Sequence record: SRR22947727_548
DNA: 40,914 nt
Strand: one strand, 5' to 3'
Shown piece after piece: positions 1 through 40,914 of the stretch. The translations under genes were made by a program, and so were the position numbers. Each line of letters begins with the position of its first letter. Positions within the stretch are counted from its first letter, which is position 1. The notes under the pieces were generated by a model. It was not told where the DNA came from and made no database searches. It saw only the letters and a program-made list of their open reading frames with translations.

Positions 1-1065
1 TTGTGGAATTGGTGTAACTGCTCTTGTATTTAAATCTAAAGTCATCTTAACTTCTTCGTTTTCATTAGCGGTCATTGTTAAAGTATTAACACGATTTCCT
101 CTTGCTACCCGAACAAAGTTTAAATCTTCAGCATCACCATCTTGGTCTGCTTGGAAATTGTTTGCTACATCTTTTGTCAATGAATATTCAAGAGCAAATG
201 ATGGCAAATGTGCGCCATTAGTTTCTGCAAATTTATAAGTAATAAATCCACCTGTTGCAGCAATATGCCCATTAGTAGTAGGAATAGCGTCTAAATCTCC
301 TACTGTATCATCAACAGTAAATAACAAAGGAGGAACTAAATGAGTTCCTCCACTTACACTATTTGCTCGATAAATAAACGGCCCTTCGTCAATATGAGAA
401 GTAGAAGAAGTGCCATGAAAATACATTCCTCCGTGAGTTCCTACATGATAAGATGCAGGGTGTTCGGAAGTAACTGCATTAGCGACTGTTAATTCAGTGC
501 ATTTACCTAAAGCATAATAAAGCCAAGTAACCTGATTACAAACTAATGCAAGATTACCACCGGAAGCAGTTTCAATGCCTTTGTATTGGTGAGTAAAATT
601 TCGAGAGCCACCGAGAGAAAGATTCAATTGTTTCATTTCAACTTCAATGTTTGGAAAAGAAGCAGTTTCAATTAAACCAAGCCAATTATCAGCATGTAGT
701 CTTGTTTTGCCTGTTCCGTCATTATCGGAATCGGGAGCAGGACAAGGTGCGCCATATGCTCTTAATACAAACTCATCACCGCTTGCTACTGCTTCACTAA
801 TTGCAGGAGTAATTGTAAAGGTATCATGGTCGTTTTCAGTAATTGTATGCGAAGAAGTATAATTTCCGCTATCGGAAGCATTATAAAAATCTAAAGTGCA
901 TCCAATATACATATTTGGAACAAGTTGAAACTGAACTGCATTAGTTGTTTCAATTTGAATTTCTGTTGTGCTTGTTCCTTCTGCTTTAAAATAAAAGTCC
1001 AATTCTGGAACTAAAGTCATTGATGCGCCGCTACCTAAAAATATACTACTGTTTTCTACTGCCAT
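1..1065 (-). CDS. Putative major tail (tail tube) protein, 3' end truncated by window edge
   Basis: Not in the ORF track because it has no stop in the window. Read manually from ATG at 1065 (AAGGAGAG upstream): MAVENSSIFLGSGASMTLVPELDFYF...LPSFALEYSL...RVARGNRVNTLTMTANENEEVKMTLDL, open to position 1. Beta-rich T/G/A composition and position after adaptor/terminator genes fit a tail tube. Confidence 0.6.
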   Translation of the reverse strand, partial: MAVENSSIFLGSGASMTLVPELDFYFKAEGTSTTEIQIETTNAVQFQLVPNMYIGCTLDFYNASDSGNYTSSHTITENDHDTFTITPAISEAVASGDEFVLRAYGAPCPAPDSDNDGTGKTRLHADNWLGLIETASFPNIEVEMKQLNLSLGGSRNFTHQYKGIETASGGNLALVCNQVTWLYYALGKCTELTVANAVTSEHPASYHVGTHGGMYFHGTSSTSHIDEGPFIYRANSVSGGTHLVPPLLFTVDDTVGDLDAIPTTNGHIAATGGFITYKFAETNGAHLPSFALEYSLTKDVANNFQADQDGDAEDLNFVRVARGNRVNTLTMTANENEEVKMTLDLNTRAVTPIPQ

Positions 1066-1095
1066 GTTATCTCTCTCCTTTCCTTTACAAACTTA

Positions 1096-1605
1096 CTAAG
1101 GGAGTGTTAATGCGAATCTTTTTGTTTCTACTGATAATTTATAGCCGAATAGACGCTTACTACGGTCATTACTTTCACTTCTTGAACCTACGAATAATTG
1201 ATTGAATTTAGACCCATCACTCGCTGTATATCCTGTTCGGCTACGCTCAAGTGCATGACGAGCGACCAAGTATAAAGCCCTTAGCCTATCCCTGCCAAAA
1301 TTAGCATCAGTTCCAGCCCTTTCATCGTGAATGGTTCTTATATGCATAGTAAATGAATAGGTTTCATTCCTAACATCAAAGTTGGTAGTAGGGTATTCTA
1401 TGTTTTGGGAATCCTCAAAGAAGATAATAACATCTTTAGCAGTTAAATCATATCGAACGCCTTTATTCTTTTGTAATGTTCTTACATCAACAAAGTTTGG
1501 AATAGCAACATGGTCTGCTGTAATCGTCCCCGCACTTTGTAAAGTAGTCGCAGAAGACGACCAATTACTGCTAACTAAATCTATGAGAAGGCTGACTTCA
1601 TCCAT
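1096..1605 (-). CDS. Putative tail terminator / tail completion protein
   Basis: 169-aa ORF with GGAG RBS, directly upstream of the tail-tube gene. Size and synteny fit; function is positional inference. Confidence 0.45.
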   Translation of the reverse strand: MDEVSLLIDLVSSNWSSSATTLQSAGTITADHVAIPNFVDVRTLQKNKGVRYDLTAKDVIIFFEDSQNIEYPTTNFDVRNETYSFTMHIRTIHDERAGTDANFGRDRLRALYLVARHALERSRTGYTASDGSKFNQLFVGSRSESNDRSKRLFGYKLSVETKRFALTLP

Positions 1606-1796
1606 TTATTCAACTCCTTTTCTATTTTTTTATTAAAATTTTTTGCAAAATTTTCTTCTGCATTTTTTCTTATTTCTTCATCACTAAATGTAATGTCTAT
1701 TCCTAGTATTTCCGAAAGTTCTTGTAGTGCTAACTGCCGTTCCTTTTCTATATCCAAATAGTGTTGGAACTCTTTAATGCCAATTTTAGAAAACAT
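1581..1796 (-). CDS. Hypothetical protein (neck region)
   Basis: 71-aa ORF filling the gap between adaptor and terminator on the coding strand. Confidence 0.55.
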   Translation of the reverse strand: MFSKIGIKEFQHYLDIEKERQLALQELSEILGIDITFSDEEIRKNAEENFAKNFNKKIEKELNKWMKSAFS

Positions 1797-1797
1797 A

Positions 1798-2916
1798 TTA
1801 ATCTAATAAGAAAACCATGTCGGCCTTGCCCTTGAGTATATCGTATGCTTCCTTTGTGAGTATATCATACTTTTCCTTCGTCGAGATGTTGCCGCCTGTT
1901 TCAGCGATTAGAATCGTTTGGTCGTCATGTCTAAGTAATTCAGCCGCAACGAGCATAGTAGCCGCTTTGTGAATTGCAGATGGAACACGATTACTACCTG
2001 CAATATAGGTACAAATGATTGAATTTTGTGTATGGTAAGGATAGTCCCTTAAGAAGAAAATGCGCCCCTCATCCCCTATACTCCAAAAAGAACCAAGCCT
2101 CTTCATATCTTGCATATCAGTGAACACAACTGAATCAGTGCTTGAGGTTTCACCCGCCTTATCTGCAAGGGTGATGGTACAATATGAGCCGTCTTCTCCT
2201 GCTAAAAGGCTAGAAATGTTCACTTTGTTGCCGTTATCGGGGTCTGTGCTGGCATAGAAGAAATCACTTATGTTAAGGCCATTAGGTGAAGAAGTCAATA
2301 CTTTATCCCTTGTTGCTCCTGTGAACTGTGCTGTCTTTGAAGGATATTCTTCGTTAATTAAATGACAAATCTCTTGAGCAGTTGTTTTTGAACCAAAACC
2401 ATTATGGAATGTATTATGTGCGGCTAATGAACCTTCACCATGATGATACAATACCCAAGAATCTCCACTGTTAGGTAATTGTAATGTAATGCTTCTTAAA
2501 TTTTTATATCCTGTTGTATCAAGGGTTAAACTCGCTTGGGCAGAAGCAAGTTCAAGATAACTGTTTCCTTGCCAAACTTGTAACGAAATAACCTTCTTTA
2601 GTTTCAAAGTATCTAATTGAACAAAACCTACATAGCCACCATAATAAGATTGCATTGGGTGTCTAATAAATTCAAAGTTGTGAAATTCATTTCTATAAAT
2701 AATTGGTCGATAAGAACGCTTTACTTTATCATCAATGATACCTTCAATGTTTTTAATGATTGAACCCACTTGTGCTTGAGTTGGATAAGTTGAGGTAGAA
2801 AATGCTGGAACTTGTAGCATATCTGATACTGCACCTTTATCAGTATAATATCCACTACCTGTTGAATAATCAACATTGATTGCAGTATAGTCGCTTGGGG
2901 AAGATGCAATTGCCAT
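1798..2916 (-). CDS. Putative head-tail adaptor (SPP1 gp15/HK97 gp6-like) with an inserted domain
   Basis: C-terminal TYIAG...VPSAIHKAATMLVAAELL is typical of adaptors, with an N-terminal YYTDKGAVSDML helix. ATG at 2916 follows a GGTGA RBS. Confidence 0.6.
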   Translation of the reverse strand: MAIASSPSDYTAINVDYSTGSGYYTDKGAVSDMLQVPAFSTSTYPTQAQVGSIIKNIEGIIDDKVKRSYRPIIYRNEFHNFEFIRHPMQSYYGGYVGFVQLDTLKLKKVISLQVWQGNSYLELASAQASLTLDTTGYKNLRSITLQLPNSGDSWVLYHHGEGSLAAHNTFHNGFGSKTTAQEICHLINEEYPSKTAQFTGATRDKVLTSSPNGLNISDFFYASTDPDNGNKVNISSLLAGEDGSYCTITLADKAGETSSTDSVVFTDMQDMKRLGSFWSIGDEGRIFFLRDYPYHTQNSIICTYIAGSNRVPSAIHKAATMLVAAELLRHDDQTILIAETGGNISTKEKYDILTKEAYDILKGKADMVFLLD

Positions 2917-2917
2917 T

Positions 2918-4972
2918 TTAATCACCAATAATACTCTTGAGTCTTTTTATTCTTTTTGCCATCCAAGCAAATACCTTTGAAATTTTGCTTGCGTCTGTGC
3001 TTGACATTGGTTTTCCCTTTTCTCCAACATTTACTATTGATTGATAAGATGGTTCCATAGCGGCCTTTCCCATATTAACTGCGAGAGTGCTTTTTAAAAG
3101 AATATTGATAGGTTTAGCCAACTTGTAAGTATATTTTTTTGCATCTTTTATTTTTTCCAGACTGTCTAATTCGTTGCCATCTTCATCTTTGGGCCACTCT
3201 TCTATCTCTTCACCAAAAATATTAGAAATAATTTGCCATTTTTCTTCACCTTTCTTATCTTCCCATTGTTCCTTTGCTTTAAATACATTTTCCCATAGTT
3301 TAATTTCATATTTGGGGAAGAGTGGCTTTTCTTCCCTTGTGACTTGTATGCTACCTTCATAAATGCCATCAATGTCGTTAACATAAGGAGTAAAGTATTT
3401 TTTTCCTTCGGTTTCAATATTATCAAATAATTCCTTTAATTTTTTCTTATTGTATCTTTCTTTAAATGGAACACTTTGCCCGAATTTTCCGAATTTGACT
3501 TTGCCTCCTGTTGCTATTCGGGAACTTTCTTTCCCATCTGCTATCTTCTTTGCATTGGCTTTTAACTTTTTTTCTTCTTTCTTAAGGTTTTTTAATGTTT
3601 CTTTTATTTCGTCATAAACTTCAGCAAGGTTTCTTGAATATAATTCCTTTTTCGCCTCTAAACTTGTATCTATTGCTTTTTTTACTACTTTGTAGAACCT
3701 TTCTCTAAGGTTGTCTTTTTTTGAACTTGCTTTTTCACCGTCTAATAACTTTTTAGTTTCAAGTAAATTATATTTTTCAGGAGTTAAATCAAAAACTTTC
3801 ATTTGGTCAAATAACTCTTTGTATATTTTATCTGCATTTTTTCCAGATGCCCTTAAAAAATCATAAAGATTATTAATTGTAGAATTATAAGAATTAATTT
3901 CATCCGAAACTTCTTTAAATTCATCCATAGATTTAATTCTATATCCATTTGATGATAATACTTTTAGGGGTTTTTCTGCTTGAACATCAAATTTAGTATC
4001 TAAGGTTTGAATATCCTTCTTCTCTTCTGTTTCTGGGTCAGTTGTAGTTAAATTATCAAGCAATAAACTCAAAGTGTTTAATGATTGTTCTATCAATTTA
4101 AATTTAGTTTTTTCTTTTAGAGAAATTTCGGAAACAATTTTCTTTTCATTAGAATCATCTCTTGGACCTAATTGCATTTCTCCTTTATCGCCTCTAACAG
4201 TGGTTAATTCTCCAGAACTACTACCAGCACTTAGCGCATATTTTTTTCCTTTTTCGGGTTCTCCTAGTGTCCGTGTAATTTGAGGAATACCTTTTGATGA
4301 GCGCGCTAAATTTTTCTTTTTTGTAATTTGTTTAATTCCAGTAAAACCAATTTCAGTAATTCTTTCTATTTTATCTTTAGCAATATCTTCAAATATTATT
4401 TCATTTAAAGTCTTACCTACTCCAATATCTAAACCTGTTCTTACCTTTACGATTTTATCATAATAATTATCAAAGTTATCTCCTGTATCTGTACCTTTAT
4501 CCCATCCATCTTCTAAAGCATAAAGTGGTTCTCTTGCAGAACCTTTAGCACCCAAAACTCTTTCTCTTTTAGTTTCATCAAGTATATCAATAACTTTAAT
4601 ATCTCTATTACGACTAAGCATATCACCAAATGGATTTTCATTATTGTCCTTTGAAGTCCTTAATTTATTTTGAAATTTTTCATTTATTTCACTAATTGGT
4701 ATATCTTGTACTTCTTTCCAAGCACTCGACAATATCTTAGAATATTTATTAGCATTAAAATTACTATTTTCTTTATTCATTTCTATCATACCTTCATTAC
4801 CTGAAAGGCTAATAGAATCATCTATTATAGAAAATAATTCATTATCTGCTAAGTAATTTCCTAATATGTATTCAAGTAATACTTTTTTTGCTGAACTTTT
4901 ATTCCACTGAAATGTAGCACTATCGGCAATTGGCCGATAAACGATAGTCATTTCATCAGACAAATGAATCAA
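2918..4972 (-). CDS. Large Lys/Glu-rich hypothetical protein
   Basis: 684-aa ORF with no recognisable motif. Start is uncertain (4972, 4963 or 4951). Confidence 0.75.
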   Translation of the reverse strand: MIHLSDEMTIVYRPIADSATFQWNKSSAKKVLLEYILGNYLADNELFSIIDDSISLSGNEGMIEMNKENSNFNANKYSKILSSAWKEVQDIPISEINEKFQNKLRTSKDNNENPFGDMLSRNRDIKVIDILDETKRERVLGAKGSAREPLYALEDGWDKGTDTGDNFDNYYDKIVKVRTGLDIGVGKTLNEIIFEDIAKDKIERITEIGFTGIKQITKKKNLARSSKGIPQITRTLGEPEKGKKYALSAGSSSGELTTVRGDKGEMQLGPRDDSNEKKIVSEISLKEKTKFKLIEQSLNTLSLLLDNLTTTDPETEEKKDIQTLDTKFDVQAEKPLKVLSSNGYRIKSMDEFKEVSDEINSYNSTINNLYDFLRASGKNADKIYKELFDQMKVFDLTPEKYNLLETKKLLDGEKASSKKDNLRERFYKVVKKAIDTSLEAKKELYSRNLAEVYDEIKETLKNLKKEEKKLKANAKKIADGKESSRIATGGKVKFGKFGQSVPFKERYNKKKLKELFDNIETEGKKYFTPYVNDIDGIYEGSIQVTREEKPLFPKYEIKLWENVFKAKEQWEDKKGEEKWQIISNIFGEEIEEWPKDEDGNELDSLEKIKDAKKYTYKLAKPINILLKSTLAVNMGKAAMEPSYQSIVNVGEKGKPMSSTDASKISKVFAWMAKRIKRLKSIIGD

Positions 4973-4973
4973 C

Positions 4974-5645
4974 TCACATTAACCATTTAGCCCAAGCCGC
5001 ACCTTTTTGAATGGCTGAACCTAAATGTAATCCACTTGAAGGAGGTTCATAACTCATTTGTCCCGTTTGTGGGTCAATCCAATAAGGACGACCATAACCA
5101 TCATTTCCACTTGGAGGAATTGGGTAGCCACTGCCGTTATTCATAGCAGATTGCCCTTGCATGAATTGTTGCTGATTGCCTGTTAAACCCGCTAATGCCA
5201 TCCCTGCGGAGGGTCCAGCAGGATTCATACCGCCACCCATACCGCCACCACTAAACCCTTGAGATTCGAGGTATTGCGACTTAGCAAGTTTCCTTTGATT
5301 CACTACTTCTGTGTTAATGGCTGATTGAAGAATCCTTTGAATATCTAAATCAATGTTCTCTTGAGTAATTCTTTCGTACTCTCTCATAGCATCAGCATCA
5401 ATAGTCATTTTTGAACCTGTTGTTGTAAAAGATAACTTAGCAAGCATTTGACTTACTACTCTTTCAACAACATCTTCCATTAATTTTTCAAGAGTGGTTA
5501 AAAAATGTTCACCGTGATATTGGAAAAACTCTTCAACATGGTTATCCTGTAAAGAAAGTAAATTATTTACAGTTTTAAATTGTGCATCGCCCTGTGCTTG
5601 AACTGCGTTCATTACTGTTCCGTTGCTTGTTCCTAATATTCCCAT
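4974..5645 (-). CDS. Hypothetical protein, helical N-half and Gly/Met/Gln-rich low-complexity C-half
   Basis: 223-aa ORF with GAGG RBS; ends in an amphipathic AAWAKWLM. Confidence 0.75.
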   Translation of the reverse strand: MGILGTSNGTVMNAVQAQGDAQFKTVNNLLSLQDNHVEEFFQYHGEHFLTTLEKLMEDVVERVVSQMLAKLSFTTTGSKMTIDADAMREYERITQENIDLDIQRILQSAINTEVVNQRKLAKSQYLESQGFSGGGMGGGMNPAGPSAGMALAGLTGNQQQFMQGQSAMNNGSGYPIPPSGNDGYGRPYWIDPQTGQMSYEPPSSGLHLGSAIQKGAAWAKWLM

Positions 5646-5647
5646 GC

Positions 5648-6277
5648 TTATTCCTCTTTATTGGCTTTTGTTATAATTGAGTTTAATCTTGCTGTATTAA
5701 CTTCTATTTCAGCAAGAAGCCTAACTACTTCTGCTCTCTCGCTCTCATTATCCTTGACTACGGGGGGCGTTATAATCCATCCGGTTGAGGTCAAAGAAAG
5801 AACTTGGTCTTTGGTTAATGTAGTTAAAGGACCGCTTTTTAACATATTAGGCATTCTTGCTTTAGGAATGAAACCTTTGAAATCTAATCCATGTTCATCT
5901 GCTAAAATTTGTTGTTGTAGCATTTCCATTTGTTTATGAATACCTGCGTGTTTTTGACAATAAGTGCCTCTCATTGGTCTTCCTTTGGTGACATTATCCA
6001 AAGGTATTGGAGGTCTTAAATAATCAGTTGCTTCCCAAACTTGGTGCATTCCACATACAACACATCTATCTTTTAAATTAAATTTATATCCATATCTGAA
6101 AATAAATTTTTTCTTTTCTGGGAGAAGAACTTTTTTAATTTCCTTTAATTGCTTCTTAGGTTTAAGAGCATCATAGGTATATTCTTCCATAGAACCTGCC
6201 GACCTAAACTGTTGTAGTTTAGGTAAAAACAATTTCTGTGTCGTCGTGTTATTTATCAAGTTTGGCTGTTGGTACAT
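5648..6277 (-). CDS. Putative zinc-binding protein
   Basis: 209 aa with CVVC...YCQKH ligand set and a C-terminal coiled coil; GAGG RBS. Confidence 0.65.
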   Translation of the reverse strand: MYQQPNLINNTTTQKLFLPKLQQFRSAGSMEEYTYDALKPKKQLKEIKKVLLPEKKKFIFRYGYKFNLKDRCVVCGMHQVWEATDYLRPPIPLDNVTKGRPMRGTYCQKHAGIHKQMEMLQQQILADEHGLDFKGFIPKARMPNMLKSGPLTTLTKDQVLSLTSTGWIITPPVVKDNESERAEVVRLLAEIEVNTARLNSIITKANKEE

Positions 6278-6295
6278 AGTTATTCCTCTTTTTGC

Positions 6296-6502
6296 TTACA
6301 ATTCCCATTCTAAATCATCTAATCCTCTTATAAATAATCTAAGTGAATCATAATTTTTTGATTTGGTGTTAAACTTATCTTTCTTCCATTTATTATATAA
6401 CATTTCTACAACCTTTGCTTCTTTAGTATCTTTTTTAATATACTCTAATACATTTTTTTTATTTATTTCTCTTGCATCGTGCTTTAGTATATTTTGCCAC
6501 AT
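6296..6502 (-). CDS. Small protein with WxxILK N-terminal tag
   Basis: 68 aa starting MWQNILKH. Confidence 0.65.
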   Translation of the reverse strand: MWQNILKHDAREINKKNVLEYIKKDTKEAKVVEMLYNKWKKDKFNTKSKNYDSLRLFIRGLDDLEWEL

Positions 6503-6506
6503 AATA

Positions 6507-7175
6507 TCAATAATCCTTTATCAGTGTAGTAATTCCTTTATAGACCATTTCGGGGTCAGATTTTGCAGAAACAATGTATTTGAATGTAGGTATTCCTTTA
6601 TCATTTAGTTGTCTCATTCCGTACTTAAATGGTTCATAAATGTCATGCTTGTCAATTGCTTGTCCTTCTCTTAGTGGATATTTTTCTCCCCATATATCGT
6701 ATTTGTTGGCCCAAATGCTAACTGCCATAGGGTAATCGTTATCTTTTTTCTTTTTACCATTGGGCCATCTGTTTGACATGATTGTATCTACTAAAAATTT
6801 CCAAGCAAGTTGGTGGTCTAAGTTTGAAGGTGAATCTAAGTGCCTATGGTCTATCATAAAAATAATGTATCTTACTTTGCGGGATTTCATATCCTTAACC
6901 CATTCTTTCCAATACATCGCTTCTCCGCCAATATCTGCACTTTTTAATGTGTGGGAATCTCCATCAAATTTAATTACTTTTCTTGTTGCTCTTTCTAATC
7001 CAACTGTTCTTCTGTTGATTTGCTGAACTTCGCCTCTCGTTCTTAATTGATGGCTTAGGGTTGTTTTACCTACCATTGTTGAACCATAGACTCCAAAGTT
7101 AATTGCATGAACTTTTTTATAAAACGAAACTACTGCTTCTGTAATTAAGATTGCGAAACCAGCCATTACTGACAT
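6507..7175 (-). CDS. Ras-superfamily (Arf/Arl-like) small GTPase
   Basis: All five G boxes are visible: G1 GSTMVGKTT, G2 RTVG, G3 DIGG, G4 NKYD, G5 SAK. IIFMID strand and a hydrophobic N-terminal helix are also present. Confidence 0.85.
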   Translation of the reverse strand: MSVMAGFAILITEAVVSFYKKVHAINFGVYGSTMVGKTTLSHQLRTRGEVQQINRRTVGLERATRKVIKFDGDSHTLKSADIGGEAMYWKEWVKDMKSRKVRYIIFMIDHRHLDSPSNLDHQLAWKFLVDTIMSNRWPNGKKKKDNDYPMAVSIWANKYDIWGEKYPLREGQAIDKHDIYEPFKYGMRQLNDKGIPTFKYIVSAKSDPEMVYKGITTLIKDY

Positions 7176-7400
7176 TCAATGGCCTCCAAATAAAGATTTA
7201 AATAATTCAAAAATACTACCCATTATACTAATATCTAAGACTACTCCTAGAATATTACCTACTAAGAAAAAAAATAGAGTGGAGCAACCGCCCCAAAACC
7301 ACGCTCTCATCTTAATAAAAAACAAATCAGCAGAATGCGCCCTTTGTTGATTGTATGCGTAATCCGAGTCGGAAAAACCCATTAAATCACTAAGAACCAT
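7176..7400 (-). CDS. Small membrane protein
   Basis: 74 aa with hydrophobic FWGGCSTLFFFLVGNILGVVL followed by an amphipathic helix; GAGGTGA RBS. Confidence 0.7.
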   Translation of the reverse strand: MVLSDLMGFSDSDYAYNQQRAHSADLFFIKMRAWFWGGCSTLFFFLVGNILGVVLDISIMGSIFELFKSLFGGH

Positions 7401-7409
7401 TCAATCACC

Positions 7410-7823
7410 TCATTGTTGAATAGTCGCCAAAAATTCGTTTGGAATTTGGCTTTCTTCAAATGAAGCGGTTGGGGTTTCGGGATAAACATTATTCCATGCT
7501 TCCCTCTTATTTACTCCGTATTGTTTCATACTTTCACGAAGTTTCTGTCTAATTTGTTGTTCTCTTGCTACACGCTGAAAGTGTGCTTCAATCTGCCTAT
7601 CCAATAAGCGTATTTCAATCTTATCATTAAGTGATAAGTCAAATAGTGCTTTCATAACCATGATTCCACCAACCGTAATCAATCCGAAAAGAACTGAATG
7701 TGCTATTGGCGTATATGGAAAGTTAAGACCATAGGCTGAATAGAAATACACATTTGCTCCGCTAATGGTTCCGACAAAAAGAATTGTCATAACTAATCGA
7801 GTATCGTTGTTTAATGCCGCCAT
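7410..7823 (-). CDS. Two-TM membrane protein with cytoplasmic coiled coil (holin-like topology)
   Basis: 137 aa with two hydrophobic segments, then a Q/R/E-rich coiled coil; GAGGTGA RBS. Confidence 0.65.
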   Translation of the reverse strand: MAALNNDTRLVMTILFVGTISGANVYFYSAYGLNFPYTPIAHSVLFGLITVGGIMVMKALFDLSLNDKIEIRLLDRQIEAHFQRVAREQQIRQKLRESMKQYGVNKREAWNNVYPETPTASFEESQIPNEFLATIQQ

Positions 7824-7832
7824 TAAATCACC

Positions 7833-8108
7833 TCAAGCAAATTCAATAGAAACTTCCATAGCACCGGAGGCTTCTTCCAAATAAATACCATTTCTGCATA
7901 ATACTCCATGCATATCAAATTCTAAAACTTGGTCGGGTTGCATTGTTATTCTTGCAACTTCCTTTCCACTTGCGGCTGTATTATCATAGACCTTAATTAC
8001 TGTTGGCGCACCAACGGAACAAGCATGAATTGAAATCAATTTTGCTTGTCCACTCACAATTAAGGCACTTGCTGTTTTAACACCACTACTTCTGCAACCT
8101 GCTACCAT
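7833..8108 (-). CDS. Small beta-rich putative virion protein
   Basis: 91 aa, GGTGA RBS, downstream of the capsid cluster. Confidence 0.6.
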   Translation of the reverse strand: MVAGCRSSGVKTASALIVSGQAKLISIHACSVGAPTVIKVYDNTAASGKEVARITMQPDQVLEFDMHGVLCRNGIYLEEASGAMEVSIEFA

Positions 8109-8130
8109 TGAATCACCTTCGTTGTTTAGA

Positions 8131-8154
8131 GCAGGTTTGCCCTGCCTATTTAAT
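8131..8154 (-). promoter_or_regulatory. Possible TATA-like element (TTAAATA) followed by a short GCAGG/CCTGC hairpin upstream of 8108
   Basis: Lies in one of very few intergenic gaps; 5-bp stem at 8131-8145. Confidence 0.3.
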
Positions 8155-8169
8155 GTGTCGGTCTAATCA

Positions 8170-8514
8170 CTACTTTAAGGAAGACTTCGGCTTACTTACA
8201 GCCTTAGTTTTCTTAAGTGGTGACTTTGGAAGGATTTTTTTCTTCGGAGTTGGTAGAAGTTCTTCAAGCAATTCCTTGCTAGTTAAACTTTCTTTACCCA
8301 TTTCTTTAGAAAAGATTCCTAAAAACCTTTCATTCAAGTTGGACAATTCTTCCTTGTCTTCTTCATCAAAAGTAAAGAAAAGATTCGGGTCAGAAAGACG
8401 GATAACCGCCCATTTTAGTGGAACGGCTACCCCATCTTCCCTTGTAATCTCTTGCTTTGGATTGATGTAAAGCCGACGAACTGATGAATTATCACTTAAT
8501 CGAACTCTTACCAT
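8170..8514 (-). CDS. Hypothetical protein with basic C-terminal tail
   Basis: 114 aa, GAGGTGA RBS, K/P/S-rich end. Confidence 0.7.
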   Translation of the reverse strand: MVRVRLSDNSSVRRLYINPKQEITREDGVAVPLKWAVIRLSDPNLFFTFDEEDKEELSNLNERFLGIFSKEMGKESLTSKELLEELLPTPKKKILPKSPLKKTKAVSKPKSSLK

Positions 8515-8524
8515 TTAATTCACC

Positions 8525-8881
8525 TCAAATAAGGCCCCAAGCACGAACTCGGACAGCACACGCAGGGTCGGCATCATTAGCCACTGTTGCGTTTGTTCCG
8601 TCTAAAGCCGTGAACATCAACTTAAATGAACTTGTTGATGTATAGGTTCCTGTGTCTGATGTAAGAATTGATGGAACATGAGCGTTTGCACCCTCGGTTC
8701 CACAAATTGTCACGCAATGAATTGATGATAGTCCGAGGTCGGAAGCATTAATTGTTGCTCCTGCCGCTACATGGGAAGTCACATCAATTAAAGCATCAAC
8801 GACATATTCATCACCTACTGCCTTTGGTCGTGTATTGCCCTTATGGTCGGGCAATAAAGTTGTTGTAAATGCTAGTGCCAA
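8525..8881 (-). CDS. Putative capsid decoration / head fibre protein
   Basis: 118 aa, A/T-rich beta composition, second gene after MCP; GAGGTG RBS. Confidence 0.5.
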   Translation of the reverse strand: MALAFTTTLLPDHKGNTRPKAVGDEYVVDALIDVTSHVAAGATINASDLGLSSIHCVTICGTEGANAHVPSILTSDTGTYTSTSSFKLMFTALDGTNATVANDADPACAVRVRAWGLI

Positions 8882-8891
8882 TTAAAACACC

Positions 8892-9155
8892 TCACTGTCC
8901 GATTGCTTGGAAATAAACAACATCGCCGCTTGTGCATTTAATTGCTATATCGCCGCTTGCTAGCGGTAGATTAGCATTAACAGTAGCCGCCGCCGCTTCT
9001 ACTGCCGCACCTTTATGGGTAAAAACAAGGCTTTCGACTAAAGAAAGTCCTGTTTCAATGTTTCCATCTGTTCCGTCTGTTGTGGTTTGTCCACACACTA
9101 ATTTTCTGTTTCCTTCTAAATTCATCTCTAAATGTATTACTGTTGCAAATGCCAT
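8892..9155 (-). CDS. Putative capsid decoration protein
   Basis: 87 aa immediately after MCP, similar in style to the neighbouring 118-aa ORF (IETGLS vs SDLGLS; AIG vs AWG ends). Confidence 0.5.
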   Translation of the reverse strand: MAFATVIHLEMNLEGNRKLVCGQTTTDGTDGNIETGLSLVESLVFTHKGAAVEAAAATVNANLPLASGDIAIKCTSGDVVYFQAIGQ

Positions 9156-9166
9156 TCTAAATCACC

Positions 9167-10504
9167 TCATTGTATGTTTGTTATCTTTCCTTGTCCTTTG
9201 AAGAATGAACAGCCAACTTCACCAATTGTTCGGTAAAGCGCACGGTTGCCCAAAGTTCCCACACCAAATGGATTTCCGTTAGCGATACCATCCTCAAAGT
9301 ATTGAGTTGGTTTCATAACAGATAGCCACAAATGGTCTGTATCAAGGAAAAGCATATCACTTAGTTTGGTTGAAGCCGCACCTGTTGAAGTCATGTCTTT
9401 AACAGGAATCAATGGAATATCGTAGTAGGTTGCCACACGGAAACCAACTTCTTGTCCCTTTGTTCCACGAACCCCATTAACCGTAGGAACAATTTCCTTT
9501 CGGTCCATGAATCGCTCTTGGCTTTGCAATAGGTCAGCAAGGGCTTGAATGGTATCATATCCGGTTAGAATAACCTTTGGTGAACCACCAGCAAGTCGCA
9601 AGTTGCGAACCATGTTGTTTAGGAGAGTTAGCGTCAATTGACGAACATTTCCAGCAGTGTAATCAGTACCGAAATCAACTTCTGCATCAAGGAAAGAAGC
9701 GGCAGTAAATCGCTCACTGCCGTAAATCTTACCTAATGCGTTAGAAGCGGAGGTTGCATCAGTAGCAAGAACTCCATCATCAATTAGGAGTAATTCTGCT
9801 CTTGATGTGATAACCTTCAACAATGACGAATAGTTGTTTCCAATGTTAGGCATAGCGGCAACTTCACCGTAATGTTCCAAAGGCATAACAAGCATCTTGT
9901 TTTGAACTTCTGCGTGGTGCTTACCCATGTCTTCTCGCATTTGCGCTCGAATATCTCCAATTCCATCGTCAATTTGTGCCATTTCCATAGCAAGTTCGCT
10001 GAAATCGAATTGATGTGCAATGACCTTTGGACTCATGTTTAATTGAGCATAGGTTGGAGCAATTGGGCCTAATCCATCTTGTGCAGTTGAAAGGGCCGCA
10101 TTCTCAGGAACACCACCAATCATGTCTGCTCTTGGAGAATCTGAACCTAATTCAGCAAGGTTTTCTGTTCCGCTTGCATCAACAGTGAATAAGTTTCCAC
10201 TTCCACCAGCAGGTCGGCTCTTAAGAACTCGCCATCCACTCGAAGAATAGGGTCGCTTTGCAATCATTGATAGTGCGTTCACTTCTCGGTTTAGCATAGA
10301 CCAAACCTTTTGTCCATAAACGATGTTGTATAGTGCTGAAACATCACCAACGGCTGAACCGGACAATGCCGGAGAACCGTCGTGACCGGTATGAATACCG
10401 CCAACCATTCCTGCTTGCTTCAAAAGAGCATTACCAGCAGGTAAGTTGTTAATTCCGTATGTTTGTGCTTCTAAATCTCGTATTGTGTTAATATATCCTG
10501 TCAT
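9167..10504 (-). CDS. Major capsid protein (HK97 fold)
   Basis: 445 aa directly after the protease/scaffold. GGVPENAA, PKVIAHQFDFSE, GGSPKVILT, YYDIPLIP and GQGKITNI segments match archaeal head-tail virus MCP style; AGGTGA RBS. Confidence 0.9.
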   Translation of the reverse strand: MTGYINTIRDLEAQTYGINNLPAGNALLKQAGMVGGIHTGHDGSPALSGSAVGDVSALYNIVYGQKVWSMLNREVNALSMIAKRPYSSSGWRVLKSRPAGGSGNLFTVDASGTENLAELGSDSPRADMIGGVPENAALSTAQDGLGPIAPTYAQLNMSPKVIAHQFDFSELAMEMAQIDDGIGDIRAQMREDMGKHHAEVQNKMLVMPLEHYGEVAAMPNIGNNYSSLLKVITSRAELLLIDDGVLATDATSASNALGKIYGSERFTAASFLDAEVDFGTDYTAGNVRQLTLTLLNNMVRNLRLAGGSPKVILTGYDTIQALADLLQSQERFMDRKEIVPTVNGVRGTKGQEVGFRVATYYDIPLIPVKDMTSTGAASTKLSDMLFLDTDHLWLSVMKPTQYFEDGIANGNPFGVGTLGNRALYRTIGEVGCSFFKGQGKITNIQ

Positions 10505-10516
10505 CTTAAATCACCT

Positions 10517-11752
10517 TCAAATGTTGTTCACCATCTTATGAATGTCGGACCATTCCATTTCTGCAAGGTCGTTCATTGATGGGAGGGTAATAGTTGATTC
10601 TTCTTGAGCCTTAATGATTGAATCCTTCTCGGCTGTCAAAGACTTTCGCAATTGAGTAAATTCTTCCTTAAGAGAAGAAATTTCACTTGCAGCATCATAT
10701 TGTGACTTTGCAAGAATGTTCTCACGGTTGTTGCGTTCCGAAGCAAATCGGGACTCAAAGGACTTTCGGAGGTTATCGTAAGCAAGTGCTTCGAGTTGTT
10801 CCTCACGGAAAGCGGCGTAAGCCTTTTCAATGTTTGAATTGCTCAAATCAAGAGAATCAAATTCATTGTTGTTGAATGCCTTAACAACAGGCATATCCGA
10901 AGAAGTTGGCTTACCGTTGTTAATCACGATTCGGTCAGCAGGTTCTCCAATTTGGTTTCCTGCGCCATCAAGAGTACGAAGGTATGCTTTGTCTGCTCCT
11001 TCATATTGTTGATATTCGGAAGATTCCATTGTTTCTTCTTCTTCTTCATCATCAGCCATTTCAGAATAATCTCCTGCTTCCTTTTCTGGCATTCGTGGAT
11101 TATCCATCATTTCGTCTGCTGATTCCTTCATATTATCGTCGTCTTCTTCCTTACGAAGCATATTAACTTCTTCGAGAAGAGTATCTAACTCGCTCAGTGC
11201 TTTTTCTAATTTTTCGCTCATTTTTTCACTTCCTATATCTTGTTTTAAAATATCGAATTTCGCTTCGGGGTTAATTCCTTTTTCGCATATTGTCACTTCA
11301 TGGAGTTCTAACTTACTTATTTCGTTATATTCCCCTAATTCGTTGTGGCTTTTCTTTACTTTTTGTAATGCCTGTCCACCAATACTAAATGACCTTAATG
11401 ACCCTTTGCGAATGTTTCTTCCTACTTCTTTTGCTTTTTCAATGTCGTCCCTTAATTTAATTACAACAAAGAATCCCACATCATCTACTTCGGATTTCCA
11501 TAATTTTCCGTTTTTATCTCTATATGAATCAACAACTTCTCCAACTTGAACATTTGAATGATTTGTCATTACATTTCTAAACTTTGAGTCTTCCATAAAC
11601 TTTTTTACTGATTCTTGTAATGCTTTTAATGTAATCAAATCGTTTTGTTTATCCACGATTTCAATGCTTGCATATCCTCCAATCATCAAGTCGTCACTGC
11701 CCTTTAGAATGGTGAAATCATCATTCCTTGTTGCCATAACGCTTGTAGCCAT
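10517..11752 (-). CDS. HK97-type prohead protease fused to an acidic scaffold domain
   Basis: IGGYAS..IVDKQND, catalytic H (TNHS), S (SFSIGG) and HEVTIC...NPEA motifs, followed by an acidic coiled-coil region. ATG at 11752 follows GAGG. Confidence 0.9.
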   Translation of the reverse strand: MATSVMATRNDDFTILKGSDDLMIGGYASIEIVDKQNDLITLKALQESVKKFMEDSKFRNVMTNHSNVQVGEVVDSYRDKNGKLWKSEVDDVGFFVVIKLRDDIEKAKEVGRNIRKGSLRSFSIGGQALQKVKKSHNELGEYNEISKLELHEVTICEKGINPEAKFDILKQDIGSEKMSEKLEKALSELDTLLEEVNMLRKEEDDDNMKESADEMMDNPRMPEKEAGDYSEMADDEEEEETMESSEYQQYEGADKAYLRTLDGAGNQIGEPADRIVINNGKPTSSDMPVVKAFNNNEFDSLDLSNSNIEKAYAAFREEQLEALAYDNLRKSFESRFASERNNRENILAKSQYDAASEISSLKEEFTQLRKSLTAEKDSIIKAQEESTITLPSMNDLAEMEWSDIHKMVNNI

Positions 11753-11781
11753 GTTCCTCAAACGCTCCTACTCACTTTGAG

Positions 11782-11792
11782 TATATAATAGA
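11782..11792 (-). promoter_or_regulatory. Candidate archaeal TATA box (TATTATATAC) for the protease-MCP transcript
   Basis: Located in the intergenic gap about 30 nt upstream of the protease start. Confidence 0.4.
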
Positions 11793-11798
11793 CTCGCA

Positions 11799-14321
11799 TT
11801 ATTTCTTCGGAAGGGGCAATTTGTTATGCCTATCTTCATAAATATTCCATAATCCAGCATCTTCTTTTTCATCAGCAGGGCTTTGTTTATATCCGGACCA
11901 TGCTAACCACATATCCTTATTATCTACCTTTATCTTTCTTATGTTAAATTTAGTTTCAAATTTATTTCCTTCCAAGAAATACTCATGATAACCATGTTTT
12001 TGCACTCCTAACCTAACTTTACCTTCATCAATGATTTTTCTCTTAGATATGTTATTCGCCACCATAGCAGGGAATTTACCTGCTTTACCAAACAACTCAA
12101 ATATATCACCATCGTCTTCTAAATCAATTAACCAATTAATTGATTCATCTTTTAGTTTAATAACTAGATTTAAATTATCATCATCTCTTAGATATAATTT
12201 AAAATCACCTTGTTGATATTCCTTTGGTGTTTTATATTCCTTAAGAATATCGCTTTCTTGCATTATCTTATCATCTTCAGCATAAAGTTTCTTAGTCTTT
12301 TCATCATAAGAAATACCATCTCTTTGTTTCATCCAATCTTTAAGTTTATCAAACTTACTTTCAAGAATGTCTTCGTATAACTCTTTATGGTTTTTAACTA
12401 AATAATTATGTAGTTCTTTGATTGTTTTTGGTCCGGTTGTCTTCATGTGTTGAAAACCAGCAACAGTCAATCGAGATTGCTTAGTTTTCATAATTTCTTC
12501 CGCTTGTGTTTTCCAAAGGTCTAAATCAACTAATGCGTTTTTAGCCATAAGATTATTTTCTTCAAAACCATAAATAATAAATCCATCCATATCTCCTTTA
12601 ATTAAAATTGAAGCCTCACCGTGAATATGGTCTGTGATTTGAATACCTTTTTCCAATGCTTCAACCTTGTAATTTAATTCCTTTTTCTCATCACTTGCTA
12701 ACAGTTCAAGAGTAATCACTTTGTCTGGGTGTCGTGCTTCAGGTATCTCAATGACCTTAGCAGAATTGACAATAAAGCGTTCCCCATCTTTCTTTACGCT
12801 GTCTATTTTGACCCGTACTATGCTTCCTAAGTCAGCAGATATTTTGGTGTTAAGAGCCTTTCCAACAACCATATATGTTTTACCTTCCATATCTTGATAG
12901 TTCTTACCTTCGCCTTCTATTGGTCCTGCTCCTAATGTATAAGAATAATTGCCATTAGATGATTTTTTATCCAATACTTTTAAATCTAAATCAACAAAAT
13001 TCTTCCACTTAATCCATTTAGGATTCTTTTTTGTTCCGACATAATAGGTTGAAGTGGAATCTTTGATAACAACCCCTTCTGCGGTTGGCATATCCATAAT
13101 AGTCTTCGAGTATTCTTCTATGTCTTTGATTGAATCTGCTAAACGAGTATCTTTCTTTGAAGGGAAAGTAAGCATCTCACTAGAATGAATAGAATAATTA
13201 TTAAACATTAATTGCATTCTTTGGTCTAGTCTATCTTCAAGTAATGACTTCTCATTATGTCTTAATAAATCAAACATATGCATTTTTAATGTTCCTTCTG
13301 AATCTTCTTTATCAAAAAGATGAGAAATTGTTTTTGCTCTATTTTGTGCTTCATCCCCATTAAAAAGAATCAAAGAACCATCTAATATGCAATCTCCAAA
13401 ATGTTTCTTTTCCATTTCTTTAACTTGTTCTTTACATTTGGAGGTAATGTCTTTTTTATCGAAGGTATAAATTTTTATTTTTTTATCAATTTTATGCAGT
13501 TGTATTCTTAAACCATCGTATTTTTCTTGAACATAATATTCTCCACTGAATCCCTTAAGTTCATTCATATCTTCAATATCGAAAATTCTATACATTGGTT
13601 TATTAGGAATAATAAAATCACTTTGGGCTTTTTCTTCTGTGGATTTTTCTTCTTTTGATTTCTTAACAGGTAAGCCTTCTATTTCCTCAAGTTCTTCCCA
13701 ATTATCTTTATCATTCTTTGATAAGAAAATTAATTCTAATATAGACATGGCTGCCTTTACTTTAGATTTAACTTTGTTTGAGTCTTTTCCATCACCATAA
13801 TGCTCGATAATATAGAGGTCTATGTCGTCCACTTCTAGGTCAAGTCCCTTAAGACCCCCCGTAATATCGTCGGGTTCTATGTCTTTAACCGAGTAAATGT
13901 CAGGAGATAGCGTTTTATCATCTACCCTTATAGCATAGTGCAAAAATTTAACCATATTCCCTGTTGAAGATAGCAATGCTTCAAGGACATTACCTTTAAA
14001 CTTTTTAGCAAAGGGGTCGTCTATTGATTCAGACGAATAGCGTAATGATTTAATGCCTTCAAATATTTTTTCTGCATTTTGAGATTGGGGGTCTTTTACA
14101 TCATCTGCTTCTAAATCTGAATTATCAATAAAATTTTTTAATTCATTAGATAGTGCATTAGAATCTTCATAACTCTCAATTAAATTATCAATAGCACTTC
14201 TCCATTTAGAACCGTACTCCTTTGGGTCGGTTCGTGCAGAAAGATAAGCCACTCTTATTTTTTCAAATAAGCGAACAATTTCATCAGATGTGGTCTTATC
14301 CTTTTCTAAAAGGTAAGCCAT
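11799..14321 (-). CDS. ATP-dependent DNA ligase-like multidomain protein
   Basis: Motif I QEKYDGLR, III ILDGS, IIIa MFDLL, IV EGVVIKD, V WIKWK, then an OB-like region. Extra N- and C-terminal domains are present. Confidence 0.85.
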   Translation of the reverse strand: MAYLLEKDKTTSDEIVRLFEKIRVAYLSARTDPKEYGSKWRSAIDNLIESYEDSNALSNELKNFIDNSDLEADDVKDPQSQNAEKIFEGIKSLRYSSESIDDPFAKKFKGNVLEALLSSTGNMVKFLHYAIRVDDKTLSPDIYSVKDIEPDDITGGLKGLDLEVDDIDLYIIEHYGDGKDSNKVKSKVKAAMSILELIFLSKNDKDNWEELEEIEGLPVKKSKEEKSTEEKAQSDFIIPNKPMYRIFDIEDMNELKGFSGEYYVQEKYDGLRIQLHKIDKKIKIYTFDKKDITSKCKEQVKEMEKKHFGDCILDGSLILFNGDEAQNRAKTISHLFDKEDSEGTLKMHMFDLLRHNEKSLLEDRLDQRMQLMFNNYSIHSSEMLTFPSKKDTRLADSIKDIEEYSKTIMDMPTAEGVVIKDSTSTYYVGTKKNPKWIKWKNFVDLDLKVLDKKSSNGNYSYTLGAGPIEGEGKNYQDMEGKTYMVVGKALNTKISADLGSIVRVKIDSVKKDGERFIVNSAKVIEIPEARHPDKVITLELLASDEKKELNYKVEALEKGIQITDHIHGEASILIKGDMDGFIIYGFEENNLMAKNALVDLDLWKTQAEEIMKTKQSRLTVAGFQHMKTTGPKTIKELHNYLVKNHKELYEDILESKFDKLKDWMKQRDGISYDEKTKKLYAEDDKIMQESDILKEYKTPKEYQQGDFKLYLRDDDNLNLVIKLKDESINWLIDLEDDGDIFELFGKAGKFPAMVANNISKRKIIDEGKVRLGVQKHGYHEYFLEGNKFETKFNIRKIKVDNKDMWLAWSGYKQSPADEKEDAGLWNIYEDRHNKLPLPKK

Positions 14322-14326
14322 TCAAA

Positions 14327-14557
14327 TCACTCTTTCTTGACTTTACCGCTTGTAAAACTTTCTCCGGCTAAACCATACCCTTCCTTCTTTCGGGTTTGAT
14401 TTGTAATCTTTGATGCGTCTTGTACCTTTGGTCGTTTAATCTTTTCAACAGTAGGCATTTCATCCTTTGTTAATCCATCACGAAGGGCTTTGACTTCTCT
14501 TGCTTTTTGAATAGTTAATTCAATTATTTTTTCTTCTCTTGTCACTTTTTCTGGCAT
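14327..14557 (-). CDS. Small basic hypothetical protein
   Basis: Likely start is ATG 14557 (MPEKVTREEK), overlapping the upstream stop by 1 nt. Confidence 0.6.
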   Translation of the reverse strand: MPEKVTREEKIIELTIQKAREVKALRDGLTKDEMPTVEKIKRPKVQDASKITNQTRKKEGYGLAGESFTSGKVKKE

Positions 14558-14796
14558 TATTGTCCACCTACCTTTTCGACCATTTTGTGAATATCGGACC
14601 ATTCCATGCTTCCAACATCACCAACGGATGAAGAACCAACTCCACCGTTATTCATTTTTGGACTTGGGCTTTGGGCAACAACTAAGCCAGACTTCATCAA
14701 TAAATTATCTTGATGATAAACAGTCTTTTCTAAATTTTCAATCTTTTCTGTTAATGCCTTTAGAATGGCAAGTAATTCAACATTTTGGTCAGTCAC
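14557..14796 (-). CDS. Small coiled-coil protein carrying the scaffold C-terminal motif MEWSDIHKMV
   Basis: 79 aa with an exact 10-residue match to the protease/scaffold C-terminus. Confidence 0.75.
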   Translation of the reverse strand: MTDQNVELLAILKALTEKIENLEKTVYHQDNLLMKSGLVVAQSPSPKMNNGGVGSSSVGDVGSMEWSDIHKMVEKVGGQ

Positions 14797-15161
14797 TTCT
14801 CATCACCTTTTTTCTTCTTAGGATAAACTAAATCTCTCAATTGCCGGTATAGCAACTCATAGTCCTTACGAAGTTCAGTAGCAGAAGCCACTATATCAAT
14901 GTTCCTTTCATCCATTGATTTCATTTTTTTATTCAACTTACTATCATCTTTAACCAATTGTAAATCTTTAAGAACATCAATTAACACACCCATTTGAGTA
15001 AAGTCCTTTCCGAAAAATTCAGTCGGTTGTGCTGATTGCAATACCTTCTTAAGTCGCTTTCGTTGTTTAGGATTCAAAGAATCAAGCAACTTCTTTGGCA
15101 CTTGTTTCTTCTCACCCTTGAGGATAATATCCTTTCCTTCTTCATAATAATCCCATGTCAT
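14793..15161 (-). CDS. Hypothetical protein with WDYY...ILK N-terminal tag variant
   Basis: 122 aa starting MTWDYYEEGKDIILKG; ATGA overlap. Confidence 0.75.
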   Translation of the reverse strand: MTWDYYEEGKDIILKGEKKQVPKKLLDSLNPKQRKRLKKVLQSAQPTEFFGKDFTQMGVLIDVLKDLQLVKDDSKLNKKMKSMDERNIDIVASATELRKDYELLYRQLRDLVYPKKKKGDEK

Positions 15162-18100
15162 TCTTCTTCACCTTGCTGTTCTAATAATACCTTTAATCTT
15201 TTTTCTATTTTCTTATGTAAGTTGTTAATTTTTTTATCTAAGTTTTCAACTTCAGTTGTTAATTTTTTATAATCGGAATATACATCAATACATATTTTAA
15301 AATTATTTTGCATCAGTTCTAAAAAAAGACCCTCATGTTGAACCTTTCCATCAATTAAAACATCAACATAACTAAAAGATATTCCTTCTTTTGGTCTATA
15401 TTCAATAGTTTTTTTATTAGCGTCACTTAATTTAATATACTGATTAAGTGAAAGCATTTTTGCTGGTTTTGTTGCAACTACTATCTTATTACCTTCTTCA
15501 TCCTTCGGACCAAACTCTTTTTCTGGACTCCAAAAACCAGATGATTTAAATTCTATACTTCCAAATTCTTTTACTTTGGATAATTTCTTAAGTTCTTCTA
15601 GAATTACTTTTTCAAATCTAATTAAGGTTTCTTCATGTTTAGTCACAATCTTTTGTTGCCGTTCTATTAATTGTGGATTGGTCAATTCTTCTAAATTACC
15701 AGAACCATCAACTACAAAAACTCCGCCTTCTTCTTCAGGTATTTTTCTACTTTGTGCTCTATAAAGTTCAATTAAGCGATAAGGTACTCTATTCATAATA
15801 TCAACCTTACTTAAGTCATTAGTTATTGTTCTCCAAGTGTTTTTCATGGCTTCTAATAAGAAATTTTCATTAGTATCATTTAATTTATTAGATTGTATAA
15901 TATCGTTCAAAACTTCTGTTAATTTGGCTTCATCATTAGCCTTATTATAGAGAACATTAAATTCCACTTCTTCTCCTATTCGAATTTCAGTGGTTAATTC
16001 TTCAAGCATTTTTTTGGCAATAAATTTAGCATTTTTTAACTCATCATAGCCTTTTTCTTTTTTTGGTGCAGATAACTTATCTAATTTAATTTTATCATTA
16101 ATATATCTGTCAGTGAGTTTTGAATATTGGTCTTTCATCCCGTTAATTTTATTTGAAACATCAGATATAATCTTCATAGATTCTTCAATATCTTTAGAGT
16201 TAATCTGTTCTAATATTTCATCTAATTGTTTTTCTTTACTCTCTTTAATTTTAATAAATTCGTTTTTTATGCGAGGTAAATCACGCACCTTTTTCTTTTC
16301 AGTTAGCAGTTCTTTCAAAAAGGAATAGTAATCTTTTATGCTTTGAATATCTTCTTCGCTTGCCTCTATTTTTGCATCTTTCCCTTTTTTAGTACTTTTT
16401 GAAACTAAATCTTTAATTTTCATAAAAGCAAAAGATATACTGTCTTCAACTGTTGAATCATATTCTTTTACTGTAAATCCATAACTTCGTTTTTCACCAA
16501 TAGCAAGATTTTGAAGGAATAGTTTTCGGTCGGAGATTTGTTCTTCAACAATACTTTCAATGCTAGAAAGAGTTTGGAGTGGCAAAGTGAACGCTCTAGC
16601 CCCAAACTCTCTAACGGTAGGGGTTTTCCTTTTACTTTCCTTTAGTTTATCTAAAGCACTTCTTCCTCTTTTTCTTCTATCGGATGATGTTGCACTTATT
16701 CCTGCTAATTTTGAGCCTATGTCTTTGATAATATCCCTTATCTTAACTTCATCCTCTTTAGAATCTAAAACTTCTTTAATATTAGTCACAAGTGATTGTA
16801 AATTAGAAAAATCACTATGTTCATCTTTATTATAAGGGTATTTTCTTTCTACTAAATTAGCCTTTGGTCCTTTTCCTTTAATATCAAAACTAGTATAGTA
16901 TTTATTTTCTACTTCATTTTCTTCTGCCTTTCTAATAGAACCTTTGGGATTAACACGGCTTCTTCTTACTTTCTGCCTCCTATTGGCAAATACATCGCTT
17001 ATATTTCCCTGCCTTCTTTGTTCGGCTAAGTTTGCATCTCTTGTTGCTTCATAAAATCCCCGTTCTCTTTTGTCTTGTATTGCCTGTTGTCCTCTAAGTC
17101 TTTGCCGTTTTAGTCTTTCTCGGTAGTTGTCTTCTTCTGGTCTAGGCATTTTATCTTCTAGTTCTTTCCCAGAAATACCTCTTATTTTTTTAGATGGGTC
17201 TAATTGAATTCCCGGAGTTCTTTCACCAAATTCAGGATAATTTTGTTTTGCCGGCTCTACATCATCATCTATTCTTAATAATAAATCAATGATTAGTTTT
17301 TTATTTTTACCATCTAAAAACTTGACCATAGCATCTCTTTTATCTAGTCGCTTTAAGTCCTTTGATAGAATTTTAATGTCATTTTCTAATCCTTTGAAAA
17401 ATTTTAAAGTATTTTCGTTTATTTTACTAGTGGCTTTTCCGGGCTTTTTAACTGAAACTTCCTTAACTCTAGTCTTTCTTGCTTGAGTAAGTCTTTTATT
17501 TAATTCAGTTATTACATTTTCTATCTTTTCAAGACCACTCTCAATATTAGTATATTTTTTACCGAACTTTCTTTTAACGAATGTCCGAACAACACGCTTG
17601 ACGGCACTTAATTCAGAAATTAAATCATTGTATATTTTTTCCTGTGCAGAAAAACCGACAGTGTTGAGAAATTCTTTTAAGTTTCCAGAAACGGTTTCTT
17701 TACCACTCAAAACTGAAGAGATTGCTGAAGCCTCATCACCTTCTGCTGTTCCAATGTTATACTTACCCGCACCACTTGTTTTCGTCTGTCCTGCTAATTT
17801 TAAATATTTTTTATATTTTGGATTTTTGAGTATGTCATTTAACATATCAACTATCTTAACATCACCTTCTTCATCTAAGGTTGATAATATTGTTTTAAAT
17901 GAAACAGTTCTAGGTTTTGCTTTTCCTTTAGGAACAAGCGTTGGGATTTTATAGACATAAGGTAATTTACCTTCAAATTTTTGATTTCTTGCTCTCGTAA
18001 TTAACCTTTCCTTCAATGCATTTAATCTTTTAGATTCTTTACCTTCTAATTTATCTTTTGAATATAGTTCAGTAAATTCTTTACTAGCACCCTTACCCCA

Positions 18101-18508
18101 TTCTGGATTTAAATTAGCATATTTTATAGCGTTTAAGAAATCTATACTTGCTTTAGGTAATGGGTTTTTAGAAAGTTCAAATTTTAAATCATATTTCTTT
18201 TTTTCTGCTTCGCTTAGTTTTTTGAAAGCCTTTTCACGCTGTTGTATTCTTTTTTGTATTTTTTCAATTCTTTTTTGATATTCACCAAACTTGACCATTT
18301 CAGTATTAGGTAGTTTATAGAGTGAACCATCAGATATTTCTTCTTTTTTTCCTTCTTTATTTTCATAAAATTCTTCGGCACTAAGTATATCTCCATCGTC
18401 ATCATCCTTCTTTAAAATACTCTCATATTGAATAAATTCAATAAGGCACTTTATTAAATATTCAGGGTCATTCATCCTGTGGGATAAATGGGCTTTTAGA
18501 AACACCAA
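15158..18508 (-). CDS. Very large Lys/Glu-rich coiled-coil protein (candidate internal virion protein)
   Basis: 1116-aa ORF between portal and protease; begins MVFLKA. Confidence 0.75.
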   Translation of the reverse strand: MVFLKAHLSHRMNDPEYLIKCLIEFIQYESILKKDDDDGDILSAEEFYENKEGKKEEISDGSLYKLPNTEMVKFGEYQKRIEKIQKRIQQREKAFKKLSEAEKKKYDLKFELSKNPLPKASIDFLNAIKYANLNPEWGKGASKEFTELYSKDKLEGKESKRLNALKERLITRARNQKFEGKLPYVYKIPTLVPKGKAKPRTVSFKTILSTLDEEGDVKIVDMLNDILKNPKYKKYLKLAGQTKTSGAGKYNIGTAEGDEASAISSVLSGKETVSGNLKEFLNTVGFSAQEKIYNDLISELSAVKRVVRTFVKRKFGKKYTNIESGLEKIENVITELNKRLTQARKTRVKEVSVKKPGKATSKINENTLKFFKGLENDIKILSKDLKRLDKRDAMVKFLDGKNKKLIIDLLLRIDDDVEPAKQNYPEFGERTPGIQLDPSKKIRGISGKELEDKMPRPEEDNYRERLKRQRLRGQQAIQDKRERGFYEATRDANLAEQRRQGNISDVFANRRQKVRRSRVNPKGSIRKAEENEVENKYYTSFDIKGKGPKANLVERKYPYNKDEHSDFSNLQSLVTNIKEVLDSKEDEVKIRDIIKDIGSKLAGISATSSDRRKRGRSALDKLKESKRKTPTVREFGARAFTLPLQTLSSIESIVEEQISDRKLFLQNLAIGEKRSYGFTVKEYDSTVEDSISFAFMKIKDLVSKSTKKGKDAKIEASEEDIQSIKDYYSFLKELLTEKKKVRDLPRIKNEFIKIKESKEKQLDEILEQINSKDIEESMKIISDVSNKINGMKDQYSKLTDRYINDKIKLDKLSAPKKEKGYDELKNAKFIAKKMLEELTTEIRIGEEVEFNVLYNKANDEAKLTEVLNDIIQSNKLNDTNENFLLEAMKNTWRTITNDLSKVDIMNRVPYRLIELYRAQSRKIPEEEGGVFVVDGSGNLEELTNPQLIERQQKIVTKHEETLIRFEKVILEELKKLSKVKEFGSIEFKSSGFWSPEKEFGPKDEEGNKIVVATKPAKMLSLNQYIKLSDANKKTIEYRPKEGISFSYVDVLIDGKVQHEGLFLELMQNNFKICIDVYSDYKKLTTEVENLDKKINNLHKKIEKRLKVLLEQQGEEE

Positions 18509-18518
18509 TTAAATCAAC

Positions 18519-18746
18519 TCAAAAAGGAATGTTTTCTTTCTTACCACGACGCTTCGATGGCGGTAGAATAACATCAGGAACATCATTTGAAGTTCTTGTT
18601 GCCTTATGAGTAGTATCTGGTGGTAATCCACCAACTGAAAAATCACGGTTCTTTGTAGTCGTTCTTCTTTCAGCCGAATTTTGTGACCTAACTCTAGCCA
18701 ATTCCTTCTTCAATCGTATTTCTTTTTGTTTTAAATCTTCTGTCAT
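18519..18746 (-). CDS. Small basic hypothetical protein
   Basis: Likely start is ATG 18746 (MTEDLKQK), right after the portal stop. Confidence 0.6.
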   Translation of the reverse strand: MTEDLKQKEIRLKKELARVRSQNSAERRTTTKNRDFSVGGLPPDTTHKATRTSNDVPDVILPPSKRRGKKENIPF

Positions 18747-18747
18747 A

Positions 18748-20391
18748 TTAACCAACTCTTCTTTCTGTTCTTGAATCAACATTTTGATTACCTGCTTCTG
18801 CTGGCAATCCGGTCATGCGCTTATCCGGCCCTACTTCGTTCCTTGCTTTATTCCTTGTGGCCGGTGGATTTTCTTGGGGCTTAGAACCGCCTCCTTGTGC
18901 CATTTCTCTCATATTTTCATCTAAATCTCTTTGGTCTAAATTAGAACCTGCTAATGGGTCATTCTGTATTGGTTCTTCTCCTTCTGCCGGTGGTTGCTCC
19001 GGTTTGGGTTCCGGCTTTTTGAATGTAAATTGACCATCTTCATCCATATCAACTTCAAATCCTAAGTTTTTAATCGAAGCGGCAATATTAACTTCAATCT
19101 CTCTTTTACGAAGACCTGCAATTTCGTCTTCTTCTTCCGAAGGAGGTAATTTCAAATTCCAATCAGTAATACCGAATTGTTTTGTTAAGTATGGGAAAAC
19201 ATAATTGTTGTAGACATTTTGTGCCATTTGAACAGCACGATTTGTCACAAGTATTTGCATACCTTCATTATTCAATCCACCACTTGCTGTACTATCAGCC
19301 ATGAATACTTTGCTAACCCCATAGAAAGCAGAAATTCTATCTCTTAAATCATCCTTTACTGAAATGTAATCCATCTCTTTAAGACTGTCCATGAACTTTA
19401 TCCATTCAACAGCACCCTTTCCATTCTCGGCTTCAATACCCATAACAGGAATAAAGTGAGGGTCTGCTTCCATCTTTTCTTTAACGCCTCTCCAAAAGGC
19501 TCTCATTGAATCCATGTTTCGAGTTTGAACCGCCAATAAACCTCTTGGCATTCTGCTCTTAGTGTATGCGGAATTAACATAGTTCTCCATAGCAATAAGA
19601 GTCATAATATGATTGTATAATGTAATTACAGGAGAGAAACCATAAAGCCTACTCGGACTGTATTTACTAAAGTGCAAAACTTCTCCTTCTAAGAAATATT
19701 GGTCTTCCCCATTTGCTCTATTTACAAAGTGTACGGGCTTCATATCGGAGCCACAGGTTTCACAAGTAGCATAAGGTTCAGTAGCCAACATATTTCTATG
19801 ATGAACACAAGTAAATCCTTTTGTTCCCTTTACACCATCTTCATCAGCATAAATAAACATAGTCACAGGGTCGCCACGATAGATTTCTTTAATGCGGTGC
19901 ATTCGTATTTTACCATTACCATCCAAAAAGTATTCCTTTACTAGAACAATATAGGCATCATCCATAGTATTCAAATCATCCTCAAGTTCTTTTAATACAT
20001 CAATAAACAATTGTTCGGAAGGATTGACATATCCTTCCAAAAACTTCTCAGCGAATTGTAGTTGTTTAACATCTGGAACTCTTAAATCCTCAGATTCACA
20101 ACGGGAACATTGTTGAACAGGTCTTTTGTGTTTCTTTCCACAATTGTTACATATTGCTTCAAATGCCTTTTCCCAGACATATCCTCTACGATATACTTCT
20201 TGCTTCAATTGAGTAATGCAAGTCCTAACAATAACAGACTGTTGAACCATAGAATAAATGATGGGTGCTGTCATCATATAGTTATTCTGCCTTTCTTGAA
20301 TACCCATATTGAATATCTGTCTATCCGCAGGTTTAGGAGTAGAACGCCTAAACAAATTAGTAAAAGAGAATCGTCGTCTTTCTTCAGCCAT
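18748..20391 (-). CDS. Portal protein with zinc-ribbon insertions
   Basis: 547 aa after TerL. EVLHFSKYSP..LYGFSP, PRGLL, KEMDY and ISAFYGVS are HK97/SPP1-like portal motifs; two C4/C3H clusters are inserted. Confidence 0.9.
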   Translation of the reverse strand: MAEERRRFSFTNLFRRSTPKPADRQIFNMGIQERQNNYMMTAPIIYSMVQQSVIVRTCITQLKQEVYRRGYVWEKAFEAICNNCGKKHKRPVQQCSRCESEDLRVPDVKQLQFAEKFLEGYVNPSEQLFIDVLKELEDDLNTMDDAYIVLVKEYFLDGNGKIRMHRIKEIYRGDPVTMFIYADEDGVKGTKGFTCVHHRNMLATEPYATCETCGSDMKPVHFVNRANGEDQYFLEGEVLHFSKYSPSRLYGFSPVITLYNHIMTLIAMENYVNSAYTKSRMPRGLLAVQTRNMDSMRAFWRGVKEKMEADPHFIPVMGIEAENGKGAVEWIKFMDSLKEMDYISVKDDLRDRISAFYGVSKVFMADSTASGGLNNEGMQILVTNRAVQMAQNVYNNYVFPYLTKQFGITDWNLKLPPSEEEDEIAGLRKREIEVNIAASIKNLGFEVDMDEDGQFTFKKPEPKPEQPPAEGEEPIQNDPLAGSNLDQRDLDENMREMAQGGGSKPQENPPATRNKARNEVGPDKRMTGLPAEAGNQNVDSRTERRVG

Positions 20392-20402
20392 ACACTACAC
20401 CC

Positions 20403-20558
20403 CTACTCGTTTGCAGGTTCCTCTTCTGTTATATACTCTTCGACAGTCATTTTGACGGGCCTACCTTTTTTAAGCCAACATTGCCTACAAAAACCAAAAG
20501 GCATTAAGTTTCGTGAAGATGTAGTATAGCATCGTCCACAATACATAAATCCCATCAT
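20403..20558 (-). CDS. Small zinc-finger protein (51 aa, below ORF-track cutoff)
   Basis: Manual translation MMGFMYCGRCYTTSSRNLMPFGFCRQCWLKKGRPVKMTVEEYITEEEPANE. GGAGTG RBS, ATGA overlap with the upstream stop, and it fills the gap. Confidence 0.7.
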   Translation of the reverse strand: MMGFMYCGRCYTTSSRNLMPFGFCRQCWLKKGRPVKMTVEEYITEEEPANE

Positions 20559-21928
20559 ATCACTCCATCGCTTTTTAAAATAGTACCAACCTGTTCCATA
20601 GAATCCATAACAGACATTTTACAATTGTCTTTGTATTTTTGAATATTATCTAAGTAAATGCCTTCCTTCAACCAATCAAAACCTACATGGTCTTTGTGAT
20701 TCTCCCACTTCATTAACTTGAAAATTTCATCACATCTTGGCTTGTACCATTCTTCTTTCTTATATGATTTTTTCATACGAATAAGTTCAAGTAATAGTTC
20801 TGCATTTCCTTTCTTCAATCTGAAATGAGGTAAGCACTTAGTTAGTAAATCTGTGACATGGGTTTGTGAATAAAAATTTAATCTTTGAACAGGTCGTGTG
20901 TCTTGTGGTGACTTCTGATTTAAATGTAATTTACCAAAACCAATAGATTTATGCATTTCTTCCATAAATGCACGACCTCTATCTCCCGTAGCAATTAGAC
21001 CTACTCTTGGATTATGGTTTCTATCCATAGTAATATATCCATCGGAATCAATAAAGGCGGCAGTGTAGGCCCAAATGTTCTTTTTAATTTCAGTTGGCAT
21101 TTTGTAATACCCACCATCTACAACAGCAACATCTAATTTTTTAACCATTTTTGAAATCATATTAGTAGTAGTTCCTTTATTTAATTGGTTAGGCATTCTT
21201 TCATGTAGTTGCTTTACTCCAATTCCGGGCTGTTTTCTAATTTCACTTTCAATAAAACTAAGTACCTTTTCCTTCTTTGATTTAGCAAGAGATTGGTCGG
21301 AAATCTTTTTAATTTCTGCTCTAAAGTCTTTCTTGGCTAAACGACAAGCCTTTTCCATAGAGGAATAATCTTTACCATAGACCATATCAGTTTTCTTTAA
21401 GTCATGTTCCCAAAACTTACAAAGAGAATCAACTACCTTTCTTCTAGTCTTTACATCATCAATTTTGTATAGTTTCAATAAATCCTTTTCATTAAATCTC
21501 ATTTTAAGAAGAGGCTCTTTGTATGGATTTAACCAATAAATAGATTCAATACACTTTGAAATATGTTCAGAGTAGCCATCAATAATTGTATCAATTGCTT
21601 TAGCCATTCTTACTCTATCTTCTCCCTTAAGTTGTCTTCTTGCCCTACGCATTTTTTTAACCAAGTCTGGGATATTTTCTCCATCAACAACATATTGATT
21701 TGGGAATGAAGTTAATTGCTTTCTTGCTTCTGTGGCATTAATGTTTAAATTCTTAGAAAGAGTAGTAATTGCTTCATAATCTGACATAACATAGTCAGTG
21801 ATACCTTTGTTTAGTTCAATACCAACATCATTAAGGGCTTGAACAACGGGCTTCCTTTCTTCTTGTAGTTCCTCTAACTCTTCAATTTCATCTTTTGATT
21901 CAATTAAATCTTGTTCTGTAACCATCAT
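20555..21928 (-). CDS. LAGLIDADG endonuclease-domain protein with long helical/HTH N-terminal region
   Basis: AYTAAFIDSDGYI motif and LPHFRLKK downstream helix; winged-HTH-like IRKQPGIGVKQLH segment. Confidence 0.75.
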   Translation of the reverse strand: MMVTEQDLIESKDEIEELEELQEERKPVVQALNDVGIELNKGITDYVMSDYEAITTLSKNLNINATEARKQLTSFPNQYVVDGENIPDLVKKMRRARRQLKGEDRVRMAKAIDTIIDGYSEHISKCIESIYWLNPYKEPLLKMRFNEKDLLKLYKIDDVKTRRKVVDSLCKFWEHDLKKTDMVYGKDYSSMEKACRLAKKDFRAEIKKISDQSLAKSKKEKVLSFIESEIRKQPGIGVKQLHERMPNQLNKGTTTNMISKMVKKLDVAVVDGGYYKMPTEIKKNIWAYTAAFIDSDGYITMDRNHNPRVGLIATGDRGRAFMEEMHKSIGFGKLHLNQKSPQDTRPVQRLNFYSQTHVTDLLTKCLPHFRLKKGNAELLLELIRMKKSYKKEEWYKPRCDEIFKLMKWENHKDHVGFDWLKEGIYLDNIQKYKDNCKMSVMDSMEQVGTILKSDGVI

Positions 21929-21935
21929 AACCACC

Positions 21936-23366
21936 TCAAAAATTCATACCTATTACGCCACTATTCCGCTTATACTTGTTAGTGGTAGGCGGCTCAAACA
22001 GTCCTAAATCGTCAAGCAGTATGAAGGTTTCACTCATGGTATGTGTGGCCGCATTTGCTAACGCAAGGCTCATCACCATGTCGTCATGCGCCCCTATACC
22101 CTCGAATTTTCCCTTCTCGGTGATAGCAAACATAGACAATTCTTCAAGTAATGTCATTGAAACTCTTCTGCTTTCTTCATTGCCATAAGGTAGGTTAATC
22201 TTTTTATTTTCAAAATTCATTTGAAGACTTAGAATAATCTCTTCTTTCTTCTTACGAGTAGTATTGAAGTCGTGAACATTTAAATCACTAACATTCCTTA
22301 ACTCTTGCGTAAAAGATTTAGCGAATGTATTTGTTTCAAAGAGAACAACTTCGGGATGGAACATCTTTCCAATTAACCTAACCTTTTCTATATTCTCCCT
22401 AAACTCAACATTCTTAGAACGGTCAATGAATACAATAGTTTTATTATCGTGTTCATCAACTTCTAGAACTGTAATAACATTGTAGTCGCCATCTGTTGAA
22501 ATAGCAGGGTCCACACCTACATAATACTTGTAGCCTTCACGACGATGCGGCTTGAGAATATGTTCTTTACTCTTTGCTAATTCTAAATAGTCAGGATTGA
22601 ATAGAGAAGTACCTGTTGATATAGGAACACATAAATATTCCCGTGTGAACATTAAAGAACCAACTTCAGCCTTTCTTGCTATTAGGGCATCATAGTCCCA
22701 TCTTTCAGGCCAAAGGGGTTCATTGAGAGCATTGAAACAAGGATATGTTCGGACTGTATATGCAGGATTCTCTTCGAGTTGTTGATAAATATCTGTATAA
22801 CTGAAGGGAGTTCCAATAACTCTCAATGAAGCGGTGTGGTGAAGTGTTGGAATCATGTCACCATAAAACCAATCTGTGACCTTTTGAATACCTGTCATGC
22901 TAAACTCTTTCAAAGGGTCGTCAATAATAATCTCTTGAGGGTGAAGACCACGAATCTGTGAGCCAACGGAACGCTCAAGAATTTGATTACCATTGGTAAG
23001 GGTAATGTTTCCAATAGCCCAACCCCTTGCAGGTTTAAATTTCTTTAACATAGGATGATTAAACATCTTGTCAATATCTCTCATGTGAACCATTGTCTGT
23101 TTTTGGTTAGATGAAATGTAAAGCATTTGATAAGGTGGCTCTTGGAAAATTAAATTCCAAACAACCCAACTGTGCATAAATACAGATTTTCCGTGGTCAC
23201 GGCTACAAACAATGACAGTTCTTTGTGTATCATTCATTAACTCTAACCATTCTTGTTGATACTTGGGAAACATAAAACCTAGAACATTTTGGAAAAAATA
23301 TGGAAAAGAGTTTTTGGATAACTCCATATCCATTTGATGTTCAAAATTAAATGCTTCTACTTCCAT
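21936..23366 (-). CDS. terL: Terminase large subunit
   Basis: Walker A SRDHGKS, Walker B IIIDD, GTP coupling motif, nuclease GVDPA and HDDMVMSLALA. Confidence 0.95.
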   Translation of the reverse strand: MEVEAFNFEHQMDMELSKNSFPYFFQNVLGFMFPKYQQEWLELMNDTQRTVIVCSRDHGKSVFMHSWVVWNLIFQEPPYQMLYISSNQKQTMVHMRDIDKMFNHPMLKKFKPARGWAIGNITLTNGNQILERSVGSQIRGLHPQEIIIDDPLKEFSMTGIQKVTDWFYGDMIPTLHHTASLRVIGTPFSYTDIYQQLEENPAYTVRTYPCFNALNEPLWPERWDYDALIARKAEVGSLMFTREYLCVPISTGTSLFNPDYLELAKSKEHILKPHRREGYKYYVGVDPAISTDGDYNVITVLEVDEHDNKTIVFIDRSKNVEFRENIEKVRLIGKMFHPEVVLFETNTFAKSFTQELRNVSDLNVHDFNTTRKKKEEIILSLQMNFENKKINLPYGNEESRRVSMTLLEELSMFAITEKGKFEGIGAHDDMVMSLALANAATHTMSETFILLDDLGLFEPPTTNKYKRNSGVIGMNF

Positions 23367-23371
23367 AATAA

Positions 23372-23734
23372 TCACACATTATCTACTGTAAAATTAATTT
23401 TTCTTTTCATAGCCTTAGTAAATCTACGCACAGTATCAGAAATATCTTGAGTTAAAGAATCATTAAGGGGCCATTCGTCCATGTAGTCTACTAACTTGGA
23501 AAGTTGCCTATATACATAAGTAAGTGTATCATCATCGTAATCTTTGTCTGCAATTACTTTTCCTAATGCAGATAATCTACCATTAAAACTATGTGTTTCA
23601 TTTTTACTTCCCCAACTGTACGGGGTAAGGTCATTAAATTTTTGAAATCCAGCATCTACTTTGCGGTATAATTCAATATATAAATCTGTTATGTCTTCAT
23701 CAGTATCAAATTTTAATATGTTGAACCAAGTCAT
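23372..23734 (-). CDS. WxxILK-tagged hypothetical protein
   Basis: 120 aa, MTWFNILKF. Confidence 0.75.
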   Translation of the reverse strand: MTWFNILKFDTDEDITDLYIELYRKVDAGFQKFNDLTPYSWGSKNETHSFNGRLSALGKVIADKDYDDDTLTYVYRQLSKLVDYMDEWPLNDSLTQDISDTVRRFTKAMKRKINFTVDNV

Positions 23735-23738
23735 AATA

Positions 23739-24287
23739 TCAAATCCAAACTATCCAAGAATCGTTCTTTTTAATATCCCAACGATTATTATATCTATCAG
23801 AAGTTTTGAAGAAATTTAAGACTTTATCCGGTATAACTTCATGCGTTTCAGGTTGTTCGCCAGACATAAATCCAGCATCTTTGCCCATCTGAGTATATCC
23901 TGCAATCTTAGGTATTCCTTTTAAATCAGCCAAATACCTGACTCTAATCTTTCCAGAAGCATCACCTTTAAAATGTTTTGTTCTGTTTCCTCGGATTCCA
24001 CCAATATAAGCAAATTTCTTTCCTCCTTTTCCTTGACGCAAAGCATAACCACCCACAGCACCAAGAACAGGCTTTCCTTCAACTTTCTTAATTAGACCAA
24101 ACCATGTATCTACGGGATAATTTGAAAGCCCCCTACTGCTACGGGCTTGCATTTGCAATTCAGGATTACTAGCATTCCATAATTCTAGCATTTCACTTTC
24201 GTTATTCAACTTAACTAAAATTTCTTTTTTATCTCCTAGAAGTTCCAAGAGTCTTGGGTGTGATTTAATTAAGTTCCACCAACTCAT
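23739..24287 (-). CDS. WxxILK-tagged hypothetical protein (possible GNAT-like fold)
   Basis: Likely start is ATG 24287, MSWWNLIKS. The fold guess from the beta pattern (VLGAVGGY, AYIGGIRG) is weak. Confidence 0.65.
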   Translation of the reverse strand: MSWWNLIKSHPRLLELLGDKKEILVKLNNESEMLELWNASNPELQMQARSSRGLSNYPVDTWFGLIKKVEGKPVLGAVGGYALRQGKGGKKFAYIGGIRGNRTKHFKGDASGKIRVRYLADLKGIPKIAGYTQMGKDAGFMSGEQPETHEVIPDKVLNFFKTSDRYNNRWDIKKNDSWIVWI

Positions 24288-24288
24288 A

Positions 24289-24777
24289 TCATCTACCCCT
24301 ATCATACGACCTTTCCAAGTCGTTAGCGTACTTAAGCATATCTCTTCCTTCTCTTATTCTATTTCTACTATTACGCATAAGTAGTTCGGAAGTAATTTTC
24401 ATCATCTTAATAGTCTTAGAAAATTGTTCTTCAAGGTTTTTATCTAAGTCACTAGAGTATTTTCTTTTGGTTTGTATTTTTCCTCTTTCAAAGTCATTTA
24501 TTACTCTTTGAACACTAGTGTTAGTTAGCCCCTGTTGTAAAGAACCCTGTGAGTACATTTCCCAACCGCCTTTAGAATAAAAATCGGCAAAGAAACTATA
24601 ATACTTTTCAAATTCTTTTTCTGGAACTTGTATTGGAATTGTAGATAGTTTTTCAGGTTTGGATTTCATTGGCCTACCTAAGTTTCTTGTAGTTGCTTTA
24701 CGGTGTAGCCAAAGATTAGGAGTTGTTGCTTTTTTACCAACTAAGGCTGTTGATTTTAATAGAATTTCCCAACTCAT
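24289..24777 (-). CDS. WxxILK-tagged hypothetical protein
   Basis: MSWEILLKS. Confidence 0.7.
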   Translation of the reverse strand: MSWEILLKSTALVGKKATTPNLWLHRKATTRNLGRPMKSKPEKLSTIPIQVPEKEFEKYYSFFADFYSKGGWEMYSQGSLQQGLTNTSVQRVINDFERGKIQTKRKYSSDLDKNLEEQFSKTIKMMKITSELLMRNSRNRIREGRDMLKYANDLERSYDRGR

Positions 24778-25151
24778 CATCTGTCCCTCTTAGAATCTAA
24801 TTCTTTTTTGGCTCTCTTTTGCTTTTCTCTAAGTTCATCCATAGCAGTTCGAGGCTTAGGTTTATCTTCTAATTTTTCAAAGTAATCCATAATCTCATCT
24901 ATTTGCTCTTCTGTTGGATTAGAAGACATAAACTTTTCACCCAATTCTTGAACCTCTTTAGAGTCTTTGCCATATTTAGAAACATTCATTCTTAACATGG
25001 CTTTGAATTGGGGTACTAATAAAGCCTTTGCCTTTTTAGCCTCCCTTTCCATGATTCTATCTACTTTTTTCTGTTTTTCAGGGCTGGCATTTCTATACCC
25101 TCTTCCCTTTTTATAATCAGAATCCTTCTTTAAAACATCTTGCCAACTCAT
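24777..25151 (-). CDS. WxxILK-tagged basic hypothetical protein
   Basis: 124 aa, MSWQDVLKK. Confidence 0.75.
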   Translation of the reverse strand: MSWQDVLKKDSDYKKGRGYRNASPEKQKKVDRIMEREAKKAKALLVPQFKAMLRMNVSKYGKDSKEVQELGEKFMSSNPTEEQIDEIMDYFEKLEDKPKPRTAMDELREKQKRAKKELDSKRDR

Positions 25152-25160
25152 AACAATTCC

Positions 25161-25478
25161 TCACAAAAATTTATAATATCTCACATTTTTATATCCTATA
25201 AATTTGCCATCAGGGGCAAATCTCCGTTTTGCTGTTTTAATTTCTAATAGATTTCTATTCTTGAGCATACTTGTGATTCTATTTTTTATCCTATCTGATG
25301 GAACACCCTTATGTCGTTTAGCATACTTGTTTCTTACATCTTCTATGAATGTATCAAATTCGTTTGAATTTAGGACTTGCCCTTTTAATAGTTGGGCTTC
25401 TTGAATAGCAACCTCTTTTAGAAAGTCGTGGTCAAGCCTCCTAGCACCCCCCCGCTTAATTACTTTTTCCCAACTCAT
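25161..25478 (-). CDS. WxxILK-tagged protein, possible winged helix
   Basis: 105 aa, MSWEKVIKR; helices followed by a beta hairpin. Confidence 0.7.
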   Translation of the reverse strand: MSWEKVIKRGGARRLDHDFLKEVAIQEAQLLKGQVLNSNEFDTFIEDVRNKYAKRHKGVPSDRIKNRITSMLKNRNLLEIKTAKRRFAPDGKFIGYKNVRYYKFL

Positions 25479-25876
25479 TTCTCTCCCCTCATTTGGTTTT
25501 CTTTAGAAGTCTTATCATCATCAATTGGACCGCCCTTAGCCCAAGTATAGCAAGTTCTTGCTGAATGACATTTGAAATCGTGCATCCAACAGTAGCCTAA
25601 TCGACCATCTTCATCTGTATTTAGTGGCATACATTCGTCCATTCTTGGAGATATATCAAATGCAATACAATTACTGCAATTAGATTCCTTAGCAACCTCA
25701 GCAGTAGTTTTCCACTTCTTAGCGTATTCTTCCCAATACTTTTCGTCGCTTAGATTGAGAGGCCCGTATTGAATATGCTTTTCTTTAACCGCCCTATCCC
25801 TATTCTTAGTATTAAGTTTCAAATCTTGAGTCGCTCTAGGGCAAGACAGTTCTTTTAGAATAATCTTCCAACTCAT
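25475..25876 (-). CDS. WxxILK-tagged Cys-rich metal-binding protein
   Basis: 133 aa, MSWKIILKE; CSNC...GYCWMHDFKCHSARTC. Confidence 0.8.
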   Translation of the reverse strand: MSWKIILKELSCPRATQDLKLNTKNRDRAVKEKHIQYGPLNLSDEKYWEEYAKKWKTTAEVAKESNCSNCIAFDISPRMDECMPLNTDEDGRLGYCWMHDFKCHSARTCYTWAKGGPIDDDKTSKENQMRGEK

Positions 25877-26181
25877 TTCTTTCGACCTCTTTGTGGCTTA
25901 GGAGGTAGTCTTCCCCTCTTTTGTTTCTTTTTTCTTTTAGTGGGCTTATCAGTTTCTGCGGCATTAGGATTATTTCTCCTTCCAGCGACAAATTCACTCA
26001 TAGCGTGTTCTTCTTCTCTTCCACCACGAAGGCTATTTTTTCTTTCCCAATCCCTTTGTCTGCGTTCTTCTTCATCACGCTTTTTTTGCCTTCTTAGGTA
26101 AGCATTATGCCTTTCAATTTTTGCTCTCTTAGCCGCCATTTTTTTAGGATTATATTCCTTTAGTACATCTTTCCAACTCAT
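25873..26181 (-). CDS. WxxILK-tagged highly basic protein
   Basis: 102 aa, MSWKDVLKE; R/K-rich. Confidence 0.7.
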   Translation of the reverse strand: MSWKDVLKEYNPKKMAAKRAKIERHNAYLRRQKKRDEEERRQRDWERKNSLRGGREEEHAMSEFVAGRRNNPNAAETDKPTKRKKKQKRGRLPPKPQRGRKK

Positions 26182-26492
26182 GCTGTAAATGGCCCCCTTC
26201 TTTTACTGCCTTTTTTTGGTTCATGTGTGTATAAATCTCCATGTTTATGATGATTAATAGTCCCTCTTCTAACTAAAGCGTTGAGAACCCTTATGAGATT
26301 TTTACGGTCAGTAATGCTCTTAAGATTCTTCATACCCAAAGCACCACCTTCTTTAACAATTTCTGCAAGTATTTCTTTTTCTATTTGTCTATCGGTCTTC
26401 ACTGCTTTTTTTGTTCTTTCAGAACATTCAGCACAACCGCAAGACATTTTTTCTCCGCTACAATGCCCTTTTAATATATCTTTCCAATTCAT
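26178..26492 (-). CDS. WxxILK-tagged protein with Cys cluster and winged-HTH-like region
   Basis: Likely start is ATG 26492, MNWKDILKG; HC...CGCAEC and LIRVLNALVRRGTI. Confidence 0.7.
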   Translation of the reverse strand: MNWKDILKGHCSGEKMSCGCAECSERTKKAVKTDRQIEKEILAEIVKEGGALGMKNLKSITDRKNLIRVLNALVRRGTINHHKHGDLYTHEPKKGSKRRGPFTA

Positions 26493-26776
26493 TAACAATT
26501 CCACCTTCTTCTTGCTGCTTTGGCTTTTTCACTATAAGTGCCATCATCACGCTTAAATCCTCTTGACCTTGAGCAGAAATTCTTGCGCCTTTTAGCGGCT
26601 TTACTACCACGCTTCAATTTACTTGGTTTAGTGGTGACAGGAGCCTTTAGATTAGCACCTGTTTCACGCTTAAATTTAGCACGACCCTTAGCACTTAATC
26701 CTCCGGTCTTTGCGTGAATTTTTTTATTATATCCCTTAAAAGGTTTTTTCTTTAGAACTTCTTGCCATTCGTTCAT
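26492..26776 (-). CDS. WxxILK-tagged basic protein (GGLSAKGR...RRKNFCSR...RRRWNC type)
   Basis: 94 aa, MNEWQEVLKK. The domain resembles small basic proteins I recall from marine phages. Confidence 0.8.
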   Translation of the reverse strand: MNEWQEVLKKKPFKGYNKKIHAKTGGLSAKGRAKFKRETGANLKAPVTTKPSKLKRGSKAAKRRKNFCSRSRGFKRDDGTYSEKAKAARRRWNC

Positions 26777-27186
26777 GATTTTCCCTTCCTTCTTGGATAA
26801 CTTTTACATTTGGCACAGGTCGCCCTGCATCTTTGCTTTGTTCCTTTTGAAGCACTTTCACGGCCACAGGGCTTTACTCCCTTTTTATCATCTTCACAAG
26901 ATTGACAAGAAACCCAACCAGAAACCGTTTCACCATTTTCACCTTCGGCTTCTTGTTCAAACCATGTTTTCAAGGGATTAGCCTTCTTTACAGAATTGCC
27001 CCAATTAGCCGCACCAACATTTCGGCAACGAACTAAAGCCCCACTTCCATAAGCAGAAGGCCATTTCTTATATCGGCTTCTTACTTTGTAATAACAAGCA
27101 TCCTGTTTCTTTCCAGACCTTTGAGTTTTTCTTCTGCGAAGTTTCTTCTTCTTCGCTTTAACAATATCAAACCATAGTTCAGTCAT
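26773..27186 (-). CDS. WxxILK-tagged basic Cys-rich protein (DACY..V..RY..WPSAY.SGALV.CR type)
   Basis: Likely start is ATG 27186, MTELWFDIVKA, after an AGGTGA RBS. Confidence 0.75.
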   Translation of the reverse strand: MTELWFDIVKAKKKKLRRRKTQRSGKKQDACYYKVRSRYKKWPSAYGSGALVRCRNVGAANWGNSVKKANPLKTWFEQEAEGENGETVSGWVSCQSCEDDKKGVKPCGRESASKGTKQRCRATCAKCKSYPRRKGKS

Positions 27187-27190
27187 AGTA

Positions 27191-29797
27191 TCACCTAAAG
27201 TTTGCTTTGATAACATAAACTTGTTCGGAAGTTATGCCATGTTCTTCTGCTATTCCTTGAAAAGAATCTACTTTATTAATTATGGAAATAATTTCCCCTG
27301 CTCCCATATCCAAACCAAAACTCTCTTCCATCTTAGAAATCATGTCATTCACATCTTCAAAACTATTTTCATTTTTTAGAGCATAGTGTACCGGTTTTGA
27401 TTTAAGGATTCTTAAAGAATCATGTGCCTTAAGGAGTTTCTTTTGTATCTCACTCTTGGTCACTCTATCTAAGTTATTCATTAATTCATCTAAGTTATTA
27501 GTAAATGATTTGTCTTCGTTATTAGAAATTGCATCTTTATTTTGCAAAATTAAATTACCTAAAACTTCAAGAGTAGTCATGTCTTTAATCTCTTCAATAA
27601 ATAATTCTTTGTAAGCCTCTTGAATATCTATGCCCATAAACTTCACAGATTGTTCCTTTGCTGCTTCGGAATACTGATAGACTGAACCCAAAATAGATGC
27701 AATTTCCATTTTAATTTTTGAGTTAAGAGCAGGTTCATCATAAATATCACTAATCGCCTTATAAAATAACTTAGCAGCATCTTCAATTTTATTATAATTA
27801 GTTAAAGAATCTTCCTTTCCTAAATATTGTAAAAATGAATTGAGTTTAGTTATTTGGGATTCTTCTATGAATGCTTCTGGATTTTCCATAAATGCTTTTG
27901 TGGCTACATAAAGAGGGTCTTTTTTACTACTTTCCTTATTAGTTTTTAATCTAAATGTAATTGCCTTAACTGCCGCATCCTTTTCAAAAGGCAAGTCTAT
28001 GCCATATAAAAATTCACTAACAGTCTGCTTCGAGAAACACCTATACATTAGTTCATTTATCTCAGCCATTTTATTATTGATAGGCTTAAGTAAAGTACCT
28101 TTCTTATTTTTGAATTTTCTAGCACTTCCGGTCATTCCTGATAAATACCGAGATATATTGAATAATGATGCTGGTTGCGGCTCATTTTGTTTTGTCGGGG
28201 GGCTTCCTGCTCCTGTTAACCATCCTGTTGCTAAGTTTTTAGGGGTTTGAGATTTAACATCACCTTCAATCAAGTTCTTGTATAATAAAAGAAATTCATC
28301 GACACTTTCTTCGACCTTAATTATTCTATCGAATCCTTTATCGCCCCTGTAATATTCTTTTATTTCTTTTTCTTTAAGAATAAATATTGGGAAGTGTGCG
28401 GCGGTTGATTCGCTAGTCTTAGTTATTTTTTCTATATCTTCTAGAAAATCAGCAAATTTAGCCTTAATGTCATCATCTACAAATACTTCTACATCTTCTC
28501 CTTCTTCGACAAGTTCAGTAAATTCATCAAAGTCAGATTGTAGCATATCCTTTAGTTTTTCTATTGTTTCTTCTATCTCACTAGTATCTTCAACTTTACC
28601 TTCAAAGGTAGCGGAACTACCCTTAAGATTTCTTTCAAAATTAAGAATACCTAAAATGTCTAAATCGTATTTTTTAGGTTGTAATTTCTCTTCAATTTCT
28701 TTTGTTTCTTCAACGGCTTCGGCAACTTGTGGGTCTATTTCACCTATTCTAACCGGCTCTCCACCTTCTCCTATTGTTTCTACTCCGGCGGGTGCAATAT
28801 AACCCATGTCTATTAATCTTTCAATTAAGTTATTTTGAACTAAGAATAGTTCTAGTAATTCCACAGACCTTTCAGAAATAGGAGATATTTTTACTTGTTC
28901 ATTATCAAATTTTTGGATATAGTTAATATTTTTAATCTTTTCAGGACTGTTGCAGAAATCCATAAATTTTTCAATGTCACCCTTTCCGCCCCTAAATCCT
29001 GCATCTTTATCAACATTCTCTAAGAGTTTCAATAGGTTTTCTCCTTCTCCACTTATAAGTTCAATAATAGAATTAATATCATCACTAACACTTTCCCAAT
29101 GACCGTAGGCTTTTTCTCTAGTGGAGTAGTCTTGTAATCTTTTAGTATTAAATACTCTCAAAAGATTAAAATCTGAAACAACTAACTCTAAACTCTCCTT
29201 AGCACTTGTGCCTTTATATAACTCACTGATTTTTCTTTCAATTGCCTTTAGCCGCTTGTAAAGTTTAGGTGTGTCTTCTTTAGTGACATTGGGTTTAGTT
29301 ATTAGTTCTTTCACAAAAGCAGCCTTACTTATTGTTCTTATAGACTTCGCCCCTTTTGTCATTAGAGGCTCAATTGTTATATTATTCACATTAAAATTAG
29401 AACCTAAATTTAAAATCCTTAATGGGGAGCCATTATATTTTAATTGAGCAAATTGTAATAGTGGAGTTCTCAATTCTTCTATTTTTTCTTCTTCCGAAGA
29501 CCTTTCTCTAGTTTCCTTAACTTGACCTGCAATACTCAATAGATACTTAAAAGCGTTAATTTCAAAATCATCAATAAAATCATCTATTTCATCATCACTT
29601 AATGCTTTGCTTTCACCAATTGCTTCTCCTATATCAGCAAGAGTACCACTAATGTTATCTTTAATTTCTTTTTCAGAAGCAAGGCCTTTTTTAAGAATAG
29701 CAACTCTTTCTGGAAGATTTGCACTTTTTAGGCGAGTAATATAATCTGGAACATTTTTAGAGAGCCAATCTGTTCCATCTTGTTTTAGAATAATCAT
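27191..29797 (-). CDS. Large acidic/charged hypothetical protein (candidate internal virion protein)
   Basis: 868 aa, begins MIILKQ; ATGA overlap, GGAGG RBS. Confidence 0.8.
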   Translation of the reverse strand: MIILKQDGTDWLSKNVPDYITRLKSANLPERVAILKKGLASEKEIKDNISGTLADIGEAIGESKALSDDEIDDFIDDFEINAFKYLLSIAGQVKETRERSSEEEKIEELRTPLLQFAQLKYNGSPLRILNLGSNFNVNNITIEPLMTKGAKSIRTISKAAFVKELITKPNVTKEDTPKLYKRLKAIERKISELYKGTSAKESLELVVSDFNLLRVFNTKRLQDYSTREKAYGHWESVSDDINSIIELISGEGENLLKLLENVDKDAGFRGGKGDIEKFMDFCNSPEKIKNINYIQKFDNEQVKISPISERSVELLELFLVQNNLIERLIDMGYIAPAGVETIGEGGEPVRIGEIDPQVAEAVEETKEIEEKLQPKKYDLDILGILNFERNLKGSSATFEGKVEDTSEIEETIEKLKDMLQSDFDEFTELVEEGEDVEVFVDDDIKAKFADFLEDIEKITKTSESTAAHFPIFILKEKEIKEYYRGDKGFDRIIKVEESVDEFLLLYKNLIEGDVKSQTPKNLATGWLTGAGSPPTKQNEPQPASLFNISRYLSGMTGSARKFKNKKGTLLKPINNKMAEINELMYRCFSKQTVSEFLYGIDLPFEKDAAVKAITFRLKTNKESSKKDPLYVATKAFMENPEAFIEESQITKLNSFLQYLGKEDSLTNYNKIEDAAKLFYKAISDIYDEPALNSKIKMEIASILGSVYQYSEAAKEQSVKFMGIDIQEAYKELFIEEIKDMTTLEVLGNLILQNKDAISNNEDKSFTNNLDELMNNLDRVTKSEIQKKLLKAHDSLRILKSKPVHYALKNENSFEDVNDMISKMEESFGLDMGAGEIISIINKVDSFQGIAEEHGITSEQVYVIKANFR

Positions 29798-32034
29798 TCA
29801 CTAACCTCCCTCAAAATATTTTCACGAATTAATTTTTCCATAAATGTAGAATAATATAGATTGTAATATTTATAGGGATTGTTTGCAATGTCATCCATTT
29901 TTTCTTCTAGTGCTTTAACAAAAGCATTAGCAAAATCCTTTGAACCTTCGTTAATTAAAGAAGCCAAGTCCACAATCGCTTGTGCTAACCTCTCGTCACC
30001 AATACTTAACCCTTCCTTCCTAAGTGTATCTATTTGTTGAACCTTTCCAACAATATCTGTCTTTTGACCGTATCTTCTTGCTAGGTGGTGAGTAAGAACA
30101 ATTGCTTTCTTTAGTGTAGTTGGTGAAGACTTGTTGCTTTCTAAGGTGCTTTTATTATCAGTAAGAAGTACATCTATTGATTCCTTTGGATTCAAAGAAT
30201 CTATTTCTCCAGCAAGTCCTTTTTCTAAGGAAGTAGTGAATTTATTACCCAAGTCCTTTTCTTTTAATTTTTCTTCTGTTCTTCTAGTGACAGTAAGTGT
30301 AGTTTCTGTAAGTTTGGTATCGGGGGCAAATCGTCGAAGTCTTCGCATAAACCGAGAGTCGTTTAAAGCAAAATCCCACTTTTTTCTTGTTTCATCATCA
30401 TTGATATAAACACCTACCTTAATAGTTCCTATCTTTTCATATTGATTAGCCCTTAGTGAATTTGTAGGCCACCCGCTATTATTGAATTTTTCTTTATCAA
30501 AACTAGCCTCTCGCAGATATTTATTCATAGCATTAAAAACAGCCAACTGAATACCTTCAAGGTTTTTTTTCCCACCATATCTTTCCTTTGCTTGTTCATA
30601 CTCATCATCCTTTACTCCAGATTTGATTGATTTAACCTTTTCTCTTCTTGCATTTCTATTTGCGAGGCTTTCACCGGGAATTTTTCTTCTAACCCAAGAC
30701 AACAAAAACTGATTTTCGTCCACTTTTACCTTAAAACTCATCGAATTTATGGCACTATCTACCGGTCTATTGTTCAATTTACTGTTAATAATGGCCTCAA
30801 ACAAGGGTATTGACTTATACTTTTGACCATCTTTTTTATAAAAAAAGGGAAGAAAATTGCTTTCTTTTTGACCTTTTACGCTAAAAAGCAGTAATTTTAT
30901 GGCTTCTTGTTGGATTTTAGTGCGTTTTCTGCTTTTTCCACGCCTTCCTAACTTATCGTAGCGTATGTTATCAAGTGTGGAGTGTTTGCTTCTAAAATCA
31001 CCAACATTTCCCCCATATTCAGGACTTAGAGGAACCTTTTCAGATTCAATGGTTATTTTATCTCCGCCTTCCCTAATTATCTTAAAATAAATAGATACTT
31101 TATTCTCTAAATTACCAGATTTTTCTAATTTAACCTTAGTTTTACGCTTAATTGAGTATTTTTTAATATTTTTGATGACTTTATCAGTTTCAACAAGTAA
31201 TTCATATAATAATGGATAATTATATTCTATTGATGCTTTTCTAATAATTTCTTCACCTTCTTTTAATAGGCTATCTAAGTCTAAATTTGCCAATTCTTCC
31301 TTCTCATCTTCAATTTTTATTATTTTTTGGAGAATAGTCACATTTCCTTCAGTTTTTTCTTGCCAACCACTAGAATTTTTAAGAGATTGAGCATTAATTG
31401 GTCTAGATTTGAGATTATCTATCAAAATTCTCATTAAACAATAGTTAAAATTATTAGTTCTTCGATTTAAATAGTCTTCAAGGCTAGGTTCCTGCTCTTC
31501 TGCAAAGAAAGACTCAACTTTTTCTAAAAACTTGACCCTTTTTTCTCTACTATCCAAACCTAATTCCTTTTTTAGCGAAGAGATGAAAGACTTACTGCTT
31601 ATTTCTTCCGCACTCTCTTCTTTTTTTGATAATAAATCCATAAAACCTTCAAATACTTCATCTTCTAGTTCTGTATTCTCTAAAATTACTTCAACTGTCG
31701 CCTGTAAATCTTCAGGTTGTCTAGTTTCTTTTATTTTTTCATCTAGAACTTTCTTATATTTTAATAAATTTTCCCAAATGCTGTCCATTAAAGTGTAAAT
31801 ACTATCAGTGTCTAAACGCTTAGTGATAGTCTTAAAATCCTTAGAATACTTTTCTTCGAGTAATTCCTGCATAGCGTCAGCATTTCCGGTAGCCTCAAGT
31901 TCTTTAACAAAATTCTTAATTAATGTAGCCGAATTTGTTTTACCCTTTATATCATCCGAAAGTAAAGTGTTCATACCCTTTTCATCTTTTAAAAAAGTAA
32001 GAAGCAAAACAGGAGAAGCAGGGTAATACACCAA
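29794..32034 (-). CDS. Large charged hypothetical protein
   Basis: 746-aa ORF with a TTG start after GGAG. Confidence 0.8.
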   Translation of the reverse strand: MVYYPASPVLLLTFLKDEKGMNTLLSDDIKGKTNSATLIKNFVKELEATGNADAMQELLEEKYSKDFKTITKRLDTDSIYTLMDSIWENLLKYKKVLDEKIKETRQPEDLQATVEVILENTELEDEVFEGFMDLLSKKEESAEEISSKSFISSLKKELGLDSREKRVKFLEKVESFFAEEQEPSLEDYLNRRTNNFNYCLMRILIDNLKSRPINAQSLKNSSGWQEKTEGNVTILQKIIKIEDEKEELANLDLDSLLKEGEEIIRKASIEYNYPLLYELLVETDKVIKNIKKYSIKRKTKVKLEKSGNLENKVSIYFKIIREGGDKITIESEKVPLSPEYGGNVGDFRSKHSTLDNIRYDKLGRRGKSRKRTKIQQEAIKLLLFSVKGQKESNFLPFFYKKDGQKYKSIPLFEAIINSKLNNRPVDSAINSMSFKVKVDENQFLLSWVRRKIPGESLANRNARREKVKSIKSGVKDDEYEQAKERYGGKKNLEGIQLAVFNAMNKYLREASFDKEKFNNSGWPTNSLRANQYEKIGTIKVGVYINDDETRKKWDFALNDSRFMRRLRRFAPDTKLTETTLTVTRRTEEKLKEKDLGNKFTTSLEKGLAGEIDSLNPKESIDVLLTDNKSTLESNKSSPTTLKKAIVLTHHLARRYGQKTDIVGKVQQIDTLRKEGLSIGDERLAQAIVDLASLINEGSKDFANAFVKALEEKMDDIANNPYKYYNLYYSTFMEKLIRENILREVSE

Positions 32035-32038
32035 AAAA

Positions 32039-32221
32039 TCATCTCCTTAATCTTTGTTTTATCTCTTTTCTATATTCTCTCAATGCTTCCAAAGCAGTAT
32101 TTTTATTTCCCGAGTAATCAATAGTTTTGAAAGTTTCTAATTTTTTAATCATTTCTAAAAGAAGTTCCATATCTTCTTTACTTCCAGTAAATTCACTTTT
32201 TAAAAAATCTTCCCAACTCAT
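32039..32221 (-). CDS. WxxILK-tagged small protein
   Basis: 60 aa, MSWEDFLKS. Confidence 0.7.
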   Translation of the reverse strand: MSWEDFLKSEFTGSKEDMELLLEMIKKLETFKTIDYSGNKNTALEALREYRKEIKQRLRR

Positions 32222-32232
32222 TGTAATTTCTC

Positions 32233-32481
32233 CTAGAATGACCTTTCTAATTTTTGTTTAAATTCTTCTAGAGTTTTTTCTATTTTATCAATAGTGCCTT
32301 TTTGTATGTTTTTAATTATTTTTCTTGCCTGTTCTATTGGTAGGTCTGTTTGTTTATTCATTTCAATAGCGGATTTTTCTATATCATCATACAGTCTTTC
32401 TAGCATTTTTTCTATCTTTTCAATTTGTCCGAGATAAAATGAGTATTCTTCCTCTCCCTTAACTATGTCTTCCCAACTCAT
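32233..32481 (-). CDS. WxxILK-tagged coiled-coil protein
   Basis: Likely start is ATG 32481, MSWEDIVKG. Confidence 0.7.
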   Translation of the reverse strand: MSWEDIVKGEEEYSFYLGQIEKIEKMLERLYDDIEKSAIEMNKQTDLPIEQARKIIKNIQKGTIDKIEKTLEEFKQKLERSF

Positions 32482-32498
32482 TGTAATCTCTCCTGCAT

Positions 32499-32930
32499 TC
32501 AAATTTCAACAGAAACATATAACTTTCCATTAGAATACTCATCAACTTCATAACTTACTTTGAATATAAACGCACCGCTTTTATCTTCCATAGGTTTTGG
32601 TTTAGTGCCGTCTAACCGAATTATAATATCTTTTTGTTTGAAAGATTTAACAATATTGTTTGGTTTGTATGTTCCTACATTTTCATCCATAACATCTATT
32701 CTTCCCGAAGGTTTAACTCTTATAGCAAACTCTTCAGTAAGATAGGACGAATCATCACCTGTTCCTACATTACTTACTTCAATGTCAATATTAAAATCAT
32801 CCATGTATAGCCAAAACTCACCTTCGCCAAAATTTAAATCTTTGGCGATTTCTTCAGCAATTTCTTCTTCATATTCTCCACCGCCACTAAACGATTTTCC
32901 TTTTGCTTTTACTATTTTTTTCCAACTCAT
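32499..32930 (-). CDS. WxxILK-tagged acidic beta-rich protein
   Basis: 143 aa, MSWKKIVKA. Confidence 0.75.
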   Translation of the reverse strand: MSWKKIVKAKGKSFSGGGEYEEEIAEEIAKDLNFGEGEFWLYMDDFNIDIEVSNVGTGDDSSYLTEEFAIRVKPSGRIDVMDENVGTYKPNNIVKSFKQKDIIIRLDGTKPKPMEDKSGAFIFKVSYEVDEYSNGKLYVSVEI

Positions 32931-33586
32931 TGTAATCTCTCCTGCATCTTTTTCTTAATGTCGAGCCAAATCTCAGGATTGTTCTGTGCTAACACTTCTT
33001 GAACAACCTGCATTTGTGCGACAATAATTGTATCTTGTCGCTTGTGAATAAGTTTGCCTTTGAACTCAAGAAGGTACTTTAGCGACTCCCGTACTTCTTT
33101 TGCGAGTTTAGTAAGACTATCAATCTCTCTTGGTTCTAAGTCTGTATTAAGGAACAAATCATTTAATTTATCATCTAAGCGTTGAACATTCGCACTCAGC
33201 AAATCAATCTCATTTACTTCCTTTTTCGCTATCATGGTGGCCGCAGATTGCTGTACCAATGGGGCCAAGTGGTGCTTCATGTGGCGTTGCACCTGCTGTT
33301 TCGAGATGCCTAATGCTTGAGAAATAGCGTCACTTGTGATATTACCGTTGGAAAGGGCTTCCTCGTAATGTTTTCGCATTGGGTCCACACATAACTTGCA
33401 TTTTGGATTACTGCTGTTTGTGTATTCTCCCATGTGATTTCTTTGATGTTGGGCCGCAGTGCCGCTTCTCCAATTGTTCCTTGAATCTAAATCGTCACAA
33501 CTCACCATACCTTGCTCAAGTGCGGCTTCAAGTTCTTCCCTTTGGTCATGCTGACAAAAGGCACATCGCTTACGAGTTATGGTCAT
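32927..33586 (-). CDS. Putative terminase small subunit / zinc-finger-HTH DNA-binding protein
   Basis: Two tandem CxxC...H-x3-H units with HTH-like cores (ISQALGISKQQVQRHMKHH), followed by oligomerisation-type helices. Confidence 0.55.
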   Translation of the reverse strand: MTITRKRCAFCQHDQREELEAALEQGMVSCDDLDSRNNWRSGTAAQHQRNHMGEYTNSSNPKCKLCVDPMRKHYEEALSNGNITSDAISQALGISKQQVQRHMKHHLAPLVQQSAATMIAKKEVNEIDLLSANVQRLDDKLNDLFLNTDLEPREIDSLTKLAKEVRESLKYLLEFKGKLIHKRQDTIIVAQMQVVQEVLAQNNPEIWLDIKKKMQERLQ

Positions 33587-33590
33587 TTTA

Positions 33591-34652
33591 TCATCCTCTA
33601 ATTATTTCAAGCCAAGATTTTTTGACGGGTTCGGGAACAGTTGTCATTCCTGAAATATTAAGATAGTCACCATTTTTTAATTGGAATTGTTTTTCACCTG
33701 CAACCTTAGCCAATAGAACTTTTATTTGCCTAGTCGATAATTGTTGGAATGAAAAGGTTTTAACCTCACTCGGTAAATCTCCAAGTTTGGCTGAATCTGT
33801 GACAGCATCAGATTTATTTCCAGAATCAAATCTTTGTCTTTCAATCTGTTGTTTTATTGCAGAATACTTAGGAACACCGTTAATAAATAATTCATCGTTG
33901 TCAAATATCTTTTTAACAAAACTAGACAGCGATGGTATAGAAACAAGATTTCCAATTCTGTATGGATTAAAAGACATATGAGTAATTTTCATATTTTCTA
34001 ATTGTTTTACTGCTTCCTCTAAAACATCTAAAAGCCCAACGGTAATTAAATCTCCGCCACCAAATAATGCTTGGGCTAATGGAGGATTTGCAGTATCTTT
34101 TTCAGAACTATACCAACTACTAGGAGCCTTCGGCTTTTCGTACTTAGCAGCATAATAGTCGTCTGCATAATGACCATATACATAACTTTCTTCATCGTCT
34201 TCTATTTTAAAAGACTCGCCTTTTCCAGAAAATCTTTTAAGTCTAGTAAAAAGAATATTTCTAGGATTATATGAACTATTTGCACCTGCATATCGAACCT
34301 TAATTCTTCTCACATAAGACTTAATCTCATCTAAATCTTTATCAGTATAAATATCCTTTTGAGTCATAGAATCATTAATTAATTTTAATAATCTAAAAAC
34401 ACCTTTATTCTTCCCTTTATTTCTAGAGTTTGGCCTAACCCAATTTTCAGTCACATGTTCATCTAATTGTGCGTAAAGGTTTGCTGGTTTGGGATTACCT
34501 TTTTTACCCGTACTCATAATCTTTTCTTTACTGTGACCTTTACAATCACTCATCCAATCAGCATACTTCTGCTTAAAATCATACTGTCCGTCGATTTCAT
34601 ATTCGACTCCACCACTTGTCTTAAACACTGCTTTCTTCGTCTTCTTCGGCAT
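33591..34652 (-). CDS. Hypothetical protein with C-terminal KSWLEIIRG motif
   Basis: Likely start is ATG 34652 after GGAGGTGA. Confidence 0.75.
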   Translation of the reverse strand: MPKKTKKAVFKTSGGVEYEIDGQYDFKQKYADWMSDCKGHSKEKIMSTGKKGNPKPANLYAQLDEHVTENWVRPNSRNKGKNKGVFRLLKLINDSMTQKDIYTDKDLDEIKSYVRRIKVRYAGANSSYNPRNILFTRLKRFSGKGESFKIEDDEESYVYGHYADDYYAAKYEKPKAPSSWYSSEKDTANPPLAQALFGGGDLITVGLLDVLEEAVKQLENMKITHMSFNPYRIGNLVSIPSLSSFVKKIFDNDELFINGVPKYSAIKQQIERQRFDSGNKSDAVTDSAKLGDLPSEVKTFSFQQLSTRQIKVLLAKVAGEKQFQLKNGDYLNISGMTTVPEPVKKSWLEIIRG

Positions 34653-34788
34653 CTTTGTCACCTCCGTATTTTATGTTGAATTTAGATGGGTCGTTGCCGT
34701 GACCCCCAAACGCTACACCCCCGCTCTCCTTATTCAAGTTGCCGCAAGCATCACAACATGAGCCTTTAATTATATTCCACCATTTCAT
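34621..34788 (-). CDS. WxxILK-tagged small Cys protein (55 aa, below ORF-track cutoff)
   Basis: Manual translation MKWWNIIKGSCCDACGNLNKESGGVAFGGHGNDPSKFNIKYGGDKDAEEDEESSV; GGAGG RBS. Confidence 0.7.
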   Translation of the reverse strand: MKWWNIIKGSCCDACGNLNKESGGVAFGGHGNDPSKFNIKYGGDKDAEEDEESSV

Positions 34789-35387
34789 ATCATTTCCTCC
34801 AATCGAAATTATCTTCTATTTCTTTTGTTTCAGGGGTAGAATGTAAAATTACCATTATTCCCCAAATTGGTTTGTCGGGTGTTCCATGTGGCAACATTCT
34901 TCCCATATTCTCGTTAATAGTATAAGAAAAATAATGCCTATAACTTCCTCTAGGTAAATCTTTACCATCTAAATGCTGAGTTGTTTCCTGTTTCATAACA
35001 TACCTATTTAATGCATATTTTTCATCTAATTGTATTACTTCCAAAAGTTCACTTCTTGGAAAATTAACTGTGGGAGCGTTTAAAATTTCATCTTTACTAG
35101 GCCAATCTCTACTAATTAAGGCCATCGCTTTACAAGCCATTCTTTCAGGGAAAAGTCCCCATTCCATATTTTGAAAGAACCTTTCATCTACAATAACTGC
35201 TCTTGGATGAAGGCCAAGATTTTTAGCATTTTTAACATATTGCGTTAATTTTTCTTTACATTCCTCTTCTTCTGGTTTTTTAATTTTAATTCTATTGGAA
35301 CTAAGAGTAGTCCCTTTCCCCTTTGCCTTTCCAGATAGCCTAGTATTTTTAAGAATATTCCACCAATTCATATCATTTCCTCCAATC
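34772..35387. repeat. 33-nt direct repeat at gene junctions (ATATTCCACCA[T/A]TTCATATCATTTCCTCCAATC)
   Basis: Copies at 34772-34804 and 35355-35387, 1 mismatch. Confidence 0.9.
34790..35371 (-). CDS. Paralogue family member 4 (conserved N-terminus, variable C-terminus)
   Basis: MNWWNILKNTRLSGKAKGKGTTLSSNRIKIKKP. Confidence 0.8.
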   Translation of the reverse strand: MNWWNILKNTRLSGKAKGKGTTLSSNRIKIKKPEEEECKEKLTQYVKNAKNLGLHPRAVIVDERFFQNMEWGLFPERMACKAMALISRDWPSKDEILNAPTVNFPRSELLEVIQLDEKYALNRYVMKQETTQHLDGKDLPRGSYRHYFSYTINENMGRMLPHGTPDKPIWGIMVILHSTPETKEIEDNFDWRK

Positions 35388-35954
35388 ATTATTAGTCGAC
35401 ATTCTATTAGGATTTAGTTTCATTGTAGCCCATTGGTTAAAAAAAAGAGAATCAGAGGTCATTGAATTGACAATTACACAATTAAAACTAATATCAATAC
35501 TTCTAATTACATTCATCCCTGCATTAAGATTAATTTCAACATCGTAGCCATCTATTTTTTCCTTTTTAATAGATGTTTCTTGCCACTTGTTATCACCTTC
35601 ACTCACCTTTTTCAATTCATCTTGGCTCATGTCTAAATATTTTTTCAAGCCGCCTTCCAAATCATAACTATCTATAAACCGAAGAATCTTACAAATAGTA
35701 GATTCCCCTGCATCCTCTATGAACTTATATATTCGTTTTTTAAATTCCGTAGGTTCCAACGCAAATATGGGTGCTGTTCTCGAATCGAGTCCTTTATTAT
35801 CAAAAAAATTAGTATGAGTCCCTTCTAATATATCTTTCATTCTTTTTATGCAATCATCTGGTTTTTTGATTTTAATCCTATTAGAACTTAAAGTAGTACC
35901 TTTGCTCTTTGCCCCCCCAGACAATTTAGCGTTCTTAAGAATATCCCACCACAT
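35373..35954 (-). CDS. Paralogue family member 3
   Basis: MWWDILKNAKLSGGAKSKGTTLSSNRIKIKKP. Confidence 0.8.
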   Translation of the reverse strand: MWWDILKNAKLSGGAKSKGTTLSSNRIKIKKPDDCIKRMKDILEGTHTNFFDNKGLDSRTAPIFALEPTEFKKRIYKFIEDAGESTICKILRFIDSYDLEGGLKKYLDMSQDELKKVSEGDNKWQETSIKKEKIDGYDVEINLNAGMNVIRSIDISFNCVIVNSMTSDSLFFNQWATMKLNPNRMSTNNDWRK

Positions 35955-36607
35955 TACTTCCACCAACTATATCCAAATTTCCCTGCTTCATAATATCCAG
36001 ATAAATTATAGACATTATTATGATTCACGCCTTTTAATTCTCTTTGGTATTCATCTGTTCCAGAATCAGTATTTTCTCCATTTCCCCAATGTAGAATAAC
36101 TTTGGGTTTTTCATTCTCATGAATCTCAATTGCAGTACTATTTCGTTCATAAGTATTTTGGTTTGTAATGACAATTTGATACTCAATACCTTTAATTGTA
36201 ATAGTGGAGATATTGGAACTACTGTATAATTCGTCGGTTGTTGTAGATTTTTCAAGCATATCAATTGCCTTACAAGCGACCTCTTCAGGAACCGGCTCGT
36301 AAAAGAAATAAACAAATTCATGCAAATGGTGTTTAGAATAAATATCTTCACCTTTTTGGTTTAGGTAAAACTTATTAGCAAACTCTAATTTTTCGTCTAT
36401 TGCAATTTCAAAATGTTTTTGAAGAAGTTTATTTCCTTCAAAGCGTTTTTTCATTACCAAATCATAATTCTTTAATTTATTTGCCCACTCTTGTAATTTC
36501 ATATTACAATCCTCTTTGGGTCTTTTGATTTTAATCCTATTAGCACTTAAAGTAGTACCTTTTGCCTTTCCAGACATCTTGGCATTCTTTAAAATTTCCC
36601 ACCACAT
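35954..36607 (-). CDS. Paralogue family member 2
   Basis: MWWEILKNAKMSGKAKGTTLSANRIKIKRP. Confidence 0.8.
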   Translation of the reverse strand: MWWEILKNAKMSGKAKGTTLSANRIKIKRPKEDCNMKLQEWANKLKNYDLVMKKRFEGNKLLQKHFEIAIDEKLEFANKFYLNQKGEDIYSKHHLHEFVYFFYEPVPEEVACKAIDMLEKSTTTDELYSSSNISTITIKGIEYQIVITNQNTYERNSTAIEIHENEKPKVILHWGNGENTDSGTDEYQRELKGVNHNNVYNLSGYYEAGKFGYSWWK

Positions 36608-36612
36608 AAAAA

Positions 36613-37299
36613 TCACCCAAGAATAGTATCAATTTTATTACAAGCATCTAATAGTCGAATAGCATCATATATTTCTTTAAGGTGTTCATCTTGATTATCA
36701 TAATTTGAATAATATCCATTACCCATTTCAACACCTAATTTCAGTATTGCTGGATGGTATGCTCCGGCAGACAAAAACACTCTAGGCGCATGATACTTTA
36801 ATCTTGAATTACCTTTTTGGCGTTGAGCGATTATGTAAGGGTCATGGTTATAATCCGCATTCATATTCAAATCATCTGATTCTGGCGAATTGTACAGTTC
36901 TATTAATTTACAAGCCGTTTCTTCAGGTATAGGCTTATATTCATAATATACCAAAATACGCAAAGGGCTTCGATTAATTTTTGTTCCAATTCTGTATTCT
37001 ACCATTCCTTCATAAAATTCCCCCACCTCCTTTCTAAATTTTAGAGGGGCGGTTCCAGAAATATTATCCTCTCTAGTTTCTTTATTTGTTGGGGGGTTAT
37101 CCTTGTTAATTTTTTCTATTGTGCTTTTTAACACAGATTCAATTTTCGTACCATAAGCCTTTAAGAACTTTTGAACTTCCTTTAATTTCTTATTGCAATC
37201 TTCTGGCCTTTTAATTTTTATTCTATTAGCACTTAAAGTAGTGCCTTGTCCTCTCGACTTCCCGCTAACCCTAGCATTTTTAAGAATTTTCCACCACAA
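36613..37299 (-). CDS. Paralogue family member 1
   Basis: TTG start after GGTGA: (M)WWKILKNARVSGKSRGQGTTLSANRIKIKRP. Confidence 0.8.
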   Translation of the reverse strand: MWWKILKNARVSGKSRGQGTTLSANRIKIKRPEDCNKKLKEVQKFLKAYGTKIESVLKSTIEKINKDNPPTNKETREDNISGTAPLKFRKEVGEFYEGMVEYRIGTKINRSPLRILVYYEYKPIPEETACKLIELYNSPESDDLNMNADYNHDPYIIAQRQKGNSRLKYHAPRVFLSAGAYHPAILKLGVEMGNGYYSNYDNQDEHLKEIYDAIRLLDACNKIDTILG

Positions 37300-37304
37300 G
37301 TAAA

Positions 37305-38030
37305 TCACCGCTTAACATTATCAAACCAAGATTTCATTGTTTCTTCCTTGTCATAGAAAGATTGTGGGAAGTCTTTATCAGGATTCACTTCGACTTCTAA
37401 ATCGGATTCTGTTTCAATAGACCTTTCCGTTGCTTCTAAAAGCATTTTCTTAATTACTGCACTTATTACAACAACTGTATATCCCAAGAACTCTTGGGAT
37501 AGAGCAACATCCCACAAATTGGCCTTAAGGTCTTCTAAAATTTCATATCCCACATCGTCAGATTCTATAACCTTTTTAAGTTCTTCTTCAATCTCTTCTT
37601 TCATAGAATTAACTATTTCTTTTGCTAATTTTTGACCAAGTTCATCAAGTGTTTCAAAAACATCTTCTGGAACATCGTCTTCTGTAATAGTAATATCATC
37701 TTCTTCCTCCATTAGCGAAGTAACAGTGGATTGTGCTAAATTACGAATTTTATCATCATACTTAGGGTCATTCATCATATCTATACCTATCAACAAAGGT
37801 TCGGATAAAATAATTTCTGCCGATTTTCTTCTTTGGGCAACTGATAAATCTACATCATCTAATGCTCTAATTGTTTTAGCCAACAAAGCACCACCGTATT
37901 TACTTAAATCGGGAGTTAGTTGAATACGGTCAAAAATTCCAGCATATATGCCTCTTGAGTTTTGAATCACATCTCTAAAAGAAAAATCTGCTTTTAAGAT
38001 GTTTTCCTCGTTGTAATAATCCCAAGTCAC
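37305..38030 (-). CDS. Acidic helical protein with WDYY...ILKA N-tag and C-terminal KSWFDNVKR
   Basis: GTG start at 38030 after GGTGA. Confidence 0.75.
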   Translation of the reverse strand: MTWDYYNEENILKADFSFRDVIQNSRGIYAGIFDRIQLTPDLSKYGGALLAKTIRALDDVDLSVAQRRKSAEIILSEPLLIGIDMMNDPKYDDKIRNLAQSTVTSLMEEEDDITITEDDVPEDVFETLDELGQKLAKEIVNSMKEEIEEELKKVIESDDVGYEILEDLKANLWDVALSQEFLGYTVVVISAVIKKMLLEATERSIETESDLEVEVNPDKDFPQSFYDKEETMKSWFDNVKR

Positions 38031-38345
38031 ATCATTCACCTGTTTCAAAATCCGCTTCTCTTCGTTTTATTCCAATAAGAACTGCTTCCGCAATATCTTG
38101 TAAACCAATTTTTAAGGTTTTTTGACTAAACCATGTTGGAGTATCATATTTAACATAAATAGCATGAACGGCCCTTTCAAATTCGTCATATAATTTATCT
38201 GCGTCGGTTTTGTATTCTCCCTCTAAAGTTAAAAGTGGTCTTTTCTCACCAAAAACTTTTACTGCGTTATCTGGCTCCGGCGCATCACTAGGTCTTCGTT
38301 CTCGTACTTTTCTTATTTCATCTTTCCAAGTCATATCATTCACCT
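38022..38345. repeat. 20-nt direct repeat at gene junctions (CCAAGTCA[C/T]ATCATTCACCT)
   Basis: Copies at 38022-38041 and 38326-38345, 1 mismatch. Confidence 0.8.
38032..38334 (-). CDS. WxxILK-tagged hypothetical protein
   Basis: Likely start is ATG 38334, MTWKDEIRK. Confidence 0.7.
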   Translation of the reverse strand: MTWKDEIRKVRERRPSDAPEPDNAVKVFGEKRPLLTLEGEYKTDADKLYDEFERAVHAIYVKYDTPTWFSQKTLKIGLQDIAEAVLIGIKRREADFETGE

Positions 38346-38773
38346 TTTAAATATCTTTTAATTTCACCAAATGCAGTTTTAATATACTTTGGAGCATCTT
38401 TCAATCTTTCTTCTATGGCGGATAAATTCGCTGCTAATGCAGCCTCTTCATTATCCTTCTCAAATGTATTGAACTCGCTCTTCTTAAATTCATCAATAGC
38501 CTTCTTAGTCATAGGCATTACATCTTTTAGATTAAAAACAGGAGTTACATTAACTACTTGATTATTTACCCTAACAGTGTATGTTCCACCTTTTCCAGAT
38601 TGAACCTTAATATTGCCTCTATCATGTGATAGAGTGCCATAATAATAAGTAGATACACCTCTACCCTTTCCAACTTTTTTATAGCCGCCTTTAATTTCGC
38701 CACCGACTTCTTCCTTTAATTCTTCGAGAAACTTTTTACCATCATACATTTTTAATAGTTCTGTCCAATCCAT
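38336..38773 (-). CDS. WxxILK-tagged hypothetical protein
   Basis: Likely start is ATG 38773, MDWTELLKM, after AGGAG. Confidence 0.7.
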   Translation of the reverse strand: MDWTELLKMYDGKKFLEELKEEVGGEIKGGYKKVGKGRGVSTYYYGTLSHDRGNIKVQSGKGGTYTVRVNNQVVNVTPVFNLKDVMPMTKKAIDEFKKSEFNTFEKDNEEAALAANLSAIEERLKDAPKYIKTAFGEIKRYLKGE

Positions 38774-38774
38774 A

Positions 38775-39209
38775 TTATCTACTCCTTGTTGTTTCATAAA
38801 ATTGCCTAATTGCACTTTCATTACCTATAACTTCGACAAAGAAACTTAATCCATTTAAGTTCTCAACAGACCATCTTCCAATTTTATCTGTGCCAAATTT
38901 GATAATTCCAGAAGCATTTAAAATACTATCCTCGCCCATTCTCCAATCTGTAATCTTAAAATTAAGCCTACCTAATTGCATAGTATCTCCTTTCTTATGA
39001 GTGCTTTCTTTGCCAATTGAATTAAATTTACTTCTTAGAACATTTAAAGCGTAGTTTTTAACACTTTTCTTAGTTCCTGCAATAGACGATTTTAGTGCAT
39101 CTCCTTCTCTAAGCATGGCAAAATCTTCACCATCAATTTCACCGTTATTATTACGGTCTAATTTCTTCTGCTTAGGGGTAAGTTCTTTTAGTATGTTTTG
39201 CCAAGTCAT
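38775..39209 (-). CDS. WxxILK-tagged protein with an EF-hand-like loop
   Basis: MTWQNILKE; DRNNNGEIDGED is a canonical Dx[DN]x[DN]GxI loop. Confidence 0.75.
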   Translation of the reverse strand: MTWQNILKELTPKQKKLDRNNNGEIDGEDFAMLREGDALKSSIAGTKKSVKNYALNVLRSKFNSIGKESTHKKGDTMQLGRLNFKITDWRMGEDSILNASGIIKFGTDKIGRWSVENLNGLSFFVEVIGNESAIRQFYETTRSR

Positions 39210-40123
39210 TTTTTATTCCTCCTATTTTGTCTAAATCGGTTTAAATCTATATTCCCTCTGGGTTTCACATCTTTATTTTTTCCGGCTTGTTTTCTTGGTA
39301 TTCCACGCAGACCAAACTCTCTTTGTCGTTCTTCAACATCATCAAGGCGACTTTGTGTTTCGGCTCTTTTTTCGTCCGAGATTTCTCTTTCTCTCTTTTC
39401 TCGCTTTTCTTTTAACGCATAAATTGGCTTTTTTATGTTTTGCCAAATCCAATTGCGATTAAGAAAAGCCCGTTGTGTTAAATATATGTCGTGTTTATTT
39501 TTAATAAAACTAGGATTTTTTTGTATATATTCCTTAACAAAACCAACAAGTTTGTCAACTTCTTCGACCCTATCTTGAAAACCTTTTAATGTATCTAATT
39601 TAAATTCTTTGTGTTCTTTATTCCATAGTTCAACATTTTTAGCACTTCTTTTCTTATCTGGAAATCTAGCACTTTTTTGGGGATTCTTCTTTCTCATCGA
39701 CTCCGCTATTTTTGAGCCGACTGTGATAAGATATGCTCTTGCTTCATCGGGAACTGTTATTCTATTTAATTTATTACCGTAATGTGACTTAATCCACCTA
39801 GAATCTTTGACAGTGATAGCATATCCTTTTTCTCTTAAAATGTTCAAAAGTCCAGATTGGTTGTCAATTGCCCTATCTGTGATAAACTTAAATGAATCTT
39901 GAATAAACTTCTTTGAGCCTTTTGGTGCAAATCGAATAGTACCGTCTGCCATTCTTTCGGCAGGGTCAGGACTTTGTGGTGGTTCAATACTAAGAACCTT
40001 AGCAGGATTATCTTTATCCCAATCTTTAACTGTCTTTTCCAAATAATCAGGATTCCACTCAAAGTACTTATCAATTTCCGGCATAGAAATGTCCGGTCTT
40101 TTTATAATGCTCCACCATGTCAT
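39206..40123 (-). CDS. WxxILK-tagged basic hypothetical protein
   Basis: Likely start is ATG 40123, MTWWSIIKR, after GGTGA. Confidence 0.75.
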   Translation of the reverse strand: MTWWSIIKRPDISMPEIDKYFEWNPDYLEKTVKDWDKDNPAKVLSIEPPQSPDPAERMADGTIRFAPKGSKKFIQDSFKFITDRAIDNQSGLLNILREKGYAITVKDSRWIKSHYGNKLNRITVPDEARAYLITVGSKIAESMRKKNPQKSARFPDKKRSAKNVELWNKEHKEFKLDTLKGFQDRVEEVDKLVGFVKEYIQKNPSFIKNKHDIYLTQRAFLNRNWIWQNIKKPIYALKEKREKREREISDEKRAETQSRLDDVEERQREFGLRGIPRKQAGKNKDVKPRGNIDLNRFRQNRRNKK

Positions 40124-40133
40124 AATAATCACC

Positions 40134-40409
40134 CTACAATTTTCCACGCTTTTCGTGAGAAATAGTATTTTTAACCTTTCCCTTTAAATAAGTAGTGGAC
40201 GGTTGCACCTCGATATATCCTTGCTCAAACTTCTCAAATTCTTGAAGTATTTTATTATAGGCTTCCTCATCGTAGGGCTTTCCTCGTTGTTTATCCATCA
40301 TCGCTTCGATTTTATCTCTAAACTTTATATTTTCTCTATTTGCGTGGTGGTCTTCTGGCTCGTCACCAAATGGATTTGCGTACCTTTTCAGTATATCTTT
40401 CCATTCCAT
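40134..40409 (-). CDS. WxxILK-tagged hypothetical protein
   Basis: 91 aa, MEWKDILKR. Confidence 0.75.
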   Translation of the reverse strand: MEWKDILKRYANPFGDEPEDHHANRENIKFRDKIEAMMDKQRGKPYDEEAYNKILQEFEKFEQGYIEVQPSTTYLKGKVKNTISHEKRGKL

Positions 40410-40843
40410 AATAATCTCTTTCCTGTTTATTGCTTAGTAACGGATATTGTATTGTTTCCGCCCTTTTCCGCAGTAAAGCCTAATTTTCCTAGATAACTAA
40501 TTATTTCCGTTATGTTTTCCTCAATAGCCTCAGGAGTTAAACTGCCTCCAGAAAATATAGGATTCAAGTCATACATTAAACCTCTCTTTTGACCCATTCC
40601 TGAAACACCATTACTAAGTATCTTAATACCGAATTTCCCTACTTTTTGAAATTCTGGGTCATCTCTAAATACCTTAAGTACCTCATTGACAAGTTGCTGT
40701 ATTCGCTGTACTCTTTTTTGTTTTTGACCGGCGCTGTACGCATCGTTCCTTTGACCTCGCTTCCTTTCCCTAATTCTATCAAATGGCCCTTTCTGTATAA
40801 TATCTTCCCATGTCATAATAATCCTTTTCCTGTTTATTGCTTA
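40407..40843. repeat. 30-nt direct repeat of leader/start region (CATAATAATC[TC/CT]TTTCCTGTTTATTGCTTA)
   Basis: Copies at 40407-40436 and 40814-40843, 2 mismatches. Confidence 0.9.
40427..40816 (-). CDS. WxxILK-tagged hypothetical protein
   Basis: 129 aa, MTWEDIIQKG. Confidence 0.75.
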   Translation of the reverse strand: MTWEDIIQKGPFDRIRERKRGQRNDAYSAGQKQKRVQRIQQLVNEVLKVFRDDPEFQKVGKFGIKILSNGVSGMGQKRGLMYDLNPIFSGGSLTPEAIEENITEIISYLGKLGFTAEKGGNNTISVTKQ

Positions 40844-40914
40844 TAATCGAATTTGTTTTTGAAAAATTGTGGCGGAATTTTTGTGGGACTAGCGTTTTAT
40901 TTTAATTGTTTTTT

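Follow-up and report, generated by a model that had tools for sequence, protein, structure and literature searches.

A peptide common to the C-termini of two magrovirus head-assembly proteins is a candidate procapsid-docking helix and resembles a widespread N-terminal tag

The window analyzed here, the whole 40,914-nucleotide stretch of sequence record SRR22947727_548, belongs to a magrovirus, i.e., a tailed virus infecting marine group II archaea, and the features under discussion are collected in Table 1. Its major capsid protein (MCP) matched Pfam SU10_MCP with 29.3 bits (cut-off 24.1) and was assigned by PHROG as a major head protein, the nearest relatives in the phage database being haloarchaeal tailed viruses with 23–25% identity. 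A second gene encodes a prohead protease fused to a scaffold-like region. This fusion scored 39.2 bits against Pfam PF04586 (cut-off 21), its PHROG assignment was head maturation protease, and hhalign aligned its protease domain with HK97 gp4 at 91% probability, pairing the catalytic residues H68 and S126 with H65 and S114. The AF2 model of the fusion predicts the protease domain, an acidic disordered region and a long hairpin of helices, which a linker separates from a terminal helix.

Table 1. Positions of the genes, C-terminal peptides and N-terminal tags in the window.
Feature	Position	Strand	Remarks
N-tagged gene among tail genes	6296..6502	-	68 aa, MWQNILK
Major capsid protein, HK97 fold family	9167..10504	-	Pfam SU10_MCP, PHROG
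Prohead serine protease (S78, residues ~26-176) with scaffold-like region	10517..11761	-	414 aa, ends ...LAEMEWSDIHKMVNNI*; Pfam PF04586, PHROG, hhalign, AF2
Decapeptide MEWSDIHKMV of the protease-scaffold fusion	10529..10558	-	core of predicted terminal helix, residues 404-413
Small conserved head-module protein	14557..14796	-	79 aa, GTG start, ends ...GSMEWSDIHKMVEKVGGQ*; homologues in three magrovirus lineages, AF2
Decapeptide MEWSDIHKMV of the 79-aa protein	14578..14607	-	predicted terminal helix, residues 66-77
122-aa head-module protein (p122)	14793..15161	-	start MTWDYYEEGKDIILK; tagged orthologues
First N-tagged block	23372..27216	-	directly upstream of large terminase gene, same strand
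First-block canonical tags (nine genes)	23734, 24287, 24780, 25151, 25478, 25876, 26181, 26492, 26776	-	
First-block variant tag MTELWFDIVK	gene 26773..27216	-	
Second N-tagged block	32039..40816	-	thirteen canonical tags; without Pfam or PHROG function
Second-block tags 1-7	32221, 32481, 32930, 34788, 35371, 35954, 36607	-	
Second-block tags 8-13	37299, 38773, 39209, 40123, 40409, 40816	-	

According to the original prediction, one decapeptide, MEWSDIHKMV, ends both the fusion protein and the 79-aa protein. The identity was confirmed, both copies being encoded exactly. The decapeptide lies near each C-terminus but is not the literal end of either protein, because three and six further residues, respectively, come after it. 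Several synonymous differences had been noted between the two 30-mers, and these were found at four third-codon positions (GAC/GAT, CAT/CAC, AAG/AAA, and GTG/GTC), all of them synonymous. The setting is likewise as described: the peptide sits at the C-terminus of a protease-scaffold fusion, the place of coat-binding elements in known systems.

The proposal that the peptide rather than the DNA is conserved was borne out in the homologues, with strong selection at the peptide level in both proteins. The motif, with the consensus M-x-W-x-[DE]-[IV]-H-x-[LM]-[AV], was present in 75/75 complete scaffold homologues and in 44/46 small-protein homologues from related loci; in L077/L078, the small protein has F for W and the scaffold and small-protein peptides differ. 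Among 34 scaffold sequences (28–90% identity), W404 was conserved in at least 90%, a level reached outside the protease domain only by this residue and P394. Conservation of W, I, and K in the scaffold had been expected; W and I (or V) are kept, but not K, at whose position N, Q, A, S, R, and T occur. Among the best 150 of 1131 homologues, taken from 1.84 billion representatives, 24 carried the motif within the last 32 residues, corresponding to 24 matches in 4,800 tail residues vs. 6 in 68,237 body residues. Both proteins and their matching peptides were also kept in two sister lineages, at scaffold identities of about 38%: scaffold MSW[DE]EVH.LA with small protein M[ST]W..IHEMA in one, and MSWDDVHR[LM]A with M.WDEIHAMA in the other. 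The motif was not found at the C-terminus of the haloarchaeal relative HVTV-1 or of HK97 gp4, which marks it as a trait of one clade and not of S78 proteases at large.

Homology of the small protein spans its full length across the three lineages, and W66 and I69 were invariant in 48 sequences. Its AF2 model comprises a helix (residues 3–27), a disordered linker and the terminal helix. A second invariant segment, N31-L33-M34-K35-G37-V39-P44-P46, precedes the variable linker and the predicted docking helix, so that the protein clearly has two or more interaction surfaces. None of the 82 protein clusters retrieved was credibly named, and no Pfam or PHROG family was found. By sequence comparison, the gene counts among the conserved core genes of the head module. 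The predicted layout of its product, an N-terminal helix, a disordered linker and a terminal helix, fits a small scaffold or core protein, and to that extent agrees with the proposal of a 79-aa coiled-coil accessory mini-scaffold.

Moreover, a similar peptide occurs at the opposite end of many other proteins. The three tags named in the original prediction, MEWKDILK, MSWEDIVK, and MNWKDILK, exist (at 40409, 32481, and 26492) and belong to a far larger set: 23/56 called genes begin with M-x(0-2)-W-x-x-[ILVMF]-[ILVMFH]-[KRQ], and the octapeptide consensus is M-x-W-x-[DEN]-[IV]-[LIV]-K. The strict pattern W.[DE][ILVM].[KR] gave 14 matches on the coding strand and none on the other. Ten of these stand right after a start codon and four at most 16 residues from a protein's C-terminus, with no internal match; 1000 within-protein shuffles averaged 0.84 matches and never exceeded 5, far below the observed count. 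In the first block, only the product of 26492..26776 passes the Pfam cut-off (DUF6321), and the second contains four tandem paralogues (34790–37308). The tagged gene among the tail genes has counterparts at the same relative position in related loci, since 14 tagged ORFs were found 7.5–9.0 kb downstream of the small-protein gene in a total of 46 loci examined. Orthologues of p122 in a sister lineage begin with a canonical tag (MSWQSILK, MTWQEILK), and p122 is 54–62% identical to three tagged orthologues from residues 24/25 to 115–122. Three relatives have two to four tagged genes placed between the large protein on the portal side and the small-protein gene. The tag was retained in 11/12 cross-genome best matches (29–87% identity). 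Its codon use tracks that of the genome, and the sequence data indicate that the tag is selected at the peptide level; its carriers are proteins of unknown function. Complete genomes hold 11–26 tagged genes. As cargo, that many different proteins would be numerous for a virus of about 95 kb, which counts against the N-tag using the docking site of the C-terminal peptide.

The resemblance of the C-terminal peptide to the N-tag, described earlier as a mirroring, holds for the common M-x-W-x-[DE]-[IV] but not beyond it. A near-invariant His stands at +4 of the C-terminal peptides; it occurs in 0/81 N-tags, which have L, I, or V there, and the hydrophobic residues at +6/+7 have no conserved counterpart in the tags. 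When 87,598 non-N-terminal positions were scored with a matrix from the 81 N-tags, the C-terminal peptides ranked about 11th–23rd. In the two sister lineages with the C-terminal pair, none of the 10 records had a match to the N-tag DNA pattern, three of these records being at least 90% complete; a looser scan at the protein level returned no candidate starts in G009 and six, counting both strands, in G008. N-tags are also present in a lineage with a GC content of about 0.44 whose scaffold peptide is SWGDIHNLAR, with N, not K, at +5. The K at +5 common to both motifs in the window is therefore not a linked feature. The two terminal motifs are related but distinct. That the tag mimics the scaffold helix was stated too strongly in the original prediction: as the tags are without the invariant His and are missing from two sister lineages, mimicry is no more than plausible, and with the tagged genes within the head module speaking for it, we place it a little short of an even chance.

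Exact identity over ten residues of two otherwise unrelated proteins could reflect a recent duplication or gene conversion and no common function. We give this almost no credence in view of the four synonymous differences in 30 bases and of the retention of the pair in the distant lineages. In 36 genomes carrying both genes, moreover, the two 30-mers differed on average by 4.44 within a genome vs. 4.58 between genomes, a comparison that contradicts a relic of this kind and gave no sign of gene conversion. Each gene also keeps its own codon preference across these genomes (for Lys, AAG in 25/36 scaffold genes and AAA in 31/36 small-protein genes). Therefore, selection and not gene conversion keeps the peptides alike. 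The helix may be common to both proteins and yet have another partner than the MCP, such as the portal or the protease domain, to which it would be a substrate or an inhibitory tail, or it may pair the two proteins with each other. This we regard as unlikely. The MCP as partner is itself inferred, the invariant segment of the small protein is even more strictly kept than the helix, and the herpesvirus scaffold also binds the portal and has a protease site in its C-terminal tail (PMC12474303). On the other side, the extreme C-terminus of the scaffold binds the capsid protein in herpesviruses, 80alpha and P22, and a dozen portal subunits cannot explain a motif kept on a bulk scaffold. Analogy with these three systems and the gene context point to the MCP as the probable partner.

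As for the N-tag, its likeness to the scaffold helix may be a common "M-x-W-x-acid-I" helix start with no common partner, the tag docking to a hub other than the capsid, for instance the thermosome that the virus encodes, a further viral protein or a factor of the host. The missing His, the lineages without tags and the occurrence of tags alongside a scaffold peptide that deviates at +5 to +7 all favor such a hub, a credible reading that we nevertheless hold on the doubtful side. In the same direction, the tagged proteins are fast-evolving (0/57 pass the Pfam cut-off, and for only 8/23 from the window did three other complete genomes yield a detectable homologue), a profile with unknown function that is typical of host-takeover or counter-defence genes. 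It is opposed by the location of tagged genes inside the head module, adjoining the small-protein gene, and upstream of the terminase gene, and by the tag matrix, which away from N-termini scores best at a few candidate internal positions and then at the two C-terminal peptides. The thermosome is encoded in 5/5 complete genomes tested and has diverged markedly further in the lineage with tags (159 bits vs. 352–410 bits), but it is present with or without tags and its presence alone thus explains nothing. A search with the narrow exact pattern MSWKDI[L]K gave no sign of a copied host motif, with five matches in 596 Gb of prokaryote genomes, four of them outside ORFs. A nucleic-acid signal that resembles a peptide motif by appearance alone, such as a region of translation initiation, an operator at which a translational repressor binds the RNA, or the boundary of a recombination cassette, would account for a tag always found at the start codon. 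Codon 2 nearly always begins with A and Ser is encoded by AGT in 22/28 cases, a bias consistent with start and stop codons overlapping as ATGA at the junction with the upstream gene. Such a signal is very improbable, as amino-acid exchanges are conservative (I/V/L, D/N/E, K/R), Trp is fixed in 81/81 tags, the codons for Ile, Lys, and Asp match the usage of the genome, every one of the six Leu codons occurs at +4, and only a Shine-Dalgarno-like GGAGG was found upstream.

Known systems offer partial parallels. The extreme C-terminus of the HK97 protease, like those of the three scaffolds named above, binds the capsid protein, and Duda, Oh and Hendrix reportedly described in 2013 the C-terminal part of gp4 as an encapsidation signal. 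The protease domain of gp4 is homologous to that of the magrovirus, but gp4 has no scaffold extension and its C-terminus lacks the M-x-W-x-[DE]-I-H motif. The HK97-fold shell of encapsulins takes up diverse cargo proteins, whose short terminal peptides dock on its inner face. Encapsulins are, however, cellular compartments without DNA, and their cargo peptides are extended, not helical, with a consensus different from the magrovirus motif.

A close arrangement is that of herpesvirus UL26/UL26.5, where a maturation protease fused to a scaffold and a second scaffold protein have a common C-terminus that binds the MCP and holds the core in the procapsid (PMC12474303). There the identity is automatic, because UL26.5 is nested in frame within the gene for UL26, whereas the magrovirus pair is encoded by separate genes 2.8 kb apart and has only the last ~10 residues in common, kept alike by selection. 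The magrovirus protease is also of a different family (S78/HK97), and cleavage of its tail is putative. In phage 80alpha and its parasite SaPI1, the scaffold and CpmB, a small α-helical dimer-forming protein of 72 aa, bind the N-arm of the capsid protein through a homologous C-terminal helix-and-hook (PMC5644958). The 79-aa protein resembles CpmB in size and in its modeled layout of N-terminal helix, linker and predicted C-terminal docking helix. By contrast, CpmB comes from a parasite island and reduces capsid size in competition with the scaffold, whereas three magrovirus lineages conserve the gene of the 79-aa protein as a core gene of their own, and the 80alpha motif RIIK is unrelated in sequence. 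The T4 capsid-targeting sequence (CTS) is an N-terminal peptide of ~10–20 residues that directs several unrelated proteins (internal proteins, Alt) into the prohead core, from which they are later ejected with the DNA (PMC9958956, PMC7411985). Many unrelated magrovirus proteins likewise begin with the short N-tag, and the genes of some lie in the head module. However, 11–26 genes per magrovirus genome compare with a handful in T4, the protease families differ, the CTS is said to bind the core and not the shell, and targeting, cleavage and ejection are putative for the magrovirus tag.

Taken as a whole, the explanation that we consider rather probable joins a docking helix at the C-termini to a guess about the N-tag. 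The decapeptide would form the central part of a short amphipathic helix at the C-terminus that fastens proteins inside the assembling procapsid, borne on flexible linkers by two separately encoded head-assembly proteins: the prohead protease-scaffold fusion and a small, conserved and probably coiled-coil protein that serves as a further scaffold or core component. Having the same handle, the two would be built into the procapsid together. After assembly, the protease would then digest the internal proteins and the capsid would mature. As our leading guess, put forward tentatively, the N-tag may be a capsid-targeting tag like the T4 CTS, by which the tagged proteins would be loaded into the magrovirus head.

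All sizeable genes of the window lie on the minus strand, the GC content is 34.5%, and the closest relatives in the phage database, with an identity of about 25%, were tailed viruses of haloarchaea. IMG/VR yielded 228 relatives of the protease-scaffold, the best 80 of which, on contigs reaching about 96 kb, are 65–94% identical. Philosof et al. 2017 (PMC5434244) give a ligase within the structural module as the feature of magroviruses, the tailed viruses that infect archaea of marine group II, and also place a nuclease gene there, a LAGLI-DADG homing endonuclease in groups A, B, and D. The 459-aa protein encoded between terminase and portal in the window contains an HNH-endonuclease-like region, unlike the LAGLI-DADG type of those groups.

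Coordinates of the features discussed, in the window and in related records
Feature	Record	Coordinates	Strand	Remarks
684-aa tail-region protein	window	2918-4972		
222-aa tail-region protein	window	6507-7175		
HK97-type major capsid protein	window	9167..10504	-	Pfam and PHROGs
S78 prohead protease with long C-terminal extension	window	10517..11761	-	Pfam and PHROGs; 414 aa
Decapeptide of the protease-scaffold	window	10529..10558	-	
ATP-dependent DNA ligase	window	11799..14321	-	Pfam and PHROGs; 840 aa; between small-protein gene and protease gene
ORF overlapping the end of the small-protein gene	window	14327-14602		listed as 91 aa
Small protein	window	14557..14796	-	79 aa
Decapeptide of the small protein	window	14578..14607	-	
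1116-aa Lys/Glu-rich protein	window	15158-18508		portal to small-protein gene
Portal	window	18748..20391	-	Pfam and PHROGs
459-aa protein	window	20555-21934		
Large terminase	window	21936..23375	-	Pfam and PHROGs
Adjacent tagged genes (94 and 147 aa)	window	26492-27216		
Tandem paralogues, four genes	window	34790-37308		
Tag-block gene junction	window	35373-35389		and similar junctions
Tandem paralogues, seven copies	L091 (locus in G003)	499-4419		
Thermosome	G001	57078-58517		
Thermosome	G003	25436-26881		
Thermosome	G002	24662-26083		
Thermosome	G009	45709-47103		
Thermosome	G014	80892-82313		

The ORF overlapping the end of the small-protein gene more probably begins with the ATG at 14557, preceded by AGGTGG and overlapping the TAA stop; the resulting 76-aa protein (MPEKVTREEK...) is kept beside the small-protein gene in relatives. 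The 222-aa tail-region protein gave weak matches to P-loop GTPases (Roc, MMR_HSR1, and SRPRB), all below the Pfam cut-offs; four relatives conserve it at 74–79%, and the sister lineage at about 30%. The neighbors of the 1116-aa and 684-aa proteins are conserved, while BLAST against six related genomes gave no match for these two proteins (E at most 1e-4), which reflects either very fast evolution or matches hidden by low-complexity masking.

The gene immediately upstream of that for the capsid protein encodes a fusion that was assigned to Peptidase_S78, with 39.2 bits against PF04586 (cut-off 21) over residues 26–176, and also matched PHROG head maturation protease families. When this fusion (A4) was aligned with HK97 gp4 by hhalign, TNHSN paired with FFNHK and RSFSIGG with EGMSVGF; H68 and S126, both invariant in 34 sequences, were aligned to H65 and S114, which we take to be the catalytic His and Ser of gp4. 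The AF2 model, of modest confidence as was that of the small protein (mean pLDDT 65–69), comprises the protease (26–173), a disordered acidic region (213–304), and a helical hairpin (308–388). A protease and a helical scaffold region are therefore predicted in one polypeptide whose gene adjoins that of the capsid protein, a layout like that of UL26. The search of solved structures by sequence, carried out with the protease-scaffold, the capsid protein profile, and the small protein, detected nothing significant, only GCN4-type coiled-coil matches with E values of 0.2–0.7.

The original prediction held that the exact decapeptide MEWSDIHKMV ends both this fusion and a separate 79-aa protein. The identity was confirmed, the fusion finishing ...LAEMEWSDIHKMVNNI and the small protein ...GSMEWSDIHKMVEKVGGQ; the copies are near the C-terminus and not strictly at it, being followed by three and six residues, respectively. 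The claim that the peptide rather than the DNA is conserved was also borne out, since the differences between the two 30-base stretches are four synonymous changes at third-codon positions. Among the related loci (best 80 of 228), the motif was found in all 75 scaffolds with a complete 3' end, the other five being cut by the contig end, and in 44 of the 46 small-protein homologues, with Phe for Trp in the remaining two (loci L077 and L078). Gene conversion was considered as the source of the identity and ruled out. In the 36 genomes with both genes, the 30-mers differed at a mean of 4.44 positions within a genome versus 4.58 between genomes, and each gene has its own codon habit, with Lys as AAG in 25/36 and Val as GTG in 21/36 scaffolds and Lys as AAA in 31/36 small-protein genes. 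Therefore, the identity is maintained by selection on the peptide.

Conservation extends well beyond these close relatives. A total of 1131 scaffold homologues were found among 1.84 billion representative proteins, and in the best 150 of them the pattern [MLA][SDTEN][WYF].[DEN][ILVM] occurs within the last 32 residues of 24 proteins, that is, 24 matches in 4,800 tail residues versus 6 in 68,237 other residues. In the alignment of 34 scaffolds (28–90% identity), only P394 and W404 are at least 90% conserved beyond the protease domain. Two sister magrovirus lineages, with scaffolds about 38% identical and GC of 0.44–0.54, keep both the scaffold peptide and a small protein with a matching end: MSW[DE]EVH.LA and M[ST]W..IHEMA, respectively, in one lineage, and MSWDDVHR[LM]A and M.WDEIHAMA in the other. 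The family consensus is M-x-W-x-[DE]-[IV]-H-x-[LM]-[AV]. This motif is absent from HK97 gp4 and from halovirus HVTV-1 and is therefore not general to S78 proteases. In the predicted structures, it falls in a terminal helix in both proteins: in the fusion, helix 404–413, after the long hairpin, a Pro-containing linker, and a short helix; in the small protein, helix 66–77, after an N-terminal helix (3–27) and a disordered linker. These five lines of evidence (close relatives, the exclusion of gene conversion, distant homologues, sister lineages, and predicted structure) solidly support the C-terminal pair as a functional shared element, which is a variation on a known principle.

That principle is known from several capsids. 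The herpesvirus protease-scaffold UL26 and the scaffold UL26.5 have in common a tail that binds the capsid protein (as described in part of PMC12474303), the 80alpha scaffold and the 72-aa CpmB have in common a helix-and-hook on the N-arm of the capsid protein (in part of PMC5644958), and the extreme C-terminus of the scaffold holds the capsid protein in P22 and others, according to the summary in PMC12749128. Since scaffold C-termini hold the capsid protein in these systems, the magrovirus peptide may be read as a procapsid-docking helix common to the protease-scaffold and the small protein, the latter being a putative second scaffold or core component. Its position, its conservation, and this analogy point to the major capsid protein as the probable docking partner. 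An ESMFold2 complex of the 79-aa protein and the capsid protein, computed without our own alignments and with an uncertain fold of the partner, scored 0.00 against a mark of 0.34, which speaks neither for nor against binding. The arrangement would follow the logic of UL26/UL26.5, a protease-scaffold and a second scaffold with one docking tail, with the difference that the magrovirus version comes from two separate genes. Being small and predicted to be helical, with a C-terminal helix that matches that of the main scaffold, the 79-aa protein also resembles CpmB in these traits. It is homologous over its full length in all three lineages, and its middle segment (N31, L33, M34, K35, G37, V39, P44, and P46) is even more invariant than the C-peptide, which suggests a second partner.

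A related motif opens many other proteins. The original prediction had named the N-terminal tags MEWKDILK, MSWEDIVK, and MNWKDILK; all three are present, within a far larger set of 23 of the 56 called genes of the window, which start with M-x(0-2)-W-x-x-[ILVMF]-[ILVMFH]-[KRQ]. Three complete relatives have 18/142, 11/122, and 26/146 such genes, and tagged genes make up about 70% of a block of at least 17 kb next to the packaging genes. Across 81 tags, the columns are W (81), +2 D34/N18/E8, +3 I60/V13/L5, +4 L55/I16/V9, and +5 K76. The strict pattern gave 14 matches, against 0.84 expected from shuffles; the loose one gave 32, all on the coding strand, of which 24 are N-terminal, 3 C-terminal, and 5 internal. 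Tag codons follow the usage of the genome, with Leu at +4 in all six codons, and the bias of the second codon to A is compatible with ATGA start/stop overlaps. The tag is kept where the rest of the protein is at 29–43% identity, and 11 of 12 cross-genome best matches are tagged. Judged from these sequences, the tag is under selection at the peptide level.

Beyond the tag, the tagged proteins are unrelated to each other, and in having only a short N-terminal peptide in common they resemble the proteins with the T4 CTS. None of the 57 tagged proteins of four relatives passed a Pfam cut-off, and among the tagged proteins of the window DUF6321 was the sole domain above it. The exact MSWKDI[L]K coding pattern was found in 83 stretches of IMG/VR, and 74 of the 80 loci fetched have at least two tags, all of them on one strand. 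The same pattern had five matches in 596 Gb of prokaryote genomes, four of them outside ORFs; the fifth, in a Lachnospiraceae MAG contig (L345, about position 896, minus strand), opens a real ORF of 370 aa (MSWKDILKNN) and is probably due to chance. Neither motif is mentioned in the main text of the magrovirus papers searched by term. For P0043 no relative was found in the viral collection, and for P0026 only three weak loci were. The tagged genes include a fast-diverging family of tandem paralogues of about 140–230 aa, in which every copy opens with MWW[DNEK]I[LI]K and then has a conserved polar stretch and two invariant Cys; the copies are only 16–36% identical. The adjacent 94-aa (with DUF6321) and 147-aa tagged proteins match positions 356–430 and 246–312, respectively, of phrog_727, a family of no assigned function, and may be parts of one longer protein in other phages.

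Putative C-terminal versions of the tag did not withstand comparison. The ...EIWLDIKKK... of a 219-aa winged-helix protein is part of a conserved fold and is present in untagged lineages too, and the ...SWLEIIRG end of a 356-aa protein was matched only in G001, one of the related genomes. The DWRK endings of paralogues were also rejected because, judged from the translations, they appear to coincide with a GGAGG-like stretch about 7–11 bases before the start of the next gene. The translations also suggest that, where tag-block genes end in ...DWRK or ...SWWK, the TGG-AGG codons serve the following gene as its Shine-Dalgarno sequence, in which case the C-terminal Trp would be a by-product of gene overlap and not a tag.

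The tag was further predicted to mimic the capsid-binding helix of the scaffold. The resemblance stands in that M-x-W-x-acid-[IV] is common to both and both are terminal, and a matrix built from the tags ranked the C-peptides at about 11–23 of 87,598 non-N-terminal positions, with a few unverified internal positions scoring higher. Gene location also favors mimicry: the terminase gene has tagged genes immediately upstream, on its own strand, the head module of three relatives has two to four tagged genes beside the small-protein gene, the tail genes repeatedly include a tagged one, and the orthologues of a 122-aa head-module protein of the window start with the canonical tag. All ten tag-bearing records possess the C-terminal peptide system or belong to lineages that do, whereas in ten of ten records of two sister lineages the C-terminal pair occurs without N-tags. 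The resemblance fails, however, in that the C-peptide has at +4 a near-invariant His and at +6/+7 hydrophobic residues, which are missing from all 81 tags examined and count against mimicry. Lys at +5 was rejected as a co-adaptation, since a tag-bearing lineage has N or T at this position in its scaffold peptide and a lineage with R there is tagless; the scaffold peptide SWGDIHNLAR of that tag-bearing lineage (GC about 0.44) means that the Lys common to both motifs in the window is a coincidence of lineage. The tag could be a capsid targeting signal, a reading to which we give slightly less than an even chance.

The other reading is that the tag docks on another hub and not on the capsid, which we consider only slightly less likely. 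Also against mimicry, the tag DNA pattern had no match in any of the ten records (three at least 90% complete) from the two sister lineages with the C-terminal pair; a looser scan at the protein level gave six candidates, spread over both strands, in the record G008 and none in G009. A group II chaperonin (thermosome) was detected in all five complete magrovirus genomes tested, scoring 67–159 bits against the family model in three tag-bearing genomes (in two pieces in G002) versus 352–410 bits in two tag-free ones; this divergence by itself explains nothing about the tag. The tag block also encodes two large proteins that lack the tag, of 868 and 746 aa; they were discarded as a possible receptor, being poorly conserved even within the lineage. 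The isoelectric points of tagged and untagged proteins offered no informative contrast, the untagged set being inflated by crude gene calling.

If the tag is a capsid signal, one magrovirus clade would have made the first half of the scaffold docking helix a portable N-terminal address label of eight residues, borne by 11–26 fast-evolving proteins per genome, and the virion would deliver many ready-made proteins, a rapidly changing set, to the archaeal host with the DNA. This proposal, which we hold only tentatively, would make the magrovirus set an archaeal equivalent, greatly enlarged, of the T4 internal-protein system, and a true address label might allow foreign proteins to be loaded into archaeal virus capsids. 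Whatever its partner is, the octapeptide groups dozens of otherwise unannotatable proteins per genome into one functional set and is a simple bait with which to look for it. In the surface ocean, magroviruses rank among the most abundant viruses of archaea; they and their hosts are uncultured and, to our knowledge, almost nothing is known of their assembly or of how they take over the cell. The shared C-terminal helix provides a concrete handle on magrovirus head assembly, open to peptide-binding tests.

Follow-up and report, generated by a model that had tools for sequence, protein, structure and literature searches.

Why should some two dozen small, otherwise unrelated proteins of one virus open with the same eight-residue peptide? 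The window (the whole 40,914-nucleotide stretch of record SRR22947727_548 analyzed here) comes from a magrovirus, a tailed virus of marine group II archaea, and the earlier note had pointed out in it ~25 proteins with an N-terminal W-x-x-[ILV]-[LIV]-K tag, which it read as a capsid-targeting signal; all of the peptides that it listed do lie at ORF starts. Our sequence comparisons suggest that the peptide is probably an address label for loading into the head, and we assign a probability of about 0.45 to what we consider the best reading, a portable capsid-loading tag comparable to the capsid targeting sequence (CTS) of T4 or to an encapsulin cargo peptide. A literature search found no mention of the tag in print.

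Under a strict definition of the motif (W-x-x-[ILVMF]-[ILVMF]-[KR], with W at residues 2–5), 22 of the 56 called ORFs carry it at their start, the number predicted from composition being 0.03 (binomial P = 1.6 × 10−55); elsewhere in the window's proteins it occurs five times, with 1.8 expected. The typical form is M-x-W-x-x-[IV]-[LI]-K, and variant tags open three or four further ORFs. A six-frame regular-expression scan returned 25 rows on the minus strand, of which 23 are separate ORF starts, one repeats another (24780/24777) and one is a start that is internal or alternative (31788, MDSIWENLLK), and a single row, a 27-residue ORF, on the plus strand.

All genes described here lie on the minus strand, each starting at its higher coordinate. 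From its far end, the block upstream of the terminase gene holds tagged ORFs of 129 aa (40427..40816; MTWEDIIQK, a variant with Q before K), 91 aa (40134..40409; MEWKDILK), 305 aa (39206..40123; MTWWSIIK), 144 aa (38775..39209; MTWQNILK, with a weak EF-hand hint below the Pfam cut-off) and 145 aa (38336..38773; MDWTELLK), followed by a 100-aa ORF with the degenerate tag MTWKDEIRK (38032..38334). The next ORF (37305..38039; 244 aa, GTG start) bears an insertion form of the tag, TWDYYNEENILK (37992–38027), and SWFDNVKR at its C-terminus (37308–37331), and its G001 orthologue opens with a regular MTWEDILK; this insertion variant, at 38027, and a second one at 15161 were absent from the earlier list. 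Four tandem paralogues sharing a 35-residue leader come next (34790–37299): one of 228 aa with a TTG start, (M)WWKILK and a basic leader (36613..37299), and three of 217 aa (35954..36607; MWWEILK), 193 aa (35373..35954; MWWDILK) and 193 aa (34790..35371; MNWWNILK). Beyond them lie a Cys-rich tagged ORF of 55 aa (34621..34788; MKWWNIIK), two N-terminally untagged ORFs of 353 aa (33591..34652) and 219 aa (32927..33586; with a Cys motif and a weak HTH match), and tagged ORFs of 143 aa (32499..32930; MSWKKIVK), 82 aa (32233..32481; MSWEDIVK) and 60 aa (32039..32221; MSWEDFLK). Past two large ORFs, a further run of tagged genes encodes proteins of 137 aa (26773..27186; MTELWFDIVK, basic and Cys-rich), 94 aa (26492..26776; MNEWQEVLK), 104 aa (26178..26492; MNWKDILK), 102 aa (25873..26181; MSWKDVLK, very basic), 133 aa (25475..25876; MSWKIILK, Cys-rich, with orthologues in 33 loci), 105 aa (25161..25478; MSWEKVIK), 124 aa (24777..25151; MSWQDVLK), 162 aa (24289..24777; MSWEILLK), 182 aa (23739..24287; MSWWNLIK) and 120 aa (23372..23734; MTWFNILK), the last directly upstream of the gene for the large terminase subunit (TerL; 21936..23366). 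A tagged ORF of 68 aa (6296..6502; MWQNILK) sits among the tail-region genes. In the window, no N-terminal tag was found on TerL, the portal protein (18748..20391), the GTPase-like protein or the tail-region proteins, as the earlier note had stated, nor on the prohead protease or the major capsid protein (MCP).

The claim that the bodies behind the tags are unrelated apart from the four paralogues holds approximately, the 23 strict-tagged window proteins falling into 19 BLAST families. The body types named with that claim fared less well: DUF6321, in ORF 26492..26776, is the sole Pfam match above the cut-off among tagged window proteins, and one body, in ORF 26178..26492, where an indel-rich linker separates it from the tag, gave a weak winged-helix fold match. 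Across 80 related loci, from viruses whose TerL proteins are at least 81% identical, we counted 578 distinct tagged proteins in 207 unrelated body families, 135 of which are singletons; a TM-like segment appears in just one of the 207 family representatives.

Each genome carries 12–24 tagged genes, and their placement is strongly skewed. The test set out in the earlier note, enrichment in morphogenesis over replication genes, came out clearly in 11 near-complete relatives, in which the structural-gene strand has 745 ORFs, 154 of them tagged, and the replication strand has 698, of which 2 are tagged (Fisher P = 4 × 10−45), the latter strand encoding PolB, the clamp loader, a UvrD-like helicase, RNR and a Cpn60/TCP-1 chaperonin. 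By position, the 154 tags include 27 in the TerL–portal interval, 17 in the portal–MCP interval and 10 on the far side of MCP, and at least 44 of them sit between TerL and the tail genes; another 76 lie upstream of TerL, beside the divergent intergenic region, and could belong to early genes.

Judged from its codons, the tag is under selection as a peptide rather than as DNA; the earlier note had named conservation at the DNA level only as a result that would refute its reading, and the codons show the opposite. In the hydrophobic tag codons the second base is kept as T (1.6–1.9 bits) and the first and third bases vary (0.24–0.61 bits). Among the 578 unique tagged proteins, I occupies W+3 in 78%, L occupies W+4 in 77% and K occupies W+5 in 98%, with R there in 2%, and no conservation was seen in the residues after the K. 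An alignment of 23 orthologues has just ten invariant columns, three of which are M1, W3 and K8 of the tag, followed by an indel-rich stretch; AF2 models residues 9–30 as a low-confidence linker (pLDDT <50) leading to a folded body.

On the evidence of orthologue comparisons, the tag works at either end of a protein and swaps ends among orthologues. Full copies occur at C-termini (KKSWLEIIRG, KKSWQDILRW, KSWVDIVRV and EDWFDILRT), the first of these (33594–33617) closing the 353-residue protein. Of the 12 orthologues of this protein, five are tagged at the N-terminus and two, like the window protein, have a good C-terminal copy. The neighboring ORF 32927..33586 has a conserved IWLDIKKK (32948–32971) seven residues before its C-terminal end. 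A conserved 122-aa ORF of the head module (14793..15161) opens with the insertion form MTWDYYEEGKDIILK; seven of its ten orthologues have a regular or near-regular tag, and the other three share the insertion form with the window. A TWDYY insertion variant is common to two unrelated genes. Because the C-terminal copies stop one residue past their basic residue, cleavage cannot be the sole role of the motif.

What might read such a peptide is suggested by two proteins of the head module. A 79-residue mini-scaffold (14557..14796), consisting of a long N-terminal helix, a disordered linker and a C-terminal helix, ends with MEWSDIHKMVEKVGGQ (14560–14607), and a 411-aa fusion of an S78 prohead protease with a scaffold region that is acidic and helical (10517..11752) ends with MEWSDIHKMVNNI (10520–10558), so that both share a C-terminal helix of the form M-[DE]-W-S-D-I-H-K-M. 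Scored with a family-deduplicated tag profile, their MEWSDIHK segments are the top two of the 13,137 8-mers of the window outside N-termini. The protease tail is kept in 120 of 120 close homologues, and M-x-W-x-x-I is invariant among 14 mini-scaffold sequences with identities down to 22%. When we ranked only W-anchored 6-mers, dropping the Met column because Met in the tags is the start codon, the two tails fell to ranks 7–8 of 116 in the window, and in sister subgroups with tails WSDINA or WDEIND they ranked only ~30–60 of roughly 300. Of the 189 family representatives, 127 have Ser or Thr as their second residue, and MetAP generally removes the initiator Met before these residues, which would erase one of the positions shared by tag and tail. 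Tag and tail do not co-vary in sister lineages: the tail differs at W+4 and W+5, and the tag consensus (MSWxDILK) stays constant. A sister clade (TerL 38–39% identical) keeps the tails with only 0–2 tags per genome; the scaffold tail can therefore do without tags, which might have a different target. The likeness of tag and scaffold tail, as judged from sequence profiles, is partial. According to PMC12749128, scaffold C-termini touch the N-arm helix of the capsid protein. That the C-terminal helix of both scaffold-type proteins opens with the tag core, at the site where phage scaffolds hold the shell, supports the capsid-targeting interpretation of the earlier note, which is thus upheld in part: the peptide signal on unrelated proteins and the restriction to the morphogenesis arm speak for it, and the tail likeness, being partial and lacking co-variation, limits it. 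We infer that the MCP (9167..10504; SU10_MCP / PHROG major head protein) reads the scaffold tail, and it possibly reads the tag too.

In the mechanism that we propose, M-x-W-x-[DEN]-[IV]-[LI]-K would serve as a docking peptide that is portable between protein termini. It would form a short amphipathic helix whose Trp, Ile and Leu point to the same side, and a flexible linker would connect it to its protein. The virus would place it on many small soluble proteins, which are expressed along with the head genes and change quickly as a set. Its reader would most likely be the interior of the assembling procapsid, the tag imitating the start of the C-terminal helix with which the protease-scaffold and mini-scaffold grip the shell. 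Tagged proteins would co-assemble into the procapsid and would exit together with the DNA when the next cell is infected, delivering a first strike by DNA-binding, takeover or anti-defence proteins; the S78 prohead protease may also remove the tag by cutting after Lys. A load of two dozen different cargo proteins in each particle would be high for a 95-kb virus, a point against this scheme. We favor packaging, and infer from the sequences a binding partner, encapsidation, clipping and injection, because of the peptide-level selection, the sharp tag boundaries, the portability of the tag across more than 200 unrelated families, its restriction to the late, structural arm, its placement in the head and tail module, its use at either end, the partial tail likeness, the solubility of the tagged proteins and precedent.

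Several known systems offer such precedent. Encapsulin cargo peptides are short, terminal, carried by unrelated cargo on a flexible linker and read inside an HK97-fold shell; the magrovirus tag is likewise short, terminal, linker-joined and found on unrelated proteins, and its reading by a shell is our proposal. Encapsulins are cellular compartments for one or a few cargo types, with a peptide that in most cases is C-terminal and takes an extended form, not a helical one, whereas the magrovirus shell is a true viral capsid that takes up DNA, and its putative cargo families number in the hundreds. The terminal segment of the S78-type HK97 protease directs that protease into the procapsid. Duda, Oh and Hendrix reportedly described this C-terminal encapsidation signal of the maturation protease in 2013. 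It is a single protein's own signal, in a phage whose scaffold is fused to the MCP, whereas the magrovirus tag is family-wide and the scaffold is fused to the protease. The T4 CTS, judged from the sequence given in the earlier note (MKTYQEFIAE), is chemically different from the magrovirus tag; it targets the scaffolding core, with a protease of a different family, whereas the magrovirus tag resembles the scaffold's own C-terminal helix and, in place of T4's handful of proteins, marks either terminus of the products of 12–24 genes per genome in a virus of archaea; packaging and cleavage are known for T4 and are proposed for the magrovirus tag. According to PMC3012670, the T-even internal proteins are diverse defence proteins with only the CTS in common, which bears out the earlier note on the existence of this sequence; the T4 CTS is enough to bring foreign proteins into the capsid, and anti-restriction proteins are among the cargo. 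Like the CTS on IPI–III and Alt, the tag is a short N-terminal peptide on diverse, fast-evolving small proteins of a tailed virus, and the magrovirus set is similarly hypervariable. PMC12749128 describes the 80alpha scaffold (gp46) and SaPI1 CpmB as sharing a C-terminal helix and competing for the capsid N-arm helix, much as the magrovirus protease-scaffold and mini-scaffold end in one helix; cargo plays no part in that system of two or three assembly proteins, whereas in magroviruses a similar peptide begins some two dozen proteins that are not assembly proteins.

The tag might instead dock on another common partner, such as the virus chaperonin, a host hub protein, the proteasome, an adaptor for degradation or an intracellular assembly site, and so gather or time accessory proteins without packaging them. 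We regard this as doubtful, even if all of the evidence for a portable peptide fits it equally and if the absent co-variation of tag and tail, the sister clade with tails and hardly any tags, the virus-encoded Cpn60/TCP-1 chaperonin and the position of half of the tags at the promoter-proximal end of the arm argue for it, since it leaves unexplained the near-absence of tags from the replication arm (2/698), the tagged genes among TerL, portal and MCP, and the two scaffold tails as the best non-N-terminal matches.

It seems improbable to us that the tag is chiefly a processing signal, a short propeptide cut after Lys by the S78 protease, with proteins active or released only once heads mature and docking secondary or absent. 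The conserved block does stop abruptly at a near-invariant Lys, the protease gene lies in the same arm, the MCP has near its N-terminus a GN[AS][LV]LK[QA]AG conserved in 120 close homologues, and the T4 CTS is itself removed by a protease; however, cutting the C-terminal copies after their basic residue would shed a single residue, and the 'ILK' strings of the protease, as S78 fold elements, are uninformative on cleavage. We give very little weight to the motif being a by-product of gene birth by duplication or recombination at conserved junctions, in which the RBS and first codons were inherited and the common start is due to shared ancestry or to the demands of translation initiation, not to a function of the protein. 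Some junctions share 47–62 nt including the RBS, 'gcaggagagattaca' followed by ATGAGTTGG recurs at three junctions, the four tandem paralogues have a 98-nt leader in common, and the TWDYY variant on two unrelated genes also fits. Yet codon positions one and three are free and the amino-acid class is fixed across all tags, DNA identity among tags is just ~78–86% over 22–27 nt, the tag is invariant next to indel-rich residues in orthologues, and no start-codon signal can explain C-terminal copies and end swaps.

The 'F-x-I-L-K' strings at both ends of the protease domain were rejected as cleavage sites, since even distant S78 homologues conserve them as elements of the fold. The two large ORFs within the upstream block have no family match. 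One (27191..29797; 868 aa) opens with MIILK, lacking the Trp, and has a C-terminal VY.IKANFR that is kept in relatives. The other (29794..32034; up to 746 aa) has the tag-like MDSIWENLLK at residue 83 (31759–31788), which may be its real start.

All real genes of the window lie on its minus strand. Family searches placed there a large terminase (TerL, 21936-23366), a portal protein (18748-20391), an SU10-type major capsid protein (MCP, 9167-10504), an S78 prohead serine protease with a fused acidic and helical region (10517-11752; hereafter, protease-scaffold) and, within the structural module, an ATP-dependent DNA ligase domain (11799-14321). The head genes match HK97/SU10-type families, not T4-type families, and neither the protease-scaffold nor the MCP found a solved relative when searched by sequence against the PDB. 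Because a ligase within the structural module, genomes of ~95 kb and a separate replication module fit the description of magroviruses, the viruses of marine group II archaea (PMC5434244), we assign the window to a magrovirus. IMG/VR held 211 relatives of the window terminase, the best 80 of which were 81-100% identical and lay on contigs of up to ~96 kb.

An earlier note had listed window proteins that share one N-terminal W-x-x-[ILV]-[LIV]-K tag on largely unrelated bodies, and the gene calls bore out and slightly extended that list. A six-frame pattern search found the motif at 23 distinct ORF starts and one internal site on the minus strand, and once on the plus strand. In a strict form, W-x-x-[ILVMF]-[ILVMF]-[KR] with Trp at residues 2-5, it is present in 22 of the 56 called ORFs, compared to 0.03 expected from composition (P = 1.6e-55), and away from the N-termini of window proteins it was observed five times against 1.8 expected. 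Four more minus-strand ORFs carry variant tags, MTWEDIIQK (ORF start 40816), MTWKDEIRK (ORF start 38334) and the two insertion forms TWDYYNEENILK and MTWDYYEEGKDIILK. The 23 strict-tagged window proteins fell into 19 body families, in keeping with the claim that the bodies are mostly unrelated.

Codon-level patterns indicate that selection acts on the peptide. The second base is T at both hydrophobic codons in 24-25 of the 25 window tags (1.6-1.9 bits) while bases 1 and 3 of these codons are nearly free (0.24-0.61 bits), DNA repeats spanning the tags reach merely 78-86% identity over 22-27 nt, and longer common junctions are limited to small gene subsets. The tag Lys is encoded by AAA as well as AAG, and synonymous and class-preserving changes are frequent. 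Conservation at the DNA level only, which the earlier note had named as a result that would refute its reading, was not seen; the constraint falls on amino-acid class. A start-associated repeat acting as nucleic acid was not supported, given the information at second codon positions, the synonymous changes and the C-terminal copies described below, and an origin from DNA repeats or recombination junctions holds for local gene subsets only. One such subset is found at 32185-32947, where 'gcaggagagattaca' and, after it, ATGAGTTGG recur at three gene junctions in a row, a 54-nt repeat family (D7); the ORFs upstream of these junctions end in MQERLQ as a consequence, and the same ending recurs on unrelated ORFs of G001, a 76-kb contig that lacks the protease and whose TerL is identical to that of the window. 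The insertion form TWDYY..E..ILK occurs on two unrelated window genes (15117-15161 and 37992-38027) whose orthologues elsewhere carry a regular tag, a sequence pattern that suggests gene conversion between tags within the genome.

The tag is widespread among close relatives and is carried by a large and diverse set of small proteins. In 80 related terminase loci, 589 tagged ORFs were found, every one of them on the same strand as the terminase. A stricter collection from the same loci (81-100% TerL identity) yielded 641 tagged ORFs with 578 unique sequences, which formed 207 BLAST body families, 135 of them singletons. In this collection the Trp is followed by K, E or Q, then by D, E or N, by I (78%) or V (18%), by L (77%) or I (17%), and by K (98%) or R (2%), with no conservation past the tag Lys; the M-x-W spacing is present in 178 of the 207 family representatives. 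Ser or Thr follows Met in 127 of 189 tagged family representatives, from which, by the usual rule for such starts, the initiator Met would be removed. The representatives are small (median 108 aa; at least 300 aa in 5 of 207) and of either charge (75 acidic, 92 basic). Only one of the 207 has a TM-like window, whereas among untagged small ORFs such windows are present in 77 of 410 on one strand and in 68 of 574 on the other, controls that are inflated by crude gene calls; this scarcity, and a tag of eight residues with three hydrophobic ones, led us to reject a signal peptide or membrane anchor. Pfam searches with 26 tagged or neighboring proteins gave one match above the cut-off, DUF6321. In 23 orthologues of a 104-residue protein (26178-26492), only ten alignment columns are invariant, among them M1, W3 and K8, and the region directly after the tag is rich in indels; AF2 assigns pLDDT below 50 to residues 9-30 and moderate confidence (pLDDT 70-78) to the body, whose best Foldseek matches are all winged-helix domains, none reaching an E-value of 0.001.

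Enrichment of the tag in the morphogenesis arm relative to replication genes, which the earlier note had suggested as a check, was pronounced in 11 near-complete relatives (TerL 69-91% identical), each with two divergent arms: 154 of 745 ORFs on the structural-gene strand were tagged versus 2 of 698 on the other strand (Fisher P = 4e-45). In one of these relatives, G002, the other strand encodes a split family-B polymerase, a clamp-loader ATPase, a UvrD-like helicase, ribonucleotide reductase and a Cpn60/TCP-1 chaperonin. Among the 154 structural-strand tags, 76 lie upstream of TerL, 27 between TerL and portal, 17 between portal and MCP, and 10 beyond MCP, and 24 could not be placed where contigs are broken, which makes these categories unreliable for two of the genomes (G006 and G010). 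Each genome has 12-24 tagged genes, about one gene in seven. A conserved head-module gene (14793-15161) has a regular or near-regular tag in 7 of 10 orthologues and the insertion form in the other three and in the window copy.

Full copies of the motif also occur at C-termini, as KKSWLEIIRG in the window and as KKSWQDILRW, KSWVDIVRV and EDWFDILRT elsewhere. In a family of 353-residue proteins, 5 of 12 orthologues have an N-terminal tag and a degenerate C-terminal remnant, two resemble the window protein in having a good C-terminal copy and no N-terminal tag, and the remaining five have a strict tag at neither end. Since copies occur at either end, the tag is not a signal linked to the start codon; a terminal docking peptide could behave in this way. 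Across the window, the 80 terminase loci and four relatives (G002, G009, G010 and G013), 98% of the N-terminal tags have Lys as their last residue, whereas most full C-terminal copies close with an Arg and one further residue (IIRG, ILRW, IVRV and ILRT).

A partial likeness to the tag was found at the C-termini of two assembly proteins. The protease-scaffold and a 79-residue protein (mini-scaffold, 14557-14796) both end in an MEWSDIHKM helix, hereafter the tail, in which MEWSDIHK stands five residues short of the C-terminus in the former and eight in the latter. When scored with a tag profile built with one tagged protein per body family, these two peptides were the top 2 of 13,137 window 8-mers outside N-termini; when the Met column was dropped and only Trp-anchored 6-mers were compared, they ranked 7-8 of 116. 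The tail is kept in 120 of 120 close protease homologues, and the form [ML]-[SD]-W-x-[DE]-[IV]-[HN] appears in at least 15 of the 150 distant protease-scaffold representatives listed. In the mini-scaffold, a long helix is predicted at the N-terminus and a second one, beginning at the Trp (W66), at the C-terminus, with a disordered linker between the two. Nine columns are invariant in 14 of its orthologues, down to 22% identity, and three of these columns hold the M, W and I of M-x-W-x-x-I. In 80alpha and P22, scaffold C-termini touch the N-arm helix of the capsid protein, for which SaPI1 CpmB is a competitor of the 80alpha scaffold (PMC12749128); by this analogy, the tail shared by the protease-scaffold and mini-scaffold is very likely their shell-binding handle.

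The link between tag and tail is partial. Sister subgroups have tails such as MDWNDINALV, MDWNEVHLAM, MDWADIHNLV and MSWDELHQVI while their tags remain MSWxDILK, and among eight divergent genomes we found no co-variation of tag and tail at W+4 or W+5: tails change and tags stay constant. With the full profile, tails rank 1-41 of ~24,000-26,000 8-mers, one of 16 (that of the G009 mini-scaffold) being absent from the output; without the Met column, tails that lack the Lys rank ~30-60 of ~300 Trp-anchored 6-mers. A sister clade with 38-39% identical TerL retains both scaffold tails (70 MSW[DEA][ED][VI]H tails in 74 loci) and has 0, 0 and 2 strict tags in three ~100-kb genomes. The tail is thus the older element, and the tag arose later, in the clade to which the window belongs. 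The tag could be a mimic of the first turn of the tail, or an independent peptide. One sister-clade genome (G018) has two neighboring ORFs that start with MQEAWQILK and MQEAWLLLK.

We propose, with a probability of roughly 0.85, that the tag is a docking peptide that can be placed at the terminus of many different proteins. Among possible readers, the inside of the procapsid has the most support; tagged proteins would be packaged there as cargo and delivered along with the DNA, a proposal we hold at a little under even odds. It draws on the placement of tags on the structural strand and on their likeness to the tails. Docking to some other common partner is unlikely but is the most serious competitor, and the constancy of tags beside changing tails would sit comfortably with it, as the profile ranks of the tails would with a capsid reader. 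That the tag is a propeptide removed by the protease, without docking, seems improbable to us. In its favor, an S78 protease is encoded in the same arm and nearly all tags end in Lys; against it, the C-terminal copies stop one residue past their basic residue, so that cleavage cannot be the sole role of the motif. Least probable of all is a by-product of gene birth or initiation, to which the shared junctions of small gene subsets would conform, and against which stand the fixed second codon bases and the copies at C-termini. As for cleavage itself, the MCP N-terminus contains GNALLKQAG (10409-10435), a candidate maturation cleavage site by its sequence; 120 close homologues retain its [LV]-L-K core. 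'F-x-I-L-K' at the protease start and 'F-D-I-L-K' at the protease/scaffold boundary were rejected as tag-like cleavage sites, both being conserved fold elements in distant S78 homologues.

The procapsid-loading reading follows the logic of the T-even internal proteins, highly diverse defense proteins that share only a capsid targeting sequence (PMC3012670). As in that T4 system, the window virus has one short N-terminal peptide on unrelated proteins (22/56 ORFs), and close relatives differ in the genes that carry this peptide while retaining the peptide itself (207 families at 81-100% TerL identity). As with encapsulin cargo peptides, a flexible linker separates the tag from the fold, judging by the indels in 23 orthologues and by AF2 residues 9-30; and as with 80alpha gp46 and CpmB, two assembly proteins end in one conserved helix (MEWSDIHKM). 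In its fullest form, which we consider possible but somewhat less probable than head loading as such, one magrovirus lineage would have evolved encapsulin-like cargo loading on a true viral capsid, with a tag of eight residues that mimics the helix by which the scaffold binds the shell. Any small soluble protein could then be packed in the head and delivered with the DNA, and the lineage would have built up in this way a pan-genome with hundreds of exchangeable effectors for injection.

In full-text searches of the literature on N-terminal motifs of archaeal viruses, magroviruses and targeting peptides of archaeal tailed viruses, we found no mention of the tag in main texts. In the main text of PMC5434244 the words 'N-terminal' and 'motif' are absent; in that of PMC11706807 'N-terminal' is absent and 'motif' is used twice, both times for a helix-turn-helix protein. 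If head loading is correct, a cargo-addressing system would be described here for the first time in an archaeal virus, arsenals of injected effectors like the T4 internal proteins would have evolved independently on an HK97/S78 chassis, and a simple sequence rule would allow hundreds of candidate host-takeover or anti-defense proteins to be mined from metagenomes. Magroviruses are among the most abundant marine archaeal viruses, and the majority of their genes have no assigned function; to our knowledge, none is in culture. By its eight residues, the tag assigns 12-24 genes per genome, roughly one in seven, to a single functional class with a testable address. Under the encapsulin-like reading, it would serve both as a discovery marker for archaeal anti-defense and takeover proteins and as a ready means of getting foreign proteins into the particles of archaeal viruses. 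Even with a reader other than the capsid, a docking peptide on more than 200 unrelated families would be an unusual case of modular protein addressing in a virus.

Several further features of these genomes were observed. Between TerL and portal, a 457-aa ORF (20555-21928) has a weak HNH-endonuclease PHROG match in its C-terminal part, and in G002 a block of tagged genes follows the counterpart of this ORF, in the same position. Among the tail-region genes, a 222-aa protein (6507-7175) with weak small-GTPase matches (Roc, MMR_HSR1), all below Pfam cut-offs, adjoins an isolated tagged ORF (6296-6502). A 1116-aa protein, for which BLAST against the relatives gave no match, has a tag-like start in G002, MSWKAVLS. 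Family searches likewise gave no match for a 746-aa and an 868-aa window protein; the latter (27191-29797) has a C-terminal VY.IKANFR kept in 12 of 12 relatives examined, while its first ~700 residues have diverged almost past recognition. Replication-arm ORFs (loci L085-L093 of G001 and G002) often end in ...EEE or ...EE, e.g., GLSEEE, NKEEEE and FTNEEE, a second common terminal feature that is probably the ribosome-binding site of the next gene read in frame. Lastly, four tandem paralogues (34790-37299) have a basic 35-residue leader (NAKLSGKAKGKGTTLSSNRIKIKKP-like) after the tag, followed by unrelated bodies, and in sequence this leader resembles a further and longer module added to the tag.
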